Shown: positions 1 to 64,000 of the stretch, piece after piece | Numbering within the stretch: position 1 is the stretch's first letter | How the letters are laid out: each line of letters begins with the position of its first letter | Source of the DNA: a virus | Taxonomy: Duplodnaviria > Caudoviricetes | Length of the DNA stretch: 64,000 nucleotides | Reading direction: 5' to 3' (one strand) | IMG/VR virus record: IMGVR_UViG_3300044961_000667 | The notes under the pieces: generated by a model | The model's input: the letters and a program-made list of their open reading frames with translations, nothing else | What the model was told of the DNA's origin: nothing | The model's database searches: none | Program-made: the position numbers and the translations under genes

Positions 1-337
1 CATTCACCTGCGTAAGGCCAGCCGTCCCATCCTGCATCCAGGCAACAAAGTCCGACGTCCCGTTTCTCACGTACGCAACGAACCACCACGAAGCCGTGGA
101 GAACGTCGGCGTACTCAGATCGACGATGGCAGCACCACCACTGAAGATGACGGGGTTCAACACCTCCAACCCGAGAGACACCGCCGTCCCGGGGCTGTCC
201 AGCAACCAGAACTGCGAGTAGTTGTTGTACGTCACCCAGTAGTACCAGCCAGCAATCGTGTAGCTCGCGTTGGCCGGCACAGGCGAGGCGCTCGTGATGC
301 CATCCGCATTGCTGTTGAAGCGAATCGAGTTGGTCAC
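1..337 (-). CDS. LamG/concanavalin-A-like jelly-roll structural protein (partial, runs off window start)
   Basis: Not in the ORF track; manual translation from GTG at 337 (GTGA overlap with upstream stop): MTNSIRFNSNADG...SYTIAGWYYW...WWFVAYVRNGTSD, typical LamG strand motifs; open to position 1. Confidence 0.6.
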   Translation of the reverse strand, partial: MTNSIRFNSNADGITSASPVPANASYTIAGWYYWVTYNNYSQFWLLDSPGTAVSLGLEVLNPVIFSGGAAIVDLSTPTFSTASWWFVAYVRNGTSDFVAWMQDGTAGLTQVN

Positions 338-819
338 GCCACTGCCTCCAACGTCGCCACGATGTTGGACGGCGACGTGTCAATCGCCGCCGCCTTGGTG
401 ATCTGAATGTCCAGCAGATCACCAGCCGCGAACGCAACCGTATTGCTCAAGTCGCTTCCGTCGTTCGCCGTCGAAGCCATCGTCACCACCAGCGCCGTCG
501 CGACACTGTTCTTACGCACGGTGTAGACGACGTTGTTGCCATTCCCAGCGCCAGTATTCTGCCTCACCCGAAGACTACGCAACGTGCAGGCACTCGGAAC
601 GCGAAACTGGATGGCCGTGGTCGGCGCAGTCTCGTTCTCGAACGATGGCCACAGGAAGCGAGTCGTCGTCGTCGTTGCGATGCTCGCAGCTCCGAACAAA
701 AAGAGTGCGATGGGGTTAAGCTGGGGCTCCCACCTGGCCGTGGAGGCGTTCCAGGTGAGAACCTGCTTGTCGCTCGCGCTGTCCTGCGCGATCTGCTTCG
801 GAGCGAGCTTCCCAGCCAT
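334..819 (-). CDS. Fibre-associated virion structural protein
   Basis: 161 aa, N-terminal KQI motif and QVLTWNASTARWEP fibre motif, beta-rich C-domain; SD GGAGG upstream. Confidence 0.6.
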   Translation of the reverse strand: MAGKLAPKQIAQDSASDKQVLTWNASTARWEPQLNPIALFLFGAASIATTTTTRFLWPSFENETAPTTAIQFRVPSACTLRSLRVRQNTGAGNGNNVVYTVRKNSVATALVVTMASTANDGSDLSNTVAFAAGDLLDIQITKAAAIDTSPSNIVATLEAVA

Positions 820-828
820 CGCCCCTCC

Positions 829-2340
829 TTAGAAGGACTCGTACAGGAAGTCGATCCGATCGGTCGCCGCCAACTGGAAGCCAGCGACGGAACCATTCCA
901 GCGCAACGTGTCTCCGGCGACGATGGCCGACATCGCACGCGCCGTCGTTCCTCCATCTCCAGAAAAATAGCAGTCCACCGACACCTTCGTGCCGTCGCCG
1001 ACGAGGTAGTGAACACCGTTCACGCGCACTCCAACGTACCCGCCGAGGGCGTTCGCGCTGGCCACGGTGGTGGCGGTCGCCTGATCGCCATCCGACGTCG
1101 TGACGCTCGCGGTGAGGGACTTGTTCGCCGTCACCTGCCGCGGAACGCGGTGGACGTGGTCCGACCGAACGAACGTCGTCGCAGCGCCAGCAGCGTTCGC
1201 ACTGCCGACATCAACGGGCGCCGCCACTGACACCGCGTGCTGATGATCGGACCGAGCGAGCGAAGTGGCCGTCCCTTCGGCAGCCGTATTCCCAGCGGCC
1301 ACCGCACCAGCCGCCGGAGCCGCCGTCGAAACGTCGTGCTTGTGGTCCGCTCGGGCCACAGTGGTAGCAGCACCCGCCGAGGCCGCTGACTTGGTGACAT
1401 CCGCCGGAGCCGCGGGCGCAGGAAGCGCATGCGTGTGATCCGAACGAGCGAGCGACGTCGCAGAGCCAGCAGCCGACGCATCGCCGACTGCGATCGTACC
1501 AGCAGCAGCCGTCGTGACTGAGTGCTTGTGATCGCCGCGAGGAATCGTCTCCGCGGTGCCCGCCGAAGCTGCAGCCGCGTCGATGGCAGTGAGGCCGCCT
1601 GCCAGCGTGTAGTTGATGCTGATGTCGTTCGGGTTCGCCGACAGACCGGCGGAGCCCGCTGCGATCACCACGTCGATGGTGCTGCCAGTCTTCGTCAGAC
1701 CGTTGCCAGCAGTGACCGTACCGCCGCCGGAGAACTGCGCAAACGTCAACGCCGTCGTGTTGAGAGTGATCGGATTGTCGGTCGACAACACCCATCCCGA
1801 ATCACCGTTGGTCGCGCCCTCCTCAATGAACACAAAGAGACCTGCCGTCACCTTCGCCGAAGTGTCAGCGTCAGTGGTGCGCGTCAGCGTGAAGGGAGCG
1901 CCAGCGTTACCAACCTGCGAGACGAAGTAGAGGCCGTTGTTGGCACCAGTCGCCTCGTCCTTGACCAGGATGCGGTCGTTCAGCGCGAGCGTGATGCCGT
2001 CCTGGGCCGCCAGCGCACCGTTCGCCGTGGCCGTGAGAACGTTGCCAGAACGAGTATTCGAGGGCAGCGGCCCAGTGGTGGCAACACGCATCGACTGCTT
2101 GACGTCGAGCCCCTGCGCAATCGCATCGACGTAGTTCTTCGTCGCCGCATCGGACGGGTTCGACGGGTCGACGAGGCCGGTGATCTTGAAGTTGTTGACG
2201 TTCCAATCCGCGGTGAGCGGGTTGGTGCCAGCCGCCACGAGAACGCTGGAGTCGACCTTGGCCGACGTGACCGCGTTGGGAGCGATCTTCGCCGTCGAGA
2301 TGGTGTTGTCGGCAAGCTGCTTACCCTGAATCTGCGCCAT
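829..2340 (-). CDS. Fibre protein with five R-x-D-H-x-H repeats
   Basis: 503 aa, Ala/Thr/Gly rich; DPSNPSDAATKNYVD stalk motif; RGDHKH, RSDHTH, RADHKH, RSDHQH, RSDHVH repeats; C-domain shared with the next gene. Confidence 0.8.
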   Translation of the reverse strand: MAQIQGKQLADNTISTAKIAPNAVTSAKVDSSVLVAAGTNPLTADWNVNNFKITGLVDPSNPSDAATKNYVDAIAQGLDVKQSMRVATTGPLPSNTRSGNVLTATANGALAAQDGITLALNDRILVKDEATGANNGLYFVSQVGNAGAPFTLTRTTDADTSAKVTAGLFVFIEEGATNGDSGWVLSTDNPITLNTTALTFAQFSGGGTVTAGNGLTKTGSTIDVVIAAGSAGLSANPNDISINYTLAGGLTAIDAAAASAGTAETIPRGDHKHSVTTAAAGTIAVGDASAAGSATSLARSDHTHALPAPAAPADVTKSAASAGAATTVARADHKHDVSTAAPAAGAVAAGNTAAEGTATSLARSDHQHAVSVAAPVDVGSANAAGAATTFVRSDHVHRVPRQVTANKSLTASVTTSDGDQATATTVASANALGGYVGVRVNGVHYLVGDGTKVSVDCYFSGDGGTTARAMSAIVAGDTLRWNGSVAGFQLAATDRIDFLYESF

Positions 2341-2352
2341 TGCTGCAACCTC

Positions 2353-2880
2353 CTAGAGAGCTTCGTACTCGAAGTCGATTCTGTCGCTGCCATCCAACTG
2401 GAAGCCAGCCACCGAGCCGTTCCAGTACAGGAAGTCACCGGCAACAATCGTCCCGGTGGCTCTCGCGGTCACACCGCCGTCACCACTGAAATAGCACGGA
2501 ACCCCAGACTTGGTCCCATTCCCGACTTGGTACTCGACGCCATTCACTGAAACCGAAACCCACGACTTCAGAGGCGGAGTGCCAAGCATCGCAGTGACGC
2601 ACGCCAAGCTGTTGTCTGCACCGGTCGCCAACGCCGGCATCCACTTGTTCAACGGCGTCGGCCCAGAGGCGATCAGCGCCGGAACCTTTCCCGCCGCGAA
2701 GTCTTGGTTCCACGAGCCAGGGTTCGAGCCGAAGATGACCTGCTTGAGCTGACTCAGCACGCCGTCCTGCATCTGGTCCTGATCGGCAGCCGTCGTCTCG
2801 ACCACAGCAATGGCGCCGGGGCTCAGCTGATCATTCAGCGAGTCTCCCTTCCGCACCTGGCTGAGTCGGACCTTCGTCAT
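2353..2880 (-). CDS. Short fibre-associated protein, paralogous C-domain to 829..2340
   Basis: CYFSGDGGxTARA...IVAGDxLxWNGSVAGFQL...DRIDFxYE is present in both proteins. Confidence 0.7.
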   Translation of the reverse strand: MTKVRLSQVRKGDSLNDQLSPGAIAVVETTAADQDQMQDGVLSQLKQVIFGSNPGSWNQDFAAGKVPALIASGPTPLNKWMPALATGADNSLACVTAMLGTPPLKSWVSVSVNGVEYQVGNGTKSGVPCYFSGDGGVTARATGTIVAGDFLYWNGSVAGFQLDGSDRIDFEYEAL

Positions 2881-3143
2881 CAGCTCACCCTCACGTAGTC
2901 GATGAGCAGGACATCTCCCGAGAGCGGCGGCACGAGGAGGGTGATCGACTGAAGTCCGACGTTCTCAATGTAGTCGGCGCTCGGTCCCTCTTCCTGGCGA
3001 ACGCCGTTCCGAAAGAGCTTCGTTGAGCCCGTCTTGAACTGGAAGAACGTCGTGAACGTCACGTTCACACCGTTGACGAGGCCGCCGGGGACCTCGTTGT
3101 GCACCGGCTCCTGAAGGAGACCAAAGCGAACCTCTACAGCCAT
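2880..3143 (-). CDS. Small beta-sandwich virion protein
   Basis: 87 aa; NGVNVTFTT...LFRNGVRQ...DY...ITLLVPPLSGDVLLIDY pattern common in phage fibre/baseplate attachment modules. Confidence 0.55.
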   Translation of the reverse strand: MAVEVRFGLLQEPVHNEVPGGLVNGVNVTFTTFFQFKTGSTKLFRNGVRQEEGPSADYIENVGLQSITLLVPPLSGDVLLIDYVRVS

Positions 3144-3149
3144 GGCGGC

Positions 3150-3452
3150 TCACCCCTTCAGTTCACGGTTGAGCAGCTCGGCGAGTCGCTTCCGGCGCTC
3201 GGCACCGTTCTCGATCTTCTTCACCTCTTCGAGTTGAGCCTTCTTCTCGACGGACTCCGTCTGCGCCTTCGCCTTCTCCAACATGGCCTGCGTGTCCGCG
3301 TCTCGGATGGCGTCCTTCGCCTTCTCGATCGCGAGATCGACACCGCGTCCACGCGGCCCGAGCACCAGCTTCAGGATGAAGCCGAGCAGGACGATGGCAA
3401 TCAAAGCCACCATCCACCACCACTTCTTCAGCGTGGCGAGCCAGGCTTCCAT
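3150..3452 (-). CDS. Single-TM coiled-coil membrane protein, possible Rz-like inner spanin
   Basis: N-terminal TM WWWMVALIAIVLLGFILKLVLG followed by charged coiled coil; ATG at 3452 just after upstream stop; no o-spanin identified. Confidence 0.45.
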   Translation of the reverse strand: MEAWLATLKKWWWMVALIAIVLLGFILKLVLGPRGRGVDLAIEKAKDAIRDADTQAMLEKAKAQTESVEKKAQLEEVKKIENGAERRKRLAELLNRELKG

Positions 3453-3456
3453 CGGA

Positions 3457-3819
3457 TCACCAGGCCCAGACCCTGACGGTGGCCGCGCCACCGTTCTGCT
3501 TGAAGTAGATCTCCTTCTCGCGCATGCCCACGAAGGAGAGCAGCCCGTCGGTCGACTTGATCGTGCCGTGCACCGTCGTCCCGTCGAAGCTGTAGTCGGC
3601 GTTGCCCGAGTCAGCGCGCATCATCACGCCCTGGCTCTTCGTCAGCTTCGTCCCCTGGACCGTCCCGTCGAACGGATCCGTCTCGGCAGGGTTGATCGTC
3701 GGGTCGACGAACGGAACGTACGAGTTCGCGTCGGTCTTGCTGAAGGCCACGGGCGTCGTCAAGGTCTTGAAGACCCGGAGCGACTTGTGGCCCTGGCTCT
3801 GCGGGGTGGCAACGGTCAT
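3457..3819 (-). CDS. Hypothetical beta-rich protein, probably structural
   Basis: 120 aa ORF in operon with SD GGAG. Confidence 0.5.
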   Translation of the reverse strand: MTVATPQSQGHKSLRVFKTLTTPVAFSKTDANSYVPFVDPTINPAETDPFDGTVQGTKLTKSQGVMMRADSGNADYSFDGTTVHGTIKSTDGLLSFVGMREKEIYFKQNGGAATVRVWAW

Positions 3820-3836
3820 TCTCTATCTCCGGCTCA

Positions 3837-4025
3837 TCAGCTGTTTCGCTGAACGTACTCTCCAAACGCCTTCGCGACGACCTCAGAGACCGAAATCTTC
3901 TTCGACTGAGCGTGCTTTTCCAACACCTCGAACGCCTTCTGGGGCACCAGAACTACCACGAAGCCGTCCTGCCGAGCCAGACTGTCGAGGGACACCGGAG
4001 CTGGCACTTCAGTCGCCTTGGCCAT
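3837..4025 (-). CDS. Ribbon-helix-helix (CopG-like) DNA-binding protein
   Basis: 62 aa; FVVVLVP strand then AFEVLEKHAQSKKISVSEVVAKAFGEY helix pair. Confidence 0.55.
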   Translation of the reverse strand: MAKATEVPAPVSLDSLARQDGFVVVLVPQKAFEVLEKHAQSKKISVSEVVAKAFGEYVQRNS

Positions 4026-4028
4026 CGA

Positions 4029-4706
4029 TCACCTGCTCAGTTTCTTGGCTCCATAGGTGCTGGCAGTGGTCGCCAGCCCAGCCCGACCCACGAACTTGAC
4101 GCGACCGCCGACCTGCACGGTCTCCATGAACGAAAGCCCCAGCTCGACCAGCCGAGGCGTCCCGTCAGGGAACCACATGCGGTAACCCACGTCGCACTTC
4201 GTCATCACGCACTCCATCGACGGCAGCTTTCCTGGACCCAGGATCGTGTTCGGCAAGTAGAGCAACAGCTTGCTGGGCGGATTCACCCGAATCTCGTTGT
4301 CCGAGTAGCCGGGGTACAGGTGCTGCCGGAACCACGCCACGGCCGCGTTGAGATCGACGTTCCGCGTCAGGTGGTCCTCGCGGTACTGCACGTCCGACGG
4401 AGCAGCATTCACTCCGCCCTGCGACGGATCTGCCTGGTGGTCTCGACTGAAGACCGCGGTGAAGCTCAGCTCGCGAGCACCACCAGCAATCCACTGCAGC
4501 AGCGGATGCGAGCCGCCAGGGATCTGCTTCTGGTTGTACTCAACGCCCTTCGTGTCATCGATCGTCTCAGGCCAGTACTGGAACTCGCGCCCATCCCCGG
4601 CCACGACGTTGTCGGTGAGGTCCATCGGGTACAAGACAGCCTTGGCGGTCTTCCCCGTGAAGAACGATCCGGGAGTGATGCCTGCCAGGCTGCCGAGTCC
4701 CGCCAC
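4029..4706 (-). CDS. Contractile-injection-system tube/tube-initiator protein (CIS_tube-like)
   Basis: FQYWPETIDDTKGVEYNQKQIPGGSHPLLQWIAGGARELSFTAVF and C-terminal WFPDGTPRLVELGLSFME motifs. Confidence 0.8.
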   Translation of the reverse strand: MAGLGSLAGITPGSFFTGKTAKAVLYPMDLTDNVVAGDGREFQYWPETIDDTKGVEYNQKQIPGGSHPLLQWIAGGARELSFTAVFSRDHQADPSQGGVNAAPSDVQYREDHLTRNVDLNAAVAWFRQHLYPGYSDNEIRVNPPSKLLLYLPNTILGPGKLPSMECVMTKCDVGYRMWFPDGTPRLVELGLSFMETVQVGGRVKFVGRAGLATTASTYGAKKLSR

Positions 4707-4720
4707 TGCTCACCTCTCGT

Positions 4721-4732
4721 GCAATCGATTGC
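4721..4732 (-). promoter_or_regulatory. Palindrome GCAATCGATTGC copy 1 (candidate late promoter)
   Basis: Perfect 12-bp palindrome just upstream of SD GAGGTG and GTG start at 4706. Confidence 0.7.
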
Positions 4733-4919
4733 GCCCTACCGCCAGCCCTGAAGCAACTCGTCGAGATCGACCCATTCGCTGGACTGCTCGGGTCGCCTCT
4801 CAGAGCCTACCTCTTGCCAGAAGGACTTGGTGAGGCGCTCGCGACGAGAGTCGCCCTTCTGAGTGTCTCCGCGAGGGGCCGCCCAGCCTCCCCAGGGGAT
4901 GCTGGAGCCTTCCGCCTGC

Positions 4920-5159
4920 TCAGTTGGGGTGCGAGGCCGCCCAGGCATCGAGAACCTCCTGCGTCCACACGACGCCGGCCACGGCGATGACACGAGCCGC
5001 CTGTCCGTCCAGCGACGAGCCAGGAATCAGCGTATCGACCGCGGTGGATCGAGCGACCTCGTTGCCGTCCTTCATCACCGCCGTGACGGTGAAGACCCGG
5101 ATCACGCCTTCGATCATGACTTCGATCTTCTCGACAAAAACCTGCTCGGTGAGCGCCAT
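4920..5159 (-). CDS. Small tail-fibre-associated protein (chaperone-like)
   Basis: MALTE...KIEV...DGNEVARS...VWTQEVLDAW pattern of small proteins encoded directly after fibre genes. Confidence 0.55.
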   Translation of the reverse strand: MALTEQVFVEKIEVMIEGVIRVFTVTAVMKDGNEVARSTAVDTLIPGSSLDGQAARVIAVAGVVWTQEVLDAWAASHPN

Positions 5160-5174
5160 TCTTCCTCCAGAAAA

Positions 5175-7088
5175 TCAGAAACTGCCGAGCGCGATCCGCT
5201 CGACGATGTAGTGCCACCGCACCGCGATCATGTCCATCGTGCCCGTGTTCACACGGACATCGAAGTAGAACTGAGGGCTGCCTCCGGTGCGGTAGTAGAA
5301 CACGTCCTCGAAGGAGATCCGGTAGTTCTCGCCCACCACGAAGGACGAGCCGTACGGGTCCAGGTTGTGCGTCTGCAGCGTGTGGTACGACACGGTGCCG
5401 CCCTGCAACGTGATGGTCAGGAACTGCGGAGTCCCCGTGATCGCGTTCACCTGGAAGTTGAGGAACCCGCGAGCACGGTACAGCCCGTAGTTCGTGGCCG
5501 GCGTGACGGACAGGTACCACGTGTTCGTGGCCATCCCGACCCGGAAGATCGTGCCGAACGCTGGAGCGTAGGTCGCGATGGTGTTCGTCGTGAAGCGAAC
5601 ACCAGAAGTGCCGATGCCGGAAAGCGACGAGGTTCCCTCGAACGCCGCCGAGTGGATGCCGACCTGGCCCAGCGCAGTGCCGAGATCGTTCAGCGCCCCC
5701 TGCACGTTGGTCGAAACGATCGGCGCGGTGGCAACGTTCGAGATGGCCGATGCGGCATGCGCGCCGGACCCGTTGTTCAGGTGGTTGTTGTGGTGCGTCA
5801 GCAGCTGACCAATTTGGTCCCTCACTGAAGATGCCGTCAACGCATCAGGAGCGCCCGCGGCTGCCTGGGCTCCGATCTTGCCAGCTCCGTCGCCAGTCGC
5901 CCCCGCTGCGTTCGCCGCAAGTTGCGAGACGATCGTGTCGAGACCCGATTCGATCGTCCCAGCAGGGACAACCGCAGTGTCGAACCACGCGCCCGAGCCG
6001 CCGTACGAGGCCCCGGTCGCGCTGTGGGTGTGCATGTTGTCGGCGTTCGCCGATGGCCCACCGAACACCACCGACTGCGCCAGGGCATCCTGGGCACGAG
6101 TCGAGAACTCGACGTCATCGACGTACAGCACGCCGGCGCAGTTGCCGAACGAGACGTCGAGCCTGGCGTGAGCACACCCGACGGGCGCGGTGACATGGGC
6201 CTTCCGCTCGACGTACGTCGTGCCACCACCGGTGAACGCGACATCGATGTCGATGGTCGACCCGACGATCACGAAGCTCTTGTCGAAGAACGTGACTCGC
6301 AGCTGAGCACCAGTGCCGCCAGAGATCGGACTCGCACCCGTGCTGCGCATCCACGCACCGACGCGGTACTCCTGGCCAGGCACCGCGGGCATGACCGTGC
6401 TGTTGGCCTGCAGCGTCACCGCGCCGGCAGCCGACAGCTTCATCGACTTCGTGCCAGTTCTCGCGTTGTCCGTCGACGCCGTCAGAACGAGCCCGCCGCC
6501 CGTGCTGACCCACCCGGCCACGGCACCGGCGTTGTCGTCCGACTCGAAACCCGAGTTGAACACCAGGTTGTTCCGCGGCTTCGCCAACGTCTGAATCGCA
6601 TCGCCTGCCGCGTTTCGATGCGCGGAGCTGATGTTGATCGCCGGGATTGGCCCGGCAGCCGGGACCAGAACCCTGGCCAGCACGATCAAGTCCGGGTTCG
6701 ACACCAGCTCGGCGTCATCGACGACTCGGAACTGCGCCGCAGTAGCCGCGCCGATCGTGTACTGCGCGTCGAGGCACACGTTCACGTAGGCCGGCAGGCC
6801 AGGCACCGTGGCGAGATTGATCGAGAAGTCGTTCTCCGTGACGAACGTGAGCGCGTACTTCCCGCCGGTGTTCTCGTTCACCACCGCCACGCTGGCGCTG
6901 AGCGTCGGGTCCCGAACGATGTCGATCCACAGCCCCAGCGCCGCGCCAGGGACCACGGTGAACCCCGCGTACACGCCCTTGGGGTTCGTGACGTACGCCT
7001 TCTTGTTGAGCGCACCCGAGGTGTAGGGCTCCTGCCAGCGCACCTTCACCTGGTCGTTGCTGATCGTCTGGCTGATGTGAACCGTCAT
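5175..7088 (-). CDS. Tail fibre with CBM4/9-like carbohydrate-binding domain
   Basis: 637 aa; NNLVFNSGFES...GWVS...ARTGTKSMKL...LYVDDVEF CBM signature; HTHS motif; distinct C-terminal domain. Confidence 0.75.
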   Translation of the reverse strand: MTVHISQTISNDQVKVRWQEPYTSGALNKKAYVTNPKGVYAGFTVVPGAALGLWIDIVRDPTLSASVAVVNENTGGKYALTFVTENDFSINLATVPGLPAYVNVCLDAQYTIGAATAAQFRVVDDAELVSNPDLIVLARVLVPAAGPIPAINISSAHRNAAGDAIQTLAKPRNNLVFNSGFESDDNAGAVAGWVSTGGGLVLTASTDNARTGTKSMKLSAAGAVTLQANSTVMPAVPGQEYRVGAWMRSTGASPISGGTGAQLRVTFFDKSFVIVGSTIDIDVAFTGGGTTYVERKAHVTAPVGCAHARLDVSFGNCAGVLYVDDVEFSTRAQDALAQSVVFGGPSANADNMHTHSATGASYGGSGAWFDTAVVPAGTIESGLDTIVSQLAANAAGATGDGAGKIGAQAAAGAPDALTASSVRDQIGQLLTHHNNHLNNGSGAHAASAISNVATAPIVSTNVQGALNDLGTALGQVGIHSAAFEGTSSLSGIGTSGVRFTTNTIATYAPAFGTIFRVGMATNTWYLSVTPATNYGLYRARGFLNFQVNAITGTPQFLTITLQGGTVSYHTLQTHNLDPYGSSFVVGENYRISFEDVFYYRTGGSPQFYFDVRVNTGTMDMIAVRWHYIVERIALGSF

Positions 7089-7110
7089 CGAACCCTCCGC
7101 CGGCGGCGGC

Positions 7111-7779
7111 TTAGAACTGGTACTTCAGAACGTTGCTCAGCGTCTTGGCTGGCGTCTTGATCTCTTCCGGGAACGTCCCGTAGCACAGCATGACGTTGTT
7201 GTTGTCGAACACGGCGATCTCGAAGAACTCGGGCGGGTTCGCCAACTGATCAGCGTTCGCCTCGGTGAAGTCGACCAGGGTGTTGATGATCGTTCTCGCA
7301 GTCCCCACGCCCTCGAACAGAACGTCGGCGCCCGTGAAGGTCTTCTTGAAGACCAGGAACGGCTCGTCGGCCTTCGACGCTGCCTCAGGACCAGGACTCG
7401 TGACGCCGGCGAACGGCGCCGACAGCGTCAGCGTCAGGTTGTCGGTGACTCCCAGCACTTGGTACCACAGGCCATCGACCGGGCCGTCTGGGCGAATCCA
7501 CTTGCCCGTGGCCAACTCCGACGTGAACAGCGTTCCGCTGCCAGTCACCGTCGCGCTGCCGTTGGTGAACGTCAGAGTTCCCGTCAGCGACACGCCCTGC
7601 GCTTCCAGTCGCGTGCGGGACGGGAGCGGCGTCTTCGGCGTCTTCACCCCGCCAGAGACGATGTACCCGCCCTCGCCGATCAGGAAGTAGCTCGCCACCG
7701 AGGTGATCAGTCCCGCGGTCGCCTTGGCGAACTGATCGCGCCCCACGTTGGTCGGCACAGCGGAAATGACGTTGGCCAT
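7111..7779 (-). CDS. Tail collar/fibre attachment protein (DUF3751-like)
   Basis: EIAVFDNNNVMLCYGTFPEEIKT C-terminal motif; inserted TFTNGSATVTGSGTLFTSEL module. Confidence 0.65.
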   Translation of the reverse strand: MANVISAVPTNVGRDQFAKATAGLITSVASYFLIGEGGYIVSGGVKTPKTPLPSRTRLEAQGVSLTGTLTFTNGSATVTGSGTLFTSELATGKWIRPDGPVDGLWYQVLGVTDNLTLTLSAPFAGVTSPGPEAASKADEPFLVFKKTFTGADVLFEGVGTARTIINTLVDFTEANADQLANPPEFFEIAVFDNNNVMLCYGTFPEEIKTPAKTLSNVLKYQF

Positions 7780-7833
7780 CTAAGTCTCCGTGGATGCGTG
7801 CGTGAGAGTACCACTCACAACCAGCAGCTACCA

Positions 7834-9456
7834 CTAAGGAAGCTCGGTCGCCTCTCCCGTGACTGCGAGCGGCCCATCCGTCGGCAGATCGTCAGCGGCC
7901 TCAAAGTCGAAGTAGTGGCCGCCGTTGATGAACGACGCGAGGGTGGCGGTGTTCTCGATGGTGACCGACAGGTTCAACGTCACCAACAGGTTGACGCGGA
8001 AGGCCAGACGCACCAGTTCGACGTGAATCGGCTTCACCTCGCCGTACCGCTCGATGATGCGATCGACGGTGGTGCTCGTTTCCTGCGTGATCGTCCGCGG
8101 GGTGATCGCCACGAAGAGCTTCGACGTCTTGCAGAAGTCGCAGTTCTCGACCAGGTGGCACGGAGGCTCAAGAACTGCCGCTCCCGCGACTGGCGACGTT
8201 CCGTTCACGAACGGATTCCACCCGAACACACCGGGGGTCACCGTCGTTTCGAGCTGGAACCTGTCTTCACCGCACACGAGGATCCACCCCGTGAGGATGA
8301 TGTCGGTGTTGCCAGTCAGCGTCACCGTGGACGACGTGAAGCCCGAAACAGTCGTCGGGTACGTCACCAGCAACAGCTCGTCGCCACAGTAGATGTCCGT
8401 CGGTTCGACGTCTGAAGGCACTTCGTCGTAGCTCAGAAAGCGCGGGGCCACCGAAGTCAGCCACACACCAGAGCCAACGCTCGGGTACTCGAACAGCTCC
8501 CCGTGAGTCGCGAGGTACGACGGGTCGTACTTGGTCACGTCGACATGCCACAACGGCAGCACCGTCGTGTCGTACCCGTAGATCTTGCCGATGACGTCGT
8601 AGCCCTTGATCGTCCCCTTCAACGGGATGAACTGGGTCACATTGGCGATGGCTGACCGCGAGACCGCCTCATCGTCTCGATCGTCGATGCTGATGCCGAA
8701 GTCCGAGCCAAGCCCGACCGCCATGGTCGTGTCTCGAATCTGGATCCAGCTCAGCTGCTCGATCTGGGTCGAGTCGAGGATGATGTAGTCGGCTCGGACC
8801 GGCGTTTGGCCCTCGATGACTCGCAGGGAAACAACGATCCGGGTGTCGAGGGTGGTGAAGGATGCCGGCTCAGGCAGTTCGCTCGCGAGCGGGGCGGTGA
8901 AGCGGCTGACGTAGGTGACGACACCTCGATCGACAACAACCAGCCCAGCACCATCGTCGGTCGTCACCGTTGGACCAATCCACGCATCGGCCATCGTCAA
9001 AGACGTGTCCGACACGATGGTCGCCACTCGACTCCGCGGGCTGGCAACATCGGGGGAAATCGCCAGTCCTTGAATCAGCTCCTGGGTGAAGGCCGTCCCG
9101 ACCCCCGTGACGACGTTCGAGCCGTTCGTGAACGTCATCTGCCCGCTCAACTTCCGACTCACCGTCAGGATCTGGTCGTCGACCTTGGCCTGCCCGAAGG
9201 TCGACGGGATGAACCCGAACGGGACAACCAGCGGATCGCGCAGGTCAAGGAAGTCGTCGTTCTTGGTGCGAACGCCCTCGACCACCTCGCGACACACCTC
9301 CAGGAACGTCTGCAGCGGCCTGGCCGCCTGCTCGTTGTCTCTGGAGATGTGCACCTCGGGCACGACATCGGTGAGCACCCTCTTCGCCCACTCGACGTGG
9401 CCAAAGGGGAAGTGTCCGAAGAAGCCGTGGCCGAAGCCGGTGTTGTTCCCAGGCAC
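7834..9456 (-). CDS. Baseplate wedge subunit, P2 gpI/T4 gp7-like
   Basis: PLKGTIKGYDVIG and EVKPIHV motifs; position after the gpJ-like gene. Confidence 0.7.
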   Translation of the reverse strand: MPGNNTGFGHGFFGHFPFGHVEWAKRVLTDVVPEVHISRDNEQAARPLQTFLEVCREVVEGVRTKNDDFLDLRDPLVVPFGFIPSTFGQAKVDDQILTVSRKLSGQMTFTNGSNVVTGVGTAFTQELIQGLAISPDVASPRSRVATIVSDTSLTMADAWIGPTVTTDDGAGLVVVDRGVVTYVSRFTAPLASELPEPASFTTLDTRIVVSLRVIEGQTPVRADYIILDSTQIEQLSWIQIRDTTMAVGLGSDFGISIDDRDDEAVSRSAIANVTQFIPLKGTIKGYDVIGKIYGYDTTVLPLWHVDVTKYDPSYLATHGELFEYPSVGSGVWLTSVAPRFLSYDEVPSDVEPTDIYCGDELLLVTYPTTVSGFTSSTVTLTGNTDIILTGWILVCGEDRFQLETTVTPGVFGWNPFVNGTSPVAGAAVLEPPCHLVENCDFCKTSKLFVAITPRTITQETSTTVDRIIERYGEVKPIHVELVRLAFRVNLLVTLNLSVTIENTATLASFINGGHYFDFEAADDLPTDGPLAVTGEATELP

Positions 9457-9464
9457 TGCTCACC

Positions 9465-10004
9465 TCACACGATGATGGTGCTGTGTCCGAGACCCATGGT
9501 GGGCAAGAGCGAGCCGCCGCCGGTGACTGCCACGCGACCACCAGACTCGATCAACGTGAAACTGTCGCCATCGAAGAGCACCATGCCGTTGCGGAAGTAC
9601 AGCCGGTCATCCACGCGCTGACAGATCACCAACGCCGTGTCCTTCACGGACAACGGGAGCGGAGGAGTCACCGCGGTCGCCGGAACGGTCGTGTTCACCT
9701 CGATGCCTCGCGGCAGAACCACCGTCATCGCCTGCCCATCGAGCAGAGTGAGCGTTCCCGGCGAGACGAACCACGCAAAGGCGTTCTGCAGCGAGAACAA
9801 GCGGATCGCGTTGCTCCACGACATGATGCCCGACGCCTTGTTGAAGGTCATCGTGCCGCCGCCCTGCAGAAGCAGGTTGCGGTCCTCTCGCGCCGCGTAG
9901 TGCTTCGCGTCGATGTCGGCCATCAACGTCTTCCACTGATCCCACCAGTCGGTGTCGTTCTCCGACGGGTACGGGATCTTGGTGCGGTCAGTCTCAAGAG
10001 GCAT
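9465..10004 (-). CDS. Hypothetical baseplate-region protein
   Basis: 179 aa ORF tightly packed in the baseplate operon. Confidence 0.5.
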   Translation of the reverse strand: MPLETDRTKIPYPSENDTDWWDQWKTLMADIDAKHYAAREDRNLLLQGGGTMTFNKASGIMSWSNAIRLFSLQNAFAWFVSPGTLTLLDGQAMTVVLPRGIEVNTTVPATAVTPPLPLSVKDTALVICQRVDDRLYFRNGMVLFDGDSFTLIESGGRVAVTGGGSLLPTMGLGHSTIIV

Positions 10005-10013
10005 CGTTCACTC

Positions 10014-12254
10014 CTACAGCGCGCTCACCGCGAGCACGCCCTTCGTGATGATCTGTTCCGGCGCGATCACCACGTCGCCATCCGACGTGATGAGCCCTGG
10101 CAAGACGACGCCCAGGTAGTTGCGAGTCAGGTCGAACTTGATGTTCAAGTACCTCAACCCAGGAATCCCACCAAGCGCATCACCGATCGTCGCGTCGTAC
10201 ATCTCCGCGATGCGCAGCGCCTGGCCGAACTCCTTGTCCTTCAAGACGGTCTCCAACGCAGCCGTCACGTTGGAAACAACCTCCTGTTTCACGAAGCCGT
10301 CGAGCACGGACACCTTCACGGTGGTGTCGACCAGCACCAGCGTCGGGCTGCCGTCCAGCACCTCGACGGTGACGGTCGCCTCCTTGCGCTCGTCCAGGAA
10401 GGTCTGCAGCGACGTGATGAGCGCCAGACTCGGACCCTGCAGGAATCCGTTGACGTCTCTCGTCAGGATCGGAACCTGAATCAGGTTCACCTTGCACATC
10501 TCCGACAACATCCCGTCGACGTGGGCGTACAGGGCGTCGGAAATGGCAGTCAACGACGTGGTCGGGTCGACCACGGCCGCCAGCGCAGCATCGGCCGCCG
10601 TCTTCTGCGCATTCGCGTCCGCGGTCACCACGGCAGCATCAGCGACGACGACTGCGTTCACCGGAGAAATCGCCGCTGCCGACACGATGATGCTGTCGTT
10701 GGCCGTGTCGATGTCGTTGGCGAGACTGTTGATGCCGCTCGCATCGGTGCCGTTGAGCGCGTTCGCCTCTGAAGCGATGACGCTCTGCGCGGTCGCGATC
10801 AGCGCGTTGCTGTTGTTGATGACGAGCTTCTGCGCCGAGATGATCGCGAGCTGCGCCTGGATGGTCGCGTTGTTCACCTGGAGCGTCGGGTTCGCCTGGA
10901 TGGTCGTAACCGCAGTCGCGATCGCAGCCGCCGCCGCGTCACTGAGTCCCGACTCCGTCGTGGTGGTGAACGTCTTCGAGACGATGACGTCGCGGTGGTT
11001 GCTGATCGACGTGACGAACGCCTTGATGGCCGCGACGTCGGTCGCGATGTCACCAGTCTGCGCAGTGACAGCCGCAGCGTGGCCGTTGACGATGCCGGCG
11101 TTGGCAGTGATCGCCGTCGCCTTCGCAATTTCCTCGTCGGCCTTCGTCTTGATGATCCCGGTCTGCGTGGTGACCGCAGGAACCGAACCGACCGCCACGG
11201 TCGCAGCCTGAGCCAGGAGCACATTCAGCAGCGTGTCCTGCTGGGCAGAACGCACCACAACCGCCTTCGCCTTCGCCACCTTGCCAGCGAGCGGATCCGC
11301 GAACGTGTTGGGCAGCGCGTAGTAGTCGCTCTCCACCACCGCGACGTCACGCGCCTTGAACGTGATGGGCGCGAAGATGCGAGCGTGATCGAGCGTCTCC
11401 GGATCATCTCCGCCAGAGGCGTTCTTCGCGTTGGTCACACCCAACGCGATGCGCTGGAAACTGACGACCAGCGGCGCGACGACGTCGTTGATCGACCCGC
11501 TGGTCGCCTGCCCAGCCTTGCCCGAGGTGATGACGTACACCACGCGGACTTCGGCGCCCCGGGCCGGGATGTTGCCGGCGACACCGTCACCGAAGCGAAC
11601 CGACGGGGGCTCGTCGCTGTAGCCGATCTCGTACTGGTTCGTCTGATCGAACGTGATGAAGTCGCTCTCGGTCCACTCCACGCCAGCGACGTAGGTCGTC
11701 ACCGCCGCCGAAGCGACGTACTTCCCGCTCGGAACCTGCGCCAACCCGAACACCTGGTTGGGCGTGCCGTTCGAGGTGAAGATCTCGACCTTCGTCTGCC
11801 CTTCACGGACCGACACGGTCTTCACCGTCTGCCCAGCGGAATACGTCACCGCCTGCGTGCTCTCGAAGATCAGTCCGTTCGGACCCTTGAACTGGAAGCC
11901 CTTGGGGATCACCACGTCGAACAGGTACGGACCAGAGGTCAACGTCACCGTGAGGTCGACCGACGAGGCAATCGCCCCGTCCATCTTGTACCCCAGCTGC
12001 CTCGTCAGCTTGGAGACTGCCTTCCGAAGGATCGAGGTCGCGAGGTACGTGTCGGTGGCCTGGCGGTCCGTGTAGAAGCTGAGCCCGTCCACCACGTAGG
12101 CGAACAAGTCGATCAGCATCCCTCCGACGCCCGACGTGTAGAAGTCGTTGAAGTCGGCGGCGAACTTCTCCTTCGCTCGCTGAACAAGCTCGTCGTACGC
12201 GGACGGGAAGTCCTTGCCGGCGTACCGCACTCTGACGATGTCCCCGGTGGCCAT
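10014..12254 (-). CDS. Baseplate wedge protein, gpJ/T4 gp6-like, with long helical insertion
   Basis: YAGKDF...DFNDF...DRQATDTYLATS...LGYK; VRFGDGVAGNIP; ASGGDDPETLD; DVAVVESDY motifs. Confidence 0.9.
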   Translation of the reverse strand: MATGDIVRVRYAGKDFPSAYDELVQRAKEKFAADFNDFYTSGVGGMLIDLFAYVVDGLSFYTDRQATDTYLATSILRKAVSKLTRQLGYKMDGAIASSVDLTVTLTSGPYLFDVVIPKGFQFKGPNGLIFESTQAVTYSAGQTVKTVSVREGQTKVEIFTSNGTPNQVFGLAQVPSGKYVASAAVTTYVAGVEWTESDFITFDQTNQYEIGYSDEPPSVRFGDGVAGNIPARGAEVRVVYVITSGKAGQATSGSINDVVAPLVVSFQRIALGVTNAKNASGGDDPETLDHARIFAPITFKARDVAVVESDYYALPNTFADPLAGKVAKAKAVVVRSAQQDTLLNVLLAQAATVAVGSVPAVTTQTGIIKTKADEEIAKATAITANAGIVNGHAAAVTAQTGDIATDVAAIKAFVTSISNHRDVIVSKTFTTTTESGLSDAAAAAIATAVTTIQANPTLQVNNATIQAQLAIISAQKLVINNSNALIATAQSVIASEANALNGTDASGINSLANDIDTANDSIIVSAAAISPVNAVVVADAAVVTADANAQKTAADAALAAVVDPTTSLTAISDALYAHVDGMLSEMCKVNLIQVPILTRDVNGFLQGPSLALITSLQTFLDERKEATVTVEVLDGSPTLVLVDTTVKVSVLDGFVKQEVVSNVTAALETVLKDKEFGQALRIAEMYDATIGDALGGIPGLRYLNIKFDLTRNYLGVVLPGLITSDGDVVIAPEQIITKGVLAVSAL

Positions 12255-12258
12255 TTCT

Positions 12259-12627
12259 CTACCTCGGGATCAGCACTTCCAGCGGATCCCGCTGAAGTCC
12301 GTTGATGGCGTAGACGATGGTGGTCAACACCCCCTCGTCTTCCTTGTCTTCTACGACCAGGTCAAGAAGCGTCACCCTCGGCTCGTTCTCCGAGATCGCC
12401 TTCAGCACGGTCCGGGCGATGAGCGCGTTGAGGGCCGGCCCCTTGTTCTCGAACACGAGCGTCTGCGCATCGCATCCGGCCGACGGGCGCATCACTCGCT
12501 CGAAGCGCCCGGTCAGAACGATCTGTTCGAGCGACTCGCGGACGAGCTGCTCGTCGACGGCGGTCTCTGGATAGCCACCGCCCCCCTTCCTGAACGGGAA
12601 CGAGATGCCGACGAATCGAGCCGGCAT
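12259..12627 (-). CDS. Baseplate gp25/gpW-like sheath initiator
   Basis: RESLEQIVLTGRFERVMRPSAGCD...ISENEPRV gp25-family signature. Confidence 0.9.
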   Translation of the reverse strand: MPARFVGISFPFRKGGGGYPETAVDEQLVRESLEQIVLTGRFERVMRPSAGCDAQTLVFENKGPALNALIARTVLKAISENEPRVTLLDLVVEDKEDEGVLTTIVYAINGLQRDPLEVLIPR

Positions 12628-13005
12628 TTAGCCTCCAGCCAACACGCGAATGGGCACCGCAGCCGTGCCAGGGTTGGACACGTACAACTGATTGACCTGC
12701 CCCCCGATGATCGACACGCCGGAGAGCACCATCTGTGGCGCGGTCGGGCTGTTGATCCGAACGACCAGCGACGGGGCGCCGCACTTGATGAGCGCCTTCT
12801 TCACCGTCACGTTCGAGGCTGCGAGGTCGATCAGGTAGTCGACTGCTGCCGCCGAGATGTCGACCGTGATGTCGAACTTCTCGGTGATCGTGGTGCTCTC
12901 GTCGAACACCTCCTTGGCCTCGTCGACCTCCCCCACCGATTCGTAGATGGCGAACTTCCCGAGGCCGCTGTTCTTGTCCCCGGTGAACTTGATCGACTTG
13001 GCCAT
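12628..13005 (-). CDS. Hypothetical beta-rich structural protein
   Basis: 125 aa, directly downstream of palindrome copy 2. Confidence 0.5.
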   Translation of the reverse strand: MAKSIKFTGDKNSGLGKFAIYESVGEVDEAKEVFDESTTITEKFDITVDISAAAVDYLIDLAASNVTVKKALIKCGAPSLVVRINSPTAPQMVLSGVSIIGGQVNQLYVSNPGTAAVPIRVLAGG

Positions 13006-13018
13006 CGCACCCGTCCTT

Positions 13019-13034
13019 GCGCAATCGATTGCGC
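13019..13034 (-). promoter_or_regulatory. Palindrome GCGCAATCGATTGCGC copy 2
   Basis: 16-bp perfect palindrome upstream of AAGGA and ATG 13005. Confidence 0.7.
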
Positions 13035-13092
13035 TGCCCCGGAATCAGGGCTGCGACGGCAAGCTACCACGGCAACCTCAGCTCTTCATCCG

Positions 13093-13581
13093 TCACTGCA
13101 CTGGCTGCGGCAGCGGCCCGAACTGAACGAGGACTGTGCGGGTGCAGGCGTCGAGCGCAGTGGCCTGTGAATCGGCAAACCCGTCGTCGGAGTCGGTCTT
13201 CAAGTAGATCGCCGTGAGTGCCGCGATCAACGCCGCCACCCCCACCGGAGGAGTCGCCACTCCCGGCAACACGAATGGTGGGTTCGGAACAGCTCCAGGC
13301 GTGAATGGCGTGCCTCCCCAATAGGCCAGCAGCCCACTCCCCCACGCTGCGGCCACCACGGCCGGCACGCCAATCGGAATGCTGAGTACGCCCTGGAGCA
13401 CACCCTGGAGTGCCTGCTTGCGGCCAGCGGCGATAATGACGCCTCCGTTCGGCGTGATCGCTTGCGAAGCATACGCGTCGTAGATCGACGCCCACTTGCT
13501 CGCCAGCTCCGCCCTGTCCTTCGGCTTGTTCCGGCCGAGCTGGGCGAACTGGAGCTGCATCGCTGCCTTGATCAGCGGCAC
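13093..13581 (-). CDS. Hypothetical protein following the spike gene
   Basis: 162 aa, Ala/Pro/Gly rich, partly hydrophobic; SD GAGGAG. Confidence 0.5.
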   Translation of the reverse strand: MPLIKAAMQLQFAQLGRNKPKDRAELASKWASIYDAYASQAITPNGGVIIAAGRKQALQGVLQGVLSIPIGVPAVVAAAWGSGLLAYWGGTPFTPGAVPNPPFVLPGVATPPVGVAALIAALTAIYLKTDSDDGFADSQATALDACTRTVLVQFGPLPQPVQ

Positions 13582-13591
13582 GGACTCCTCC

Positions 13592-14422
13592 TCACTTCAA
13601 CTTCACCTTCTGAGAGAGCGTGGTGGCGAGTGTGGCCGCCTGGGTCGGTGGGCCGGTGGGGCCCACTGCCGACGGGTGCGTGTGCTGCTCCAGCCACGAC
13701 TTGAGATCGTCTCCGCGTACCGCAGCGTTATCCGCGCCGTCCGCGATCGTGACGTTCCCCGCCTTGATGTTGCAGTTGGCTGCCTTGTCGATCACCACGT
13801 CCTTGCTGGTGCTGATCTTCACGCCGTTCGAGTCCATCACGACGATGTTGTCGTTGGCGTCCTTGACCTCGATCTTCTTGTTCTCGTCGTCGAACGCGAG
13901 CTTGTTCCCAGCCGGCGTCTCAACCTCGACGCTCTTGTTCTTGAGGAACGTGAGCTTCGCTCCATCCTTGTGCTTGAGCAGGATCTCCAGCTTGTCCTCG
14001 GTGTCAGTGAACAGCAGCTGGTGGCCGCCAGGAGTCACGATGCCCCGAACCGTGGGCGGCTTCTTGTCTTCGTGCTTCATCTCCTCCGGAAGGTCGTCCT
14101 TCTTCCACCATCCGCCGAGGTAGAACGGATGCTTCGTGTTCCCCTCCTCGAAGCCGACGATGACGTAGTCGTCCTTGTCGGGCGGGAAGAACAGCCCTCT
14201 GTTGGTCCCGCCCATCAACGAAACCGGATACGCCCAGTCGAGCACACCAGTCTTGCTCACCGCGGGACAGATCACTCGAACGCGCCCTTGGTTCTCCGGG
14301 TCGATCGAAGTGACAACCTGCGCTCGGTACAGGCTGTAGTAACGATTGAACACGAACACCAAGCCGAACCTGGAGACCAGGTCGCGCAGCCTCGTGATCG
14401 GGTCCTCAAGGAAGGCCATCAC
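13592..14422 (-). CDS. Baseplate central spike (gpV/gp5/VgrG C-terminal-like)
   Basis: YRAQVVTSIDPENQGRVRV...FFPPDKDDYVIVGFEEGNTKHPFYLGGWW OB-fold; C-terminal QHTHP metal-binding apex; no lysozyme domain. Confidence 0.9.
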   Translation of the reverse strand: MMAFLEDPITRLRDLVSRFGLVFVFNRYYSLYRAQVVTSIDPENQGRVRVICPAVSKTGVLDWAYPVSLMGGTNRGLFFPPDKDDYVIVGFEEGNTKHPFYLGGWWKKDDLPEEMKHEDKKPPTVRGIVTPGGHQLLFTDTEDKLEILLKHKDGAKLTFLKNKSVEVETPAGNKLAFDDENKKIEVKDANDNIVVMDSNGVKISTSKDVVIDKAANCNIKAGNVTIADGADNAAVRGDDLKSWLEQHTHPSAVGPTGPPTQAATLATTLSQKVKLK

Positions 14423-15792
14423 GCGCCTCCTGGCGTCACGTCGACGGTCTTCGAGTCACCCGACAGATTCGATGCCTCAGCGTTCACCGAAGGCCCGCTC
14501 GTCTCGGGGATGTCAGCAACGCTTGGCGTGCCAGAACGCTGCAGCTCGAAGCTCGACTCGTACCCACCTCGCCCGAGGACGTGCGTCACCTTCATCACCT
14601 GGTACTGGCCGTCGAACCGAGTCACGCCGGTCTTCACCTGCACCTGCTCCCCCGGCAGCACGAAGGGAATGCCAGGGGTCGAACACTCGGCCTTGATGTT
14701 CATCAGCCCCGCATCGGTGACTTCCTTCTGCAGCGAACTGGAAGCACTGACTTCTCTCGCGCTGACGAAGGTCTTCTTCCCGTCCTCGGTATCGGGGTTG
14801 AACGTCCGATCGGCAGGAGCCGTAGGCCCCTGTGCACCAGCGTCCACCGGAATCGACGGGTTCTGCTTGCTGCCGATCGTCGTCGACCCTTCCACGGTTC
14901 CCGCAAAGTCAGTCGCCTCGCCGGAGTTCGGATCGATGTCCGTCGCACTCACTCCACGGCCGACGCCAGGCAACCACAGCGAGGTAGTCTGCACGTTGAA
15001 CGTGTACATCGGGTACACGCCATCGCCGAGCTGTCCCTTTACGTCGCTGAACGAAGTCTTCTGCGAGCCCGGCAGGTACACGAAAGTCCGCGACGGCTTT
15101 TGCTTCGCGAGCACATCCGCCGGCACCACACGCAGCACATCGCCCTCAGTCCACATATAGCAGCCGGCGTTCTGTGCCAGACTCATAATAAACTGCCAGT
15201 CATTGAAACCCGACTGCACAATCGTCGGGTGCTTCTCATTCAGCGCATCGTTCGCGACGATCGTGCTCGCACCGTCGACGATCGTCTTCAGCGAGTGCTT
15301 CTGAGCGATCTCCTCGATGACCTCTTTCGGCGACACAGACGCTGGACCGTCTTCCGCGTTCTCGCGCTTCTCATCGGGGTACACCTTGTCAGCCGAGGTT
15401 CGCCCCATCACGAACCCGAAGCCGTTGCCATTCAACGTGACGGTGACGTCGTCGCCAAACTGCACCGAAGGCTGCATCATCGTCACGTACGTCCAAGGGA
15501 CGAGAGGCGTCCCGACGTAGCCGAACCTCACGGCCAGCGTGGCGCCCTTGTCGACCAGATCCGACTCCAGTAGCTCGACCGCTTCCCTGAAGGGCGGGTT
15601 CAGGGTCATCGTGACGATGGTGTTCATGCCCAGCCCCACCTCGATCGTCACCTCAACCAAGTACGGCAGGTACCCACCTCCAGAGTCGGTCGTGTACGTC
15701 TGCCCGGTCCCGTTCTTCGGGAACAGCTCGACGATGCGTCCGCCGGCGTGGATCTGAGCAAGGATGACGAAGCCACTGAAGTCGATCGCCAT
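14419..15792 (-). CDS. Baseplate hub protein (gpD/gp27-like)
   Basis: QSGFNDWQFIMSLAQNAG and TPGIPFVLPGEQVQV...RFDGQYQVMKVTH motifs. Confidence 0.85.
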   Translation of the reverse strand: MAIDFSGFVILAQIHAGGRIVELFPKNGTGQTYTTDSGGGYLPYLVEVTIEVGLGMNTIVTMTLNPPFREAVELLESDLVDKGATLAVRFGYVGTPLVPWTYVTMMQPSVQFGDDVTVTLNGNGFGFVMGRTSADKVYPDEKRENAEDGPASVSPKEVIEEIAQKHSLKTIVDGASTIVANDALNEKHPTIVQSGFNDWQFIMSLAQNAGCYMWTEGDVLRVVPADVLAKQKPSRTFVYLPGSQKTSFSDVKGQLGDGVYPMYTFNVQTTSLWLPGVGRGVSATDIDPNSGEATDFAGTVEGSTTIGSKQNPSIPVDAGAQGPTAPADRTFNPDTEDGKKTFVSAREVSASSSLQKEVTDAGLMNIKAECSTPGIPFVLPGEQVQVKTGVTRFDGQYQVMKVTHVLGRGGYESSFELQRSGTPSVADIPETSGPSVNAEASNLSGDSKTVDVTPGGA

Positions 15793-15798
15793 GCGCCC

Positions 15799-16104
15799 TT
15801 ACCTCTGGAAGAGGACGCCGAACACGAAGCGACCAGACGGAATCCGAATCTCCATGCCTCGCTGAAGCTCGACGTCGGGCAGTCGAATCTCGTTCGCGAC
15901 CGCGATGATCCACCCCAAGTACGGGGTCGCGTAGAATCGCTGTGAGATCGTGTCGAGGCGATCCCGCTCCTGCACGATGTACATCAAGTCGTCTTCCTGG
16001 ACCGGAATGCTCACCGGCTCCTGTAGCTCCCAGAACTCGACGTTGCTCACGTTGCGGAGCGTCGCGAAGCCCATTCTCGACGTCTTCAGGATGTTGACGG
16101 CCAT
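15799..16104 (-). CDS. LysM-like tail/baseplate protein (P2 gpX-like)
   Basis: YIVQERDRLDTISQRFYATPYLGWIIAVANEI...GMEIRIP. Confidence 0.85.
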   Translation of the reverse strand: MAVNILKTSRMGFATLRNVSNVEFWELQEPVSIPVQEDDLMYIVQERDRLDTISQRFYATPYLGWIIAVANEIRLPDVELQRGMEIRIPSGRFVFGVLFQR

Positions 16105-16107
16105 GGC

Positions 16108-18225
16108 TTACGTCCCCAGTGCCGAAGCAGCTTTCGCCTGCTTCGCCTTGAAGGCCCGATCGAACTCCTTCATGTCGACCTGGATCACCACGGGCCGGTC
16201 GGCCAACTTCGAGATGGTGCTCACCGCCGCCGAGTCCAGCGTCGTGCTGGTCGGCTGGACCGACATCTGCGGCTTGGGCTGAGGAGGCAACAGGCCGGGC
16301 GTCGAATTCTGCTGCGAGAACGACTGCGTCGGCGCCTGCTGAGGAGGAAGCGGCTTCACGACGCCCGGCGCACCACCCTGAGGCACCCCCTGAGGCTTCG
16401 TCAGCGGGTTGTGCGTCATGTCGTAGTACCAGTCCGACATCTTCCCGCCGATGTCGACCGCCTGCTTGGCGCCCTTCTGCATCGCGCCGATCATCCCGCC
16501 GCTGGCCACGTTGACGATCTTGCCGAGAATCGTGTCCTGATCGACGAGCGCCTTCAGCGCCGCCCAGATCAGCCCTCCGATGCCCTTCGCGAGCCCAACG
16601 AAGAGCGGCGTCCAGTCCACCTTCCCCAGGAGGTCTCCAACCTTCTCCACGCCAGCGGCGAGGACGGCATCGAACTTCTGCCCGTTCTCCTTGCTCGTGA
16701 GGAACTTCCAGAAGTCCTGCGCCAACCCCACCAGTCCGTCCCACAGGTACTGCCAGGGGAACGACTCCTTGATGATGCCCCAGATCTCCTTGAACGCCGC
16801 GCCCACCGAGTCGACCAGGTTCCCGAACGCGGCCTTCACTGCCTCCGCCTTGGGCTTCATGTCCCCAGGGAAGACGACGTTGATCAGCTCGGCAAGGCGC
16901 TCAACCGGCCCGCCCTTCTTCGCCAACGGCGTGATGACGTTGTTCAGGAACTTCATGCCGACGTTCACCAGCGGCCGGAACGCGACCTCCAGCTTCAGCA
17001 GCATCGCTCCCAGGCGCATCTTCATCGCCTGCATCCCGCGCTCGATGCGCTCCGCGTACGCGGCTTTCTTCGCCTCGGCCTCCTGCTGCTTCATCAGGCC
17101 AGCGGACTTCGCGAGCGCCTTCGGGAGATCCTTCCCGAAGACACCCTGCACCTTGCCCCAGCCCTTGTAGATGAGCTGGGTCGTCTTCGGCCCGAACGAC
17201 TTCTCGATGAAGGTGCGCAGTCGCGCCTGTTCACCCTGCGAGAGCTTCGACGCTTTCCCGACGACGTTGGACATCTGGGAGATGAACTGCACCGGGTCCT
17301 GGGCACCCTCCTTGACCGACTTCATGCCCTTGCCGACGTCGCGGAAGAGAACCGACAGATCTTCCGTGAGCCCGCCCAGGCCATCGCCAAGCCCTGCGAA
17401 CGCCTGCGACATCTCCTTCGAGTTGGAGGCCATCAGCTCGAAGAACTCCGTCGCCTGCCCAGCAGCTTCCTCCGCCGGCAGCCCGAGCCCCTTCGTGAAG
17501 GCCGCGCCCAGCTGCAGCACCGACAGCGAGGTCTTCTTCATCTGGTCGGGGGTCAGCTTCAGGAACGACAACTTGTCCTGCACGTTCAGCATGATCTTCG
17601 GCAGGTTCTCGATGCCGATGGGGATGTTGCCGAACGCCTTCTGCGTGGCCAGGGCCTGATCCATCAGCCCCTCCATCGCCTTGTCAGTGAGCCCGATGCT
17701 CGTCTTCGCCGTCTCGAAACTGCCGACCTGCTGAGGCGACATGCCGAACGTCTTCATCACGGAGACGGTCTTGCCGAGCTTCTTCATCGCCTCGTCGAAG
17801 CCGATGCCGGTGGACAGCAGCTCCTTCAGAACCTCGCGCGACTCGTCGAACTCCGCACCGGTGCCAGTGCTGGCCTTGATGATCTCCGAGTTGGCACGCC
17901 TCATCTGGTCGGCAGTCAGCCCAGCCTGGGCGCCCAGGAGGGCGCTCTTCTTGTTGAAGTCGAGCAGCAACCCTCGACCTTCGCGAGCCATGTCGACCAA
18001 CCCGCTGACGATGCTGGCGATGCCGCCGGCGATCATGGTGAGCCCGCCCGTGGTGAGGCCGGCAACCATTCCTCCCAGCGCCAGGCCCGCCGATGCGGCT
18101 CCCTTGGCCAGCCCACCGACCTGAGTCGTGACGGCGCCGACGGCCTTGCCCAGCTTCTTCACGACGGCGGTCATGGAGTCTTTGGCGGTGTAGACAACGC
18201 CAAAGCCGACGTCTTTCTGGCTCAT
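16108..18225 (-). CDS. Tape measure protein
   Basis: 705 aa, Ala/Gly/Lys helical; lies between tail chaperone and LysM gene. Confidence 0.9.
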   Translation of the reverse strand: MSQKDVGFGVVYTAKDSMTAVVKKLGKAVGAVTTQVGGLAKGAASAGLALGGMVAGLTTGGLTMIAGGIASIVSGLVDMAREGRGLLLDFNKKSALLGAQAGLTADQMRRANSEIIKASTGTGAEFDESREVLKELLSTGIGFDEAMKKLGKTVSVMKTFGMSPQQVGSFETAKTSIGLTDKAMEGLMDQALATQKAFGNIPIGIENLPKIMLNVQDKLSFLKLTPDQMKKTSLSVLQLGAAFTKGLGLPAEEAAGQATEFFELMASNSKEMSQAFAGLGDGLGGLTEDLSVLFRDVGKGMKSVKEGAQDPVQFISQMSNVVGKASKLSQGEQARLRTFIEKSFGPKTTQLIYKGWGKVQGVFGKDLPKALAKSAGLMKQQEAEAKKAAYAERIERGMQAMKMRLGAMLLKLEVAFRPLVNVGMKFLNNVITPLAKKGGPVERLAELINVVFPGDMKPKAEAVKAAFGNLVDSVGAAFKEIWGIIKESFPWQYLWDGLVGLAQDFWKFLTSKENGQKFDAVLAAGVEKVGDLLGKVDWTPLFVGLAKGIGGLIWAALKALVDQDTILGKIVNVASGGMIGAMQKGAKQAVDIGGKMSDWYYDMTHNPLTKPQGVPQGGAPGVVKPLPPQQAPTQSFSQQNSTPGLLPPQPKPQMSVQPTSTTLDSAAVSTISKLADRPVVIQVDMKEFDRAFKAKQAKAASALGT

Positions 18226-18245
18226 CAGCTCACCTCGTCAGCGTT

Positions 18246-18410
18246 CTATCGCCTCGACCGCTCTTCTTCGAGGTCCATCTTACGCTGCAAGAGGCGCTTC
18301 CGTCGCATGACGGGGATGGCCATGGTCTCCGCCGGCGTCCATCCCCACATTTCGGCGAAGTAGAAGACCTCTGCTTCTAGGGCTTCGACGTCGCCGACGG
18401 GAAGAAAAAA
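18246..18410 (-). CDS. -1 frameshift extension (GT/E'-like) of tail assembly chaperone
   Basis: Slippery T TTT TTC at 18410-18404 in the chaperone frame; -1 frame reads FLPVGDVEALEAEVFYFAEMWGWTPAETMAIPVMRRKRLL to stop at 18246. Confidence 0.8.
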   Translation of the reverse strand, partial: FFLPVGDVEALEAEVFYFAEMWGWTPAETMAIPVMRRKRLLQRKMDLEEERSRR

Positions 18411-19129
18411 CTCGGCTCCGACGGGCTCACCTCGATCTCGAACTCGTGCTGGCACGAGACGCACGTCGCCTCGACATCGGTCTCGAACTCCGCCTCAGTC
18501 CCACGCCACTGATCGCGGATGAAGTTGCGCTCCGAGGACGGCAGCGCACGCAGCTCGTCGTGGCCCGGCTTCTTGCCGTCGATCTTGGACACCCGCAGCT
18601 CCATCGCGAGCGTGGCGACCTCGGTCTTCATCTTGGCCGACTTCTCGGCGGCCTCCTTCTGCTCGACGCCCGTCATCACCTTCATCTCGACGAGGCGGCC
18701 ACGAGGAGTCTTCACCTCGTACACCCGACGTCCAGGATCCTTGGCCGGGTGACGCTCCAAGGTGTCGAGGTCGATCTGCTTCCACTGCTTCTGCTTGCAG
18801 TTCGGGCACTCCACCTGGAACCGGTAGAGCGAGCCACACGACACCTTGCGAATCTCCACGAGCAGCTGCGAACGATCGGCGACCGGCAGAGACAGCACCA
18901 TCGTCGAGATGACGCCCTTGTCCTTCACGCCGTCGAAGTCGATCACGCAGTTGCTCATGATCTCCTGCAACTTGTCGAACAGCGTCTTTCCCGACGAGGT
19001 GATGATGTCCTCCTCGACGCCGGTCATCTCAGAAATGGTCACCTTCCTCAGGAGCGTGCCGTCGTCCTTCCGGTAGCCCGACAGCAGCTCGAAAGAGGCG
19101 ACGCTCGACTTGGCTTCTTCGGAGATCAT
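18377..19129 (-). CDS. Tail assembly chaperone (G-like), Zn-ribbon containing
   Basis: ISEMTGVEEDII; VADRSQLLVEIRKVS; CPNC and CVSC; immediately upstream of tape measure. Confidence 0.85.
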   Translation of the reverse strand: MISEEAKSSVASFELLSGYRKDDGTLLRKVTISEMTGVEEDIITSSGKTLFDKLQEIMSNCVIDFDGVKDKGVISTMVLSLPVADRSQLLVEIRKVSCGSLYRFQVECPNCKQKQWKQIDLDTLERHPAKDPGRRVYEVKTPRGRLVEMKVMTGVEQKEAAEKSAKMKTEVATLAMELRVSKIDGKKPGHDELRALPSSERNFIRDQWRGTEAEFETDVEATCVSCQHEFEIEVSPSEPSFFFPSATSKP

Positions 19130-19149
19130 TCGCTGGTCCTCGCTTGCGT

Positions 19150-19165
19150 GCGCAATCGATTGCGC
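19150..19165 (-). promoter_or_regulatory. Palindrome GCGCAATCGATTGCGC copy 3
   Basis: 16-bp palindrome upstream of SD GAGGA and ATG 19129. Confidence 0.7.
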
Positions 19166-19209
19166 TCACACCCGAAGCCCTAGCTTCCTTGACCGTCTGT
19201 GTCCAGACG

Positions 19210-21000
19210 CTACTTGGAGGCGTCGAGAACGCTCTTGACGAAGTGAGTCGCCTCCGCGGTCTCCTGCCGGCGCTTCTTCATCCAGTCGTCGAACGACATC
19301 TCGGGGCCAAGCTGGTCGTCCTTCCCGGCCCACTTGGTCCACAGGTAGTCGAAGTCGGGATCGACGTCTTCCTTGAACGCGTACGGCGAAGGACCGCCCA
19401 GCTCGAACTCCGCCTTCTCGGGGTTCGACATCACCGTGACGAAGTCGGTCACCCAGGAGAGTCCTGGCTCGATGGTGGGCGGCTGCACCTCAGCCTCGTT
19501 GACGTACCCCACACAGATGTGCGGCACGAAGTCGAACGGGCTGCTGTACTCGATTCCCGCCGCAGCGATCGCCCGAACGATGTCGGTACGAAGGGCCGAC
19601 AGGCCCACCGCCGACGGAACCACGTACACCGGCACGCGACCATCGCTGTTCTTGGTGGCGGCGAACTTCCCAGAGCCCGTCAGCGTGAACTCCAACGGGG
19701 GATGCGTGGCCACCACCTCGGCCACCGCCTTCTTGATGCGCTCGAACGCGTCAGGCGGGTGCTTCGACTTGTTGCCGTAGTACGCCAACGTGATGTGTGG
19801 GCCAACACCGTTGTCTCGCGGTTCCCCACGCGCGTACTGCGACATGATCTTCGCGCCCGTCTCAGGCGGAAGCATGATCGCCACCCACAGGCTGCCCTCG
19901 TGGTCCTCCGTCGTGAACCTGGCGTACGGCTGAAGCGGGTGATCCTTCACCGGCTTCACGTCGGGCATCGGTCGACGCAGCATCGGCGGATACTGCTCTT
20001 CATCGCCACCACGCGGACTCCGAGCGTCACCCGGAAGCGTCGTGATGAGCGTCGAGTCGGGCATCGGGTCTTCGACCTTCACTCCGCCCATCGCCTGCTC
20101 GAACTTCCGCGCGAAGAACTTCTCGGCGTCATCGGCCGACACGAGGAACGACGGCAAGCCCACCGCCTCGGTCACGTCCGCTGGGTGCACCGGCACCGGC
20201 GCCGCAGGCGCATTCGGGCCAACCCATCCACAGTCAGGGCACGTCCAGGCATCTCTCCCGTCGTCGTACTCGATCTGAGACTCGCAGGCCGCGCTCTCCT
20301 GATGCCTGCGCATCGCAGCCGACTCCGCATCGACGCTCTCAGCCATCGGCTTCGGGTACAGGCGAAGGCGCTGGAGTGAGTGCGGACCGTCGTCGCCCAT
20401 GTCGACGTCAACCAGCTTCGACCCAGAGCTGGCGGCCAACTCGGCGTGCATTCGATCGGCGGGCGGCGTGCGACTGTGCTTGCTGACGATCTTCCCCGTC
20501 TTGCGGTCTACGGACCCCTCTCCCGACGCCAGGATCATCCCGTGCTTCAACAGCCAGTTCACGGTCTTCGCCACCAGCTTGCGGCCCATCCCCTTCTCAC
20601 CAGAAACGTTGGCGAGGTCGCTGATGAAGGCCAAACGCTTGCCTTCGACTTCGATGTCTCCGGTCGACAACCCCATCTCGGCCATCACCTGGCCGTCGGG
20701 GCTGATCAGCATGGCGAACAGATCGTAGCTGCTGTGGTTCTTGTCGACATCCAACTCCCAGCCATCACCAACCGACTCGCGCTGAGGCAGCTTCCCTTTG
20801 GCCAGCTGGCGGTTGAACTTCTTGAACTGCTTCTCCTTGGACTTCTTGTCGTCCCAGTTGCCCCACGGCTTGATGCTTCCGCCGCCAGCACCAGGGGCAA
20901 CGCCACCAAGCGGAACGGCGACGGTACCGACGTTCGCGGCAGTGGTCTGCTCGTTGCGAACGACCGCCTCCAGCTCTCGAATCAGTTCGTCGATCTTCAT
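19210..21000 (-). CDS. Multidomain protein: GNAT-like + Zn ribbon + 2H phosphoesterase (Acb1/LigT-like)
   Basis: Likely start ATG 21000 (MKIDELIRELE); ISDLANVSGEKGMGRKLV GNAT motif A-like; WTCPDCGW; PHITLAY and PHICVGY 2H motifs. Confidence 0.75.
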   Translation of the reverse strand: MKIDELIRELEAVVRNEQTTAANVGTVAVPLGGVAPGAGGGSIKPWGNWDDKKSKEKQFKKFNRQLAKGKLPQRESVGDGWELDVDKNHSSYDLFAMLISPDGQVMAEMGLSTGDIEVEGKRLAFISDLANVSGEKGMGRKLVAKTVNWLLKHGMILASGEGSVDRKTGKIVSKHSRTPPADRMHAELAASSGSKLVDVDMGDDGPHSLQRLRLYPKPMAESVDAESAAMRRHQESAACESQIEYDDGRDAWTCPDCGWVGPNAPAAPVPVHPADVTEAVGLPSFLVSADDAEKFFARKFEQAMGGVKVEDPMPDSTLITTLPGDARSPRGGDEEQYPPMLRRPMPDVKPVKDHPLQPYARFTTEDHEGSLWVAIMLPPETGAKIMSQYARGEPRDNGVGPHITLAYYGNKSKHPPDAFERIKKAVAEVVATHPPLEFTLTGSGKFAATKNSDGRVPVYVVPSAVGLSALRTDIVRAIAAAGIEYSSPFDFVPHICVGYVNEAEVQPPTIEPGLSWVTDFVTVMSNPEKAEFELGGPSPYAFKEDVDPDFDYLWTKWAGKDDQLGPEMSFDDWMKKRRQETAEATHFVKSVLDASK

Positions 21001-21001
21001 C

Positions 21002-21574
21002 TCACGCTCCGATGGCGTACTCTTCCCAGTACTCGGGCTTGATCTCCAGCTCCTGCAACGAAATCGCGCTGGACGACGCATCGAAGTCGCTTCCCACCTT
21101 GTACCTCGTCGGCACGCACCCGTGGAGCACCCAGGCTTTCCCTGGGATCCGAGTGTACTGCGTCCCGAGGGCCACGCTGCCCACCGGGTTCATCGACGTG
21201 AAGTGCACCAGCAGCAAGTTCTTCCGAACTGAGCTGCCGGCGCCGGCGGCCAACAGAGCCGGCAACGCCCCGGAGTTCTGCTTGGTGAGCGCCGCCTTGT
21301 CTCCGCTCAGCGCAGCGACGATCCATCGCCAGAAGTCGCTGTCGAAGAACTGAACGCCGCGGGTCAGCGTGATCGAGTTCACTGCCGCCCTGGTGACGAC
21401 AGTCCTCGGGAAGTGCCACGTCCCCTCTCGGATGTCGTGGGTCTCGACGGTGATCTCAGGCGCAGTGATGGCGCTGAACCCGAACACGGGCAGCAGCACT
21501 GGCGTCGGGAACGAGATGTCCGTGAGCCAGAACTGGTACGCCTGCATGTAGTCCAGCACCCGCGAGTTCGCCAT
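21002..21574 (-). CDS. Tail tube protein 2 (T4 gp19 family)
   Basis: GFSAITAPEITVETHDIREG...ITLTRGV...FWRW; DFDASSSAISLQELEI. Confidence 0.9.
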   Translation of the reverse strand: MANSRVLDYMQAYQFWLTDISFPTPVLLPVFGFSAITAPEITVETHDIREGTWHFPRTVVTRAAVNSITLTRGVQFFDSDFWRWIVAALSGDKAALTKQNSGALPALLAAGAGSSVRKNLLLVHFTSMNPVGSVALGTQYTRIPGKAWVLHGCVPTRYKVGSDFDASSSAISLQELEIKPEYWEEYAIGA

Positions 21575-21585
21575 TCTCTGACCTC

Positions 21586-21619
21586 AAAACGAAGGGCCGG
21601 CCGATTGCTCGACCGGCCC
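21586..21619 (-). terminator. Intrinsic terminator after tube gene 1
   Basis: GGGCCGG/CCGGCCC stem followed on the minus strand by TTCGTTTT, directly before the SD of tube gene 2. Confidence 0.6.
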
Positions 21620-21660
21620 CCGGCTCCCGCGTACGGGTTGGCCGTCTTGGAGTAGACCTA

Positions 21661-22185
21661 CTAGGCGTTCGCTTCGACCTTCTCGCCACCCACGACCTCG
21701 ATGTCGAAGGACTCGTAGTCGAGGGTCATCTCGGTGATGGAGATGTCCGACGACGTCGCGTCGAGGTCGCTGCTCACCTTGTTCGACGTGGGGAACGCGT
21801 TCCACAGCGTGATCTTGCGAGCCGGCTGCTGCGCGTTGTCGCGGTGGAAGTGGTTGATCGTCACGTCGGCCCGGTACTCGCCGCCCTTGATGACCAGGTA
21901 GATCCACTTCGCCAGCGCCGTCTCAGCGCGGGCCACGCCACGCGACAGGGTGATCGGCTCGAACGTCGGCACGCCCGGCTGCTTCTTCGTGTACGTCCAG
22001 ATGCCCTCGCGGTACGTCGCCGACTCGACGGTGACGTTGGGCATGCCGCACGCGTTGAAGCCGCCCTGCGGGAAGCGATCGCCTCGGGGGGCCGAAGTGC
22101 CCAGGAAGGTCCCGCCGCCGGCCTTCACGTCGGTCACCTGGAAGCGGAAGTTGTGGAGGAAGTCGCTGTTCTCTGCGCGTGCCAT
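21661..22185 (-). CDS. Major tail tube protein (T4 gp19 family)
   Basis: DFLHNFRF...GFNACGMPNVTVESATYREG...KQPGVPTFEPITLSRGV...LWNAFP...DLDATSSDISITEMTL. Confidence 0.92.
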   Translation of the reverse strand: MARAENSDFLHNFRFQVTDVKAGGGTFLGTSAPRGDRFPQGGFNACGMPNVTVESATYREGIWTYTKKQPGVPTFEPITLSRGVARAETALAKWIYLVIKGGEYRADVTINHFHRDNAQQPARKITLWNAFPTSNKVSSDLDATSSDISITEMTLDYESFDIEVVGGEKVEANA

Positions 22186-22200
22186 CGTGTTCTCCCGTAC

Positions 22201-22764
22201 TCAGAACGAGCCGTAGCCCGTGACCGTGTCCTTCTTGTAGAGGGAATCGCCCGCCGTCTGAGCGATCCCCTTCCCGGCGATCGGATTCGCATCGCGCAGC
22301 TGGTGCATCAGGTCGATCGCCATCATCTTCTTGTCGGCGATCGACTTCTGGAAGTCGGCCGCCACCGCCGGATGCAGCCCGAGGTTCTCGGCGTGCAACA
22401 GCACGTCGTCGAGGAACATCACCATCCCTGCGGAGTACGGCTTGTTCGCGCGCCCCACCGAGCCGAACGACGTCAGGTCCTGCAGGAAGACGCCGGCGTC
22501 CCAGATCTTCTGGGCGACATCGGCGAGCGCCCCGGCACGCATCAGCGAGCCCAGCACCCAGCGCTGCCACTGCGAATCGGTCAGCGACGCGTGGCCGACG
22601 GCTCGAAGGCAGATCTTCCCGTCCTTCATGTCCCGCTCGCCCTTGAACATGAAGCCGGCAGGGTCGAGCGAGCCGACCCACCCGCCCTGAACGACCCCGA
22701 CCAGCTCCTCGAAGAGGTCGCTGGCTCTGGCCATCACATCTCGGCTTTCGTTCTTCGTGCTCAT
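22201..22764 (-). CDS. Hypothetical helical protein between sheath and tube genes
   Basis: 187 aa, good codon usage, N-terminal SDLFEE. Confidence 0.55.
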   Translation of the reverse strand: MSTKNESRDVMARASDLFEELVGVVQGGWVGSLDPAGFMFKGERDMKDGKICLRAVGHASLTDSQWQRWVLGSLMRAGALADVAQKIWDAGVFLQDLTSFGSVGRANKPYSAGMVMFLDDVLLHAENLGLHPAVAADFQKSIADKKMMAIDLMHQLRDANPIAGKGIAQTAGDSLYKKDTVTGYGSF

Positions 22765-22793
22765 CGTTGCCTCAGGGCCTCACCGAGCCAGGC

Positions 22794-24854
22794 TTACCCG
22801 CCGGTGTTGGTCTTCTGCTGGAACCTGAACCGGACGAACTCGGCCGGCTTGTTGGGCGCGACGCCGACGTCGACCACCACCTGGCCAGCGTCGATGACTT
22901 CCTGCGGGTTGTTCTTCTCGTCGACCTGCACGAAGAAGGCGTCCGCGGGCTTCGTGCCGGCGAAGTACCCGTTGCCGAAGAGCACCAGCAGGAACGACGT
23001 CATCTGCAGGTTGATCTTGGTCCAGAGGTCCGGGCCGTTGTTCTCGAACACGATCCAGTGCGTCGAGTTGAACGTGCTCTTCTCCAGGAACATCAACAGC
23101 CGGCGGGCGTTGATGTAGCGGTACAGCGGGTCGAGCGCGAGCGTGCGCACGCCCCAGACCGCGACGCCCGTCTGCGCCGAGCTGATCAGCGGGTTGATGC
23201 GGTTCGGGTACACCGTGTCCCGCTCGCCCTTGTCGAGCACCCGCTCCAGGCCCACCTGGAAGTTCAGCTTGCCGTCGTCGATGCCGCCAGGCGACTTGCC
23301 GACGTTCTTGTTCGTGTCGGTGCGCGCGTAGACGCCAGCGACGTGGCCCAGCGGCGGGATGTTCAGCGGCCGGTTGGTGAGCGGGTCGGTGACCGTGATC
23401 CACGGGTAGTACAGCGCCGCGTAGCTCGTGTTCGGCACGAACTGGAACCGGATGTAGTCGACGGCCTCCTGCGGCTTCAGGCCGGAGGGCGTCGTCAGGA
23501 TGACGAACTTGTCCTTCCGCGACTCGGCGTAGCTGATCTGGTCGCCCGCCACCGTGACGTTGCCAGCGAAGTCGGGGATGCACAGCTGCATGATCTCATC
23601 GGGCCGGTCGAACGCGTAGATGCCGCGACGATCAGCCTCCAGACTGGGCGACGAGACCTCGTTGCGAGTCACGCCGGCGACGCCATCAGAGCCCGCGGAG
23701 AAGGTGAACGTCACCGACGCCGACGGAGCCTTGAAGTAGTTCGCCGTGACGGCGGCGGCGGCAGGCGTGGCCGCACCGAGCAGCTTCACGTTGTACGCGC
23801 CGGTCGTGTAGTCGATCGTGTTGACGCCGGTCGGATCCACGCCCGAGCCGGTGAACTTGCCCTGGCCGTTGTCGGTCGCGATCACCACCGACTGGCAGAG
23901 GATGTTCACCGTCTTCTTGAAGACGGGGACGTTGGCCAGGGTTCCGGTGAACGTCTGCGCCAGGCCCGTACCCGTGCCCACTGCGACGCCAGTGAACGGC
24001 GTCCCGTTCAGCACCGTCGGCACCGCGTTCTGGCCAGGCGTCTTCACGACGATCAGGTCGGAGCCCGAGTTCACGACGGACGGCATGTACTCGGTGTCGT
24101 TCGCGTCGGTGAACGACATGCCGGTGAAGGTCTCGACGAGCTGGTACACCGCGTCGGCGTCCTTCTTGAACACCAGCAGGTCGTGCTTGGTGTACTTGCC
24201 CAGCGCGTAGTCGACGTAGTCCTCGTTGTTGCGGACCATCACCTGCAGATCGTTGCCCCACACGCCCTTCGAGCTGGCGTCGAGGTCCCAGATCTGCTGC
24301 TGGTACGAGATGCGCACCGGAGTCGCGATCGCCGGGGCAACAGAGAAGGTCACCGACACCGCGCCCGTCGCGTAGTTGATCGTGCCGGCGGAGATGCCAG
24401 CGCCCGTGATGAGCCCGGCGCCGTCGTCCGTCCCAGTCACACTGCCCGCGGTGACGGTCACACTGCTGGTGCGCACCGGCAACCCCGTAGCAGTGTGAGT
24501 GAATACGGTCGCCACGCCATCGCCAACAGAGGGCGTCATCGAGACGTTGGTGAACGGGTTGACGATGAACCCGTGGGCCAGCGCCGCATCAGACGCCACG
24601 ACTCGCGTCATGAAGCCACGCGAGCCGCCGTTGGCGAAGAAGGCCGCCACGTTCAACGGAACGAAACTGTCCGGCGTGAAGTCGCCGAAGATGGCCTTGA
24701 AACCACCGAACGAGGTGATCAGCGTGGCGAGGTCCGTCGGACCTTCCTTGCTGTAGCCGATGATGCCGATCGACGAGGTCGACACGCCCTGGATGACGCG
24801 TGGGCCAGCCGCAACCTCTTCGATGAAAATGCCTGGGCTCAGAAATTCGGGCAT
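22794..24854 (-). CDS. Tail sheath protein with two inserted beta-modules
   Basis: MPEFLSPGIFIEE; FFANGG; AALYYPWI; PPLGHVAGVYARTD; VWGVRTL; YINARRL; PNKPAEFVRFRF. Confidence 0.97.
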   Translation of the reverse strand: MPEFLSPGIFIEEVAAGPRVIQGVSTSSIGIIGYSKEGPTDLATLITSFGGFKAIFGDFTPDSFVPLNVAAFFANGGSRGFMTRVVASDAALAHGFIVNPFTNVSMTPSVGDGVATVFTHTATGLPVRTSSVTVTAGSVTGTDDGAGLITGAGISAGTINYATGAVSVTFSVAPAIATPVRISYQQQIWDLDASSKGVWGNDLQVMVRNNEDYVDYALGKYTKHDLLVFKKDADAVYQLVETFTGMSFTDANDTEYMPSVVNSGSDLIVVKTPGQNAVPTVLNGTPFTGVAVGTGTGLAQTFTGTLANVPVFKKTVNILCQSVVIATDNGQGKFTGSGVDPTGVNTIDYTTGAYNVKLLGAATPAAAAVTANYFKAPSASVTFTFSAGSDGVAGVTRNEVSSPSLEADRRGIYAFDRPDEIMQLCIPDFAGNVTVAGDQISYAESRKDKFVILTTPSGLKPQEAVDYIRFQFVPNTSYAALYYPWITVTDPLTNRPLNIPPLGHVAGVYARTDTNKNVGKSPGGIDDGKLNFQVGLERVLDKGERDTVYPNRINPLISSAQTGVAVWGVRTLALDPLYRYINARRLLMFLEKSTFNSTHWIVFENNGPDLWTKINLQMTSFLLVLFGNGYFAGTKPADAFFVQVDEKNNPQEVIDAGQVVVDVGVAPNKPAEFVRFRFQQKTNTGG

Positions 24855-24879
24855 GACGTTGCGTCTCCTCGGTTCCGTC

Positions 24880-25194
24880 TCAGCGGCGCTTTCTCACGTG
24901 CCGCGCCCCCACAGGGGCCTCATCAGAAGTCTTCTTTTCGTCGGTCAGTGGCTCTGGCGAGCCACTCTCTACCACCTTCGCCGGGACTTGGGCCACAACC
25001 TGCCCCAGGGGGACTTCCGGAGCAACCTCGTCGAGGCGCTTCACCTTCCCGATGGAGATCATCCTCTGTAGCTCGGGCGACCCGTCGAGGTCGTCGCCGA
25101 CGACGAACGCCGAGAAGCCTCGCGGACAGCAGCTCTTCTGGTTGTCCAGTTCGATGGGCAGCGGACCAGGAGTGCAGTTGTAGTAGCGACCCAT
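24880..25194 (-). CDS. Hypothetical protein
   Basis: 104 aa ORF upstream of sheath with SD GGAG. Confidence 0.5.
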   Translation of the reverse strand: MGRYYNCTPGPLPIELDNQKSCCPRGFSAFVVGDDLDGSPELQRMISIGKVKRLDEVAPEVPLGQVVAQVPAKVVESGSPEPLTDEKKTSDEAPVGARHVRKRR

Positions 25195-25205
25195 TCTTCA
25201 CTCCG

Positions 25206-25922
25206 TCAGTTGGTTTTCAAGCCAACGTGCACAATCACTTCCGTAGCCGCAGTATCGGTGCGCGGGTCCGACAAATCCAGCTCTCCTTCGACTCTGATGG
25301 AGACGGTGAAGCCTACCACTCGCTCCCCGACCCTCGCCAGTTCGTCGATGACGGTGAAGCCCTCCTGGAAGGCTTCGTAGGTCCGCTTCTCTTTCAGAGA
25401 GTCGACGACGTACACGCTCGACGCTGGGTGCTGGTACACGCGCATCACGTGCTCCAGCAGCAGCAGCGCGTCGCCACGCGTCTTCGCGAGCACGTGCAGA
25501 TCGTACGGGATGTCGTACGGGTACGCCCAGTCCTTCGACTCGTACTTCGTGAAGCCCTGGACCCCCGTCTTCGTGTCCGTCACCGGCTGAGCGCTCGCCG
25601 ACGGCAACCGGTACTCCTTCGTCTTGGGGTGGTAGCGCAGCGGCGCTGGAACATGGTCTCCGCGGCGCACCACGATCTGCGGCACCTCGGGCGTCTCGTA
25701 GACATCCTCGGGAGCACTGAAGGTGATCAGAACGGCGTTGCCAGGACCCGTTCCCGGAAAGTTCATCGACTTCGTGAAGCGCGACAGCGGCAGAAAGTAG
25801 TTCGGCTGTTGCTTCACGCCATCGCGCAACGTTCTCGACAACTGAACTCCACCGAGCGTCTCAATGACGCCCTGGTCGAAGTTCCTCATGAAGACCGAGC
25901 CGGTCCTGAAGGAATCGCTCAT
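25206..25922 (-). CDS. Tail terminator/sheath stabiliser (gp15-like)
   Basis: Start ATG 25922 with ATGA overlap; YPYDIPYDLHV and FTVSIRVEGELD patterns; position before sheath. Confidence 0.6.
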   Translation of the reverse strand: MSDSFRTGSVFMRNFDQGVIETLGGVQLSRTLRDGVKQQPNYFLPLSRFTKSMNFPGTGPGNAVLITFSAPEDVYETPEVPQIVVRRGDHVPAPLRYHPKTKEYRLPSASAQPVTDTKTGVQGFTKYESKDWAYPYDIPYDLHVLAKTRGDALLLLEHVMRVYQHPASSVYVVDSLKEKRTYEAFQEGFTVIDELARVGERVVGFTVSIRVEGELDLSDPRTDTAATEVIVHVGLKTN

Positions 25923-26344
25923 CGCCCATGGGACCTGGCAGCAGCCTCTCGGTCGGCCAGCTCCTGCGCCGCCCTGAGCACGGCCGGCTTGAAGTCCGTC
26001 GTCTTGGCCGCCGCGGTCCACGCGCCAAGATCTTCGTCGCTGGCCCTCGCGCTCGGGAACGGAGGCATGCGCCCTTCTGCGGCGTACCGCTTGGCCATCG
26101 AGACGATCAGCCCGACAGCGAGGTCGGGCTTGAACGCGTAGCGGACTGCCAGGCTGTTCACGCAGTCGCCGAGGAAGTCGTCGAAGCCTCGCTCCGACTC
26201 CGACGGGTTGAACGCAGTCATGGGCGCCGACGCCGTCCGCTCACCAGCGCCGCCAAATGGCGTCCCAGTGGTCACGACCGCACCGCCCTCACCGAGCACC
26301 TTCTTCATCGACTCAACGAGTGGCCTGAGCCTCGACAGCGACAT
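25919..26344 (-). CDS. Hypothetical protein, candidate internal head protein
   Basis: N-terminus LRPLVES; SD GGAGG. Confidence 0.5.
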   Translation of the reverse strand: MSLSRLRPLVESMKKVLGEGGAVVTTGTPFGGAGERTASAPMTAFNPSESERGFDDFLGDCVNSLAVRYAFKPDLAVGLIVSMAKRYAAEGRMPPFPSARASDEDLGAWTAAAKTTDFKPAVLRAAQELADREAAARSHGR

Positions 26345-26377
26345 CGTGTCCTCCGTTCAGTCGACTATACCCGGAAC

Positions 26378-27235
26378 TCAGATCCGGATCTTCTTCACGA
26401 AGGGCACGAACGCCAGCGTGTTCGTGAAGCTCACCTGCGGCAGCTTCTTTTTCCGGCCCGCGGACTTCCACCCGAAGTTCGGGTCCCACAGCCACTTCCC
26501 CCAGTACCCCTTCGTCCACTCCCTTTCAACTTGCTGCCGCATCGCTCGATGCGACGGCCGCCAATGCGGGATCGAACGCTGCCCTCCAACACCGAACTCC
26601 ACTCGCAGAGCAAACGTCGACAGGTCGGTGAGTCCCTTGACTGGCTTCCGAAGCTCGCTGGGCATCCGAACGCCGGCGGCCAACAACGCCTTCGCGATGT
26701 CGGGCCTCTGGTCCTGTCGCTGTGAGCGAACTCGCGAGACCTCGGCAACCGTCGACGGCATGAAGACGACGTTCGCCTCCTTCGGCCCTGGCGACAGCGG
26801 CAACGTGTCGACCGTCCACGGGTTGTACTGCATCAGCACATCAAGCCAGGCGGGCCTCTGGTCTGGGCTCTGCCTGGGCTTCGAGTAGATCATCACCAGC
26901 GAACGATCGTTGTCGCGACGAGTTGCACGCCGACGGCGACCCAGCGACTGCACCGCGAAGACGTTCCGAGGGCTGCCAGGCGGGGTGCTCGTCACCTGCA
27001 CCACTCGCAGCGACCGCTTGTACTCCGCGAAGAACGCCGACGTCGGGAGCCGTCGCTTCATCAGCGAGAGGTGCATCTCGGCCATCCGGCGGGACACATC
27101 CTCCATCACCGCCTGCTGCCGCTTGACGACTTCCTTCGCCGACGGCCCGATGGGGAGCACCTTCTCCAGGTCGCTTGCGGCCCTGGGGATCGGTCTGTTC
27201 CCCGTCGCACGGACGCTGAAGGGCGACTCCGCCAC
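26378..27235 (-). CDS. Neck/tail completion protein (HK97 gp10-like)
   Basis: Basic protein with VEFGVGGQRSIPHWRP motif. Confidence 0.55.
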   Translation of the reverse strand: MAESPFSVRATGNRPIPRAASDLEKVLPIGPSAKEVVKRQQAVMEDVSRRMAEMHLSLMKRRLPTSAFFAEYKRSLRVVQVTSTPPGSPRNVFAVQSLGRRRRATRRDNDRSLVMIYSKPRQSPDQRPAWLDVLMQYNPWTVDTLPLSPGPKEANVVFMPSTVAEVSRVRSQRQDQRPDIAKALLAAGVRMPSELRKPVKGLTDLSTFALRVEFGVGGQRSIPHWRPSHRAMRQQVEREWTKGYWGKWLWDPNFGWKSAGRKKKLPQVSFTNTLAFVPFVKKIRI

Positions 27236-27239
27236 CGGA

Positions 27240-27836
27240 TTACGAGATCCGGCTCACGAGGGTCGCGGGCCACTCCATCACGCGACCCTTGAGCTTGTGC
27301 CCTTCGCTCTCGATGCGAACCTTCAGCTTGCCGTCGACCGCCGACTCCGCCTGCACGCTCGCGCGGAGCATGGACTCCGACGTCGTCTGCGTGGCCGGCA
27401 CCGTCACCGCGACCGCCTCGCCCACCTTCCAGGGGATGTACCCCATGGTCGCGCCGGTCATCTTGGCCGCGCCGGGGACGTTGCCGACCGGCTCGTCCTC
27501 AGCAGCCCGAACGTCCGCGGAGCGACGCTCGCCGATGATCGAGCTGATCTCGCGCATCGACGACTCGAAGGCGTTCTCCTCATTCTTGTCGTCATCCTTC
27601 TTGTCGTCCTCGACGTCCTCGGCCTTCATCGCCTGGACGGCGGGCGGGTTGATGGTGCCCTGCTGCTCATCGCCAGCTGCGGTCCCAACGAGCGCGACGT
27701 CACCCGTCTTCAGCGGAATCTCGCCGATGCCGGCGTCCTCGCTGTAGCGATCGTCCTCGCTGCGGCGCTCGCTGAGAATGGAGGTCACCTCCTCCATCGT
27801 CGCCTTCGCTCGATCTTCGATCTTGGTCTGGTTCAT
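27240..27836 (-). CDS. Hypothetical acidic protein with internal repeat, candidate internal head protein
   Basis: Start ATG 27836 (ATGA overlap); MEEVTSILSERRSED and MREISSIIGERRSAD repeat. Confidence 0.55.
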   Translation of the reverse strand: MNQTKIEDRAKATMEEVTSILSERRSEDDRYSEDAGIGEIPLKTGDVALVGTAAGDEQQGTINPPAVQAMKAEDVEDDKKDDDKNEENAFESSMREISSIIGERRSADVRAAEDEPVGNVPGAAKMTGATMGYIPWKVGEAVAVTVPATQTTSESMLRASVQAESAVDGKLKVRIESEGHKLKGRVMEWPATLVSRIS

Positions 27837-28195
27837 GTCGTCCTCGTCTGGAACCCGGCCTCGACCGGGGGTGCTTCTTTGCCCTTCGGAGCCATTTCCA
27901 ACAGCGGCCTGCAGCCCTTGCACAACCCCAACACCCGCCCTCCGAACGACTTCGGCTTCAGCTTGTACATCGCTTCGCTGCCACATGCGAAGCAGCTGAC
28001 CTCGAACATCGCCTCCGTCAGCGGTCCCTTGTACTCCTTGAAGGTGCTGCCACCCATCGGCCCCCTGCACGCCTCGGTGCCGGTGCACCGCTGGAGCCCT
28101 TGATCCCGCCCCTCGTGCATTCGCACGCACATCGAGCAAACGAATCCTACCCCATCGGCACGAAGCAGCCCAATCGAGAACTCATTCAAGGGCAT
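27833..28195 (-). CDS. Cys-rich Zn-binding hypothetical protein
   Basis: CSMC, CxxxxxC, CFAC, CKGC motifs. Confidence 0.55.
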   Translation of the reverse strand: MPLNEFSIGLLRADGVGFVCSMCVRMHEGRDQGLQRCTGTEACRGPMGGSTFKEYKGPLTEAMFEVSCFACGSEAMYKLKPKSFGGRVLGLCKGCRPLLEMAPKGKEAPPVEAGFQTRTT

Positions 28196-28878
28196 CAGGA
28201 GGCTTCCATCTGCTGCCAGATCTCTTCGGGAGCCACTTCAGAGTCCTCTCGGTCACCGTGTAGGTCGCCATCCATCTCCCAGGCAACCACGAAGAAGCGC
28301 TCTCCACGCGCCGAAATCGCCTCCCACACCTCCAGCACCTTGGGCTCTCCGACGTCTCGCTGTACACCATGCCGGAACATCAACTGGGCCAGCTGGTCGT
28401 CAGGCTCATCGAGAAGCACCGCAGCCAACTCAGCAACATCTGCTCTCGACAACAGCGACTCCGTGGTGAACGACATGCCCCACGTGCCCTCGAACAGCGA
28501 CGAAAGCGAAACGAGTCCAGCGCTCTCCCGGAAGCTGATCGGAGGTGCCGCGCTGGTGCGCGCGGCGGGCTGCACCTGTCGAATGGATTCAGGCGGGAGT
28601 CCCGAGCCGGAGGCCGCCGTCGGACCATCCAGCGGATTGCCGGAATGATCGTCTGGCTGGGCCTCTCGGCTCGGCTCCTCGGCCGACTCCGCATCACCGG
28701 AGTCGGTGCCCCCTCTCCCCTCTTCTGAACCAGGCTGGCTCTGGCCGTCTTCCTGGCCTGCCTCCCTGGAGAATCTCTGCCACAGGTCGGCCATCGACCA
28801 CGGCTTGGCGTCCATCACGCGGAGCGAGCCGCCCGAGGCGTCGAACTCGTAGAGCTTCTGAAGATCGAGCAGCGTCAC
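28195..28878 (-). CDS. Hypothetical protein
   Basis: 227 aa, low-complexity middle, N-terminal LQKLYE. Confidence 0.5.
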   Translation of the reverse strand: MTLLDLQKLYEFDASGGSLRVMDAKPWSMADLWQRFSREAGQEDGQSQPGSEEGRGGTDSGDAESAEEPSREAQPDDHSGNPLDGPTAASGSGLPPESIRQVQPAARTSAAPPISFRESAGLVSLSSLFEGTWGMSFTTESLLSRADVAELAAVLLDEPDDQLAQLMFRHGVQRDVGEPKVLEVWEAISARGERFFVVAWEMDGDLHGDREDSEVAPEEIWQQMEAS

Positions 28879-29405
28879 AGCGTGTCCTCCGCGACCGGCA
28901 GAACACCAGCAGTCTTGCGCTCAGGCAAGAAGCGCTCGCGACGCTTCGCGTTCATCACGAACTGGATGGGCACAGCCCCATCGGGCTCGTACTGGTGCTC
29001 TCCGCCACCATCTCGCTGAAATGCGCGCGAGACATCGGTGGGTACGTGGGTGTCGTCTTTCACGTCTTCGAGATCGTACTGCCCGCCCCAGAACTGCAGG
29101 ACATCGCCTTCCTTCGGAATCGGCGCTCCGCGGTCTTCGAGATGTGCCCGGCTGAACCACACCTGCGTCGTCTGGATGCGCTCGCTGCCACGCTCCGAGA
29201 CGTCAATCTCTCGGTCCGGCTGCCGCACGTAGAACATGATGTCGAAGCTCTCGTACACGAACGCCTTGGGCTCGTCGTACAGCGCGTCGCTCTGCTGCGA
29301 AACGTCGAGCGAATACAGCACGCCGTCGGTGCCGGACAGCTCGATGAGATCAGCGTTGAAGCTGTCCCAGAGCGCAGTGTCGGAGCTGTCGGTCAGTCGT
29401 CCCAT
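28875..29405 (-). CDS. Head closure/neck protein (gp14/SPP1 gp16-like), apparently leaderless
   Basis: PKEGDVLQFWGGQYDLEDV motif; neck region; no SD, palindrome 3 nt upstream of ATG. Confidence 0.6.
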   Translation of the reverse strand: MGRLTDSSDTALWDSFNADLIELSGTDGVLYSLDVSQQSDALYDEPKAFVYESFDIMFYVRQPDREIDVSERGSERIQTTQVWFSRAHLEDRGAPIPKEGDVLQFWGGQYDLEDVKDDTHVPTDVSRAFQRDGGGEHQYEPDGAVPIQFVMNAKRRERFLPERKTAGVLPVAEDTL

Positions 29406-29408
29406 GGT

Positions 29409-29420
29409 GCAATCGATTGC
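29409..29420 (-). promoter_or_regulatory. Palindrome GCAATCGATTGC copy 4
   Basis: Minus strand reads TAAGGCGCAATCGATTGCACCATG. Confidence 0.7.
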
Positions 29421-29423
29421 GCC

Positions 29424-29816
29424 TTACTTCGAGAAAGCAGCCAGCTCAGTGGCCGCCTTTGAAACGCCTCCGTGCGTGAGATCCGAGAACTCTCCGTCCG
29501 AGATCCGGTTCGCCAGGTCGGCCACGATCGAGTAGTGCTTCATGCGCTTCAGCATCGCCTGCATCTTGTCGAAGTCGATGCTGCCAACGTACTTGCGCTT
29601 CTGCCAGATCCCGTACTCCAGGTTCGCGACATGGGCGAGAACGTCGACAGCGTGCTGAATGTCCGACGCGTGCTTGCCGTAGATCGACGCCAGCTCACCG
29701 AAGAACTCCAGCGCAACAGGGTCGAGGTCTCCGGCCTCCGAGAGCAGGTCCTCCGACAGCGCCCTGGCCACATCGGCGCCAAGCTCTGCCTTCACCGACT
29801 CGATCAGCGTCTTCAC
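29424..29816 (-). CDS. Hypothetical protein, candidate internal head protein
   Basis: GTG start 29816 with GTGA overlap; MKTLIESVKAELG. Confidence 0.5.
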   Translation of the reverse strand: MKTLIESVKAELGADVARALSEDLLSEAGDLDPVALEFFGELASIYGKHASDIQHAVDVLAHVANLEYGIWQKRKYVGSIDFDKMQAMLKRMKHYSIVADLANRISDGEFSDLTHGGVSKAATELAAFSK

Positions 29817-30148
29817 CTGGCCGCCTTCGCGAGCTTCTCGTACTCGCGCTGCTTCTTCGGGTTGTCCTTCTCCATCGCGTGCTTCATGTTTGCCCGCGAG
29901 CCCTTGCCGGTCGACTTCACGGCCTCTCCTCGCCCGCCGGACTTCAGGTAGCCCGAACGGCGAAGATGCGCATGGCAGATGTTCCGCGAGCCACGCGCCT
30001 TGGCCCGATCGCTTCCCGACAGCTTCTTGGAGACCGCCACCATGCAGTGGCGAACCTGGGCGCCGGTCTTGTCGGGCTTCTCCGCTCCGGAGTCGCCAGT
30101 CGTGTCCTCGAACAGTTGGTCGAGGCTGATGTACGCGCTCTCGCTCAT
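29813..30148 (-). CDS. Small basic protein, candidate internal head protein
   Basis: LDQLFED leader followed by K/R-rich body with CMVAV and NICHAH. Confidence 0.5.
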   Translation of the reverse strand: MSESAYISLDQLFEDTTGDSGAEKPDKTGAQVRHCMVAVSKKLSGSDRAKARGSRNICHAHLRRSGYLKSGGRGEAVKSTGKGSRANMKHAMEKDNPKKQREYEKLAKAAR

Positions 30149-30540
30149 CCGGAATGCCTCTCAAGATACTCGGCTGCAAGGCGAAGCACATCAGGTCGCT
30201 CCTTGAACTTCGCCAAGCCGTTGTTGCAGAAGTCGCAGAGCAACGAACGGAGCTTCCCAGTCTTGTGATCGTGGTCTACCGAGAAGAACTTCTTGTTCGC
30301 CCCTGGGTCGCCTGACCCACAAATCGCGCAGACGCCTCCCTGTGCCGCGAGCATCGTCTCGTACTGCTGGTGAGTGATGCCGTACCGACGCCGCAGGTTC
30401 CAGTTGCGGAAGTACATCGGATCTTCAGCCTGCCGCTTGGCAGACTTCGCACGAACCTTGGCAGCGTTTCGCGCGTAGTACGCCCTCTCGGCCACCCTCG
30501 CCCGCTCTCGCTTTTCGCTTTGAAGGATCGCAGTTCGCAT
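30145..30540 (-). CDS. Free-standing HNH endonuclease, endonuclease VII family
   Basis: RYGITHQQYETMLAAQGGVCAICG...VDHDHKTGKLRSLLCDFCNNGL. Confidence 0.92.
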   Translation of the reverse strand: MRTAILQSEKRERARVAERAYYARNAAKVRAKSAKRQAEDPMYFRNWNLRRRYGITHQQYETMLAAQGGVCAICGSGDPGANKKFFSVDHDHKTGKLRSLLCDFCNNGLAKFKERPDVLRLAAEYLERHSG

Positions 30541-30542
30541 CT

Positions 30543-31265
30543 CTACCCCGTGATGATCCCCATGGGGAAGCCGAGTCCGACGATCTCCTCCTGCAACGCC
30601 TCCAGCTCTTCCTTCGCCTCCTGCTTCAGCGTCTCGCCGTCGAGCTTCTTGTCTCCGCCGGCCAGCGGATAGCTGTCGAACTTCGAGCGCAGGTACCCGA
30701 GCCGCATCTTGGCCCTGGCGAAGGTGTACCTGCGAATCAGCTCCTCGTCCCGCGGGTCCAGGGAGGAGATGTCGACCGTCGCCGACTTGTACGAGATGAG
30801 CGCCGAGTACGAGCCCTTCTGAACCGGGAAGATCCTCAGCTTGTGGCTGTCGCGATCGAACTCGTAGTCGACGTCCGACGACATCACGCGCTTCACCATG
30901 TCGACGTAGCTGATGGTCTGCGCGAACGTCGAGTACACGCCACCTGCCTGCGGAACTCGGAACAGGTCGTAAGGGATCGACTCGTCGAGGAAGTTGAACG
31001 AGGTGAACAGCACTCGCAGGTCGACCGCAGAAACGCCCGGCGCGATGCTCAGGACATCGTTCACATCGTTCGGCAGCGTGTACTCGCTCTGGCCGGCGAT
31101 GACCGCGAGGGTCATCTCCTTGTTGGTGCCCTTCCAGTTCGCGAACCATCGCTTCGCGTCAGCGATCGAATCGTCAAGCTGATCCTCGGTCAGCTCCACG
31201 CGCTGCGTGGGGAAACCGAGCGTCCTCTTGACCCATCCCTTCAGTTCGGTCTCGTTGACGGCCAT
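30543..31265 (-). CDS. Neck/head-tail adaptor (T4 gp13-like)
   Basis: VELTEDQLDDSIADAKRWF; IRRYTFARAKMRLGYLRSKF; LDGETLKQEAKEE. Confidence 0.8.
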   Translation of the reverse strand: MAVNETELKGWVKRTLGFPTQRVELTEDQLDDSIADAKRWFANWKGTNKEMTLAVIAGQSEYTLPNDVNDVLSIAPGVSAVDLRVLFTSFNFLDESIPYDLFRVPQAGGVYSTFAQTISYVDMVKRVMSSDVDYEFDRDSHKLRIFPVQKGSYSALISYKSATVDISSLDPRDEELIRRYTFARAKMRLGYLRSKFDSYPLAGGDKKLDGETLKQEAKEELEALQEEIVGLGFPMGIITG

Positions 31266-31306
31266 GGTCGTTCAGCTCCCAGACTACGCTTCCTGAAGCT
31301 GAGCGA

Positions 31307-31678
31307 CTACCGCTTGGACTTGCCCTTCGACGCGCCAGCCGACGTGCCGGCGATGCTCTCCGAGGTCGTCCCCTTGCTCACCGGGGGAGCGGGCGGCGCG
31401 GGCGGCGGAGTCGGCGCGGCCGGCTTCGTCTCGACGGGCGGAGCCGCCGACGTGTCGCCCTCGGCGATGATCTTCACGTTCGAGCCGGACTGGGAGTCGG
31501 TCAGCAGCTGCGGGGCTGCCTTCACCGGTTCCTGGACCGTCTTCACTTCGATCAGCCCGAGCAGCGGGGCGTTCTTGGCCCACTGATCGCCTTCGATGAT
31601 CTCGTTGTCCCGGAGCACTCGCCCTGACGGCAGCATCACCGTTCCGAAGCTCGGGTTCTTCATCCACTTGCGCGCCAT
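31307..31678 (-). CDS. Hypothetical protein with Pro/Ala-rich tail
   Basis: ATG 31678 with SD AAGGAG, downstream of capsid terminator. Confidence 0.55.
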   Translation of the reverse strand: MARKWMKNPSFGTVMLPSGRVLRDNEIIEGDQWAKNAPLLGLIEVKTVQEPVKAAPQLLTDSQSGSNVKIIAEGDTSAAPPVETKPAAPTPPPAPPAPPVSKGTTSESIAGTSAGASKGKSKR

Positions 31679-31718
31679 GACTGCTCCTTTGCGGTTACCG
31701 GCCAGACCATCTACTCCA

Positions 31719-31765
31719 GAAACACAACGGGGAGGAGGAGAGGCGAAAGCCTTCCCTCCTCCCCG
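31719..31765 (-). terminator. Intrinsic terminator after the major capsid gene
   Basis: CGGGGAGG...CCTCCCCG long stem with inner GGCGAAAGCC; TTGTGTTT follows on the minus strand. Confidence 0.7.
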
Positions 31766-31788
31766 CTCTGAAAGACTTCGGCGATGGC

Positions 31789-33240
31789 TTACAGGTTGAC
31801 GACGTTCACCTGGCCGTAGAACTCGCTGCGCAGCACCTTCTTGGCGTAGCGGGTGCGCATGCCCTTCCGGAACGAGAAGTCGCCCGGATCGAGGAACGTC
31901 GGGGTGACCTGCAGGGGCACGAACGGCGCCCAGGCGTAGCCGGCGTCGAGGAACGACGGCATCTTCAGGCCCACGAGGATCTTGCCCTTGTAGGTCGGGT
32001 ACCGCGTGTCGAAGAACGGGTCCTTGTAGACCATCCACTTCTTCTGGAGCACGCCGGCCTTCACGATGCCGTAGTTGAACGCGTACTCCTTCGGGTCCTC
32101 GCTCACGAACGTGGGCAGAGTCTCCAGGAGGGCCACCACCTCGGGCGAGGTGATCAGGAAGTTGCCCGGCGCACGCAGGGTCTTCTTGTGGATCAGGTTC
32201 GACACGGTCGCCAGCGGCGTCACGATGTCGCGCAGGTGGTCCTGCTCGCTGATGCCGGCCGGCACGTTGCGGTCGAACGACGCCACCGAGCCCGTCGAGA
32301 CGCTGACGAGGTCGTTGATGATCTCGCGGTCGAGTTCGAGCGCGATCTCCTGGGCGATGCCGCCGACCAGCTCGGTCTCCGCGTCGAGACCGTGGAACGC
32401 GCGGAGGTCATCGGCGGCCTCGCTGCTCCACAGCGCCTTCAGCTTGCGGGTCGTGGCGCGGATCTCCTGGAGCTGGATGTCCAGGTTGATCTGGGGCACC
32501 GAGCTGTTGTTCTCGGTGTTGTAGGTGTAGTCGATCGTCACCCGCGTGCCGAGGTCAGGGGCGTTGGCCGCCTGGAACGTCACGCTGAAGGCGCCCGACG
32601 TGAAGTTGATCGAGCCGGCCGCGATGCCGCCACCGGCCGCGAACGTGCCGTCACCGTCGACGTCAGGGTTGACCGACTTGGCCACGGAGCCCGTGGTCCA
32701 GTTCACGACGAGCGTGCCCGACTTGATCGGGAGCCACGAAGCCGTGCCGGTGAAGGGCCCGAGCGACGCGCCGTCGCCGGCCGCGCCGATCGCCTCGGCC
32801 GTCACGTTCTCGGACGAGTAGTCGAGGTCGAACTTCTGGACGAGGTTGTCGCCCGCGGTGATGCGGCCCTTCGTCGAGCCGTACTTGTACTCGAAGAAGA
32901 AGACCGCGCCGACCGGTGCCGTCATCGGCTGCACCGACACGATGTCGTTGGCGATCAGGTTCGGGAAGACCCGGCGGAGGATCGGGAAGATGAACTTGGT
33001 GAACGGGCCGACGTTGGCCGCACGCGTGTCCTCGGTGAGAGAACGGAGATGCTCCATCTCGTTCTCCAGCAGGATCGCCGTGACCGCGGCACGGTGACGA
33101 CCGGCCTGGGTCTTGGTGTCGATGCCTTCCAGCATCGGACCCCACTTCTTGCTCAGCATGCGGACGTAGCTCTCGTCCGCGATCGTGCGCTTGGCTTCAC
33201 CGTTCTCCATCAGCTGCCGCGCCGTGTTCGGGTTTCCCAT
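31789..33240 (-). CDS. Major capsid protein, T4 gp23-like
   Basis: VQPMTAPVGAVFFFEYKY; ATTRKLKALWS; ELDREII; GYAWAPFVPLQ; FSFRKGMRTRY. Confidence 0.97.
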   Translation of the reverse strand: MGNPNTARQLMENGEAKRTIADESYVRMLSKKWGPMLEGIDTKTQAGRHRAAVTAILLENEMEHLRSLTEDTRAANVGPFTKFIFPILRRVFPNLIANDIVSVQPMTAPVGAVFFFEYKYGSTKGRITAGDNLVQKFDLDYSSENVTAEAIGAAGDGASLGPFTGTASWLPIKSGTLVVNWTTGSVAKSVNPDVDGDGTFAAGGGIAAGSINFTSGAFSVTFQAANAPDLGTRVTIDYTYNTENNSSVPQINLDIQLQEIRATTRKLKALWSSEAADDLRAFHGLDAETELVGGIAQEIALELDREIINDLVSVSTGSVASFDRNVPAGISEQDHLRDIVTPLATVSNLIHKKTLRAPGNFLITSPEVVALLETLPTFVSEDPKEYAFNYGIVKAGVLQKKWMVYKDPFFDTRYPTYKGKILVGLKMPSFLDAGYAWAPFVPLQVTPTFLDPGDFSFRKGMRTRYAKKVLRSEFYGQVNVVNL

Positions 33241-33334
33241 GGTGTTCCTCGTGCTCCGTGCTTCAGTCTCGGGGCTTCATGCCCTCTGACAGGTTGTTGG
33301 ACTGCGTCAGACTACAGGTTCCTGACTCCCAGCG

Positions 33335-34900
33335 CTACTTCCGCACGCCGGAGAGCGCGAGGATCTCTTCCATCTGCATCTTGCCGCCGAACTCGGGCGG
33401 GAGGTCGCCCAGGAGGGCCGACCCGGCCTGGCGCGAAGGCGCCGAGCCGTTCTTGTTCTCGGTGAGCTGCTCACGCGCACGGCCCAGGCGCTTGCGGATG
33501 CGCTCGGCCTCGTCGTCGCTGCGCGACGCCATGCGGTTGGCGATCGACTCGTACAGCGAATCGACCTCTTCCTTGTTCTGGGGGCGCTTCGACTCGATGA
33601 GCTGCACGATCTCCTTCGCCCGCGCGTGACCACGCGTCTTGCGCTCGACGTAGAGCGCCACGGCGACGTCACGACCGACCTGCAGCGACTCGGAGAGCGA
33701 CTTCTGGAGCTTGGCCTTCTCCTCCTTCAGCTTCTCGACCTCGCCCTTCTGCACGCTCTCGACCTTCACGGCCTTGGCGATCTCCTGCGAGACGGCCTCC
33801 ACCTTCGCGTCGATCGCCTTCACCGACTCGTACTGGCGGACGTCGCCGACCAGCTTCGCGATGGTCTCGGCCTTCGCCTCGCTCTTCAGGCGGCGCTCCA
33901 GGTGCAGCTTGTACGCGGCCTCCTTCGCCACGTCGCACATGCGCCCGAGCTGCTCCTCCAGGCCCTTGATGCGGAGGTTCGCCTCCGACACCTGGGTCTG
34001 GAGCTTGCCGATCTCCTCGTCCTTCTGGGACGCGACCTTCTGCACGTCCTCCGGCAGGGCCACGAGACCGAGGGCCGACTTCACCTGGTCGAGGGCGAGG
34101 CGGGCGCCGGCGATGGTCGGGTCGGACATCACGGCCGCCTTCGCCTCCTCGAACGCCTTCGCCTTCAGGTCGGCGACGGCCTGGACCATCTCCGACTTCA
34201 TCGACGACTTGAGTGCATCCAGCGCGGAGGACTGCTCCGCCTTGACCGCCGAGGCGATGGCCTCGTACGCAGACGGGTTCGCCTTCTTCAGGTCCTCGGC
34301 GGTGATCTTGGTCAGGTCCATGTCGTCGTTCTCCTGCTGCGGGCTGCGCGGGCCGACCGCAGAGCGGCTTTCCGCGTGAATGCTGGGGTACGAGGTCGTG
34401 TTCGCCGGCTCGGCGACAAAATCGAACGTCATCAGCCGGTAGTCTTCCTGGACGACCTCAACTCCATCAGGTCCAGGCGACGTGGTTCCGTAACCGCGGC
34501 TCGACACGCCAACGGCTCCGCCACCCTTCAGGATGGCCTTCAGGTTGCGACCGGCGTCGGTGTCGAGAATCTCGGCCTCGCCGATGACGACGTCGCCTTC
34601 CAGCTCCAGGCTGGTCAGCAGGTGACTCACCCGCGACAGCTTCGTGCGACCATCGTTCGGGTGATCGACCTCGCCGAAGACCTTGCGCTCCGAGAGAGCA
34701 CCCCGGAGCGACTCGATCTCACGCTCCCAGAGCGAGCGCGGGTACATGCGCTTGTTCTCGGTCGCCACGTCGGCGCGAGCGAACTCGCCACGAGCGGTGA
34801 TCTTCTTGCCGTCAGCGGACTCGGTGAGCTGCCACTTGACGAGGCCACCACCCGAGCCGGGGACGTGAATCAGTCTGTCGATGATGAGCTGCTTGTTCAT
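33335..34900 (-). CDS. Prohead protease (T4 gp21-like) fused to coiled-coil scaffold
   Basis: ENKRMYP; GEVDHP; GVSSRGYG; TFDFVAEPA; about 300 aa coiled-coil C-terminus. Confidence 0.93.
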   Translation of the reverse strand: MNKQLIIDRLIHVPGSGGGLVKWQLTESADGKKITARGEFARADVATENKRMYPRSLWEREIESLRGALSERKVFGEVDHPNDGRTKLSRVSHLLTSLELEGDVVIGEAEILDTDAGRNLKAILKGGGAVGVSSRGYGTTSPGPDGVEVVQEDYRLMTFDFVAEPANTTSYPSIHAESRSAVGPRSPQQENDDMDLTKITAEDLKKANPSAYEAIASAVKAEQSSALDALKSSMKSEMVQAVADLKAKAFEEAKAAVMSDPTIAGARLALDQVKSALGLVALPEDVQKVASQKDEEIGKLQTQVSEANLRIKGLEEQLGRMCDVAKEAAYKLHLERRLKSEAKAETIAKLVGDVRQYESVKAIDAKVEAVSQEIAKAVKVESVQKGEVEKLKEEKAKLQKSLSESLQVGRDVAVALYVERKTRGHARAKEIVQLIESKRPQNKEEVDSLYESIANRMASRSDDEAERIRKRLGRAREQLTENKNGSAPSRQAGSALLGDLPPEFGGKMQMEEILALSGVRK

Positions 34901-35109
34901 CAGAGTCCCAGCTTCGGTGGCGACAACAGCCTCTTCAGTGATGCACCCATCGGCTTCTTCTTGTGCTTCCGGCCGACGATCTTCTTCCTGCCCTGGTACC
35001 CGATGATCTCCTTGCGTCCGCTCGGGTACTTCGACCTTCTCTCACGCGGGTTCTCCGCCAGCTGGGACTTCAGTCCTTCCACCAGCCGGCGGAGATTGGC
35101 CGCGTTCAC
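34900..35109 (-). CDS. Small basic prohead core protein
   Basis: 69 aa K/R-rich with LRRLVEG leader, upstream of protease as T4 gp68 is. Confidence 0.5.
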   Translation of the reverse strand: MNAANLRRLVEGLKSQLAENPRERRSKYPSGRKEIIGYQGRKKIVGRKHKKKPMGASLKRLLSPPKLGL

Positions 35110-35112
35110 GGA

Positions 35113-36447
35113 TTACCTCCGGACGGCCGTGAACTTCGGCTTCACCGACTCCTGCGTCTTCGAGTAGTCGTCGAGCGCCGCGGTGAGCGCACGCATCATC
35201 TCCTTGATGGTCGCCTCGTCCTCGCCATCGGAGGGCTCATCGCCCTCGTTGCCCATGCCGGGCACCGACGGGGGCGCGACCGGAGTGCCAGGGGCCGCGA
35301 GATCCGCGCCCGGCACCGGGTCCATGCCGTCTTCGTCGGCCATGCCCTCGTCGTCGTCCTCGTCATCCGACGCGAACGGGTTCTCGTCGTCCTCGTCCGT
35401 GGTCTCCGACTCGTCGTCGTCGCCCTCGGCCTCGCCCATGTCTTCCTCGTCATCGGCGTCGCCGTCGTCGTCCTCGCCGACGTAGCCGTCGAGGTCGTCA
35501 CGCAGGTCGGGGTCGATCCAGTCCGGCTCGTCGCCGGTCGGCGTGGGGCCACCAGCCGGCTTGCCCTTGCCGATGTCGCCGGAGGGGTTCTCCAGGTCGA
35601 TGTCCTCGGCCGTCATGTCCTCGGGCGTCGACATGTCCTCGGGGCCGCCGTCGGTGCCGCGGGGAGTCGCCTCGCCCGGACGCTTGCCCTTGCCGATGTC
35701 GCCCGACGGGTTCTCCAGGTCGGTCTCGCCCTCGGCCGACGAGTCGTGCGGGTTCGGGTTGGCGGGGATCGAGCCCTCGTCGCCCGAGCCGTCATCGAGC
35801 GCCCCCGGATCCGGCAGCTCGTACGCGGTGGTCGAGCGGGCGTCCGCGGCCGGAACGTCCTCGGCCAGGCCGAGGTTGCGGAAGTGCTTCACCGCCTCGG
35901 CCTTCATCTTGCGCAGCATGACCGCGATCGACTCGTTCTTCGCGCCACCGCGCTTCTCGTACCGGCGGGCGAGCAGCTCCGACACCTCCGCGACGTTCTT
36001 GAACGCGCGGCGGTACTGCTGGCGCTTCGACTCGCCGAGCTTCCGCCCGTACGCGCCGGCGACCAGCGTCTGGATGTCCTCCACGAGACCGGCGATGCCG
36101 GTCTTCTTCTGGAAGGAGCCCGTCTTGGCCTCGCCGTACATGCGGAGCCACTTGTTGCCGGCGGTGCCCTTCACGCCCTCGCGCAGCTTCGTCTTGTTGC
36201 GGCGCACGGCCTCCATGCGGGCCTTGCGGGCGCGAGCCTCGGCGACGGCCTTCTTGGACGGCTTCGTGTTCGCACGAGCACGGCTCTCGTTGAGCTGTGC
36301 CGCCGTGTGAACGGCGTTGCCCAGAACAGGGGTCACACCCTCGGTGTTCCGGGAGAGATCTCCCATCGAGAGCCCCAGGTCCTGCAGGTCCTCATGGAGA
36401 GACCGGAGCGCGGCCTTCTTCTGCTTGTTGCTCGGGGAGAAACTCAT
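35113..36447 (-). CDS. Prohead core/scaffold-like protein with basic N-half and very acidic repeat C-half
   Basis: 444 aa; D/E-rich tract; DLENPSGDIGKGK twice. Confidence 0.65.
   Translation of the reverse strand: MSFSPSNKQKKAALRSLHEDLQDLGLSMGDLSRNTEGVTPVLGNAVHTAAQLNESRARANTKPSKKAVAEARARKARMEAVRRNKTKLREGVKGTAGNKWLRMYGEAKTGSFQKKTGIAGLVEDIQTLVAGAYGRKLGESKRQQYRRAFKNVAEVSELLARRYEKRGGAKNESIAVMLRKMKAEAVKHFRNLGLAEDVPAADARSTTAYELPDPGALDDGSGDEGSIPANPNPHDSSAEGETDLENPSGDIGKGKRPGEATPRGTDGGPEDMSTPEDMTAEDIDLENPSGDIGKGKPAGGPTPTGDEPDWIDPDLRDDLDGYVGEDDDGDADDEEDMGEAEGDDDESETTDEDDENPFASDDEDDDEGMADEDGMDPVPGADLAAPGTPVAPPSVPGMGNEGDEPSDGEDEATIKEMMRALTAALDDYSKTQESVKPKFTAVRR
35560..35722. repeat. 40-bp direct repeat pair in core protein gene
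   Basis: 35560-35599 and 35683-35722, 38/40 identical, encoding DLENPSGDIGKGK. Confidence 0.85.
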
Positions 36448-36474
36448 CGGTTCTTTCCTCCAGGAACTGCGTCT

Positions 36475-37410
36475 CTATGCGGCCTGTGCCCGCTTCAGCG
36501 TCTTGTTGATGAAGGCGGCCGCCATCTCGAAGTCTTCCATGCGTGCGAGGACCGCGTCGCACGCCATGCCGAGATCGGAAACCGACCCCTCGGACTTGCT
36601 CAGCTCGTCGAGCGCTTCGGACAGGTTCGCCGCTTCTTCGATGAAGTCCTCGGCGAAACGACGAACCGACTCGATCGTGGCCGCGCCCTCAGGAGTACGG
36701 AACTTCGACTCCTGGGTCGCGAACTTCGAGTAGGCGTCGCCCACCTGGGTGGCGATCTGCTCCATCCTCTCGCTCCGCGCACGGAGGCACGACTGGGCGA
36801 GCGGCGCGTACTCCGCCGACTCAGCCTTCGTGGCTCCACTGTACAGCGGGGCGAACTTGTTCGTCTGCTTCGGGAGACGGGCGCGGATGTCGGCCAGGTC
36901 GCTCTCGATGAACTGACGAATCTTCGAGCGGTTCTCCTTGAACATCTTCCGCCAGGGCCGCTCGCTGTTCTCCATCGTGGCGACGATGCGCTTCGCCTGC
37001 TCACGGGGAGAAACGGTGTCGAAGGACACCAGCTCCGCCATCTCGGAGAGCGCACGCATCGACGGCTTCTCGCCGCGCATCAGCGACTCGACGACGGCGT
37101 CGGCCTTCTGATCGATGAGCTTGCCCATGTTGGACTCATCGAAGATCTGCACTGGGTACGACTCGGCCTCGGACAGCGAGACCGCGCCGCTCGACTGCGT
37201 GTTCTCGAACTTGACGCGGAAGAACTTCCCTTCGTCCGTCCCGACCAGCGCGTACCCTGGGAACGTCGCGACCAGGTGCGGAGCGCCGACATTCTCTCCG
37301 AACAGCTTGGAGGTCTTCACCGCTTCGCGCACGCGGCTGATCGTCTGCTCAAGGCTCCCCCGAGTCATCTGCTCGGCGACACTCCTTGGGATCAGCTTTC
37401 GAGTCGACAT
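36475..37410 (-). CDS. Hypothetical head-module protein
   Basis: ATG 37410 with SD GGAG; helical; between portal and core genes. Confidence 0.6.
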   Translation of the reverse strand: MSTRKLIPRSVAEQMTRGSLEQTISRVREAVKTSKLFGENVGAPHLVATFPGYALVGTDEGKFFRVKFENTQSSGAVSLSEAESYPVQIFDESNMGKLIDQKADAVVESLMRGEKPSMRALSEMAELVSFDTVSPREQAKRIVATMENSERPWRKMFKENRSKIRQFIESDLADIRARLPKQTNKFAPLYSGATKAESAEYAPLAQSCLRARSERMEQIATQVGDAYSKFATQESKFRTPEGAATIESVRRFAEDFIEEAANLSEALDELSKSEGSVSDLGMACDAVLARMEDFEMAAAFINKTLKRAQAA

Positions 37411-37502
37411 TCGGTTTGTCTCCACCGTCTCACTCAACGGCGCGCGGCATCTTCGGGGCACCACTCCAACGTGTCAAGAAGCGCTCACGAAGGTATCAGG
37501 GG

Positions 37503-39167
37503 CTACCAGCGACGTGCAACAGCAGAACGAAGGTCGCCCATCAGGCCGTCCAGCTCACCCACTCGCTTCAAAATCTCGGTGTTCGTCCCGAGCAGCGCAT
37601 CGAAGTTGTCCTCGACGAACTTCTCGTGGTCTCGGTTGCCAGCCATCAGCTGACGAACGCGCTCACCCTCCGTCTGTTCTGCCGCCATCTCTTCCGGCGC
37701 AACGCCGAGAGCCGCAGCCTCTTGGGCCTTCTTCTGGCGCTCGAACACCTTCTGCTTCTCGATGATCTGAATCTCCTCGTCTGAGAAGCCCAGAACACGC
37801 GACAGAATCCAGTACTCGGAGACGTACGACTTGATCTTGTCCGCGAAGTCGAGCTTCGCGTTCTTCACCTCGACCTGCGCCAGCTCGAAGATGGCGCTCG
37901 GCACGGTCATCGCCACGTCGTACTCGATCTCCGCGGCATCGATGTTCACGGCGGCCAGGTGAACGCGGGCGATCTTCTTCAGACCGTTCCGAAGCTCACG
38001 CTGCACACGAAGGATCGTGCGGGCGAAGCGAACGTCCTCCTGCGAGAGCGTCCCCTTCGCCTTGCCGGTCTCCTCTTCGTAGCCCAGGTAGGTCTTCGGC
38101 ACTCCGAGCGCGCTGAAGAGCTTGGCGCGGAAGTAGTCGATGTCCTCCATGTGCTGCCAGGCTGGCCCCGTGATCGTGTCGATCTCGGCCGACTTCTTCC
38201 CGTCCCGCACCGGCACGAAGAAGTCCTCGTCGTACGCGAGCGGGTTCCACTTCAGGTTCAGCTTGCCGGTCTGGGGGTCGACGAACTTCTGCTTCTTGAG
38301 CTGGTTCTTGAAGCGATTGACGTGCGACATCGCTTCCTTCGCCGGCAGGTTTCCCACGTCGACGTAGAACGCGTATCGGCTCGGTGCACGCGACAGCCGG
38401 TAGATGAGCGCCGCGTCCTCCATCAGCATCAGTCGCTTCCAGATCCACCGCGCCGATTCGAGCGCACCGAAGCCGTAGATCGACCGACGGTGCTTGCCCC
38501 GCATGCGGAAGTGGGCGACCTCGAAGTCCTCGAACGGGATCGCCGTCATCGTCATGTACTCGGGCGAGTCGGGCGTCATCGACCCTCGCTCGTCGAGGAG
38601 CTTCTGGAAGTCCTCGGGCGTCATCGTGAACTGGGCTCGCAGGTCCTGCACGAAGCCCAGCAGCTCGCCCTTCATCCCCTCCATGCGGCGCACGGTGGGC
38701 GGCGGCATGAAGTTGAGAGCCTGCACTCCGCCTTCGGTGAGAATCAGCTCCTCGAAGTCGTTGCCGTACTTGCAGAGCGTGCGACAGATCTCCCAAACGT
38801 CTTCCTCAATGCGAAGCGTTCGGTCGAACAGATCGGTGAGACGCTCCTTCACGACGACGTCCTTCGACTCGACCCACACCGTCTTGTTCTTCACGGTGTC
38901 CGGCTGCGTCGAGTCGTCAGCGAAGATGTTGAGCGCCGCGGCGATCTCCGGGTACTCGTCCATCTCCTCGTAGTCGACGAACCTGGCCATCAGGTCGTAC
39001 TCGATCTTCATCCAGTCGCTGAGCGCGTCATACCCGAAGGTCGACAGCATGTTGTAGCTGTCGGGCGCGGCGAGCTTGGTGCCCTTCACGAGCGTGTCGC
39101 CACGCCCCTCCTTGTCTCGGGAGAGGATGGACCGAATCCGCTTGGCAACGTTCGAGGCGAAACCCAT
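37503..39167 (-). CDS. Portal protein, T4 gp20-like
   Basis: YEEMDEYPEIAAALNIFADD; LMEDAALIYRLSRAPSRYAFYVDVGNLP; EDFFVPVRDG; DIDYFRAKLFSALGVP. Confidence 0.96.
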   Translation of the reverse strand: MGFASNVAKRIRSILSRDKEGRGDTLVKGTKLAAPDSYNMLSTFGYDALSDWMKIEYDLMARFVDYEEMDEYPEIAAALNIFADDSTQPDTVKNKTVWVESKDVVVKERLTDLFDRTLRIEEDVWEICRTLCKYGNDFEELILTEGGVQALNFMPPPTVRRMEGMKGELLGFVQDLRAQFTMTPEDFQKLLDERGSMTPDSPEYMTMTAIPFEDFEVAHFRMRGKHRRSIYGFGALESARWIWKRLMLMEDAALIYRLSRAPSRYAFYVDVGNLPAKEAMSHVNRFKNQLKKQKFVDPQTGKLNLKWNPLAYDEDFFVPVRDGKKSAEIDTITGPAWQHMEDIDYFRAKLFSALGVPKTYLGYEEETGKAKGTLSQEDVRFARTILRVQRELRNGLKKIARVHLAAVNIDAAEIEYDVAMTVPSAIFELAQVEVKNAKLDFADKIKSYVSEYWILSRVLGFSDEEIQIIEKQKVFERQKKAQEAAALGVAPEEMAAEQTEGERVRQLMAGNRDHEKFVEDNFDALLGTNTEILKRVGELDGLMGDLRSAVARRW

Positions 39168-39174
39168 GAGACCT

Positions 39175-39417
39175 CTACCCGCGGAGCTTGGTCAGCGAGA
39201 CGACCGTTCCGCTCTGACGCCGCCTGGTCGCTCGCATGAAGGTGTCGAAATCCATCTCTCTGTGCTCGTCACCTTCTGCGGGCGGCAGAGGCCACATTTC
39301 CGGCTGAGAAACCCGCGCCGGGAGAGGCAACGTCCCCTCCAGCTCATCGTCCTCGTCGGTATAGCCGAGCCTGTCAAGAACCGAAGGGTCGCAAATCACT
39401 CCGCCGCCGCCTCTCAT
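39175..39417 (-). CDS. Hypothetical protein
   Basis: ATG 39417 overlapping upstream stop (ATGA); about 80 aa. Confidence 0.4.
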   Translation of the reverse strand: MRGGGGVICDPSVLDRLGYTDEDDELEGTLPLPARVSQPEMWPLPPAEGDEHREMDFDTFMRATRRRQSGTVVSLTKLRG

Positions 39418-39659
39418 ACGGGCTCCTCCGCCGACACGTCGAGACGCTGCGTTGCAACACTCTGGGGAACCACATCCTCCGGTTCCCGACGACACACCAG
39501 GTTCCCGTCTTCGTCCTTCTCCATGCCGGCTGGGCACGGCGTGACGCCCCACCACACGCCACCATGGCCAACGCTCATGCGATCGGGCGCAGCCTCGACC
39601 ACACGTTCGCTCGAAGACAGCAAGTCTCTGAGGGCCACCCACTGCGTCATGCCGAGCAC
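39414..39659 (-). CDS. Hypothetical protein
   Basis: 81 aa between terminase and portal. Confidence 0.4.
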   Translation of the reverse strand: MLGMTQWVALRDLLSSSERVVEAAPDRMSVGHGGVWWGVTPCPAGMEKDEDGNLVCRREPEDVVPQSVATQRLDVSAEEPV

Positions 39660-39697
39660 TCTACCTGACGGCCCCGCCCATCTCTACAGATGCCTGG

Positions 39698-42600
39698 TCA
39701 GCCTTTGACAGGAAGCAGCGGAGCCCAGTTGTCCTTCGCGCCTGGCTCTTCCTTCGGCCGCATGGTCTCGCCCTTCTCGTTCCTCGGGAGAACCCAGTCG
39801 ATGTCCTCGACAGTGGCGTCTCGGTACTCGCTGATGCCAGGGGAGGCAACCAGCGGCTGGGGCGCCAGCCTGGTGGTCAACGACATCGTCACACCGGCGA
39901 GTCCGTCGGCAACGTCTTTCGACCCATCCTGGGGGTGATCGACCTTCTTGCGCTTCGGGTTCCACTCCAGTTGCCGCAACTCCTTCTCCAAGTGCGGGAA
40001 CGGCAAACAGTCGAACCGCTCCTCGTTGATCGCGTTCTTCAGCAGATCGTACGCGTCCGACGAGGAGTCGACCGACAACACCTCCGCCTTGTACCCCTTC
40101 GAGTTCAGGTTCTGCCTCATGTCGGCGCTGTTGTGCGACATGAAACCGTTGGCCAGATAGGACGGATCGTCCTCTACCTCCAAGTCGAAAACATCAGCTT
40201 CACCATCAGCCTCAACGCTCACCACCCTCGCGAAGATTCTTCGTCCGACAACACCAACATGCTTCTCAAGCTCAACCTGCTTGCGGGAGTACGAGAACCC
40301 AATCCTCTCCAGGAACTTCCGCCTGGCGCCACGTACTCCCACCACATACTGGACACCATCCTTGACGTAATCGCCTGGGTGTCCTCGCTCCATGATCACC
40401 AGTTTCGACTCGATGCCAAAGTCACATCGCAGCATCAACCTCACCTGGTCGGCCAGATCCCGATGCTTCGTCGACAACGAAACGTAGCCGTCCAATCGCC
40501 CAACATTTCCGTCGGTCGCGAACAGGCCCCTCAGGAATGACGCCTTCACGGCACGACTACCCCTGAGCACGGCCTCCGGAACAAGAGGTTTTCGCAGGCC
40601 ATTCTGCTCCATCCATCTCACCAGCCACCGAGCACTCACGGACACAGTCCCGAACCCAGCCCCGTCTACACCGCGATACTCTGGCGCCACACCAAACAGC
40701 CTCATGAATACAGCCTGGGCATCGACAGCCTCGTCGTCGGTGACGGTTAGCCTGACGGAGTCTTCGCCGATATTTCCGTCGCCCCAAACGAGACCAAGCC
40801 ATTCGGCCAGGGCCGGTCCCATCCGAACCGGAAGCGACCACTCCGAGAGCACACCTGCGCGAGCAGGACTCCAGCCGAGGTCTCGCTTGTCACCGACCAG
40901 CTCAACATCGGGCGCGTCCATCTCGACAGGCGACGACGCCATCCGCACCACGTCGCCTGCGCGAATCTCGTCCAGCCTACGCCACTCCCAGATTGGTTCG
41001 CGAGTCCAACCAAATTCGGATTCGCTCTCAGGCCCCCATCCAACTTGCACCTCAATCCGGTGTCGCCCGGTGCCGACCAAGCTGTCTCCGTCGGCCGTCG
41101 ACAATTTCAGTACCGGCTGTCGACCAAAGGCCCAAACATTCTTCACTGGTTTTGGCCCTGCGCGCGACTGAACTATGTCGCCAATCAGGACTTCCTCGAT
41201 CGGCAACAAGCCGCGGCTTGTGCTCACTCTCGTTCCAGCAGCCAAGCACTGGTACGTGTCCATCGTCACCAGCCCGATGTGGAAACCGTGCTCGGTCAGC
41301 TCGTAGATGAGGCGCCGCACTTCGGCCATCGGGATCTCCCCCCGGTCCGGCGGAACGATGCGCAGCGCCAAGTCGATCACGATGAACGGAACCATCTCCT
41401 TCGACTTCTTGCCGCTCGACCAGTTCGTCCTCACCACCTCGACCATCTTGGCGACGTGCCCCATCGCGAAGCCGTACGAGTCGTCAGAAAGCGCAGGGTC
41501 GAGATGGATGTGTCGCTGCGCGTCGGGATTGAACCGCGGCTTGTAGCTCAACAACGTCTTCCCGTTGACCGACCGACGCTGACGCTCCACGCACAACGCC
41601 GACCAATCGAGGGCCAGCGGCGTGGTGGGATCCCACTCCAAGCCTCCCGGCCGCGGCATGGGGCGCTTCGACGACAGCGCCTTGATGATCTTCTCCTTGT
41701 TCCTGATGTACGGCCGAATCGAGTCGGTCGCGATGCCGGCGATCTCGCGAAGCGAGCCGTCCAGGTCCTCCTCGAAGTCTGAACGAAAGTCGATCGGCAC
41801 CTCGATGATGCGTTGCTTGCCTTGAGCGACGGTGTCGGGCACCGGCTCCGAATCAGCAAGCACTCGGCTCGACACGTCGTCGGTCCCGATGACGACACGG
41901 AACTTCTGATCGCTGTACTTCTTGACGTCCCACAGCGCGTACTCGCGAACGAAGATGCGCGGGTTGTCGGCCGACTCTCGGATCTTGCGCTCGGTGAAGT
42001 CGGTCGTGCCCTTCTTCGACGAGATCGTCATCAACATGCCTGGCATCTGGCCACCACGCAGGAAGCGGGACTTCATGCGGCGCAAGATGCTGGAGTACAG
42101 CTGCGAGCCCTTGTCGATGTGCCCCCACCGCGCGTGCGACGCCTTCTGCTCGCGGGTGAACGACATGAAGTTCGTCTCGTCGATGGCTGCACCAAAGACG
42201 TTTCGACCGATGACGCTGTTGTCGGCGGACGACGCCGGCACCGCCCAGATGTTCTTCGGAAAGCGAAGCGCCTCCATCGAGCGGTGACACTTGAACTTCT
42301 CGTTGAAGTACGGGCTCACGATCAGCTTCTGCGCGAGGCCCTCCAACAGCGTCGCCATCGCCGTCTTTTCGTTGACGCTGATGCCGGCGAACACGATCTC
42401 AGAACCAGAAGCCAACCCGTACGAACGCTGCGGGTTCCTCAGGCAGCTCATCTCGTAGATCTGCCGAGCGATGACGATCTCGGCGAAGGTCGACTTGCCC
42501 CAGCCGATGGCGCCGCCGAGGACGACCTCGTGGTACGAGCCAGTGAACAGCTCGACGACGTCCTCCTTCAGCTTGGGCCACAGGCCCTTCGCGACTTCCC

Positions 42601-42841
42601 CGAAGTAGTAGTCGTCGTCGAGCCAGGTGCGGACGTCAACAACCTCGCGCTCGTACTCCGCTTCAGAGGCCAGCTTCAGGAGCGTCTTCACCCCATCCTG
42701 GGTTTCCTGCGCCTCGCGAAGAATGGTCTCGACAAAGACCTTCTCCTCCGGAGTCAGATCCTTGTAGTCGCTTTCGAGGAGCTTGATGTCCTCCTGCGGC
42801 GTACGAACGCTGATCTGTCTGCCACCGATGTCGACGATCAT
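39698..42841 (-). CDS. terL: Terminase large subunit, intein-containing
   Basis: Walker A GGAIGWGKS, Walker B AAIDETNF, nuclease HIHLDPALSDD and KDVADGLAG; about 674 aa after splicing. Confidence 0.95.
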   Translation of the reverse strand: MIVDIGGRQISVRTPQEDIKLLESDYKDLTPEEKVFVETILREAQETQDGVKTLLKLASEAEYEREVVDVRTWLDDDYYFGEVAKGLWPKLKEDVVELFTGSYHEVVLGGAIGWGKSTFAEIVIARQIYEMSCLRNPQRSYGLASGSEIVFAGISVNEKTAMATLLEGLAQKLIVSPYFNEKFKCHRSMEALRFPKNIWAVPASSADNSVIGRNVFGAAIDETNFMSFTREQKASHARWGHIDKGSQLYSSILRRMKSRFLRGGQMPGMLMTISSKKGTTDFTERKIRESADNPRIFVREYALWDVKKYSDQKFRVVIGTDDVSSRVLADSEPVPDTVAQGKQRIIEVPIDFRSDFEEDLDGSLREIAGIATDSIRPYIRNKEKIIKALSSKRPMPRPGGLEWDPTTPLALDWSALCVERQRRSVNGKTLLSYKPRFNPDAQRHIHLDPALSDDSYGFAMGHVAKMVEVVRTNWSSGKKSKEMVPFIVIDLALRIVPPDRGEIPMAEVRRLIYELTEHGFHIGLVTMDTYQCLAAGTRVSTSRGLLPIEEVLIGDIVQSRAGPKPVKNVWAFGRQPVLKLSTADGDSLVGTGRHRIEVQVGWGPESESEFGWTREPIWEWRRLDEIRAGDVVRMASSPVEMDAPDVELVGDKRDLGWSPARAGVLSEWSLPVRMGPALAEWLGLVWGDGNIGEDSVRLTVTDDEAVDAQAVFMRLFGVAPEYRGVDGAGFGTVSVSARWLVRWMEQNGLRKPLVPEAVLRGSRAVKASFLRGLFATDGNVGRLDGYVSLSTKHRDLADQVRLMLRCDFGIESKLVIMERGHPGDYVKDGVQYVVGVRGARRKFLERIGFSYSRKQVELEKHVGVVGRRIFARVVSVEADGEADVFDLEVEDDPSYLANGFMSHNSADMRQNLNSKGYKAEVLSVDSSSDAYDLLKNAINEERFDCLPFPHLEKELRQLEWNPKRKKVDHPQDGSKDVADGLAGVTMSLTTRLAPQPLVASPGISEYRDATVEDIDWVLPRNEKGETMRPKEEPGAKDNWAPLLPVKG
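40130..41248 (-). mobile_element. 373-aa intein with LAGLIDADG homing endonuclease
   Basis: N-splice DTYQ/CLAAGTRV, C-splice FMSHN/SAD; WLGLVWGDG and FLRGLFATDG endonuclease motifs. Confidence 0.95.
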
Positions 42842-42844
42842 CGG

Positions 42845-43564
42845 CTACTCCTCGCTCGACTCGTCACCGCCAGCCGCAGGCTCGACCTGCGGATCGTCGA
42901 TGGGCTTCGACTCCGCGTCCACGACCTCTTCCGCAGCCGTCTTGCTGATCCTCATCAGCCGCTCCGCGAAGTTCAGCGCCTTCCGCCGTGAAGCCGGATC
43001 GTTGATGACCTTCGACACCTCCTCGCGGCCGTACCTCGCGCTCAGGTCCGCCGTGAGATGGGTGTCGACGTCGAGCTGACCGATGTGGCGCTTGTCGATA
43101 CCCAGGTCCATCTTCAGCTCGGCGCGGTTCTTCAGAATCCGCATCGCGATGTACATTTCGGCGCCGGTCCCCTTGAAGAGCTTGTTCAGCTTCTTCTCGG
43201 TCGCCATGTCGATCTCGATGCGCTCACACTGCCACTTGTAGAGCTTCTCCAGCTCCGCAAGCTCATCGAGGCCGCTCTCGATCTTGCTCACGGCCTTGTG
43301 CAGCACCTCGGGCATCCGCACCGAAACCAGCTGCCCTGGCGGCAACGACTCGCGGTACGACCCGAGCATCGCCACCATGCGGTCGCGCGTGATGTCGGTG
43401 TACTCCTTGGCGTCCTCCTGGATGTACTTGGCGACAGCAGCGAGGGCCCACCCCGCGAGGATGCGCTTGTGCACCTCCTCGAAGCAGTTCAACCCACGGA
43501 GTCGGACGAACCGCGTGGGGCGGGCGGTCGGTCTGGTGACTGGGCGAAGCCTCTCGGTAGTCAT
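42845..43564 (-). CDS. Probable terminase small subunit
   Basis: Helical basic protein with N-terminal HTH-like segment directly upstream of terL. Confidence 0.6.
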   Translation of the reverse strand: MTTERLRPVTRPTARPTRFVRLRGLNCFEEVHKRILAGWALAAVAKYIQEDAKEYTDITRDRMVAMLGSYRESLPPGQLVSVRMPEVLHKAVSKIESGLDELAELEKLYKWQCERIEIDMATEKKLNKLFKGTGAEMYIAMRILKNRAELKMDLGIDKRHIGQLDVDTHLTADLSARYGREEVSKVINDPASRRKALNFAERLMRISKTAAEEVVDAESKPIDDPQVEPAAGGDESSEE

Positions 43565-43576
43565 CGACAGCTCTCT

Positions 43577-43594
43577 CGCGCAATCGATTGCGCG
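43577..43594 (-). promoter_or_regulatory. Palindrome CGCGCAATCGATTGCGCG copy 5
   Basis: 18-bp perfect palindrome upstream of terS start 43564. Confidence 0.7.
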
Positions 43595-43610
43595 TCCTCA
43601 TCAGCCGGAA

Positions 43611-44021
43611 CTACTTCTCGGACAGCCCGAGTTCCTTCAGCGCCTGTTCGAGCGTACCACCGTCCAGCAGCGCAGCCATTCTGGTGGCATCGCCGACCGT
43701 CGGTTCTGCTCCCGGCTTCCTGGGCTTCCAGAACAGCCTGTCGCCGATCTGCACCAGCTCCTGGTGGTGCGTCTTCACGAAGCGCAGGAGGCCGCAGTCG
43801 CACAGCTTGACCTGCTTGTCTGCGTCACCGCCCTTGCCCAGGACCGTGAACGCACCCTTGCCGAAGCACCGTCGACAGCCCTTCTTCGCGGAAAGGGCTA
43901 CCTCCGCCGGCTTGACTGGCTCCAGATCGTTCAGCCCGACTCCCAGGGAGTCTCGGACCTGCTGGTCGAGCTTCTTGTAGGGCTCGGGCACTTCAGGCGC
44001 AGCCTGCTCGGGGGTGTTCAC
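43611..44021 (-). CDS. Zn-ribbon hypothetical protein
   Basis: GTG 44021 overlaps ParB stop (GTGA); CRRCFGKG and CDC motifs. Confidence 0.55.
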   Translation of the reverse strand: MNTPEQAAPEVPEPYKKLDQQVRDSLGVGLNDLEPVKPAEVALSAKKGCRRCFGKGAFTVLGKGGDADKQVKLCDCGLLRFVKTHHQELVQIGDRLFWKPRKPGAEPTVGDATRMAALLDGGTLEQALKELGLSEK

Positions 44022-44848
44022 GCCGCCGCCTCCGGGGCCGGCTTCTCTTCCGCGGCAGCCGCCACCGGCTCCTTCGGCAGATCCTCGACGTCCTTCTCCC
44101 AGTCCTTGAGCACGCGGTGCAGGAACTGGTTGATGTCGACCTTCGCCTTCATCGAGCGATCGGCGATCGCCTTCGCCTGCTTGAACGTCTCGGCGTCGCA
44201 CGCGATGTAGAGGTGCTCCTTCGAGCCGTACGTGAACACCATGAAGTTCTGCGTGATGGTGTCGCCGTACTCGTTGAAGAGGTGGTTCAGCACCGCCGAC
44301 AGATCGTCGATGGTCTTCACCTCCTTCTTCATCTCGTCGAACTTCTCCAGCATGTCGCCCGACAGCCCCGTGCTCTCCAGGGCCTCGCGGACTCCGCCGA
44401 CGAGCTTCTTGAAAGCCGCCTCGTCGGTGAAGCCCATCAGGTTCTGCATGGCGTCTTCGCCGTACCGCTGAGCCAGCTCGTTGTAGAGGCCGACCATCCT
44501 CTCGGGATCGAGCTTGCCCTTGATGACGTTGAGGCGGACGGTGACGAACTTCTGAAGGTCCACGTCCTTCCACTTCGTCTCCGACAGGACGGCCACCGGC
44601 ACCTCGGCGATGCCGAGCGACTTCGCTGCTCGCCACCGGTGCTCACCACCGATGATCCTGAGCTTCCCGTTCTCCATCGGGATCGCCTGGATCTGGTCGA
44701 TGAACCCGACGTTCGAGATCTCCTCCGCGAGCCGATTGAACTCGCGGTCGCTCATCTGGTTCGGGTTCCAGGGGTTCGGTTCCAGCTCGTCGACCGGCAC
44801 GAGCTTCGACACGTACACCTGGGGGATGTGGCTGTTCGTCTCGCTCAT
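44018..44848 (-). CDS. ParB/sulfiredoxin-like N-terminal domain protein
   Basis: VPVDELEPNPWNPN...GFIDQIQ...IIGGEHRWRAA...NVIKGKLD. Confidence 0.92.
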   Translation of the reverse strand: MSETNSHIPQVYVSKLVPVDELEPNPWNPNQMSDREFNRLAEEISNVGFIDQIQAIPMENGKLRIIGGEHRWRAAKSLGIAEVPVAVLSETKWKDVDLQKFVTVRLNVIKGKLDPERMVGLYNELAQRYGEDAMQNLMGFTDEAAFKKLVGGVREALESTGLSGDMLEKFDEMKKEVKTIDDLSAVLNHLFNEYGDTITQNFMVFTYGSKEHLYIACDAETFKQAKAIADRSMKAKVDINQFLHRVLKDWEKDVEDLPKEPVAAAAEEKPAPEAAA

Positions 44849-44858
44849 CGTTCCTCCG

Positions 44859-46013
44859 TCAGCTGGTTGCGTACTTGCGAATCACTTCGCAGACCTGATC
44901 GGCCTGGCTCTCCAGCATGTGAGGCGACGAGGGGAGCAACACGCCCTTGCGAGCGATCTCCTCGGACACGGAGAACTTCCCGGCCTGCCACTGGTTCCGG
45001 TAGATCGGCAGGCTGGCCATCGGCTCGAAGAACGGGCGCACTTCGATCTTCTTCTCCGACAGCTCCGCGAGGAACTTCGGACGATCGATGGGCCGCTCGA
45101 ACAGCAGCGCGTTGAGCCAGTACACCGGCTTGTTGCCCGCGATGGGCTTCTGCACGGTCACCAGCTTCCGGTTCACGAGATCGGCGAGGCGCACTGCGTA
45201 CCAGTCTGCCACCTGGCGCTTCCTCTTGACCACCTCGGGCAGGATGTCGACCTGCGCAGAGCCGATCGCGCCCATGACGTTGCCCATGTTGTACTGCCAG
45301 GCGATCTCGTCGTGGTAGTAGCGCCGCTTGTCGTCGGGGCGACCGAGGTCTCCGAGCTTCTTGATGCGGTGGTACACCTCGGGGTCGTTGGTCAGCGTCA
45401 TCCCGCCTTCGCCGACGCCGATCATCTTGTCGCCGCGGAAGCTGAAGCTGGATGCGTCGCCGACCGCGCCAACCATCACGCTGTCCATGTCGGTGGCGGA
45501 AGTCGCGTTGGACCGCAGAACGCCGATGCTGGCTCCGTGGGCCTCGGCACAGTCCTCGATGAGGATCACGCCCGTCTGGTCGCACATCTTCCTGAGCTTC
45601 ATCGTGTCGCGAGCCGGGTGCCCGTAGATGTGCACGAGAACGATGGCCGTGACGCCTCCGGCCTCGATCTCCTTCTTGGCCGCCTCGAAGTCCATGCCGA
45701 AAGTCTCTCGCTCCACCTCCACGAGCGTCACGCGAGCGCCGGCGTGCACCACCGCGTTCGGCGTGGCCACGCACGTGTAGTTCGGCACGAGCACGCGACC
45801 GCCAGTGACGCCGCAGCCGGCGAGGGCCAAGGTGATGGCGGTCGTCCCGTTGCAGTTCGCGAACCCATGCTTCACGCCGAGCAGCTCGCAGAACTTCCGC
45901 TCGAACTCGTCGACAAAGCGACCACGAGTGAGCCAGTTCTCCTCGAAGCACTTGGCCACGTTGGCCATCTCGTTGCCGCTCAGAAACGAATCAGTCAATC
46001 GCACGACGGACAT
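44859..46013 (-). CDS. DegT/DnrJ/EryC1/StrS PLP sugar aminotransferase (perosamine synthase-like)
   Basis: NGTTAITLAL; LVHIYGHP; LIEDCAEAHG; FSFRGDKMIGVGEGGM with PLP lysine; LLPSSP. Confidence 0.95.
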   Translation of the reverse strand: MSVVRLTDSFLSGNEMANVAKCFEENWLTRGRFVDEFERKFCELLGVKHGFANCNGTTAITLALAGCGVTGGRVLVPNYTCVATPNAVVHAGARVTLVEVERETFGMDFEAAKKEIEAGGVTAIVLVHIYGHPARDTMKLRKMCDQTGVILIEDCAEAHGASIGVLRSNATSATDMDSVMVGAVGDASSFSFRGDKMIGVGEGGMTLTNDPEVYHRIKKLGDLGRPDDKRRYYHDEIAWQYNMGNVMGAIGSAQVDILPEVVKRKRQVADWYAVRLADLVNRKLVTVQKPIAGNKPVYWLNALLFERPIDRPKFLAELSEKKIEVRPFFEPMASLPIYRNQWQAGKFSVSEEIARKGVLLPSSPHMLESQADQVCEVIRKYATS

Positions 46014-46026
46014 CTCTACCTCCTGG

Positions 46027-46758
46027 TCAGTTCAGCTTCCGGAAAGCGAAGACCCGATAGCGCGGCTTCAGGAACCACAGCAGCTTCTCCCCCAGCCGGG
46101 TCAGCCAGTAGGAGACAGCGTTCTTCCCCAGCAGGCGGAAGATCGCTCCGTCGACTCGATTGACGACCTCGACTGCATCGAGATCGAAGCCAACCTGGAA
46201 GAAGTTGAACTTCATCTTCGACTCGGTCTCGATGTCCTTGTAGCCGAGCCCCTTCTGGAAGGCCGGCACCAGCGGAGGCGCCCACTCCAGCACCATCGCC
46301 ACCGTCCCCGGCTTGCACTTGGCCAGGTAGCCGAACAACGCCTCGCGGTCGTCGTGCGGCATGAAGTTGTAGACGGTGAGCAGCGTGACGACGTCGGCGA
46401 TCCCGATGTGCGTCTCCACGGCAGCGGACGGCACGGTCCCGGCCTCGAAGAACAGCCGCATGTTGGCGCTCTTCGTTGCCCGCTCGACGAACTCAGCGCG
46501 ATCGAGTCCGACGGTCTTCGTGTTCGCCCCGCCCAGCTCAGACAACAGCTTGGTGAAGGTTCCCACGCCGCAGCCGATGTCGACCACCATCGACGCGCCC
46601 TGGAAATACGACTTGAGCCGGCGCAACGCGGCGCTTCGCACCTCGAACGAGTACCCGTCCTGCCACCTGTTCAGGAAGTGACAGGGGTCTCCGCCCTCGG
46701 CGTTCCGCTTCTCCCAGAACGCATCGATCTCACTCTTTGTCCACATCCTGGTCAGCAT
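46027..46758 (-). CDS. Class I SAM-dependent methyltransferase
   Basis: VVDIGCGVG motif I, VGLD motif II. Confidence 0.9.
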   Translation of the reverse strand: MLTRMWTKSEIDAFWEKRNAEGGDPCHFLNRWQDGYSFEVRSAALRRLKSYFQGASMVVDIGCGVGTFTKLLSELGGANTKTVGLDRAEFVERATKSANMRLFFEAGTVPSAAVETHIGIADVVTLLTVYNFMPHDDREALFGYLAKCKPGTVAMVLEWAPPLVPAFQKGLGYKDIETESKMKFNFFQVGFDLDAVEVVNRVDGAIFRLLGKNAVSYWLTRLGEKLLWFLKPRYRVFAFRKLN

Positions 46759-48187
46759 CTTGGGGCAGCTCGTCTTTGGGCTGAACGCTCTTGGCGGTCA
46801 GGCGTGGGTCTTCACTCTGATGATCGTCGTCGTAGTACCGAAGCGCCGTGTCGTAGAGGCACAGCATCGGGAACGATCCGCGGTTCGACCGCGAAGCGAA
46901 GATCATGTTCTTCGTGTACGCGCGGTTGATGACTTCCTTCTGCAGCTGACTGAAGGTCAGGCTCGTCAACCCTTCCTTCACGCAGCGCTCTACCAGCTCG
47001 GCGAGCCGCTTGGCGGGCTTCCTCGGGTACGAGCGCTCGTTGATCGTGGCCAGCATCCTCGCCATGCCCGTGTCTCGGCTGTAGTGATCGGCCGTCCACT
47101 GCGACACGTCGGCGAGCTTCTCCTTCAGCTCGTCGTGGTGTTCCATCATGTACCGCAGGAGCGTGACTCCCTCCTCGGTGGACTTGAACAGCAGCGGGTA
47201 GCCAGGCTTGAGAATCTTCTTCTCGTGCCCGTAGTCCTGGAACGCGACCATCAGCCCCGCGTACAGCCACTCGTGCGGCGAGCTGGGGAACATCTTCAGT
47301 GACTGGATGAAGATGCCGTAGTGACAGCGCGCCATCTGGCGCCACATGTCGCGCTGCGACAGGCCCGTGTGGATCTCGACAGCGCCCTGGCGACGCCCTT
47401 CCATCACCTTCGTCAGCCGCGGGTTCTCCCGAGCCGTACAGATGATGACCTTCACCTCGCGACCGCTGCGGAACAGGTAGTCGGCCAGCTCGATGGCGCG
47501 TTCTCCGCCCTTCGTGTTGGTGAACCGCCCCGAGAAGAAGAAGGTCGGCACCTTCTCTTTCTCAACGCCTTCGATGGCCGCGGTCACCTCCGCCGGCGAG
47601 AAGGCGATCGGCACCACCTGCAGATTCTTGTCGATGCGGTTGAACCACGACGGCGACATCGTCAGCCTGGCCGCTTCGAGCACCGCCTTCTTCTGGAACT
47701 CGCTGAACAGGAACGTGTGACAGCTGGCGTACCCGGTCTGATGAAACAGCAGGTTCGTCTCTTCGGTCTGCAGCTCATCGCTGCCGACGTACTTGGTCGA
47801 GAAGTCCCAGATGTACACCGGCACGGGGCGATAGCCGCCGCCACCGAACACGTTGAAGAACTCCGCGAGCCGACCACCGATGCCGGCGTTGTTCGTCACG
47901 ACGAAGTCGACAGGCCGAGAGCCCCAGATCGGGTTGTACTTGATCAGCTTGTCGTAGAAGACCATCTCGTGCTCGTCGCGCGTGGCGACGAAGTCGTACG
48001 GGATGGTCTCAACCCCAGGGATGGGCTCCTCTTCCTTGCCCTTCTCCCCGTACCTGTGCGGAACGAACCAGGTCACGAAGTGGCCCTGGCTCGCGAGGAA
48101 CTTGGCGAACGCCTTCGTGAGGATGAACGACGAGTCAGCCCGGTAGTCGGACGGGAACTCGTAGCTCGGGAAGATGAGCGCTCTCAC
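46730..48187 (-). CDS. GT-B fold glycosyltransferase 1 (GT4-like, degenerate EX7E)
   Basis: FFFSGRFTNTKG; K-X7-E (KMFPSSPHE); paralogous to 49270..50712. Confidence 0.75.
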   Translation of the reverse strand: MRALIFPSYEFPSDYRADSSFILTKAFAKFLASQGHFVTWFVPHRYGEKGKEEEPIPGVETIPYDFVATRDEHEMVFYDKLIKYNPIWGSRPVDFVVTNNAGIGGRLAEFFNVFGGGGYRPVPVYIWDFSTKYVGSDELQTEETNLLFHQTGYASCHTFLFSEFQKKAVLEAARLTMSPSWFNRIDKNLQVVPIAFSPAEVTAAIEGVEKEKVPTFFFSGRFTNTKGGERAIELADYLFRSGREVKVIICTARENPRLTKVMEGRRQGAVEIHTGLSQRDMWRQMARCHYGIFIQSLKMFPSSPHEWLYAGLMVAFQDYGHEKKILKPGYPLLFKSTEEGVTLLRYMMEHHDELKEKLADVSQWTADHYSRDTGMARMLATINERSYPRKPAKRLAELVERCVKEGLTSLTFSQLQKEVINRAYTKNMIFASRSNRGSFPMLCLYDTALRYYDDDHQSEDPRLTAKSVQPKDELPQDADQDVDKE

Positions 48188-49149
48188 TCAAAGCACCAGC
48201 CACCGTTCTGGAGGTACCACTCGACCGTCTTCTTGAGGCCCGACTTGAAGTCGGTGAACGGCCGGTCGACGTACTTCTTCAGCTTCGAGGCGTCAGCCAG
48301 CAAGTGGTTGACGTCGAGCGGACGAATGCGCGACTGGTCGACACGCACCTCGCGGGTGAACTTGACGCCCTTCTCCTGGAGAACGTCCATCGTCCACTGC
48401 GCGATGTCTGACACCTTGTGCGTCTCGCCGGTGCCGATGTTGATGACCTCTCCGAAGATGTCGTCGCGCTGGGCCAGCTCGCAGGCGATCTCGGCCGCAT
48501 CGTCGACGTAGACGAAGTCGCGGAACGAGGCCAGGTTCCCCAGCTTGATGACGTTCTCCTTCACGGCCTGGCGGATGATCTCCGGGATCACGTACGGGTG
48601 CGTCTCGCGCGGCCCGTAGCAGTTGAACTGCCGGAAGATGATCAGCTTCAGCCCGCGCTCGTACTGCCACACCCACGCCAGGCGCTCTTGGGCGAGCTTG
48701 GAAACAGCGTAGGTGGAGTAGGGGTTGAGAGGCGACGTTTCGCTCAGGAAAGTCCCCTTGCCGTCCCCGTACAGCTCACTGGACGAGTACAGGATGACTC
48801 TCGGCTTGTGGTCCGACTTCACCACCGCCTCGTAGAGCGCCATGCTGTCGCCGACGTTCGAGTCGAAGAACACCTTGGGCTGGTCGAACGACTTCGGGAT
48901 GTACGGCTCCGCGGCCAGGTGGAACACCACGTCGATGCCGTGCTGGTCGATGAACTTCGGAAGGACCGAGCCGACCGGCTGAATGCACACCTTCAGCATC
49001 GGGTCTTCCGGCAGGTGCTTCTGCGAACCGGCCCGCATGTCGTCGACCACCACGACACGGCACTCCCGGCTCAGCAGCGAGCGAACCAGGGAGGAGCCGA
49101 TGAAACCCGCACCGCCAGTGACCAACACCGTCTTGCCAGAGAGATTCAT
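48184..49149 (-). CDS. NAD-dependent NDP-sugar 4,6-dehydratase/epimerase (extended SDR)
   Basis: TGGAGFIGS; HLAAEP; SSSELYG; YAVSK; FNCYGPR. Confidence 0.95.
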   Translation of the reverse strand: MNLSGKTVLVTGGAGFIGSSLVRSLLSRECRVVVVDDMRAGSQKHLPEDPMLKVCIQPVGSVLPKFIDQHGIDVVFHLAAEPYIPKSFDQPKVFFDSNVGDSMALYEAVVKSDHKPRVILYSSSELYGDGKGTFLSETSPLNPYSTYAVSKLAQERLAWVWQYERGLKLIIFRQFNCYGPRETHPYVIPEIIRQAVKENVIKLGNLASFRDFVYVDDAAEIACELAQRDDIFGEVINIGTGETHKVSDIAQWTMDVLQEKGVKFTREVRVDQSRIRPLDVNHLLADASKLKKYVDRPFTDFKSGLKKTVEWYLQNGGWCFE

Positions 49150-49192
49150 TTTCAGTCCGCGTCGTTCAAGAGGTCAGTACTGCCCTCGAACG

Positions 49193-49221
49193 GCCATACC
49201 GTCCATGATCTGCTCTGTCAA
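49193..49221 (-). promoter_or_regulatory. Sigma70-like promoter inside the glycosylation cluster
   Basis: TTGACA-N17-TATGGC in the 120-bp gap upstream of the dehydratase. Confidence 0.5.
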
Positions 49222-49269
49222 CGCACGAGAGCCAGGCAAACCCGAGAGACGCCAGGGGTTTGGCCAGCC

Positions 49270-50712
49270 CTACCCGCGCTTCATGTGGAGCTTGGGCCCG
49301 TCGCACATGTCGACGTACCCGAACGACGTCAGCATCCACTTCATCGCCAACGGCGAGATGTACTTGAAGTCCGCCTGAGCCCTGGATCGAGCGCTCATCG
49401 CCTTGTAGACGACGGAGAGGTCGCTCACCTCGGGCCACTGTTCGGCCTTCACCGCCTCTTCGAGAAGCCCGTACGCAGGACTGATGCGCTGCACAGTCTC
49501 GATGTTCCGCTTGGCGACCGGCTCCATGAACTGCTTCACGGCCGCGTCCCAGGCACGAGCGACATCGATGGTGCCCCACGGCTCGGTGAACTCGATGAGC
49601 TTCTTGCCCCACTGCGCCTTCACCTCATCGAAGTTCTTCGCGACGTACGCCAGCTTCACTCGCAGGTCAGCCATCCCCTTCGCGATGAACGGGTAGTCCT
49701 TCGGCAGGCGGTTCCGAATCCACACAGTGTCGGTCACCACGGGGATCTGCCCCGAGCGAATCGCCTCCATGTAGGCCAGGCCGGTGCCTTCGTAGTCGCA
49801 GGCGCACACCAGCACGTCACCTTCGTGCAGCGACTCGATGTAGCGCCTGTGGCCGACCCCCGTTTCCAGCTGGACCTGCTGCTCACCGAAGGGATTCTCC
49901 TTCGGAGTGTGCTGCGTCTTGAAGACTCCCTGGATCGGGAATCCCTTGCTGGTCAGCTCGTACAACTGCTTGGCCACCTGCTCCAGGTGTCGCTTCCCCT
50001 CCAGTGAGCCACCGTGGAAGACGGCAACCTTCCCCGTCTCCCGCCGGCGAGCCGCACGCTTCTGCTCGAACTCGTCGCGCTGCTTGTCGATGGGCGGGTA
50101 GTCGGCGCACGCGCGAATCACGTACGTCCACTTCATGATCCGGTCGACCATCGACGGCGACATGCAGCGGCGGACGACACGAAACAGTTCGTCACGGTCG
50201 TACTCGTTCATCACGAACACCGGACCGACAGCCGCCGCCGAGGAGATGAGCGCATACCCCGCCTCCTCGCGCATCGTCGGCAGGCGATCGTCCAGGCTGG
50301 ACTCGGTGTAGTACGTCACCACCGGAACCTCGATCTGCTGGTACCACTTCCCCGGCGGCACGGTGAACGCCAGCTTCAGCGCAGCCGAGTGGAAGAACTT
50401 CTGGTTCAGCACGTAGTCGAACAGCACCTTCCCCTTCTTCGGGAGAAGGGGCGTCATCGTCTCCATCGAGATCGGCGGGAAGTCGAACTGGCTGATGAAC
50501 GGGTCGCCCATCGGCAGCGTGTTGATCCACGGCTTCTGGAAGTACGAGTCGTCCCAGTTCAGCTCGTTCTTGTTGGGCGGGACGACCCACTCGCAGTAGT
50601 GCCGCGAGCCGATCGCATCCAGGCCCTCCAGCACCGCCTGCATGTTGTTCATCATGCTGTTGCCGGAGAGATCCTTCGACGTGTACAGCTCGATGAGACT
50701 CAGGAAGCGCAT
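49270..50712 (-). CDS. GT-B fold glycosyltransferase 2 (GT4-like)
   Basis: Start ATG 50712 (TGATG overlap); FHGGSLEGKR; canonical EX7E EGTGLAYMEAIRSGQIPV. Confidence 0.8.
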   Translation of the reverse strand: MRFLSLIELYTSKDLSGNSMMNNMQAVLEGLDAIGSRHYCEWVVPPNKNELNWDDSYFQKPWINTLPMGDPFISQFDFPPISMETMTPLLPKKGKVLFDYVLNQKFFHSAALKLAFTVPPGKWYQQIEVPVVTYYTESSLDDRLPTMREEAGYALISSAAAVGPVFVMNEYDRDELFRVVRRCMSPSMVDRIMKWTYVIRACADYPPIDKQRDEFEQKRAARRRETGKVAVFHGGSLEGKRHLEQVAKQLYELTSKGFPIQGVFKTQHTPKENPFGEQQVQLETGVGHRRYIESLHEGDVLVCACDYEGTGLAYMEAIRSGQIPVVTDTVWIRNRLPKDYPFIAKGMADLRVKLAYVAKNFDEVKAQWGKKLIEFTEPWGTIDVARAWDAAVKQFMEPVAKRNIETVQRISPAYGLLEEAVKAEQWPEVSDLSVVYKAMSARSRAQADFKYISPLAMKWMLTSFGYVDMCDGPKLHMKRG

Positions 50713-51749
50713 CACTTGCTCCAGTCCTTCGCGTTCTTCAGCGACTCCTCGATGTACTTTCTCACGTCGCCCTTCACCTCGTCCCACAGCTTCGCGCCCT
50801 CGTCATCCGTGTTCCAACCGAACTGCTTGGCGCAGATGTCCAGGGCTTCGTTCCTCCACCGAATCGGACGCTCGTTGGGGAGCAGCAGAGCGGACTCGAA
50901 GAAGAACATCAGCATCCCCATCTTGAAGGGGTCGATGTTCCGCTCCGTGCCCACCTTCGAGAGCGCGTTCTTGCCGCGGTAGGTGTGCAGGTCGAGCCCG
51001 TACCAGTCGACCGTGTCGGCCATCTCGATGTCGCCAGGCTCGACAACGATGCCAGGCCACGGAATGGGCTCCTGCTTCGGCTGGTCGATGAGCGCCATGA
51101 CGATGGCGCAGATCAACATCTCCTCGTCGCCCAGCATGCACTTCCGCACGAGCCGCCAGAGGCAGCCCTCGACGATCTGCTGCGTCCAGGGGTTGGTCGC
51201 CTCGGCTCGCGTGGTGATGACCCTCACCAATCCGTGACGAGCCAGGAACTCCTTCGCTCGGTGCGCCGCCATGCAGATGCGAGACGCCTCGATGTAGTCC
51301 TTCGCGTCGAGCGCCTTCTCCAAGCCCGTCACGGAGTACCACTTCGTCGTCTTCAGGTTCTCGTCCGCGATGGTGTAGAGCCAGCCCGCCTCCTTCGACT
51401 TGGGCAACGTCGCCAGGTTCGCGATGAGCGAGTACAGCCCCTTCATCTGCTCGGGACGCATCGGGCCTGCCGTCTTCATCATCGGCCACGTCTTGGCCTC
51501 GGCGTAGACCCGCGGCATGAACTCCCACCCCAGGTCCTCGACGCAGATGATCGGGATGCGCTTGCACAGCGCAATCCGCTCCTCCGTGCCGTGGGACACC
51601 ATGCCGGCGGCCGTGGCCAACGCCTTCTGGACCTCAGTCCGCCGCAGGTGCTTCTGGAAGGCGGACTTCAACTCCGCCGGGTGAACCTTCGACTTCCGTG
51701 GCCCCTCGAAAAGGGCCACCTGGACTGCTGCTTTCTGAGCCACTGACAT
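50712..51749 (-). CDS. Helical protein resembling the RarA/MgsA C-terminal lid domain, without ATPase
   Basis: KSAFQKHLRR...KRIPIICVEDLG resembles RarA SALHKSIRG...RRLVRIASEDIG; no Walker motifs. Confidence 0.55.
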   Translation of the reverse strand: MSVAQKAAVQVALFEGPRKSKVHPAELKSAFQKHLRRTEVQKALATAAGMVSHGTEERIALCKRIPIICVEDLGWEFMPRVYAEAKTWPMMKTAGPMRPEQMKGLYSLIANLATLPKSKEAGWLYTIADENLKTTKWYSVTGLEKALDAKDYIEASRICMAAHRAKEFLARHGLVRVITTRAEATNPWTQQIVEGCLWRLVRKCMLGDEEMLICAIVMALIDQPKQEPIPWPGIVVEPGDIEMADTVDWYGLDLHTYRGKNALSKVGTERNIDPFKMGMLMFFFESALLLPNERPIRWRNEALDICAKQFGWNTDDEGAKLWDEVKGDVRKYIEESLKNAKDWSK

Positions 51750-51796
51750 CTCCCTCTGCCCTCAATGGGCGCTTCATCAAAGTCCATGAACCACAG

Positions 51797-51835
51797 AAGC
51801 CATTGTAGCCAAAAACTGGCTGAAAACAATGGCTT
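51797..51835 (-). promoter_or_regulatory. AT-rich nested inverted repeat overlapping a sigma70-like promoter
   Basis: AAGCCATTGT-N19-ACAATGGCTT with inner AGCCA/TGGCT; minus strand TTGTTT-N16-TACAAT. Confidence 0.55.
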
Positions 51836-52091
51836 AGGGCTCGCCACTCATCGAAATCGCCTGGGCCATCCCCTGCGCCTTGGCGGACAACAGGACCATC
51901 TCTCCAGGGAGTGCCTGGAGCATCGTCCTCACCTCTTCCTCGTCCATCGGCTCATCATCTCGAACGCTCTCGACGAGCTTCACCCAGCGGTCCAGCAACT
52001 CCCTGGCTGAGCGAAGCTCGTCGAGCAACGTCGTCTTGGTGAGCGGATAGAAGTGGCCGAGGGCTGTTGGATCCAGCTTGGGCCGCGGCAT
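51834..52091 (-). CDS. Hypothetical protein
   Basis: 85 aa helical ORF. Confidence 0.5.
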   Translation of the reverse strand: MPRPKLDPTALGHFYPLTKTTLLDELRSARELLDRWVKLVESVRDDEPMDEEEVRTMLQALPGEMVLLSAKAQGMAQAISMSGEP

Positions 52092-52094
52092 CGA

Positions 52095-52994
52095 TCACCC
52101 CGCCGCTTCTTCTTCGCCCTCGTCGAGAGCGCCCAGGCTTCCGGCGACGTCAGCGCCGCAGAGGATCTCCTTCGCCTCGGGGTCGACCGCCACGATGCGA
52201 ATGCCCAGGAGCTTCTCGAACTTGCGCATGAACTTCGACACGTTCGCCTTCTTCGTGCCGCGCATGGCGTCGTTCGTCGCGAGCCAGTCCTGGCAGATCA
52301 GCTCCAGGAGGTAGCCCTTCTTGTCGGAGCCAGCGAGTTCCTTCGCCCGCTCCATGGCCGCGGTGACCGTCTGCAGCTGACCTTCGTAGAGGCCGAACGA
52401 GATGTGCGACAGCTTCTCGATCTTGTCCTTGTCTCCGTCGGAGTCGCTGGAGCCGGCACCGGCCTTGTCAGCAGCCTCCTTCTCCTTCTTCGCCTTGAGC
52501 ACGGCACGAGCCTCGTCGGCGAGCATCGTCGACGACATGTCACGAGCCTTCTCGATCCACTCGTCGGCGTTGGCCGCGCTGACCACGCCGACCAGCTCCT
52601 TCACCTTCGTCCAGCCGAGGGGACGGATCTTCTCGATCACGGTCTCGTCGCCCAGCTCGACGCCGAACCAGCTCCAGATCGAGATCAGGTACTGAGCCTT
52701 GCGGATCGCGAAGTCCAGCTCCTTCTCGACGTACTCGTTCCAGCTGGCGTAGCCCCACTGCAGGTAGAGCGGCTTGCCGTCCTGGCCGCCGTTCCACACC
52801 TTGTAGAGCAGCTGCGCCAGCTCGAAGTACGCGTTGTCGATCGTGTTCTTGAGCGTGACGATCCGACCACGAATCAGCTCGGGGTCTTCAGCCACCTCAC
52901 GCGGAATGCCCGTGGCGCCGTTCAGCACCACCACGTTGTCCTTGCCGAGGACCTCGGCGTCAACCGTCTGCTCTCTCGACTTCTTGCTTCCCAT
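52095..52994 (-). CDS. DUF3102-like helical DNA-binding protein
   Basis: FELAQLL...GYASWNEYVEKELDFAIRKAQYLI pattern; RHH-like C-terminal segment; start chosen at ATG 52994 (SD AAGGAG). Confidence 0.55.
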   Translation of the reverse strand: MGSKKSREQTVDAEVLGKDNVVVLNGATGIPREVAEDPELIRGRIVTLKNTIDNAYFELAQLLYKVWNGGQDGKPLYLQWGYASWNEYVEKELDFAIRKAQYLISIWSWFGVELGDETVIEKIRPLGWTKVKELVGVVSAANADEWIEKARDMSSTMLADEARAVLKAKKEKEAADKAGAGSSDSDGDKDKIEKLSHISFGLYEGQLQTVTAAMERAKELAGSDKKGYLLELICQDWLATNDAMRGTKKANVSKFMRKFEKLLGIRIVAVDPEAKEILCGADVAGSLGALDEGEEEAAG

Positions 52995-53307
52995 TGTGTG
53001 CTCCTTCTCGTTCATCGGTGAAAACCACTTCCTCACAGCGGATCTCCACCAGATCGTTCTGACTCTGGTGACCAGTCCGATTCATCAGCTGCCCGGCGAC
53101 GATCGCGTAGCCGCCCTTCCTCGCTCGATCCCTGCAGATCGAGACAAGCCCTCCATACACGTTCACGCGAACCCAGGTGGCCGCGCGCCCCTTTCCCTCC
53201 ACCGCCAGGAGGAACGAGCACGCCTGCTCTCCTCCGTTGGTCGCGCCGAAGTTGATGCTGCCGCCGATGTTGCCGGCCACGACGACCGAGTTGATCCCTC
53301 TAGCCAC
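52960..53307 (-). CDS. ssb: Bacterial-type SSB OB-fold without acidic tail
   Basis: MARGINSVVVAGNIG...TWVRVNVYG...IVAGQL resembles E. coli SSB N-terminus. Confidence 0.75.
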   Translation of the reverse strand: MARGINSVVVAGNIGGSINFGATNGGEQACSFLLAVEGKGRAATWVRVNVYGGLVSICRDRARKGGYAIVAGQLMNRTGHQSQNDLVEIRCEEVVFTDEREGAHNGKQEVERADG

Positions 53308-53947
53308 GCTGGTCTCCTTGCGTGCGTCGGACCCACAAGGCCCGCGCCACAACGTACGCATCCATCTGGTCGTCACCGCCTTCTTCCTTCGGCGGGAACG
53401 ACAATCCCCGCGCGAGAAGCTGCTCGCGCACTTGTTCCTTGACCGGCTTCACCTCAGCCCTCTTCGTCTTCTCCCACTTGCCGTCGACCTTCTTCCGAAC
53501 AGACTTCTGCTGGATGACGATCCCCACGTCCTTGCGCGCAGCCTGAGGCGGGATGGGCGTCGCGACGACACCGAGAGCCAAGAACAGCTGACACTTCGTG
53601 AACCCCTGCAGCTCGGCCAGCGGCTCTCGGCCGAACTGCTTGCCGAACGCATAGCCTTCGATGGCCACCTCGGGCTTCCCGAGGTCAGCGTGCTTCTTGA
53701 TCAACCCCAGCACCGAGTTCGCGATGCCGATGACCCGCTCCACGCGCTGCCGCTCGTTCTTCCCCGACAGCTGGTAGCCGAACACCTCGTACTGCTCGGC
53801 CACGCCGTCCGGCCTCAGCACCGCCACCGCGGTGTGGGTGAGCGACATGTCGAGCCCGACGATCTTGGCGGAGAGCGGAGCCGGCTTCGGCTTGAGCGCT
53901 GCCAGGAGATCCTCCTGCTCAGGAGATGGACGAAGATCGTCTCTCAC
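53300..53947 (-). CDS. ruvC: RuvC-like Holliday junction resolvase
   Basis: IVGLDMSLTHTAVAV; VAIEGYAF; DQMDAYVVA acidic triad. Confidence 0.88.
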   Translation of the reverse strand: MRDDLRPSPEQEDLLAALKPKPAPLSAKIVGLDMSLTHTAVAVLRPDGVAEQYEVFGYQLSGKNERQRVERVIGIANSVLGLIKKHADLGKPEVAIEGYAFGKQFGREPLAELQGFTKCQLFLALGVVATPIPPQAARKDVGIVIQQKSVRKKVDGKWEKTKRAEVKPVKEQVREQLLARGLSFPPKEEGGDDQMDAYVVARALWVRRTQGDQRG

Positions 53948-54888
53948 GGGGAGTCACCCAGCTTCGTCTTGCAGCCGAAGCACTTGGTCACGAGCTGACA
54001 CTCCTTGGCCCGGTCCGTCTTGGCGTTGTCGCAGACGGTGAGGCGAGGAGGCAGCTCGACGTCGCCGCCGATCCTGATGCCGCGGCGAATGGTCGTGATC
54101 ATCGACAGGACGTCATCTACCAGCTTCTGGTCGTACTCGACCTCGTAGACGCGCATGGCACGGAACCCGTAGCCACCCTTGTTCTGGTAGACGATGAGGC
54201 CGTCTTTCTGCCGCAGGCCAGTCATCCACATGTACACGTTCGTCTGGATGACGTGCGCGACGTTGGGCGACATGTCGACCTTGTTCTTGAACCCGTCCGG
54301 GTTGATCGACTTGAACTCGACGATGCGCTTGCCGTCTCCGAGGTCCAGGATGCCGTCAGGGTGACCGCGCAGCTTGTACTGCTGGTTCTCGACCTCGATC
54401 TCCCGGTAGAGGAACCACGAGCCACCACAGTCGGTCACCGCGTAGACGCCGGGTTGCTCCTCGATCACCTTCTTGCCGTCGCACAGCTTCGGCCTGCCGA
54501 TCGGCACCGCGTCGGTGCCGTGCATCTTGCCGCAGTCCATGCACTTCCAGAGGCCATAGAGCACTCCATGGGGCCCCAGGAACTCGTTCTGCATCACGAA
54601 GTGCCACCCGGAGCCGATGCCGTAGGTCAGCTGCTCATCCGGCGTGATGATGTCGGACCGACGCACTCCGCAGACACCAGCCAGAACCTCTTCTCTGGCG
54701 CAGAGGTACCCAAGCGACGAGACTCGAAACCACGCATCCGCGGAAGGGGGCTCTGAGTCGCCGGCGTATCGAGCCGTTCGCCTCAAGAACTCCACGAGGG
54801 ACTTGTCTCGAACACCCTCAGCCGGAACTTCGGCGGGCTTCCCGGCCCGCCCATACAGCATCTCGTGAATGAGATCTGCGAACGCCAT
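53944..54888 (-). CDS. Cas4-like PD-(D/E)xK exonuclease
   Basis: GHPDGILD...IVEFKS...QTNVYM; one N-terminal and three C-terminal Cys, plus a CMDC/C..C ribbon. Confidence 0.85.
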   Translation of the reverse strand: MAFADLIHEMLYGRAGKPAEVPAEGVRDKSLVEFLRRTARYAGDSEPPSADAWFRVSSLGYLCAREEVLAGVCGVRRSDIITPDEQLTYGIGSGWHFVMQNEFLGPHGVLYGLWKCMDCGKMHGTDAVPIGRPKLCDGKKVIEEQPGVYAVTDCGGSWFLYREIEVENQQYKLRGHPDGILDLGDGKRIVEFKSINPDGFKNKVDMSPNVAHVIQTNVYMWMTGLRQKDGLIVYQNKGGYGFRAMRVYEVEYDQKLVDDVLSMITTIRRGIRIGGDVELPPRLTVCDNAKTDRAKECQLVTKCFGCKTKLGDSP

Positions 54889-54899
54889 TCACATCTCCT

Positions 54900-54917
54900 C
54901 GCGCAATCGATTGCGCG
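54900..54917 (-). promoter_or_regulatory. Palindrome CGCGCAATCGATTGCGCG copy 6
   Basis: 18-bp palindrome immediately followed by AGGAG and ATG 54888. Confidence 0.7.
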
Positions 54918-54939
54918 CCCGTCATCAAGGTCCAACCGC

Positions 54940-55311
54940 TCAACGATGAGCGGACTTCACCGACATCGACATCATCTCTTCGATCGTGGGCTCGCCTTCG
55001 ATCACCCCGAAGATCTGGTCTTCGGAAACGACACGCCAGGACCTGCTTGCGCCATCCTGGTGGTAGCTCTTGTCGTTGAACTGGTTGCCCATGTAGCAGT
55101 CGAACGCCACCAGGTCGCCGACCTTCACGTCGTGCACGACCGGAACGTTCTTCTTCGTCAGCCCCTGGCCGAGAGCCACCACTCGACCGAACCTGAGCCG
55201 CGCCTCCTTCTGAACGGGGATCAGGATTCCCGCCGCCGTCTTCGTCTCGGTGGGAAGCGGAATGTCTTCGATCTGAACGAAACCGTGCAGCGGTCTCAGC
55301 TTTGGGGCCAT
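54940..55311 (-). CDS. groES: GroES-like co-chaperonin
   Basis: KLRPLHG...ETKTAAGILIP...GRVVALGQG...VKVGDLVAF...EDQIFGVIEG; start ATG 55311 with SD GGAG. Confidence 0.92.
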   Translation of the reverse strand: MAPKLRPLHGFVQIEDIPLPTETKTAAGILIPVQKEARLRFGRVVALGQGLTKKNVPVVHDVKVGDLVAFDCYMGNQFNDKSYHQDGASRSWRVVSEDQIFGVIEGEPTIEEMMSMSVKSAHR

Positions 55312-55381
55312 GAAGAGCGGACTCCGTTGAGGGTCAAAAGCGTCGACTGTCAATCACAGAATCCGCCCTTCGTCCACCGCA

Positions 55382-55768
55382 TCAGACGTCGGCCTGTCGC
55401 GAGGCCGAGGCGTGCAGGGCCTCCGGCGAGAGGACGGCTCCGCGGGAGCCTTTGACCTTCGTCGTCTTGGCGGGCGCCGGCGGCAGCTCCGTGGTGATCT
55501 GCGGCTTCACCTTCGTCCTGCCCTTCTTCGGCTTGGCCGACTCCTTCCGCTTCACGGCGAGGACGCTCCTGGCCTTCGCGATCGACTCACGACGCATCTT
55601 GCGAACGGCCGCGTCCTTGTCGAGGAAGTCGAGGATCCTGCCCTTGATCACTTCGGCAGCCGAGGCCACCGCCTTCTCCCGCGCTTCCGCCGCCAGCTCA
55701 TCGACGGCTGCATCCAGTTTCACCACTGCCTTCGCCTGCAGGGTGGCCACATCGTTCTGCTTCTTCAT
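55382..55768 (-). CDS. Hypothetical basic protein
   Basis: ATG 55768 with SD AAGGAG; K/A-rich tail. Confidence 0.55.
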   Translation of the reverse strand: MKKQNDVATLQAKAVVKLDAAVDELAAEAREKAVASAAEVIKGRILDFLDKDAAVRKMRRESIAKARSVLAVKRKESAKPKKGRTKVKPQITTELPPAPAKTTKVKGSRGAVLSPEALHASASRQADV

Positions 55769-55792
55769 GGTGCTCTCCTTGTGGAACAACGA

Positions 55793-56299
55793 TCACTTCT
55801 CCTGCTTCAGCCGCAGCAGCAATCTCGCTCGTAGCCGCTGCCTCAGCGCCTCCTTTGCCGCTGGTTCTGACTCCTGGTTGAACCTCGTGACCAACATCTG
55901 CGAGTCGGCCGCCCTGAATGCGACCGCCAGATCCACCGGGCTCTTGTCGTCGAGCGGGGCGTTGTAGAGCGCCCAGGCGAGCGGCGTCAGAGGCTTCTCG
56001 ATCCCGTACGACCTCAGAAGATCGAGCGCCTCCCTGATGAACGCGTCGATCTCTCGCATCGCCGAGGAGGCGTCGCTGCTCGACTCCGTCTCGGGGCTGT
56101 GCACCTTCAACCCCAGCCCGCGAACCCGGTCGAAGATCGACGCAGCCTCAGCCTCGATCGCTTCCTGCTTTCGACCTTCCAGGATGTACCCGTCACGCCT
56201 CATCTCGTCGATGATGTGGTCGCGCCACGCGAGCCTTTGCTCGTCGGTCCACTGCGCCATCGGCGCCGACGGCTCCTGGTAGCTACTCGTCTCGCTCAC
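55793..56299 (-). CDS. Hypothetical protein
   Basis: 168 aa helical ORF. Confidence 0.5.
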   Translation of the reverse strand: MSETSSYQEPSAPMAQWTDEQRLAWRDHIIDEMRRDGYILEGRKQEAIEAEAASIFDRVRGLGLKVHSPETESSSDASSAMREIDAFIREALDLLRSYGIEKPLTPLAWALYNAPLDDKSPVDLAVAFRAADSQMLVTRFNQESEPAAKEALRQRLRARLLLRLKQEK

Positions 56300-56693
56300 G
56301 CACCGCTCCGAGCATCTCCTGGAACACGCGCATGGGGATCAGTACCCAGTCGCGCTCAACAAGCACTCGACGCTGACCGCCCAGCTTCGACCCACCAACA
56401 GCACCTTCAAGCTCGATGCTCATCGCCGGCGCCTTGTTCTTCGCCTCAGCGATCTGCTCGATCTCCGCCAGCATGTCCGCGGTGACCGAAATGCTCGCGT
56501 GCTTGGTCCGCTTGCAGCTGACCATCAGGTCTGGAGCCGCAACGTCACCTTTCGCCCATGGAAGCGACCCGCTGGCGGGCTGTCTGCTGCCTCCAACTCG
56601 CTCGGCAACTCTCCGCTCTTGGCGTTTCACCGCCCTGGGGTTGTGGGCCGGCTCTTCTCCGAACAGGAAGGTCTGCGGTTTCCTCGACATCAC
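56283..56693 (-). CDS. Hjc-like PD-(D/E)xK nuclease/resolvase
   Basis: QERRVAERVGG...SGS...KGDV...VSCKRT. Confidence 0.7.
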   Translation of the reverse strand: MMSRKPQTFLFGEEPAHNPRAVKRQERRVAERVGGSRQPASGSLPWAKGDVAAPDLMVSCKRTKHASISVTADMLAEIEQIAEAKNKAPAMSIELEGAVGGSKLGGQRRVLVERDWVLIPMRVFQEMLGAVRERDE

Positions 56694-56989
56694 TTCACCC
56701 TTCGCAAGTGCCGCGGACGAACTCCGCGAGCTGGGTGCTCAGGAAGACCGAGCGCGTCCTGCAGCAGCGGGAGCACCTTCCCTTCATCCTGGTAGATGAA
56801 TCGCCCACCGATGGCGTGGATCTCCTCCGCGTAGTGGCCCTTCACGCAGACGCAGACGATCACCGACGGTGTCGGCGCTTCGGGCGGAGGAGGCTGCAGC
56901 AATCGCACGCCGCACCAGGGACACGCTTTCCAGACTCGTCTCCTCCACCACCGGAAGAGACGACCAAAGATCGCGAGCACCCAGTTCAT
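56690..56989 (-). CDS. Small Zn-finger protein
   Basis: CPWC and CVCVKGH. Confidence 0.5.
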   Translation of the reverse strand: MNWVLAIFGRLFRWWRRRVWKACPWCGVRLLQPPPPEAPTPSVIVCVCVKGHYAEEIHAIGGRFIYQDEGKVLPLLQDALGLPEHPARGVRPRHLRRVK

Positions 56990-58207
56990 TCAGACCGCCA
57001 GGAACACCTTCGACACGGCCTGCTTCGTCTGCTCGAAGAGCGGCCTGTTCTCCATCCACATCTTGACGATCTGGCTCTTCTGCAAGCTCTCGCCGTTGAA
57101 GAGGAACTTGGTCGCCTTCTCGGGGTCGTTCTTCAGCAGGCCGTACTTGAGCCCCATGCCGAACACCGTCTCCTCTTCGACGACCTCGCCCTTCTTGTGG
57201 AACTCCGTGTCGACCAGAGCGACGGTGTACTCGCCCTCCATGCCGGGTCGAGACGTCTTGTTCTTGACGACCTTGAAGTTCTGGATCTGGTAGAGCGGCT
57301 CGCGCATCACGCCGTTCTTCTCGTCGTCTTCGGTGCCGTCGAGGATCACCTTCCCCGACCACGAGCGAATCTCCACCGAGGTGATGAACTCCTGCATCAT
57401 CCCGCCGGGCCGCGTTTCGGGGTTGCCGAACATCACGCCGATCTTCATGCGGACCTGGTTGAGCAGGATCACCGTCGGCGCGGTGTACATCGTGCGTCCG
57501 GTCTCGTTCAGCGCCGAGTTGATCTTGCGGCACATCTTGTTGACCAGGCGAGGCTGAAGGCCCTGCTGCCACTTCTCCGACGACTGCTCGATCTCGTCGA
57601 TCGGAACGAGCGCAGCGATGGAGTCCAACACCATCAAGTCACACGCCTGGGTGCGCAGGATGGCGTCCACGACATCGACGGTCTGCTCCGCCGTCTCCGG
57701 CCGCATGAGATGCAGTTCGTCGGTCCACACGCCGAGGACACGAGCCCATCGGATGTCGAAGGCCCCCTCGGCGTCGACCCACACGCACTTCATCGGGCGG
57801 AACTTGTCCTTGCACGAGAGGCACTTGCCGGAACGCGTGACCTTCACCTCGCCGGTCTTCTCGTCGACCGTCTCCTGGATGTCCCAGATCGCGACCTGGT
57901 TGCAGAGAGCGCACTTGCGCTGAGCCTTGGCAACCGCACGCAGGCTGTTGGTCGTCTTCCCGGAAGACTTCAGGCCGAAGAACATCGTCACGCGACCCCG
58001 AGGGATGCCGCCACCCATCGCCAGGTCGAGCGAGAAGATCCCCGTCTCGATCCGTGGGACGTCGACAGACGACATGTCGTCGGCCACCAACACGGTGTTC
58101 TTGCCGTAGTCCTTGTTGATCTTCTGCATGACGAGCTTCAGCTTTTCCTCGGGCGAGAGATCCTTGCCCTTGTCAGCCTTCTTCTCGTCTTTCTTGGCAG
58201 CACACAT
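56990..58207 (-). CDS. recA: RecA/UvsX-like recombinase with Zn-finger insertion
   Basis: GIFSLDLAMGGGIPRGRV; GLKSSGKTT; VDAEG; VLDSIAALVP; LNQVRMKIGVMFGNPETRPGG. Confidence 0.95.
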   Translation of the reverse strand: MCAAKKDEKKADKGKDLSPEEKLKLVMQKINKDYGKNTVLVADDMSSVDVPRIETGIFSLDLAMGGGIPRGRVTMFFGLKSSGKTTNSLRAVAKAQRKCALCNQVAIWDIQETVDEKTGEVKVTRSGKCLSCKDKFRPMKCVWVDAEGAFDIRWARVLGVWTDELHLMRPETAEQTVDVVDAILRTQACDLMVLDSIAALVPIDEIEQSSEKWQQGLQPRLVNKMCRKINSALNETGRTMYTAPTVILLNQVRMKIGVMFGNPETRPGGMMQEFITSVEIRSWSGKVILDGTEDDEKNGVMREPLYQIQNFKVVKNKTSRPGMEGEYTVALVDTEFHKKGEVVEEETVFGMGLKYGLLKNDPEKATKFLFNGESLQKSQIVKMWMENRPLFEQTKQAVSKVFLAV

Positions 58208-58233
58208 GGTGACGCACCCCTCGGGCGACTTGG

Positions 58234-58590
58234 TCAGACTCCGGTTTGCTTCTTGATGATGGACATGATCGCGTCACGCTCCTTCGCGATCTTGTCCTCC
58301 GCCCAGGCCATCGCTTCCTTGAAGCACGCCTCTTTCTCTTCGGCGTAGCAGGGAAGCGACAACCCGACGTCGACCTTCACCGAATGGTACTGCTTCGGGG
58401 AGATCGTCATGCCCAGGCCGACGAACACCTTGGCGGGCTCGGTGAGGAACTTGCGAACCTCGATCACCTGCCCATCGATGTCGGCGCCCTGGGTGACGTT
58501 CCCGTCTCCGTCCTTGTAGGTCGACCGCACCCACATCTTGCCTTCTGCGGCGATCAATTCCGCCGGCTTCGGCTTCGTCTCGTCTGCCAT
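58234..58590 (-). CDS. Hypothetical protein
   Basis: 118 aa ORF with SD GAGG. Confidence 0.55.
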   Translation of the reverse strand: MADETKPKPAELIAAEGKMWVRSTYKDGDGNVTQGADIDGQVIEVRKFLTEPAKVFVGLGMTISPKQYHSVKVDVGLSLPCYAEEKEACFKEAMAWAEDKIAKERDAIMSIIKKQTGV

Positions 58591-58613
58591 CTCCGTCCTC
58601 GCTTTCAGGGCCC

Positions 58614-58856
58614 TCAGCCCTTCTTCTTCGTCGTCTTGCTGCTCGCCTGCTTCGCTTCCATGAGCGCCTGGCGCTTCTTGCGATTCGCCTTCGCCCTCTC
58701 CAGCGCCCGCGCCCGATAGGCGGGGTCGCTGTTGTACTTCTGCTTCCGCTTCTCCTTCAGCTCAGCCGCCTTCTGCTCGTAGTACTCGGCGTTGTAGCTG
58801 GAGATCTGCTTGCGGTGAGCGTCAGCCCACTTCTTGTTCGACTCTGCTTTGCTCAT
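58614..58856 (-). CDS. Small basic helical protein
   Basis: 80 aa K/R-rich, SD AAGGA, downstream of sigma70-like promoter. Confidence 0.55.
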   Translation of the reverse strand: MSKAESNKKWADAHRKQISSYNAEYYEQKAAELKEKRKQKYNSDPAYRARALERAKANRKKRQALMEAKQASSKTTKKKG

Positions 58857-58892
58857 GCGAGTTCCTTCGCCCTCCCATCAAGACCAGCGGCG

Positions 58893-58921
58893 ATGGTACG
58901 GACATCGGCCCCTTTCGTCAA
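58893..58921 (-). promoter_or_regulatory. Sigma70-like promoter
   Basis: TTGACG-N17-TACCAT; the -35 overlaps the helicase stop codon. Confidence 0.65.
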
Positions 58922-60429
58922 GAGGAGCCTTGGCCGACAGTCCCCTGTCCTCCCTTCCTCAGCACGAAGGGCGTTCCGAACTTCTTGTAGAACTCCTCTC
59001 GGCGGCCCGACATCGCAGCGAAGTCGTCGATCAACTGGTCGATGAAGTCGACGACCAGCGGCTCCTTCTTGCCGTCGAATGGCCGCAAGATGCGCCCCAC
59101 CGCCTGCTCCACATCCGACTTCGGCGAAGCCAGGAACAGCGTGTCCACCCACGGGAGATCAAGTCCCTCCGCGGCCATCTGGTAGGTGCCGAGGATGACA
59201 TCAGCGCGCCCCGCCACCTCAAGCTCTTCCTCGGAGCGCCCGCCGACGTAGAAGTCGGTCCACGCAGAGGCCGGCACCTCCAGGGGACCACGCACCTTCT
59301 CGAACTGAGCCTTGATGCGGTCGAGGTGCTTCAGCTTCTCACTCAAGACCAGCACCTTGCGGCCGGCCTTCACCGCACGCCCCAGCTCTTCGGCGATGAA
59401 CCTGTTCCGCACCTCGTTCGCGCACAGGATCTTCATCTTGGTGGAACGCGTCAGCTGTCCAGGCTCCATCGTCGGCGTCCGGAAGATGTCGAACGACGTG
59501 GTCGCCCGCCGAATCTTCGGGATCAGCCGCCGCTCCGTCGCGGTGAAGCCGATCGTCCCCAAGTGCCAGAAGAACGCGTTCTCGCAGCCGTCCTTTCGTC
59601 TCGGCGTCGCGGTGAGTCCGAGTCGGAACCTGGCGGTGAACAGCGGGCAGACTGGCACCCAGGTCGGCGCACCCATGCGGTGCTCCTCGTCGGCGATGAT
59701 CAGCCCGAACGAGTGCACCATGTCGGGCGGGAACCTGGTCTTCCCCTCCCAGTCCGGCGGACCCTTGCCGACGGTGTAGCCGTGCTTCTTCATCTCGCCA
59801 GCCCACGCGCCCAACGACTGGATCATGCCGATGCAGACGTCAGCGTCCAGCTCGGCCTTCTGCTCCTGGATGAGGCCGATCTTGATGCCCGGCATCACCG
59901 TCTGCAGGCGCTCTCTCCACTGGTTCAGCAGGAACTCCTTGTGGACGAGCACGAGCGTCTTGCGCCGAATCTCCGAGATGACCGACGCAGCCCAGATCGT
60001 CTTGCCCCAGCCGGTGGGAGCCTGGAGGCTCGTCCCCAGTGACGCCGGCGAGGGCTCGAATGTGGCCTTGTACCGGTCGACGACGTGCTGCTTGGCCTTC
60101 AGCTGCTCCTCACGCAGCTTGAACTCCTTCCACACCCCTTCGGGCGAGAGGATGCGCTCGGCCATCTTCGCCCGCTCCGTCGGGATCTCAGCGCCGTCGG
60201 CGACCTCGATCGAGTACGCGTGGTTCTCCCGCCTGTTGGCGAAGAACCATTCGCGCGGGACGCGAAGGAACTCTTCGTCTTCCTCGTACAGCCGAATCGG
60301 CAGCACCATGTCCTGGTGCTCGCTCGTCTTCCGCGGCTGAATCGTCAGCATGTCGCGGATGACGGCAAGTCGTCCGTGGTTCAGGTCGCTCTTCGGCAGA
60401 GCCACCCAACCTGAAATCTTCACTCGCAT
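58918..60429 (-). CDS. Superfamily 2 DNA helicase (UvsW-like)
   Basis: APTGWGKT; IIADEEH; GLTATPRRKDG; EGLDLP; EQAVGRILR. Confidence 0.93.
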   Translation of the reverse strand: MRVKISGWVALPKSDLNHGRLAVIRDMLTIQPRKTSEHQDMVLPIRLYEEDEEFLRVPREWFFANRRENHAYSIEVADGAEIPTERAKMAERILSPEGVWKEFKLREEQLKAKQHVVDRYKATFEPSPASLGTSLQAPTGWGKTIWAASVISEIRRKTLVLVHKEFLLNQWRERLQTVMPGIKIGLIQEQKAELDADVCIGMIQSLGAWAGEMKKHGYTVGKGPPDWEGKTRFPPDMVHSFGLIIADEEHRMGAPTWVPVCPLFTARFRLGLTATPRRKDGCENAFFWHLGTIGFTATERRLIPKIRRATTSFDIFRTPTMEPGQLTRSTKMKILCANEVRNRFIAEELGRAVKAGRKVLVLSEKLKHLDRIKAQFEKVRGPLEVPASAWTDFYVGGRSEEELEVAGRADVILGTYQMAAEGLDLPWVDTLFLASPKSDVEQAVGRILRPFDGKKEPLVVDFIDQLIDDFAAMSGRREEFYKKFGTPFVLRKGGQGTVGQGSS

Positions 60430-60450
60430 TCGTGAGCCTCGGAGAAGACT

Positions 60451-60488
60451 CGGCCCGCGCCATCATCCGTGGACAGTGGCGCGGGCCG
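60451..60488 (-). terminator. GC-rich hairpin after the gp32-like SSB gene
   Basis: 12-bp perfect stem CGGCCCGCGCCA/TGGCGCGGGCCG; weak U-tract. Confidence 0.5.
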
Positions 60489-60512
60489 GAGAGATTTGCC
60501 TACTGCGTCAGC

Positions 60513-61253
60513 TCAGAACGGGACGTCTTCGTCCGCCTGGTTGCTGGCGCCGCCGCCACTGCTGCCACCACCACCGCCGTTCTTGATCTGCTCGTACACG
60601 TTGAGCAGCTCCTTGCGGGTGCGGGGCTTGATGGTCTTCGTGAAGTCGAACGGGTCCAGGTTGAACTTCTCGATGAACTCCGACTTCGCGCCCTGCGCCT
60701 TGAAGTGCGACTTGCAGGCGTCGAGCAGCTCGGGGAGCTTCCACTCCTTCACGAACTCCATGTCGTCGCCGGTCGCCGGCGTCTGGTCACCGGAGTCGCG
60801 GGTGAACGCGAACTCGACGCCGATGAGCGAGCCACGCTTCTCCTTGTGACGCTTGATCTTCGCGGCGATCTTGTCCTTCGCCGCGAAGGTCTGCTTCTGG
60901 TACTTGATGATCTTCCCGTCGTCCTTCTTCCACTCCGACAGGTCGAGGATCGAGAACAGGCCGATGAAGTACTTGTTGATCGGCAGCTTCTCGTTGCGCC
61001 CCACGTCGAGCGGGCACGGACCATCGATCATCGAGATGCAGACGTCGTGGTTGCCCCACTGACCGTTGAGCTTGTAGTCGTGCTCCCAGAAGCCGAACGG
61101 ATCGTCCGACAGGAACACGATGTTCTTCGTGTTGAACTGCCCTGGCTTGGGCTTCGGGATGAAGAACCGACGCGGACCGAACTCACGCGCACGCTCTTCC
61201 TTCGCCTTCTCGTAACCGCCGAATCCGGTACCCCACCACTGTCCACTGGTCAT
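60513..61253 (-). CDS. Phage ssDNA-binding protein (gp32-like)
   Basis: FWEH...C..C Zn-type ligands; Gly-rich linker and acidic DEDVPF tail; in replication cluster. Confidence 0.75.
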   Translation of the reverse strand: MTSGQWWGTGFGGYEKAKEERAREFGPRRFFIPKPKPGQFNTKNIVFLSDDPFGFWEHDYKLNGQWGNHDVCISMIDGPCPLDVGRNEKLPINKYFIGLFSILDLSEWKKDDGKIIKYQKQTFAAKDKIAAKIKRHKEKRGSLIGVEFAFTRDSGDQTPATGDDMEFVKEWKLPELLDACKSHFKAQGAKSEFIEKFNLDPFDFTKTIKPRTRKELLNVYEQIKNGGGGGSSGGGASNQADEDVPF

Positions 61254-61337
61254 TTCGACTCTCCGTGCGGATTTCCCGCTGTTGGTGCCCCATCTAGGGC
61301 CGTTGCCCGGCGACATGCCGGTGACTGCTCTTCTACA

Positions 61338-61691
61338 TCAGGATGCGGCGGTCGAGGAAGTGCTCAACGGCAATTCCCCATCCTTCTGCTTCGACTTCCT
61401 CGGGTTGGCAGGCTGCACCTCCCCGTACCTTCCAGCGATCTCCAACGCCAGGTTCTTCGCGCGCTGCCTGCAGTTCTCGCACAGGTGCTCGAAGACGATC
61501 TGCACGCCGAGGACATCGACGTTCAGCTTGGTGGCGAACTTCTCGGCCTCCTCAGCCTGCAGCTTGTCGAAGTCGCTCACCGGACCGGACTGCTCCGGAC
61601 GCTCCCTCTTCACCCGCTCGTGGACCAGCTGGGCCAGGTCAGTCATCTTGTGACAGCGATCGCATTCTGCCGTTTGCCTCGTGTGAATCAT
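61338..61691 (-). CDS. Zn-binding hypothetical protein
   Basis: CDRC and CENC. Confidence 0.5.
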   Translation of the reverse strand: MIHTRQTAECDRCHKMTDLAQLVHERVKRERPEQSGPVSDFDKLQAEEAEKFATKLNVDVLGVQIVFEHLCENCRQRAKNLALEIAGRYGEVQPANPRKSKQKDGELPLSTSSTAAS

Positions 61692-62986
61692 CGCGTTCCT
61701 CCGGGTTCCGTCTGAGAGCCAGGATGCACCGTAACACCATCAGCGATTTCGTCAAGAGGAGAGTACGCGGGCTCGTAGTTCACCAGCTTGGCGAACTCCT
61801 CTTTCGACATCTCTCCTGGGTCAAGCCCATTCGGCGGCATCACCACCCTCACCGGCATCACCTGACCCAACGCCTTCTTGATGCGCTCGCCGATCTCGAT
61901 GCCGGGCTGGTCGCCGTCAGGCACGACAATCACCTCGTCGACCCACTGCGACAGCTTCTGCTGATGCACCGGAGACATCGAGCCACCCATGACGGCGAAG
62001 ACGTTGCGGTAGCCCATCCGGTACAGCCCCATCACGTCCGCAAAGCCTTCAACCAAGATGGCTCGGCGCTCCTCCTCCACTCGCTTGTGCTCCCCGTACA
62101 GGAACAGGTTCCTCAGGAACTTCTGCCGGTGGAAGAACTTGCTCGGCTTGGTCCGTCGGCAACTGGGGCACGCGTTCTCCATCTCCTTCTTGCCGTGCTC
62201 TACGCAGTCGCCGCCTGGGAAGAACTTCTTGCACTTGAGGCAGTACGGCTCGAACAGCGAGTAGTCCACCCTGTCTCGGCATGCACACCGTTGGTCGATC
62301 AAACGGCCGCTCCACCCGACGAGGCGCTGCTTGCAGTCACGCACGGGGAAGATCACACGCCACGATCTGAACCACTTCTGCTTCAGGTTCTTGTCGACGT
62401 AGGGCACCTTGTCGACGACTCCCAGCTCCCAGAATCGAGCGTCGGTGAGCGTCAGCTTGCGCTTCTCCAGGAACTCCCGAGCCCACTGCTTCACCTCCGC
62501 GGGCACCGGCTTCTTCCACAGCGCCGCCTCCTCGTCTGGCACCAGCTCGACGCCCTTCTGTAGCTCATCGAGGTTCGTACCCAGGATCTTGCGCGCCTGG
62601 TCCGCGGTGACTCGAACACCACCGATGTCGACCGGCGGGAGGCGCTCGTAGGTGAGCACCTTCTTCCCGACTCGCTGTCGCACGTCGTGCTTCTCGTGCT
62701 CGTAGACGAACCGGATCATCTCCGACATGTCCCGGCCGCTGTGCATCTGGATCGCCCAGACCAGCTCCTTCAGATCGGAGCCCTTCGCGCCGCACGTTGC
62801 CGACATGCAGTAGAAGCCCGAAGGCCCGTCAGGCACGATCTTCACGCCGAAGGACGGGTGCGTGTCGTAGCCCTTCTGGTGCTTCCACTGCGCCAGGGGA
62901 CACGTCGAGTTGACGTAGCTCCTGCTTTGCTTGAACCGCGTTCCGCCGAGCTTCGTCAGAAACTCGACGATGTCTGGGGCCAACAT
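61688..62986 (-). CDS. dnaG: DnaG-type DNA primase
   Basis: N-terminal CP...H...C..C Zn domain; VIFPVRD...VGWSGR; Toprim LVEGFADV and PDGDQPG. Confidence 0.92.
   Translation of the reverse strand: MLAPDIVEFLTKLGGTRFKQSRSYVNSTCPLAQWKHQKGYDTHPSFGVKIVPDGPSGFYCMSATCGAKGSDLKELVWAIQMHSGRDMSEMIRFVYEHEKHDVRQRVGKKVLTYERLPPVDIGGVRVTADQARKILGTNLDELQKGVELVPDEEAALWKKPVPAEVKQWAREFLEKRKLTLTDARFWELGVVDKVPYVDKNLKQKWFRSWRVIFPVRDCKQRLVGWSGRLIDQRCACRDRVDYSLFEPYCLKCKKFFPGGDCVEHGKKEMENACPSCRRTKPSKFFHRQKFLRNLFLYGEHKRVEEERRAILVEGFADVMGLYRMGYRNVFAVMGGSMSPVHQQKLSQWVDEVIVVPDGDQPGIEIGERIKKALGQVMPVRVVMPPNGLDPGEMSKEEFAKLVNYEPAYSPLDEIADGVTVHPGSQTEPGGTR
61728..61755 (-). promoter_or_regulatory. Sigma70-like promoter within the primase 3' end
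   Basis: TTGACG-N16-TACGGT with TG extension; shares CTCCTCTTGACGAAA with the promoter at 58893-58921. Confidence 0.6.
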
Positions 62987-63026
62987 CTCCGCACCTCGCT
63001 GTCATCGACATCCATCAGAACTGCAT

Positions 63027-63878
63027 CTACGCCAGCAGCTTCGCCCAGGTGACGGGCCCAACCGCGCCATCCACCTTGAGCCCGTTCGCCTGTTGGAAGC
63101 TGCGCACGATCACGTCCAGCCCGCCTTGCCAGTCTCCGTCGATCTTCCCGACGTTGTAGCCCTTCTTCGCCAGTGCTCGCTGCAGGTCTTCCACCCACGG
63201 GTTCAACATCCCGAAGGTGAGCGTCGGCCGCATGGCCGGTCCCTCGACGGCGAACCGGAACAGATCCTTCGCAGTCCACACCGTCACGCCCACGGTCGGC
63301 AGCTTCTTGAAGTGCGTCTCGACCAGAGACATGAACTTCTTCCAGGGTACGCCATCCCACCCGCCGGCGACGTTCAGGCAGCCGGCAGACCAGTTGCCGA
63401 TCAGCTTCGTGCCGCCCGCGTGCACGTTCACGCCGAACGAGCCAATCGCCACCTTCTCACCGGGCGACGGCACGAAGTTCTTGTCCAGATCGCGCCACAC
63501 ACGGTTGATCTCCTTGAACGCGCGAAGCGCCGGGCGACCACCAGCTGCCGGGTGCAGCCCACGCACGTACAGGTGCTGACCGAAGGTGAGGTGCGCCTGG
63601 CCCAGCGGGTTGTTGAGGTACTGCGGATCAGCACCTGGGTCGACGGTCCCGAGGAAAGCGTGCGCTTCCGAAGCCCCCACTTCCGTCCGGTTCGCGACGA
63701 TGATCGTGTCGTTGTACTCGTTGACCGCGTTGGCGTTCAGCTCCAACGAGCCGTCAGCTCTCGGGTTCGCCCCCTGCACCGCGAGCAGGTTCATCTCTCC
63801 AACGCCGAGGTCGACGCGCACGCGGAGGTACGCAAGGAACTTCGTCACCAAGTCGTAGCTGATGCTCAGCGTGCTCAT
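63027..63878 (-). CDS. Putative endolysin: His/Cys (YkuD-like) catalytic domain + PG_binding_1
   Basis: VNVHAGG...WSAGC; C-terminal LQRALAKKGYNVGKIDGDW...VRSFQQANGLKVDGAVGPVTWAKL. Confidence 0.75.
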   Translation of the reverse strand: MSTLSISYDLVTKFLAYLRVRVDLGVGEMNLLAVQGANPRADGSLELNANAVNEYNDTIIVANRTEVGASEAHAFLGTVDPGADPQYLNNPLGQAHLTFGQHLYVRGLHPAAGGRPALRAFKEINRVWRDLDKNFVPSPGEKVAIGSFGVNVHAGGTKLIGNWSAGCLNVAGGWDGVPWKKFMSLVETHFKKLPTVGVTVWTAKDLFRFAVEGPAMRPTLTFGMLNPWVEDLQRALAKKGYNVGKIDGDWQGGLDVIVRSFQQANGLKVDGAVGPVTWAKLLA

Positions 63879-63879
63879 G

Positions 63880-64000
63880 TCAGTCTCGCTTTCGAGGGGC
63901 CGGTCCAGGGCCGCCCATGCCGGACATGGGAATCCTACTCCTGGTCTGCATGTCCCGTCGCAGCTCTTCCAGCATCTCCGCCTTGTCCACGAGATCGCCG
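63880..64000 (-). CDS. 3' end of an upstream gene (partial)
   Basis: Open frame GDLVDKAEMLEELRRD...RKRD ending TGA just before the endolysin ATG. Confidence 0.5.
   Translation of the reverse strand, partial: GDLVDKAEMLEELRRDMQTRSRIPMSGMGGPGPAPRKRD

Follow-up and report, generated by a model that had tools for sequence, protein, structure and literature searches.

Cluster A mycobacteriophages, which are temperate, carry asymmetric 13-bp sites called stoperators; their repressor is known (L5 gp71, Bxb1 gp69), and they are thought to stop elongating RNA polymerase once bound by this phage protein. The gp55 late promoter of phage T4, TATAAATA, is a conserved AT-rich octamer at -13 to -6, common to related phages, and late in infection transcripts begin about 6 nt past it. 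Promoter-early stem-loop (PeSL) cassettes of T4-type phages contain a repeated, conserved intergenic element of about 100 bp, whose stem-loop ends one gene and is followed by signals for the next (Arbiol et al. 2010, PMC2839356; Comeau et al. 2014, PMC4122927). PeSLs have been proposed to supply homology at the borders of cassettes. Cluster O mycobacteriophages carry a 17-bp repeat, TGTTCGG-N3-CCGAACA, in over 30 copies per genome of about 70 kb and with no orientation bias relative to transcription (Cresawn et al. 2015, PMC4351075). The three promoters of the giant N4 virion RNA polymerase span positions -17 to +1 and form a hairpin on the template strand, with its centre at -11 and a purine loop of 3 nt (PMC4496689).

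The phage described here comes from a large branch of T4-like viruses that is high in GC and uncultured. In the window, that is the whole 64-kb stretch of its DNA analysed, the exact 12-mer GCAATCGATTGC occurs six times, at 4721, 13021, 19152, 29409, 43580 and 54903; zero copies are expected and none appeared in 100 shuffles of the window. A motif scan showed AATCGATT and CAATCGATTG to be absent from the rest of the window. All genes lie on the minus strand. Non-coding DNA makes up 3.8% of the window, and all six copies fall into gaps of 18-87 nt (P = 3e-9), with 14, 15, 22, 3, 15 and 14 nt, respectively, between the core and the following minus-strand start codon. The original observation of six non-random, intergenic palindromes tied to a downstream start in this genome is confirmed. 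Its coordinates 13019, 19150, 43577 and 54900 are likewise correct, being the starts of extended palindromes of 16-18 bp, and an A is indeed found four bases past the core at 4717, 13017, 29405, 43576 and 54899, with C at the equivalent base of the copy at 19152.

The first copy (4719..4734, sense sequence GCGCAATCGATTGCAC) has its core 3 nt past the upstream stop, and the core is followed by 3 nt, the Shine-Dalgarno (SD) sequence AGAGG and the GTG at 4706 of a CIS_tube-like gene (4029-4706). The second (13019..13034) is a perfect 16-bp palindrome, 60 nt past the upstream stop and 15 nt before the ATG at 13005 of gene 12628-13005, which is followed by a gp25-like gene (12259-12627). The third (19150..19165), also a perfect 16-bp palindrome and the sole copy with C instead of A at +4, precedes the ATG at 19129 by 22 nt. 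The gene starting there had been named a tail chaperone and is in fact a T4_baseplate gene (PF12322); the earlier CIS_tube, Cas4-like exonuclease and terS-like assignments stand. The fourth copy (29407..29422, sense GCGCAATCGATTGCAC) fills an 18-nt gap completely: stop codon, 3 nt, core, 3 nt and the ATG at 29405 of the head closure (head-completion) gene. As had been claimed, this gene lacks an SD, and its ATG is the true start, since the G1 homologue aligns from residue 1. The fifth copy (43577..43594) is a palindrome perfect over 18 bp; it precedes the ATG at 43564 of the terS-like gene by 15 nt and occupies the only position kept in all relatives of the CGCAA subclade. The sixth (54900..54917), another perfect 18-bp palindrome, lies 14 nt before the ATG at 54888 of the Cas4-like exonuclease gene, where three non-conserved genes meet a conserved core gene. 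All six are on the minus strand. No T run follows any of them, and canonical terminators occur elsewhere (e.g. 31679-31788). The copies thus do not have the layout of an intrinsic (Rho-independent) terminator, a GC-rich stem with a U tract behind it.

Walking extended the genome beyond the window to about 104 kb and added four verified copies, two of them intergenic and two intragenic, both of the latter read in the frame A-Q-S-I-A. Of the ten verified copies, eight lie between genes (p=2e-10). Each of these eight stands 3-22 nt away from a start codon or, in one of the copies outside the window, 4 nt away from the 5' end of a tRNA. The base 4 nt past the core is A in seven of the eight (p=8e-5) and coincides with the A of the SD-less ATG, with the first base of the SD (five copies), or with the base 1 nt before tRNA-Pro. 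The entire 14-16-mer is kept within the genome (10/10 copies here, 11/13 in relative G001). The palindrome is not strictly symmetric in its variation: a G-to-A change is present in the downstream arm of six of the ten copies and in no upstream arm (Fisher p=0.011), and once relatives are counted the variant base falls in the downstream arm in nine of nine cases. The proposal that the signal is directional therefore holds, although its form as a T4-style late promoter box is not supported. Spacing between copies is fairly even, 4.9-21 kb (CV 0.43, p about 0.02). A scan of IMG/VR and 185,579 genomes with the 16-mer gave only scattered single matches, as many as chance would produce, which speaks against a repeat found throughout the host; the exact palindrome sequences had no match in the literature, and megablast of 20 kb against GenBank phages gave none either.

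Portal protein comparison yielded more than 2,600 relatives at E <= 1e-30 among 8,000 candidates scored. In relatives with portals 48-78% identical and 50-63% GC, the arms CGCAA/TTGCG are identical and show no compensatory changes, and the central four bases vary by genome; at the homologous site upstream of terS they read TCGA, TTGA, GCGC, ACGT, GCAT, ACAC or GTGT, and the centre in G001 is GC-rich. These relatives have 2-13 copies per contig (13, 12, 6 and 2 in four contigs, against 0 for a reversed-pattern control). Most copies stand just past stop codons, between convergent genes (five copies), upstream of sigma70-type promoters, or inside genes; about half begin 0-19 nt past a stop codon, and distances to starts are 44-216 nt. 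The downstream promoters, TTGAG-17-TAAGAT or TTGACN-17-TANNNT, follow the palindrome in G009, G005 and G001-G003. In G002, 7-8 of 12 copies are intragenic and their orientation tracks the local gene strand; whenever a copy is intragenic, it is read in the tolerable frame A-Q-x-(L/I)-A. In a sister subclade (G005, G009) the site is replaced by a different palindrome with a GTCCA-N2-TGGAC core, ATGCGTCCAT(A/G)TGGACG(C/T)AT, at the same kind of junctions and intergenic in 12 of 12 copies. In all three testable cases the site marks the meeting of non-conserved genes with a conserved core gene. A metagenome scan with terS retrieved one distant locus, without the motif.

These data do not support the gp55-type late promoter originally proposed. 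The element resembles that promoter only in its suggested position (-13 to -6), in having no -35 box and in its placement before late genes. Unlike the T4 octamer it is a palindrome, and AATCGATT, taken as the -10 box, turns out to be its least conserved part: the arms are fixed and the centre differs between genomes, not being AT-rich in G001. Nor is it a late-specific signal, as the copy at 54903 and the two intragenic copies lie in the replication, early region. The relatives' copies after stops, between convergent genes, before ordinary promoters and within genes do not suit a T4-style late promoter, and no gp55 homologue was detected in five relatives, the control genomes being silent as well. 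The comparative data agree better with the alternative also named originally, an operator read by a dimeric regulator.

We tentatively propose, with a probability of roughly 0.38, that the palindrome serves the whole clade as a recognition site where transcription units meet, and that a phage protein binds it in the form of duplex DNA. It may act as a boundary mark between gene blocks, common to a group of uncultured T4-like phages. The site comprises conserved 5-7 bp arms, (G)CGCAA / TTGCG(C), round a 4-bp centre that is constant in each genome but not from one genome to the next; a sequence-specific phage protein, probably a dimer, would bind it and would have co-evolved with it. By analogy with cluster A stoperators and the PeSL stem-loop, the bound site at a transcription-unit border might gate or block RNA polymerase entering the next gene block.

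Several observations argue for such a site. Sequence rather than structure is kept, as the arms are identical and show no compensatory changes; half-site centres lie 10 bp apart. The constant, tolerable frame of intragenic copies points to selection on DNA, and replacement of the site in the sister subclade fits co-evolution with a protein. The hairpins in sense RNA (-2.4 to -10.4 kcal/mol) are weak in six of ten copies (-2.4 to -6.1) and have no U tract, whereas strong canonical terminators exist in the genome, which again counts for duplex DNA. Against this reading, a symmetric dimer predicts neither the strict orientation bias nor the fixed 3-nt spacer to an A at the ATG, the SD start or the pre-tRNA base. 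Like stoperators, the copies are numerous, sit in short intergenic gaps and are oriented with transcription; unlike them, they are palindromes of an apparently lytic T4-like phage in which no repressor was found, and lysogeny genes or another need for a stoperator-type repressor are not evident. Cluster O repeats share the invariant inverted arms, the variable centre and many dispersed copies, part of them intergenic or near starts and part intragenic, but the present element is sparser, at roughly one copy in 10 kb, is clearly biased in orientation and keeps a tight distance to the start that follows it.

No binding protein for the palindrome was found. The presence or absence of the candidates, namely a ribbon-helix-helix (RHH) protein (3837-4025), an 80-aa protein (58614-58856), an HTH_36 protein and a ParB-like protein (44018-44848), did not follow palindrome type. 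In ParB/KorB systems the HTH of a ParB-family protein reads a palindrome of 13-16 bp (parS or OB). In the ParB-like protein only ParB_N and no HTH was detected, and it occurs in genomes of both types. RegA-like translational repression was discarded: no RegA homologue was found, and the tRNA-adjacent copy speaks against it. The branch appears to be without the T4 late sigma, yet it keeps a short palindrome, rewritten between subclades, at gene-block borders. The palindrome offers a concrete handle on the transcription programme of the branch, and the 16-mer could serve as bait for the factor that reads it.

An unusual hairpin-forming promoter, following the logic of the N4 virion RNA polymerase and read by a putative phage polymerase or sigma, is a rather less probable explanation. 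The A four bases past the core would be the transcription start, placing the 16-mer at -17 to -2 and the dyad centre at -9.5, similar to the N4 geometry (-17 to +1, PMC4496689). As in N4, there are inverted repeats conserved over about -17 to -2/+1, a possible template-strand hairpin and a short ruler to the start base; in contrast to N4, the loop has 4 nt and is centred at -9.5, the genome would have about 18 copies in all, and searches detected no polymerase. This explanation would account for the intergenic copies of this genome, with their uniform proximity to a start codon or tRNA (8/8) and the A at +4 (7/8). The variant base keeps a hairpin, with a G.T wobble, on the template strand only. 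Copies in G002 follow the local gene strand, the spacing is fairly even, and the tail region yielded no E. coli-type promoter. ECF-like sigma genes are present in G001 and G002; tblastn of the relatives' sigma factors against the accessible part of the own genome gave no match, and the motif does not fit ECF-type -35/-10 spacing. The relatives fit less well, given their distances of 44-216 nt to starts, their post-stop, convergent and intragenic copies, those placed before -35/-10 promoters, and the GC-rich centre in G001. Searches of five relatives, G001 (92% complete), G002, G004, G005 and G009, gave no match to gp55 (phrog_234), and the single-subunit RNA polymerase PF00940 likewise had no hit in five relatives, the controls being silent in both cases. 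A 2017-aa protein of the virion module, which is not conserved, matched nothing in Pfam, PHROG or PDB, including any polymerase. Contigs from RNA runs containing the phage had no depth step at 29409 or 43580, and one runs straight through 43580; being assembled contigs without read ends, they are too coarse to resolve transcript ends or an effect of the motif.

Extended to the whole clade, this explanation is somewhat less probable still: the T4-like phages would transcribe gene blocks and the tRNA array from template-strand hairpin promoters, with starts 4 nt past the palindrome, leaderless or near-leaderless mRNAs, a putative phage polymerase or sigma, and a palindrome that co-evolved with this factor between subclades. 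If true, it would represent a second, independent origin of the mechanism and N4-like logic in an unrelated phage lineage.

We also consider it unlikely that the element works at the RNA level in a polycistronic transcript, where a short hairpin or sequence would attenuate or terminate transcription, stabilise a 3' end, or be cut by a sequence-specific endoribonuclease that separates cistrons and tRNAs. Such a role would suit the copies of relatives shortly past stop codons and the five between convergent genes, where one palindrome could serve both transcripts. In G009 and G005 the stems (8-10 bp, -13 to -15 kcal/mol, with -15 reached in G009) precede promoters in a terminator-like manner, and four imperfect copies retain G.U in the sense strand. 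Cleavage near +4 would moreover explain the link to SD, ATG and tRNA, and PeSL stem-loops have been proven to terminate transcription in T4-type phages (PMC2839356). The element is PeSL-like in being repeated, conserved and intergenic, in lying at variable/core junctions and, in relatives, in being followed by sigma70-type promoters. In the window, however, no -35/-10 pair accompanies the palindrome and only 3-22 nt separate motif and start; the palindrome has 14-18 bp, its stems are short and often weak, its arms are conserved across very distant phages, and its copies are also found in late structural operons and inside genes. The common variant of this genome produces a C.A mismatch in sense RNA, so that at least four copies are left with a stem of 4 bp (-2.4 to -3 kcal/mol); the U tract is missing, the arms do not covary and Rfam has no match to the motif. 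A terminator would silence the gene 14 nt downstream, where there is no room for a promoter, and a copy inside a gene would cleave or terminate the mRNA it is part of. An apparent terminator just before the tRNA-adjacent copy was set aside as an argument for re-initiation, since it folds no better than shuffled sequences do (z = -1.0) and the terminator scan did not call it.

A recombination or mobility signal (cassette-border homology, a pac-like signal tied to terS, or a homing or resolving nuclease target), though compatible with a regulatory role and suggested by the variable/core junctions, the universally kept copy next to terS in the CGCAA subclade, an exact copy within the portal intein of the 78% relative and a RuvC-like gene (53300-53947) confined to CGCAA-type genomes, is improbable, because 12-16 bp is short for recombination, the fixed spacer to the SD and the strong avoidance of coding DNA stay unexplained, no two copies were seen to flank an insertion/deletion polymorphism, and each variable block has a copy on one side only. 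A restriction or methylation site (ClaI/TaqI core) was rejected, as it leaves the placement unexplained. In the RNA runs, the top-expressed piece of the phage was the MCP gene.

The 12-bp palindromic core GCAATCGATTGC is present in six exact copies in the window, at 4721, 13021, 19152, 29409, 43580 and 54903, against an expectation of 0 from 100 dinucleotide-preserving shuffles. Convincing copies with one or two mismatches were not found in the window, nor do AATCGATT and CAATCGATTG occur in it apart from those in the six palindromes. Where the original prediction gave other coordinates, these are correct and mark where the extended palindromes of 16 and 18 bp begin. Every gene of the window lies on the minus strand and 96.2% of the window is coding according to the curated gene list; all six copies are intergenic, as had been claimed, in gaps of 18-87 nt (P = 3e-9). 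On the coding strand, their cores end 14, 15, 22, 3, 15 and 14 nt, respectively, before the start codon. In the three testable cases (29409, 43580 and 54903), the site marks a junction of non-conserved genes with a conserved core gene.

The observation is solid and larger than first reported. Around 40 kb beyond the window, read from Logan contigs of this phage, contain four further exact copies. One is intergenic (stop codon, 7 nt, core, 12 nt, ATG), another is located 4 nt 5' of tRNA-Pro(tgg) within a tRNA array, and the remaining two are intragenic, in an HTH_36 initiator-like gene and a HerA-like gene, both in the frame A-Q-S-I-A. All ten verified copies share the coding-strand consensus C-GCAATCGATTGC-(G or A)-C. 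Six of them have the A in the downstream arm, and none has a T at the mirror position of the upstream arm (Fisher p = 0.011). Gaps between the ten copies range from 4.9 to 21 kb, with CV of 0.43 and P of ~0.02 for the absence of any short interval. As a repeat, the 16-mer was found neither in any sequenced bacterial genome nor in other IMG/VR phages. The tRNA array (24 tRNA genes at 11678-16584 of L121, a contig of the same phage, 17-22 kb past the window low end) is broken up by genes for PD-(D/E)XK endonucleases and by a solitary response-regulator gene on the opposite strand. The same contig encodes, about 7-13 kb past the window low end (L121:574-6627), a 2017-aa virion-module protein with no sequence match in Pfam, PHROG or PDB and no homologue in four relatives.

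T4-type proteins coded for in the window include portal (PF07230), prohead protease, Gp23-type major capsid protein, T4_baseplate, CIS_tube and an intein-bearing large terminase, and the upstream region carries a ParB-like gene as well as genes for sugar modification, recombination and replication. As its portal is only ~35% identical to those of the nearest GenBank phages and has more than 2,600 metagenome relatives at E <= 1e-30 (among 8,000 candidates scored), the phage belongs to a T4-like clade that is large, distant and uncultured. In the large terminase (39698-42841, 1047 aa), the intein is of LAGLIDADG type; an intein-free allele of 674 aa is present in other samples of the same phage, and a contig from one RNA run (X1) skips 40126-41248 (1121 nt), consistent with this allele. 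In the tail region, the adjacent ORFs 21002-21574 and 19210-21081, which come immediately after a terminator-like hairpin, share 80 nt read in different frames; this may reflect a programmed frameshift or a mis-set start.

Whole IMG/VR records of related phages were scanned for CGCAA-N4-TTGCG, giving 13 copies in G001, 12 in G002, six in G003 and two in G004, and 0 copies of a reversed-pattern control. Between the preceding stop codon and the terS-like gene, all relatives in one subclade keep the arms and differ in the centre, which is TCGA in the window, TTGA in L023 (a locus with 78% identical portal), GCGC in G001, ACGT and GCAT in two further loci (L028 and L029, respectively), ACAC in G002, GTGT in G003 and ACAC in G004, the last with one arm change that would produce G.U in RNA. 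The common order upstream of terS in relatives is palindrome, GCTAC box and a conventional TTGAG-17-TAAGAT promoter. According to our own gene calls, which for G001 reproduce the deposited ones, 9 of the 13 copies in G001 are intergenic (p = 3e-5) and 7-8 of the 12 in G002 are intragenic, mostly in frame x-Q-x-L-A. Many copies in these relatives start 0-19 nt past a stop codon, five sit between convergent genes, several adjoin tRNA genes or a second palindrome, GGAAAACTC-N2-3-GAGTTTTCC, and some run directly into SD and start codon, like those in the window. The second palindrome, absent from the window, has 10-12 copies per genome in G001 and G002 (for example at loci L071-L073, L062 and L064), often less than 60 nt from the CGCAA palindrome and once enclosing it. 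In L023, the portal gene's HNH intein contains an exact GCGCAATCGATTGCAC (11744-11759), in the A-Q-S-I-A frame of the window phage's two intragenic copies.

G005 and G009, records of a sister subclade, contain no copies of the CGCAA palindrome. Their palindrome is instead ATGCGTCCAT(A/G)TGGACG(C/T)AT, with 12 of 12 copies intergenic, mostly 1-9 nt past stop codons, and followed either by a TTGACN-17-TANNNT promoter with leaderless start or directly by SD. TTGAC(C/A)-17-TAnnnT promoters stand 6-7 nt before ATG or GTG in both genomes (for example G009:10972, 101469 and 163423), a distance which implies leaderless mRNAs; the host phylum is probably one where such mRNAs are common.

The element is a clade-wide, co-evolving and direction-sensitive palindrome at the borders of gene blocks. 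We propose, with a probability of roughly 0.38, that it is a boundary site bound by protein as duplex DNA, which would be stoperator-like or form the stem-loop half of a PeSL cassette. Among the closest published parallels are the PeSL cassettes of T4-type phages (PMC2839356, PMC4122927) and the 17-bp repeat of Cluster O mycobacteriophages, with invariant arms, variable centre and a function still unknown (PMC4351075). The evidence on RNA versus DNA is mixed. A symmetric duplex-DNA site is opposed by the placement of the variant, which without exception occupies the arm that is downstream on the local gene strand (9/9, two-sided p = 0.004; six copies of the window phage together with G001:173235, G002:153096 and, from a block on the minus strand, G002:117649). 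Only on the template strand does this variant preserve a G.T wobble hairpin, and the wobble of the G005/G009 palindromes is on the sense strand, so no single structural rule applies. Genomes of both palindrome types encode a ParB-like protein with ParB_N as its sole detectable domain, and no small DNA-binding candidate was found whose presence or absence follows palindrome type.

A hairpin-type promoter read by some factor ranks second and is in our view less likely. The fourth base after the core on the coding strand (+4) is A in seven of the eight intergenic copies of the window phage (p = 8e-5), five of the six window copies having it exactly where originally predicted, and in neither intragenic copy. 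This A opens the SD in five copies, stands 1 nt before tRNA-Pro in the tRNA-adjacent one, and in another belongs to the start ATG of the head-completion gene. That gene indeed lacks an SD, and the G001 homologue confirms its N-terminus. The layout of palindrome, 3 nt and SD recurs in L023, G003 and G005. Such features speak for a signal that has a direction and is linked to the gene after it. With a transcription start at +4, the 16-mer would cover -17 to -2 with the dyad at -9.5, a geometry close to that of the template-strand hairpin promoters of the N4 virion polymerase (PMC4496689); no polymerase to pair with such a promoter was found.

Transcript data, from four RNA runs in which the phage is present as Logan contigs only, neither support nor exclude any model. 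In three biofilm metatranscriptomes (X2-X4) no piece is more abundant than the capsid gene (contigs 31776-33285, depth 16-19), and depth drops past the canonical terminator in two of these three (X3 and X4). One X1 contig crosses the 43580 copy and another stops 32 nt past the 29409 copy; the RNA-run contigs have no consistent depth step at either.

Processing or attenuation at the level of RNA appears less likely still. No covariation is seen between the arms, the common A variant produces a C.A mismatch in sense RNA and by itself leaves a 4-bp stem, and in six of ten copies the sense RNA folds at just -2.4 to -6.1 kcal/mol, in contrast to -51 kcal/mol for the gap after the MCP gene with its canonical terminator. 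No copy is followed by a U tract, and Rfam gave no match. Strong canonical intrinsic terminators (long GC stem and T run; 31679-31788, 21575-21660 and 60430-60512) follow the capsid gene and two other genes, and because of their presence we take ordinary terminators, unlike the palindrome, to be used by the host machinery. A recombination or packaging signal is improbable and comes last in our ranking.

The T4-style late promoter of the original prediction is not supported in its specifics. Its -10 analogue, AATCGATT, is exactly the non-conserved part of the element, GC-rich in G001, the conserved part being the outer arms. In relatives the element precedes ordinary promoters and is also found between convergent genes and inside genes, which speaks against a late-promoter box, and the presence of copies in both the replication and the late regions speaks against a late-specific role. 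The proposed phage polymerase or gp55 factor was not recovered: five relatives, one of them 92% complete, gave no match to gp55 (phrog_234), RegA (phrog_242) or single-subunit polymerase (PF00940), a weak negative since the search controls were silent. Small ECF-like sigma factors (PF04542) are encoded in G001 (71890-72378) and G002 (50340-50867 and 55586-56122), relatives without detectable gp55, and in both a palindrome copy follows 12-60 nt past a sigma-gene stop (in G002 that of 50340-50867), so a phage sigma as such is possible.

One candidate for the real late or host-type -10 element is the GTAGTCTG box (TAGTCT, a -10-like element preceded by G), present in two gaps, upstream of the capsid gene (33309-33314) and of the gp13-like gene (31280-31290). 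Several more late gaps contain boxes of the similar form GTAGnnT, and the capsid-gene contigs of the metatranscriptomes end at 33282-33285.

Follow-up and report, generated by a model that had tools for sequence, protein, structure and literature searches.

A multi-domain 2H phosphoesterase protein encoded among the tail genes of a phage whose head is of the T4 type: a candidate virion-delivered effector

The locus and its neighbours

The window analysed here is the whole stretch of 64,000 nucleotides of a Caudoviricetes virus (IMG/VR record IMGVR_UViG_3300044961_000667). Its tail operon includes a gene for a protein of 596 amino acids (P0002), which lies between a second gp19-like tube gene and a PF12322 gene, in agreement with the tail-operon position proposed by a first-pass annotation of the sequence. 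The features of this part of the operon are as follows.

16108-18225: tape measure gene, next after the PF12322 gene
18377..19129, minus strand: PF12322 'T4_baseplate' protein with CxxC pairs (Pfam), downstream neighbour
19150..19165, no strand assigned: 16-bp palindrome GCGCAATCGATTGCGC, lying 20 nt upstream of the start codon of the following gene
19210..21000, minus strand: 596-aa gene (596 aa plus the stop codon), a called ORF
21002..21574, minus strand: second gp19-like tail tube protein (PF06841, E 1e-14), upstream neighbour

The ATG of the 596-aa gene is preceded by a GGAG ribosome-binding site and overlaps the stop codon of the tube gene upstream. The palindrome noted earlier downstream of the gene is real: six copies occur in the window against 0.72 expected, and each of them directly borders a start codon or a ribosome-binding site. 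Scans of the surroundings of the gene for sigma-70 promoters and terminators did not exceed shuffled controls.

All three gene-bearing phages share the position between the tube gene and the PF12322 and tape measure genes, and the only two full-length homologues, P0004 and P0005, keep the synteny. The same slot is empty or filled with unrelated genes in 25 related tail clusters. Its occupants in relatives include RHH proteins and a receiver domain; they are not obviously virion cargo, an observation that tells against a packaged-cargo reading.

Distribution and selection

The full-length protein family is small: about 15 billion proteins yielded three to four members. Beyond the protein itself (P0003), word-based searches, which covered 5.8 billion proteins, recovered P0004, P0005 and the fragment P0006 and nothing else. 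No DNA-level relative was found among 50,697 phage records, a search with the full-length alignment gave no match in viral or JGI metagenome contigs, and no paralogue of any module of the protein is present within the window. Wastewater and activated-sludge metagenomes commonly contain the phage. The gene is intact in the near-identical phages of at least 10 studies, and in four other runs the ORF is intact, without indels. Contigs from RNA libraries cover the gene and, because they are contigs, this coverage is not proof of transcription.

Strain variants of the gene comprise 22 synonymous and 8 nonsynonymous changes. All 15 variants within codons 347-596, which hold the 2H domain and the C-terminal part, are synonymous, and six of the nine in the GNAT-like part are nonsynonymous. 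The gene is real and under purifying selection, and its GNAT-like segment evolves under relaxed constraint.

Domain architecture

The protein can be divided into the following segments, from the N-terminus to the C-terminus.

20950..21000, minus strand: N-terminal leader, aa 1-17 (MKIDELIRE...NE), a possible T4-type propeptide or signal for capsid targeting (local similarity)
20773..20949, minus strand: conserved N module, aa 18-76, rich in Gly and then in Lys, with an invariant P-x-R-E-S at its end (alignment)
20341..20772, minus strand: GNAT-like insert, aa 77-220 (ESM Atlas fold-level match)
20215..20295, minus strand: zinc-ribbon-like knuckles, aa 236-262 (alignment)
19963..19986, minus strand: PMLRRPMP motif, aa 339-346, kept in all three homologues
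19381..19905, minus strand: 2H phosphoesterase domain, aa 366-540, with H402-I-T404 and H494-I-C496 (PF13563, E 5e-14)
19213..19368, minus strand: conserved C-terminal helical module, aa 545-596 (LWT-x-W-x-GK ... DW; invariant alignment columns)

The 2H domain proposed by the first-pass annotation is borne out by the Pfam match, by an AlphaFold2 model and by Foldseek. The model of aa 355-596 has a pLDDT of 88.7; single-sequence AlphaFold of the whole protein gave a pLDDT of 34. The HIT and HIC motifs stand where they had been placed, H402-I-T at 19795-19797 and H494-I-C at 19519-19521. The domain has the two motifs and the pseudo-twofold alpha+beta fold by which the 2H superfamily is defined, with Cys in the second motif in the place of the Thr/Ser of H-x-T/S. 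All 67 relatives compared have both His residues and the first Thr, and in seven of them the second motif likewise takes the H-x-C form. The Cys496 codon shows a synonymous change among strains, so that the residue is kept. Directly before the domain lies an invariant T/L-E-D/E junction (E365). The 2H domain is real and, as judged from sequence and model, looks catalytically intact. The H-x-C second motif is an observation that weighs against a packaged active enzyme.

A Foldseek comparison with Acb1 and LigT, suggested earlier as a check, placed ThpR/LigT nearest (E 3e-8) and Acb1 far lower. The nearest solved relatives are bacterial ThpR/LigT RNA 2',3'-cyclic phosphodiesterases (PDB 5h7e, 1iuh, 5ldi, 4qak), with Foldseek E values of 3e-8 to 1e-6, a target-normalised TM of about 0.65, a PDB profile search E of 4e-7 and the two-His active site in common. 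The phage domain differs from them in its low identity (about 20%), its H-x-C second motif and its embedding in a multi-domain phage protein. Eukaryotic-virus 2H enzymes such as the rotavirus VP3 C-terminal domain, MHV ns2 and the penguinpox cGAMP PDE share the fold (Foldseek E 6e-5 to 1e-3); they destroy host immune nucleotides and are distant relatives with other hosts and substrates.

The GNAT acetyl-CoA loop reads Q/R-x-x-G-x-G/A after strand 4, and the insert has a motif-A-like loop, GEKGMG, at aa 134-139. The earlier GNAT claim has some support at the level of fold (ESM Atlas: features score of 0.91 to viral GNAT clusters, structural TM 0.52-0.61 over aa 77-220) but none at that of sequence models, as no GNAT family matched in searches of NCBIfam, of PDB sequences, of Pfam (E <= 10) and of PHROGs (E <= 1). 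The insert is lineage-specific and fast-evolving, and is missing from both P0004 and P0005. The claimed zinc ribbon is likewise partly upheld: WTCPDCGW is present at aa 252-259, but only three of the four Cys remain (C239, C254, C257), the first knuckle being degenerate with AAC in place of CxC. P0004 and P0005 have four Cys, and the region matches an archaeal RPA zinc ribbon weakly (E 0.19). The PMLRRPMP motif lies on different sides of the zinc ribbon among the three homologues.

The N module has a mean column identity of 73% among the three homologues. The possibility that it is a widespread loading signal on varied cargo was dropped because an exhaustive profile search of 1.84 billion representatives found its own family only. 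The C-terminal module is modelled at a pLDDT of 85-95, and its motif was seen in this family only, among all loci fetched.

The leader and the T4-type head machinery

The phage has T4-type gp20 (portal), gp21 and gp23 genes, two of which concern the leader of the 596-aa protein.

31789..33240, minus strand: gp23-type major capsid protein (PF07068, E 8e-68)
33335..34900, minus strand: prohead protease of the T4 gp21 type (S77) that has a long coiled-coil tail (PF03420, E 7e-15)

The junction S-L-T-E/D-T-R-A-A-N-V-G of the capsid protein aligns with the T4 gp23 cleavage site F-L-T-E/A (slashes mark the cut). The S77 protease is the proposed processor of the leader, in which I-D-E (aa 3-5) and I-R-E (aa 7-9) fit the L/I-x-E rule; the protein thus pairs an N-terminal site with a protease in the same genome, as a gp21 substrate would. 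E9, E11 and E17 are invariant in the family, E17 having Arg and not a hydrophobic residue at P3. KIDELIRE occupies the same N-terminal position as KINELLRE of T4 gp24 (p about 0.007), and EQTTAANVG resembles EDTRAANVG, the junction in the capsid protein of this phage (p about 0.016), both likenesses covering 8-9 residues only and having been noticed post hoc. The N module opens with QTTAANVG, a match to the capsid protein past its predicted cleavage site.

Known counterparts are the head-packaged T4 proteins with cleaved leaders (IPI, IPII, IPIII and Alt) and the gp24 propeptide, all gp21-processed in a phage whose gp20, gp21 and gp23 have homologues here. The start M-K-I-D-E-L-I-R-E may be compared with M-A-K-I-N-E-L-L-R-E of gp24 and M-K-T-F-K-E-F of IPI, and N-terminal L/I-x-E sites are common to both sides. 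However, the 596-aa protein is far larger than the T4 internal proteins and has no sequence homology to them beyond the leader.

The 'Glu linkers' listed by the first-pass annotation did not hold up as a signal, and the division into separate enzymes that it proposed is conjectural. The sites are mostly at chance level: the protein has 42 Glu, of which seven fit the T4-type [LIVM]-x-E rule, and only R-E-S (E75) and T-E-D (E365) are invariant among the six sites named. MAES and VTEA fit the rule and lie in linkers, yet lack conservation, and the other four (QRES, ACES, TTED, FKED) depart from the rule. A strict L-x-x-L-x-E leader, seen in neighbouring small genes, is present in 6 of 20 head-region genes versus 4 of 44 elsewhere (background 8.3%). 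This enrichment is not counted for the 596-aa gene because its protein does not match the pattern; the mismatch, like the Arg at P3 of E17, speaks against head packaging.

Relatives of the 2H domain and polyvalent proteins

The 79 IMG/VR relatives of the 2H domain lie in large ORFs (median about 740 aa). Pfam searches of 63 related viral ORFs matched portal models (12+4+2+2), prohead-protease models (8+6+2), DUF2213 (3) and MuF (5), the counts being ORFs per model, so that one ORF may match several. Portal, MuF or prohead-protease domains are the partners of most of these 2H relatives; ADP-ribosyltransferase, NUDIX and kinase domains are also matched. The closest relative, L034 (45% identity), is a 2H-DUF2213 protein that has H-x-C too; it is flanked on one side by the large ORF that takes the place of the portal and on the other by the genes for cement and capsid proteins. 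In BFVD the top matches are large proteins of actinophages, named 'capsid morphogenesis', 'structural' and 'RNA ligase'. Because other phages fuse such 2H domains to head-assembly proteins, the 596-aa protein is probably packed in the virion and injected to weaken host defences.

Polyvalent virion-delivered proteins of such a kind have been predicted (Iyer et al. 2017, PMC5512222 section 20; Iyer et al. 2022, PMC9503650 section 3.4.5), and the 596-aa family is predicted to belong to this class. It likewise joins several effector- or conflict-type domains (GNAT-like, zinc ribbon, 2H) in a single chain, whose gene stands among those of the virion. Its 2H domain is of the same clade as those fused to MuF, portal and prohead-protease proteins, the surveyed relatives being fused to portal, MuF, S78 and DUF2213. 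The predicted role is also the same, namely to be injected with the DNA and to counter nucleotide signalling or act on RNA. In contrast to the polyvalent fusions, it has a T4-type leader and private N and C modules, not met elsewhere in 1.84 billion representatives, and it is encoded among the tail genes of a phage whose head is T4-type. The head anchor of that class, as a fused or adjacent MuF, portal or protease, has no counterpart among the domains of the protein. Both the missing anchor and the placement in the tail cluster, not the head cluster, are points against head packaging.

A virion-loaded effector and its alternatives

The best explanation that we can offer, with about an even chance of being right on this sequence evidence, is that the protein is a late-expressed 'polyvalent' effector loaded into the virion, most likely into its T4-type head, from which it would enter the host together with the DNA. 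By mimicking T4-type capsid proteins in their propeptide and cleavage junction, the leader (aa 1-17) would direct the protein to the scaffolding core, and it would be trimmed by the gp21-type protease. The basic N module and the C-terminal helical module may then hold the protein in the particle. The payload would be a ThpR/LigT-type 2H phosphoesterase which, on arrival, hydrolyses a 2',3'-cyclic or 2'-5'/3'-5' phosphodiester, the putative substrate being either the signalling nucleotides of defence systems (CBASS, type III CRISPR and similar) or the RNA ends that ribonucleases of defence generate. The GNAT-like segment may be a later lineage-specific add-on of uncertain activity. A place in the late structural operon suits a packaged protein and not an early cytoplasmic one, and the idea of a virion-packaged, injected enzyme is supported indirectly by the head-protein fusions, by the T4-type portal, S77 protease and gp23 genes of the phage, and by the likeness of the N-terminus to the gp24 propeptide and the capsid junction. 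The synteny kept by the two full-length homologues is a further point in its favour.

A cytoplasmic, non-packaged RNA-end healing enzyme is rather unlikely as an alternative. In such a role the 2H domain would serve late tRNA or mRNA repair by opening the 2',3'-cyclic phosphate termini that host anticodon nucleases, or other RNases of defence, leave behind. This would agree with the nearest solved relatives being RNA 2',3'-cyclic phosphodiesterases and with TIGR02258, the ThpR equivalog, as the sole NCBIfam match of the protein; the match, however, reaches 33.7 bits, far under the cut-off of 65.7. No RNA ligase or polynucleotide kinase was found within the window, phage 2H domains of such a kind are reported never to be linked to RNA ligases (Iyer et al., PMC5512222), and RNA healing leaves the leader, the N and C modules and the head-protein fusions of the relatives unexplained.

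It is distinctly unlikely that the protein is a tail-associated cargo or assembly factor, held alongside the tape measure in the lumen of the tube or in the baseplate hub and expelled on contraction, like the payloads of contractile injection systems. The conserved position between the tube and PF12322/tape measure genes in all three gene-bearing phages, the overlap of its start codon with the tube stop codon, and N and C modules without known function would all suit such a role. On the other hand, the slot is empty or differently occupied in the 25 related tail clusters, the 2H relatives are fused to head and not tail proteins, the N-terminus resembles head-protein propeptides, and comparison with the tube, the tape measure and further tail proteins showed no similarity. 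The more particular form of a tail-carried enzyme that is not head cargo, with the private N and C modules as its loading signal and delivery ahead of the DNA, is also improbable; if true, it would be a phage counterpart of contractile-injection-system payloads.

The label 'Acb1-like' in the first-pass annotation is correct as to the superfamily, but not as to the closest kin. T4 Acb1 (gp57B) and FBB1 Acb1 are anti-CBASS nucleases (PMC9117128; PDB 7t26, 7t27) that share the 2H fold, the two His motifs and a phage origin. An orthologue of Acb1 in the strict sense, degrading 3'3'-cGAMP and cyclic trinucleotides, could be argued from an hhalign match of the clade profile to T4 gp57B (probability 88.8%, E 2.5e-6, both H-x-T motifs aligned). 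It could also be argued from the nearest ESM Atlas viral clusters, of whose members 27-62% also match the Pfam Acb1 model, and from T4 gene 57B adjoining the gene of the injected protein IPI among late genes. Yet the Acb1 model PF23474, present in the library, is unmatched by the 596-aa protein at E <= 0.1 and matched by only 3 of the 63 relatives, and the PDB profile search has no Acb1 at E <= 10. Acb1 structures rank 43 and 49 in Foldseek (target-normalised TM 0.47-0.52), after ThpR, YjcG, VP3, AKAP18, Usb1 and the poxvirus cGAMP phosphodiesterase. Acb1 itself is about 150 aa long and stands alone, whereas the 2H domain here is part of a far longer protein, and fold cannot tell substrate; a specific orthologue is improbable too.

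A decaying or selfish accessory gene of no current function, to which the variable slot, the very small family, the degenerate zinc ribbon and the relaxed GNAT-like part might point, is already disfavoured and most improbable, given an ORF intact in every run compared, conserved catalytic His residues and the excess of synonymous changes (22 vs 8 overall, 15 vs 0 in the 2H and C-terminal part).

Implications

Injected anti-defence cargo is a known theme, to which the virion-loaded effector proposed here would come by an unusual route. Virion-delivered enzymes act ahead of any phage gene expression and are therefore a first line of counter-defence. Head-packaged 2H domains have been predicted from MuF and portal fusions and, to our knowledge, never tested. 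If the reading of a virion-loaded effector is true, the same 2H payload would be loaded by a T4-type cleavable leader and not by a fused anchor, and a wider set of phage proteins could be screened as injected anti-defence factors. The 596-aa protein would then be a compact test case, with a leader, a conserved 2H domain carrying an unusual H-x-C, and an optional GNAT-like insert.

Target gene and its neighborhood

The target (P0002) may well be a polyvalent effector that travels in the virion, with a 2H phosphoesterase of the ThpR/LigT type as its conserved payload; both its delivery and its activity are predicted from sequence. The ORF spans 21081 to 19210 (-), and translation plausibly begins with the ATG at 21000, which has GGAG in front and shares bases with the preceding gene's TGA, for a product of 596 aa. 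The first-pass annotation had described a GNAT-like, zinc ribbon and Acb1-like 2H protein, packaged in the capsid as a polyprotein. Its observations were largely right, and on re-reading the sequence its coordinates for H-I-T (19795), H-I-C (19519) and WTCPDCGW proved exact. Its interpretation had the right general idea but was too specific about the Acb1 identity and about the cutting at six Glu sites. The genes around the target all lie on the same minus strand, and upstream of the tail cluster are head genes for a T4-type portal (gp20), a 521-aa S77 (gp21-type) protease and a gp23-type capsid protein. No DNA-level match to the window was found among the phage records searched.

Tail genes in transcription order
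22794-24854, minus, sheath
Between sheath and tube genes, minus, 187-aa unknown protein
21661-22185, minus, first of two gp19-type tube proteins
21002-21574, minus, second gp19-type tube protein, directly before the target
19210-21000, minus, target
18377-19129, minus, PF12322 'T4_baseplate' protein with CxxC pairs
16108-18225, minus, tape measure
After the tape measure, minus, LysM protein, gpD-like hub, gpV spike and gp25, in that order

The S77 prohead protease (33335-34900, -) has 521 aa, compared with 212 aa for its T4 counterpart, and its long, Lys/Glu-rich C-terminal half, of coiled-coil appearance, resembles a fused scaffold. The 1047-aa ORF at the terminase position (39698-42841, -) contains an intein with a LAGLIDADG homing-endonuclease domain (PF14528, PF14890, Hint). 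An Endonuclease VII domain (PF02945, E 1e-21; ~30145-30540, -) at the C-terminal end of an ORF among the capsid-region genes is probably a free-standing small nuclease gene. A 198-aa protein (27240-27836, -), with no family match, carries an internally duplicated leader-like unit (M-E-E-V-T-S-I-L-S-E-R-R-S and M-R-E-I-S-S-I-I-G-E-R-R-S), with a stretch rich in Gly and Pro after each copy.

The 2H domain

The target matched PF13563 (E 5e-14) and PF02834 in Pfam, and TIGR02258 in NCBIfam at 33.7 bits, under the cut-off of 65.7. A profile of the three 2H domains of the family, searched against the PDB, matched Deinococcus radiodurans ThpR (5h7e, E 4e-7), PH0099, Thermus thermophilus LigT and AKAP7-like proteins, with penguinpox cGAMP phosphodiesterase at E 0.09 and no Acb1 at E <= 10. 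The AlphaFold2 model of aa 355-596, built from a 67-sequence alignment, reached a pLDDT of 88.7 with the C-terminal helices included. In the Foldseek comparison proposed earlier, ThpR/LigT ranked first (E 3e-8 to 1e-6), followed by YjcG, VP3, AKAP18, Usb1 and the poxvirus phosphodiesterase (rank 28), with Acb1 entries at ranks 43 (7t27) and 49 (7t26); hhalign of the clade profile with T4 gp57B gave a probability of 88.8%. Hence, the 2H assignment stands, but the 'Acb1-like' label is valid at the superfamily level only. All 67 of 67 relatives keep both His and the first Thr, and the last residue of the second motif is Thr in 59, Cys in 7 and Ser in 1, the Cys variant occurring in at least three lineages. 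With ThpR/LigT as the nearest structures, a cytoplasmic RNA-end repair enzyme is the leading alternative, though an unlikely one.

Acb1 is encoded in T4 by 57B (annotated 'RNA ligase'; L113 3592-4411, T4 genome 73591-74410), which lies directly between ipI and 57A, amid late morphogenesis genes. The ipI product is an injected internal head protein.

A variable slot in the tail cluster

Among 25 IMG/VR tail clusters with a PF12322 homologue, the tube-PF12322 space is absent or occupied by unrelated small genes, including RHH-type proteins, and none carries the target's modules; this marks the slot as variable and the target as an accessory gene rather than part of the core tail set. That the protein is tail-borne cargo is quite unlikely. 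In two related large phages (L014 6539-6940 and L015 6524-6925, +), two ORFs occupy the slot, one resembling a response-regulator receiver and a small one of RHH-like type, and RHH-like ORFs also lie directly upstream of PF12322 in L008, L010, L011, L012 and L020.

The 16-bp palindrome GCGCAATCGATTGCGC, earlier read as a promoter for the chaperone gene that follows the target, is present there (19150-19165), but it is not specific to that site. Six copies (4 exact, 2 with one mismatch) occur in the window against 0.72 expected (4719-4734, 13019-13034, 19150-19165, 29407-29422, 43578-43593 and 54901-54916), all intergenic, each 2-20 nt ahead of a start codon on the minus strand and directly adjoining that codon or its ribosome-binding site. 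The palindrome is a regulatory element associated with gene starts across the phage, whether as DNA (promoter or operator) or as a hairpin in RNA.

Family, architecture and leader

A search of 5.8 billion proteins gave two full-length homologues, P0004 (563 aa) and P0005 (377 aa), and a fragment, P0006. The P0004 and P0005 loci share the window's order of tube, tube, target homologue, PF12322 and tape measure. The N module (aa 1-76) is strongly conserved and ends in an invariant P-x-R-E-S; its profile, searched exhaustively against 1.84 billion representatives, found family members only, and the window holds no paralogue of any target module. An invariant T/L-E-D/E lies just ahead of the 2H domain, which is followed by a conserved C-terminal module (LWT-x-W-x-GK...DW). 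The middle part is variable. Zinc knuckles number one or two per protein, and the WTCPDCGW of the putative ribbon is present, the target having three Cys where P0004 and P0005 have four. The motif P-M-x-R-R-P-x-P is kept in all three proteins (target aa 339-346; P0004; P0005, L001 ~4087), preceding the zinc ribbon in P0005 but following it in the target and P0004; this shift in position suggests that it may be a movable site for docking or recognition.

The 160-aa GNAT-like segment occurs only in the window's protein and is a recent, fast-evolving insert. It matched no sequence model (Pfam, PHROGs, NCBIfam, PDB sequences), but ESM Atlas features place aa 77-220 next to viral GNAT clusters (0.91), the Atlas model resembles GNAT folds (TM 0.52-0.61), and a G-E-K-G-M-G loop followed by a helix fits acetyl-CoA motif A; on these models the GNAT assignment is plausible.

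The target begins M-K-I-D-E-L-I-R-E and T4 gp24 M-A-K-I-N-E-L-L-R-E (best local alignment, shuffle p ~0.007; a short, post hoc match). The window's capsid protein has S-L-T-E↓D-T-R-A-A-N-V-G at the position of F-L-T-E↓A, the maturation cleavage site of T4 gp23, and target aa 16-25 (N-E↓Q-T-T-A-A-N-V-G) resemble this junction (p ~0.016; likewise short and post hoc), E17 being invariant in the family. T4 IPI similarly begins M-K-T-F-K-E-F and has I-T-E↓A at residue 19. These matches fit a gp21-processed, head-targeted protein. A strict N-terminal L-x-x-L-x-E pattern occurs in 6/20 genes at 19-37 kb against 4/44 elsewhere (binomial p = 0.005 relative to background). The target N-terminus lacks this pattern. 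P0004 has an extra basic-rich extension (aa 1-43, L004 372-500; R-S-Q-S-Q-R-G-L-F-Y-A-K-A-K-R-G-E), so that the shared leader is internal there.

Natural variation

Near-identical copies of the target were found in sequencing runs, RNA libraries among them, from at least 10 studies of wastewater, activated sludge, bioreactor, microbial mat and soil. The four runs compared over the region were free of insertions, deletions and joints, and one 72-kb contig covers the entire stretch. Synonymous changes make up 22 of the 30 variants listed inside the gene and all 15 listed in codons 347-596 (2H and C-terminal part), including TGT to TGC at Cys496, against six nonsynonymous among nine in the GNAT-like part (Fisher p = 6e-4 between these two parts). 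The target gene is real and under selection.

Relatives and head-protein fusions

The target's 2H domain retrieved 79 IMG/VR loci, nearly always within large ORFs of a few hundred (shortest complete, 368) up to 3000 aa. In a Pfam scan of 63 of these ORFs, in which one ORF may match several models, portal models matched 12, 4, 2 and 2, prohead-protease models 8 (S78), 6 (S78_2) and 2 (Mu-like_Pro), MuF 5 and DUF2213 3, along with Arr-type and exotoxin ADP-ribosyltransferase, NUDIX, histidine phosphatase and kinase domains. Closest of the relatives is L034 (45% identity, H-V-C motif), a 2H-DUF2213 protein encoded between a large portal-position ORF, without a Pfam match, and the cement and major capsid genes; further H-x-C members (L099, L108) are MuF fusions. 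In cultured actinophages, the matching gene comes after the portal and protease or MuF gene, and in BFVD the top matches are large proteins of Gordonia and Microbacterium phages, labelled 'RNA ligase', 'capsid morphogenesis' and 'structural'.

Only 3 of the 63 ORFs matched the Acb1 model; a specific anti-CBASS role, which is a narrower version of the virion-effector reading and not an exclusive alternative to it, has a slim chance of being correct. That the target is a decaying accessory gene is very improbable.

Two published accounts describe fusions of 2H domains of this sort to MuF or portal and predict their injection (PMC5512222 section 20; PMC9503650 section 3.4.5), and the IMG/VR survey independently reproduces these fusions. 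A virion-delivered 2H effector is a kind already known, so far as a prediction only, and the target would be a variant within it.

Follow-up and report, generated by a model that had tools for sequence, protein, structure and literature searches.

A group of seven genes lying on the minus strand, just ahead of the DNA-packaging genes of an uncultured phage, appears from comparison with relatives to be one version of a widespread, biochemically uncharacterised phage module. It is tentatively read here as a phage-encoded glycosylation operon for the ParB-assisted, sequence-selective glycosylation of phage DNA, a reading to which we give slightly less than an even chance. The window, i.e. the whole stretch of 64,000 nucleotides that was analysed (IMG/VR virus record IMGVR_UViG_3300044961_000667), derives from a phage of ~200 kb with T4-type portal, protease and capsid. 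The cluster noted in the first-pass annotation is no isolated case: cultured phages of Stenotrophomonas, Rhizobium, Rhodobacter and Arthrobacter carry the module too, as do many phages known from metagenomes.

Organization of the Locus

The co-oriented run described earlier was confirmed by Pfam, PHROGs and NCBIfam searches: from 51749 to 44018, seven close-packed genes are all present with the domains previously noted, encoding in order an MgsA/RarA-C-like protein, a first glycosyltransferase (GT-B 2), an NDP-hexose 4,6-dehydratase, a second glycosyltransferase (GT-B 1), a class-I SAM methyltransferase, a DegT 4-aminotransferase and a ParB/Srx-like protein, with spacings of -1, 120, -4, -29, 13 and 10 nt (all genes given below by coordinates lie on the minus strand). 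No minus-strand terminator was found within the transcription unit. The cluster had been placed directly upstream of terS/terL, and these genes do follow, but a small Zn-ribbon gene (43611..44021) intervenes between ParB and terS. According to the ORF reading, the Zn-ribbon protein (CxxC...CxC, 137 aa) starts at a GTG at 44021 that overlaps the ParB stop, and it is 40% identical to the equivalent ORF of locus L013. The probable small terminase subunit (42845..43564, 239 aa), assigned by position, has counterparts that always lie between ParB and terL; that of L013 is 61% identical and that of L015 35%, whereas DLP3 gp105 is matched weakly. The large terminase subunit (39698..42841) carries a LAGLIDADG intein at residues 532-904 (LAGLIDADG_3, Intein_splicing and Hint_2 in Pfam), and its exteins are 31-58% identical to terL of DLP3, RHph_TM16, RcDurkin and L013.

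On the other side of the cluster lie a functionally unassigned 85-aa gene (51834..52091), kept in the closest relative and 37% identical to an L014 ORF, and unk313 (52095..53036; phrog_17202, 3e-21), which has homologues in 38 of 80 ParB loci and precedes ParB in relatives whether or not they have GTs; both genes (51834-53036) are part of the conserved frame. The palindrome GCAATCGATTGC is found six times in exact form in the window, where 0 copies are expected. The copy at 54903..54914, upstream of the Cas4-like exonuclease gene, likely marks the upstream boundary of the cluster's transcription unit or a site regulating it, and that at 43580..43591, between the Zn-ribbon gene and terS, is the downstream boundary of the unit. 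The operon is set apart from the structural genes and grouped with the Cas4-like exonuclease and a RuvC-like resolvase. No membrane segment was predicted in the 12 proteins scanned, none of which reached a Kyte-Doolittle value of 1.6 in a 19-residue window, in agreement with the earlier view of soluble GTs devoid of Gtr-type membrane machinery.

Predicted Synthesis of the Sugar

The dehydratase (48184..49149) is an extended SDR protein (Pfam GDP_Man_Dehyd, 2e-51) whose best profiles are dehydratases, above GalE, and whose GGAGFIGS, SSSE and YAVSK motifs place it among the NDP-hexose 4,6-dehydratases. The SSSE and YxxSK motifs, already reported, were recovered in the alignment to E. coli RffG, where S-S-E replaces T-D-E, similarly to the T-S-E pattern of GMD, and YxxxK is retained. 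The scores fall far below every equivalog cut-off, with 165 bits against 365 for TIGR01181 (dTDP-glucose 4,6-dehydratase, RmlB), 160 against 475 for LegB and 70 against 415 for GMD (NCBIfam), so that the substrate nucleotide and hexose are not fixed by profile scores.

The DegT/DnrJ/EryC1 PLP aminotransferase (44859..46013; Pfam 1.6e-83, 281 bits) has GDP-perosamine synthase as its best PDB match (1e-51), scores 265 bits against the LegC family (cut-off 420) and, by sequence reading, carries its Schiff-base lysine in SFSFRGDK. Its top matches, perosamine synthase, LegC, PseC, DesI and ArnB, are all C4 enzymes, which points to C4 regiochemistry. Dehydratase profiles and aminotransferase matches together support the route to an NDP-4-amino-4,6-dideoxyhexose proposed at the outset. 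Such a route, of which the Mimivirus viosamine pathway is a further case, shares with the bacterial GDP-perosamine, dTDP-viosamine and LegB/LegC pathways the succession of an extended-SDR 4,6-dehydratase and a DegT-family C4 aminotransferase, and differs from them here by the absence of a nucleotidyltransferase and an N-acyltransferase. Pathways to 4-amino-4,6-dideoxyhexoses usually include an acyltransferase, whose place in this operon is occupied by a 243-aa class-I SAM-dependent small-molecule methyltransferase (46027..46758; Pfam Methyltransf_25/23/31). PDB matches of the latter are weak and generic, and every one of its Atlas neighbours is a class-I methyltransferase; a phmmer search against PDB sequences (E up to 0.1) detected no similarity to TylM1/DesVI-type sugar N,N-dimethyltransferases, and listed only generic class-I, O- and other methyltransferases.

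Glycosyltransferases, MgsA_C-like Partner and ParB

GT-B 1 (46730..48187, 485 aa) was modelled by AF2 (pLDDT 93) as a GT4-like, retaining-type GT-B enzyme with a C-terminal winged-helix domain; its Foldseek PDB matches (E ~1e-12) comprise glycogen synthase, PimA, SPS, BshA, MshA, PglA and WaaG, structural neighbours belonging to GT4/GT5. A comparison with known DNA glycosyltransferases had been advised in the first-pass annotation; neither T4 AGT/BGT nor JGT/TAGT is among the 50 best PDB matches of GT-B 1, which are generic GT4 enzymes instead. Its paralogue GT-B 2 (49270..50712, 480 aa) starts at an ATG at 50712 that overlaps the upstream stop and has homologues (P0006-P0012) found with ParB and terL. 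It matches Glycos_transf_1 weakly, and no other Pfam domain was matched in the GT. The winged-helix domain corresponds to residues ~386-472 of GT-B 1, as delimited by a model of the C-terminal domain and by structure matches that are weak (Foldseek E 0.05-0.4) and include kleisin and cullin; both GTs are predicted to carry it. The family comprises 241 representatives, nearly all of 450-510 aa, and a basic C-terminal domain, modelled as a winged helix, is present in 79 of 80 members. Protein contacts are also mediated by winged-helix domains.

The 345-aa product of the gene at 50712..51749 has no sequence-family match, and its earlier description as RarA-lid-like holds on structural grounds, its ESM-Atlas model matching an MgsA_C-containing viral cluster with TM 0.69/0.73. 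Homologues are found in L013, L014 and L016 and adjoin ParB in L009-12; an MgsA_C-like family is present in 13 of 15 GT-positive loci, with clear PF12002 genes in L114, and the MgsA/RarA-C-like protein is a recurrent GT partner. The ParB/Srx-like protein (44018..44848; Pfam ParB_N 42 bits, phrog_26387 2.7e-65) has 128 IMG/VR relatives and belongs to a phage-specific subfamily, whose alignment reveals a conserved C-terminal domain following the N-terminal ParB domain. Its GGEHRWRAA motif aligns with GERRWRA of Noc, which places it in the ParB/Srx superfamily. It has no Pfam match to HTH_ParB and no ParA was found among the scanned neighbour genes, and a chromosome or plasmid partition ParB was rejected on both counts.

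Distribution and Variability of the Sugar Cassette

Among cultured phages, the gp96-gp106 block of the Stenotrophomonas phages DLP3 and DLP5 contains PIG-L, WcaG, WecE, methyltransferase, GT, ParBc and terL genes, and equivalent blocks are found in Rhizobium phage RHph_TM16, Rhodobacter phage RcDurkin and the Arthrobacter phages KellEzio, Kitkat and DanielleIgnace. Their ParB and terL are 36-40% and 31-35% identical to those of the window, and a GT of ~480-530 aa of the same broad family lies immediately upstream of ParB; DLP3 and TM16 also have SDR and DegT tailoring genes, with or without a methyltransferase. These carriers are 58-100-kb siphoviruses with a single GT, unlike the ~200-kb source of the window, whose operon has two, and DLP3 has an additional PIG-L deacetylase. 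The DLP3/DLP5 authors read the genes as membrane-modification morons, or called the methyltransferase Erm.

The link between ParB and the sugar genes claimed earlier stands insofar as this ParB subfamily adjoins members of the ~480-aa GT family in all 16 assessable GT-centred neighbourhoods; it needs qualification in that ParB is a constant member of the packaging frame and also occurs without a GT. The closest ParB relatives lack one, and the ParB-unk313-terS-terL arrangement is found without GTs in 35 of 80 loci. Because ParB also occurs without the GT, the sugar island is taken as a variable cassette that interrupts a conserved frame of unk313, ParB, terS and terL; and because the closest ParB relatives are without GT, adjacency to ParB may just reflect a place in the packaging module that is favoured for insertions. 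Island contents differ widely among loci, with DegT, SDR, PIG-L and MgsA_C-like genes enriched near the GTs and a dCTP-deaminase/dUTPase-like gene in five loci. In a close relative, ParB, terL and GT-B 2 are 64%, 58% and 62% identical, the sugar cassette differs and GT-B 1 is just 24% identical; a changed cassette and a diverged GT-B 1 beside conserved neighbours look like the pattern of a diversifying glycan. GT-ParB linkage is kept across rearrangements (L101, L107, L114).

Base-Priming Enzymes and Restriction Sites

Profile searches of the operon proteins and their neighbours found neither TET/JBP nor a thymidylate-synthase-type hydroxymethylase, in agreement with the earlier statement that the window has no hydroxymethylase or TET/JBP gene. 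PF12851 (TET_JBP), searched without a positive control, was detected in none of five cultured relatives and none of 50 IMG/VR records. ThyA-type enzymes were absent from the five cultured relatives and present in 2 of the 50 records, with ThyX in 15, both GT-positive and GT-negative; in DLP3, TGT, QueC, TET_JBP and ThyA were not found.

Restriction sites are strongly avoided in the window, where CTCGAG and GAGCTC are missing (55 and 44 expected) and CCCGGG occurs twice against 26 expected. Such avoidance, not expected of globally shielded DNA, argues against a blanket modification. In DLP3, 25 of the 64 palindromic hexamers do not occur at all, and the restriction resistance published for its DNA is mostly due to missing sites; on the other side, SmaI and ClaI, which have 68 and 18 sites in that genome, are reported not to cut it, which speaks for DNA as the acceptor.

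Proposed Mechanism and Alternative Acceptors

Judging from their families, the dehydratase and the DegT enzyme would convert a host NDP-hexose (dTDP-Glc, GDP-Man or NDP-GlcNAc being candidates) into an NDP-4-amino-4,6-dideoxyhexose, which the methyltransferase would then methylate on N or O. Comparison with relatives suggests that GT-B 1 would transfer this tailored sugar, because it diverges together with the cassette, and that GT-B 2 would transfer a second, probably host-supplied sugar, because it stays conserved. The acceptor would most likely be double-stranded DNA of the phage itself, which would be glycosylated once replicated, either ahead of packaging or while it proceeds, selectively as to sequence and not globally; the DNA would be held or presented by the ParB-like protein, perhaps together with the MgsA_C-like protein, and contacted by the winged-helix domains of the GTs. 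No enzyme making 5-hydroxymethylpyrimidine was found in the operon or its neighbours, which counts against this reading, as do the site avoidance, the closest ParB relatives without GT, the weak winged-helix matches and the generic GT4 fold. That phages of Gram-positive and Gram-negative hosts share the module fits a universal substrate, not the host envelope. A more far-reaching version, in our judgement rather improbable, is that the GT-B/winged-helix enzymes, together with the ParB-like and MgsA_C-like proteins, place sugars directly on DNA without 5-hydroxymethylpyrimidine, one of them a methylated 4-amino-4,6-dideoxyhexose, at selected sequences just before packaging; the attachment chemistry would then be novel, and an amino-dideoxy sugar would be seen on DNA for the first time.

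The acceptors might instead be proteins of the phage, such as those of capsid, tail, portal or packaging machinery, decorated with a variable amino-sugar glycan as in mycobacteriophages and giant viruses, with ParB just a packaging neighbour. We regard this as somewhat unlikely: cassettes that differ between close relatives, as for a surface antigen, a packaging frame that exists without the island, site avoidance suggestive of unshielded DNA, the capacity of winged-helix domains to bind protein (the kleisin and cullin matches) and the finding of WcaG by DLP3 virion proteomics would all agree with it, whereas no Ser/Thr-rich tail or mucin-like protein was found near the cluster within the window, the operon is bounded off from the structural genes beside the exonuclease and resolvase genes, GT-ParB linkage survives rearrangements, and partners of MgsA_C-like and dUTPase-like type suggest a nucleic acid. 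The absence of membrane segments, flippase, polymerase and lipid-carrier GT weighs against an auxiliary or moron cassette altering host surface polysaccharide (LPS, capsule, teichoic acid) or sugar-nucleotide pools for superinfection exclusion. This was the suggestion of the DLP3 and DLP5 authors, and the enzymes do resemble those of O-antigen and LPS synthesis (perosamine synthase, LegB/LegC, WaaG- and PimA-like GTs); it is unlikely in our view, as phages of Proteobacteria and Actinobacteria share GT family and gene order despite the different envelopes of these bacteria, a winged-helix domain such as these GTs carry is not required of an envelope GT, and the operon forms part of a lytic-cycle unit in a T4-like jumbo phage. 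The least probable reading takes ParB and the GTs as functionally unrelated occupants of a recombination hot spot between replication and packaging modules, the product being a small-molecule glycoside or other compound; the frame conserved without GTs and the widely varying islands are compatible with it, but position alone hardly explains the invariable ParB neighbour of this GT family or the recurring MgsA_C-like partner.

With DNA as acceptor, amino-dideoxy sugars and a new attachment route would join the known DNA modifications, and the newly found role of ParB as helper of DNA-modifying enzymes would be extended; with protein as acceptor, virion glycosylation would be widened well beyond mycobacteriophages. 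The cultured carriers (DLP3/DLP5, RHph_TM16, RcDurkin and KellEzio) make the question of the target directly testable.

Comparison with Known Glycosylation Systems

Mycobacteriophage virion glycosylation, reportedly described by Freeman and co-workers in 2023, is said likewise to involve soluble phage GTs and a methyltransferase that produce a variable glycan on a phage macromolecule; it is not known to have any ParB, MgsA_C or terminase linkage. Glycosylation of the GtrABC seroconversion type was rejected, no hydrophobic segment being found in any of the 12 proteins, as was a 5mYOX/ThyS-dependent DNA glycosylation cluster, given that no 5hmC/5hmU-supplying enzyme is encoded in the operon or its neighbours.

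Phage GT-B and GT-A enzymes are known to glycosylate 5hmC (bioRxiv 10.1101/2023.12.21.572611), and phage dioxygenases that modify DNA bases are activated on dsDNA by ParB-like proteins, in clusters where GTs, ParBs and terminases co-occur (PMC13229309). In some two thirds of the neighbourhoods of phage GTs no known base-priming enzyme is encoded, and the targets of these GTs are not known (Pyle et al.); the present module is a well-defined subset of these, marked by a specific GT-B/winged-helix family, an obligate ParB subfamily, an MgsA_C-like partner and interchangeable sugar-tailoring cassettes. The post-replicative DNA glycosylation clusters (Burke 2021, Pyle 2023, O'Toole 2026) consist of a C5-MT or T-dioxygenase 5mYOX and a GT, often with ParB and terminase adjacent, and no 5mYOX, C5-MT or ThyS was found here or in the searched relatives. 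The sugars reported for them comprise hexose, HexNAc, heptose and hexuronic acid but no amino-dideoxy or methylated sugar, which supports the earlier statement that no described phage modification matches; the operon also differs from them by the winged-helix domain of its GTs and by its MgsA_C-like partner. What it shares with them are the GTs, there sometimes paired with a sugar epimerase, with folds related to LPS and small-molecule GTs, the neighbouring terminase and a ParB-like protein in which no DNA-binding domain is obvious.

Operon organization

The phage encodes a T4-type portal, a prohead protease and a major head protein, together with a replication and recombination module that comprises a primase, a helicase, a UvsX/RecA-like protein, resolvases and a Cas4-like exonuclease; the window has 63% GC and carries nearly every gene on the minus strand. 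Proteins of this phage are found on JGI metagenome contigs reaching 200,091 bp, and DNA near-identical to positions 43000-55500 is present in hot-spring/mat, bioreactor, wastewater and soil metagenomes. Searching 50,697 phage records with the cluster (megablast and blastn) returned short ParB matches only. RNA-library contigs give low-depth coverage of the larger part of the operon; this may reflect DNA carry-over and is no proof of transcription. The approximately 19 kb past the window end that were reached by contig walking encode Dam, DUF5131, an HD-type phosphatase and UvrD, with no hydroxymethylase among them. The UvrD-type helicase contains an intein (L017:799-3699, a contig of the same phage, about 7-10 kb past the window end) and adjoins the genes for Dam, the DUF5131 (Gp37/Gp68) protein and the phosphatase, which is of the HD-type dNMP class.

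Read in transcription order on the minus strand, from 53036 down to 39698, the unit begins with unk313 (52095-53036; phrog_17202) and unk85 (51834-52091), followed between 51749 and 44018 by a 345-aa protein, the glycosyltransferase (GT) GT-B 2 (480 aa), an extended SDR, GT-B 1 (485 aa), a class-I methyltransferase, a DegT aminotransferase and a ParB_N protein, and then by a Zn-ribbon protein (137 aa), a probable terS (239 aa) and a terL with a LAGLIDADG intein (39698-42841; 1047 aa). The 345-aa protein has no family match, and its Atlas model resembles an MgsA_C-containing viral cluster (TM 0.69/0.73). This gene run had been proposed in the first-pass annotation, and its order, tight spacing and domains were confirmed: intergenic spacings range from -29 (an overlap) to 17 nt, save for two gaps of 84 and 120 nt, and no minus-strand terminator was detected inside the unit. 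The proteins had also been described as free of TM segments, in agreement with the lack of a membrane-like segment in any product of the unit. The palindrome GCAATCGATTGC occurs in six exact copies in the window (4721, 13021, 19152, 29409, 43580 and 54903), where none is expected; the copies at 54903 and 43580 flank the unit and both, the two that were checked, are intergenic. The palindrome may act as a promoter, operator or terminator of the phage. The intein that splits the large terminase is about 370 aa long (residues ~532-904). It is missing from terL of the closest relative, and the terL genes of other relatives extend to 1326-2244 aa, a length that suggests multiple inteins.

Probable sugar synthesis and transfer

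The best profiles for the dehydratase (the extended SDR) are dTDP-glucose 4,6-dehydratase (165 bits) and LegB (160 bits), with GalE behind at 119 bits. When aligned with E. coli RffG the enzyme keeps YxxxK and has S-S-E in place of T-D-E, which is the GDP-mannose-dehydratase pattern and preserves the Glu required for dehydration. The aminotransferase is nearest to GDP-perosamine synthase (1e-51) and the LegC family (265 bits); further good matches, PseC, DesI and ArnB, are C4 enzymes too, and the Schiff-base lysine is present. A dehydratase plus DegT route to an NDP-4-amino-4,6-dideoxyhexose, as first suggested, is therefore supported by the profiles, the RffG alignment and the C4-type neighbours, and this predicted product class is well supported; since all scores fall far under the equivalog cut-offs, they do not fix the nucleotide or the hexose. 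For the methyltransferase, a generic class-I enzyme of the small-molecule type, no similarity to TylM1/DesVI was detected, and the operon contains neither a nucleotidyltransferase nor an acyltransferase.

The model of GT-B 1 (pLDDT 93) has a GT-B fold whose structural neighbours are retaining GT4/GT5 enzymes; a PDB sequence search with the GT sequences gave no matches. An exhaustive search yielded 241 family representatives, nearly all of 450-510 aa. Of the 80 that were aligned, 79 extend at the C terminus by a further domain of roughly 90 aa, whose pI is 9.2 in the protein from the window. This domain is modelled as a winged helix, and its matches, although weak, fall consistently among winged-helix domains that bind DNA and domains of the kleisin/MukE type. 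The second transferase, GT-B 2, belongs to the same broad family as a paralogue. The two transferases have diverged differently in the closest relative (L013), which shares 64% identity with the window in ParB, 58% in terL and 62% in GT-B 2, and merely 24% in GT-B 1; in place of the window's tailoring genes it has a radical SAM enzyme, a flavin reductase and another DegT. This pattern fits a division of labour in which the sugar handled by GT-B 1 would vary and that handled by GT-B 2 would stay the same. The replacement of dehydratase, methyltransferase and DegT by DegT, radical SAM enzyme and flavin reductase is seen at L013:2677-5771 and again in a distant relative (L115); the cassette could serve a different sugar pathway or provide a radical-SAM step on the acceptor.

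Linkage to ParB

Several cultured phages have a GT-B 1 homologue beside a homologous ParB gene, among them Arthrobacter phages KellEzio, Kitkat and DanielleIgnace, Stenotrophomonas phage DLP3 (PIG-L, WcaG, WecE, methyltransferase, GT, ParBc, terL), Rhizobium phage RHph_TM16 (SDR, aminotransferase, GT, ParB, terL) and Rhodobacter phage RcDurkin (GT, ParB, terL); the terL proteins of the last three are 31-35% identical to that of the window. Metagenomic relatives show the same arrangement. A GT-centred scan of IMG/VR placed the ParB subfamily within about 4 kb in 8/8 loci, along with DegT (8/8), SDR (7/8), methyltransferase (4/8) and GT-B 2 (4/8), and ParB also adjoins two further, distant family members, in one case together with MgsA_C genes that Pfam identifies clearly. 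Altogether the window's ParB subfamily is present in all 16 assessable GT neighbourhoods, and this recurrence in cultured and metagenomic phages rules against reading the cluster as a singular oddity. Viewed from ParB, a GT is carried by 45 of 80 loci, and the ParBs most similar to that of the window (43-55% identity) mostly stand without one, in a bare unk313-ParB-terS-terL frame; the sugar/GT island, judged from these gene orders, is a variable cassette placed between unk313 and ParB. Clustering of neighbourhood genes showed enrichment with the GT for DegT (18/20 loci), SDR (19/20), MgsA_C-like (13/15), PIG-L (9/12) and dCTP-deaminase/dUTPase-like (5/5) families. In another uncultured phage (L009-L012), a 317-aa ParB_N gene is followed immediately, with an overlap, by the gene for a homologue (35% identity) of the 345-aa MgsA_C-like protein; the visible part of these contigs (up to 4.8 kb) showed no GT.

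Restriction sites

Published digests describe DLP3 DNA as resistant, with none of 15 enzymes cutting it; of 36 used on DLP5 DNA, only 4 cut. Counting sites in the full DLP3 sequence (MT110073.1) showed that 10 of the 15 enzymes have none, where 7-41 are expected, and that 25 of the 64 palindromic hexamers are missing, so most of this resistance is site avoidance; only SmaI (68 sites), ClaI (18), EcoRI (7), NdeI (4) and XbaI (1) are informative, and the resistance was largely rejected as proof of modified DNA. The window lacks CTCGAG (55 expected), GAGCTC (44), TTCGAA (16) and AGGCCT (13), has two CCCGGG against 26 expected, and is enriched in GTAC, TCGA, TGGCCA and CGTACG, a pattern resembling the imprint that particular restriction systems of the host would leave. 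Such selective purging implies exposure to type II enzymes and argues against blanket substitution or shielding of the DNA. Sparse marks set after replication at selected sequences, of the kind reported for phage T-dioxygenases, are compatible with it. Palindrome avoidance is slightly lower in GT-positive loci (median observed/expected 0.70 vs 0.55 in GT-negative ones, p = 0.045), a difference so weak, and so confounded with relatedness, that it was not kept as evidence on the GT.

Nature of the acceptor

Taken together, the operon very probably makes a methylated 4-amino-4,6-dideoxy sugar and transfers it, plus a second sugar, onto a phage macromolecule. With GT and ParB linked in 16 of 16 neighbourhoods, their adjacency is hard to explain by position alone. 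Modification of the host envelope is unlikely, given that membrane machinery is absent and that the module is common to hosts of differing envelopes. This indifference to envelope type, the winged-helix domains, the MgsA_C-like partner, the dUTPase-like neighbours and the grouping with recombination genes point to nucleic acid. Glycosylation of a phage protein is a serious rival: the island sits inside the packaging frame and varies as antigens do, and winged-helix domains are able to bind proteins, with no convincing Ser/Thr-rich acceptor near the cluster to set beside these points.

Priming genes were sought among the carriers, and the outcome weighs against DNA or limits that reading. TET/JBP was found in none of five cultured carriers and none of 50 IMG/VR records (13 at least 90% complete), in a search that was silent in control genomes too; ThyA occurs in only 2/50 of these records and ThyX in 15/50, regardless of GT, and at least six essentially complete GT-positive genomes lack all three. 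The five cultured relatives have no 7-deazaguanine genes. In DLP5 (73394-73921 of record G036) and DLP3, terL is directly followed by a divergent ThyX-like ORF (about 300 aa; E 3e-6 to 7e-12), also noted in the records G041 and G033, which may bear on base modification in DLP5/DLP3. DNA is tentatively the most likely single choice of acceptor, at somewhat under even chances. Between the originally suggested DNA and capsid, the partners and the winged helix favour DNA, site avoidance speaks against its blanket modification, and protein keeps its place as rival.

Comparable neighbourhoods have been described, and they count in favour of DNA. ParB-like proteins without a DNA-binding domain activate phage thymine dioxygenases on dsDNA, and the commonest neighbours in thymine-dioxygenase clusters are GTs (31%), ParBs (27%) and terminases (19%) (PMC13229309). 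Phage enzymes of the GT-A and GT-B types, relatives of LPS GTs, add hexose, HexNAc, heptose or hexuronic acid to 5hmC, and about 65% of such phage GT contigs are without a known priming enzyme (bioRxiv 10.1101/2023.12.21.572611). The present GT family, its partners and its sugars are uncharacterised, and the kind of module is known in the literature as a neighbourhood pattern; if DNA is the acceptor, the attachment chemistry would be new.
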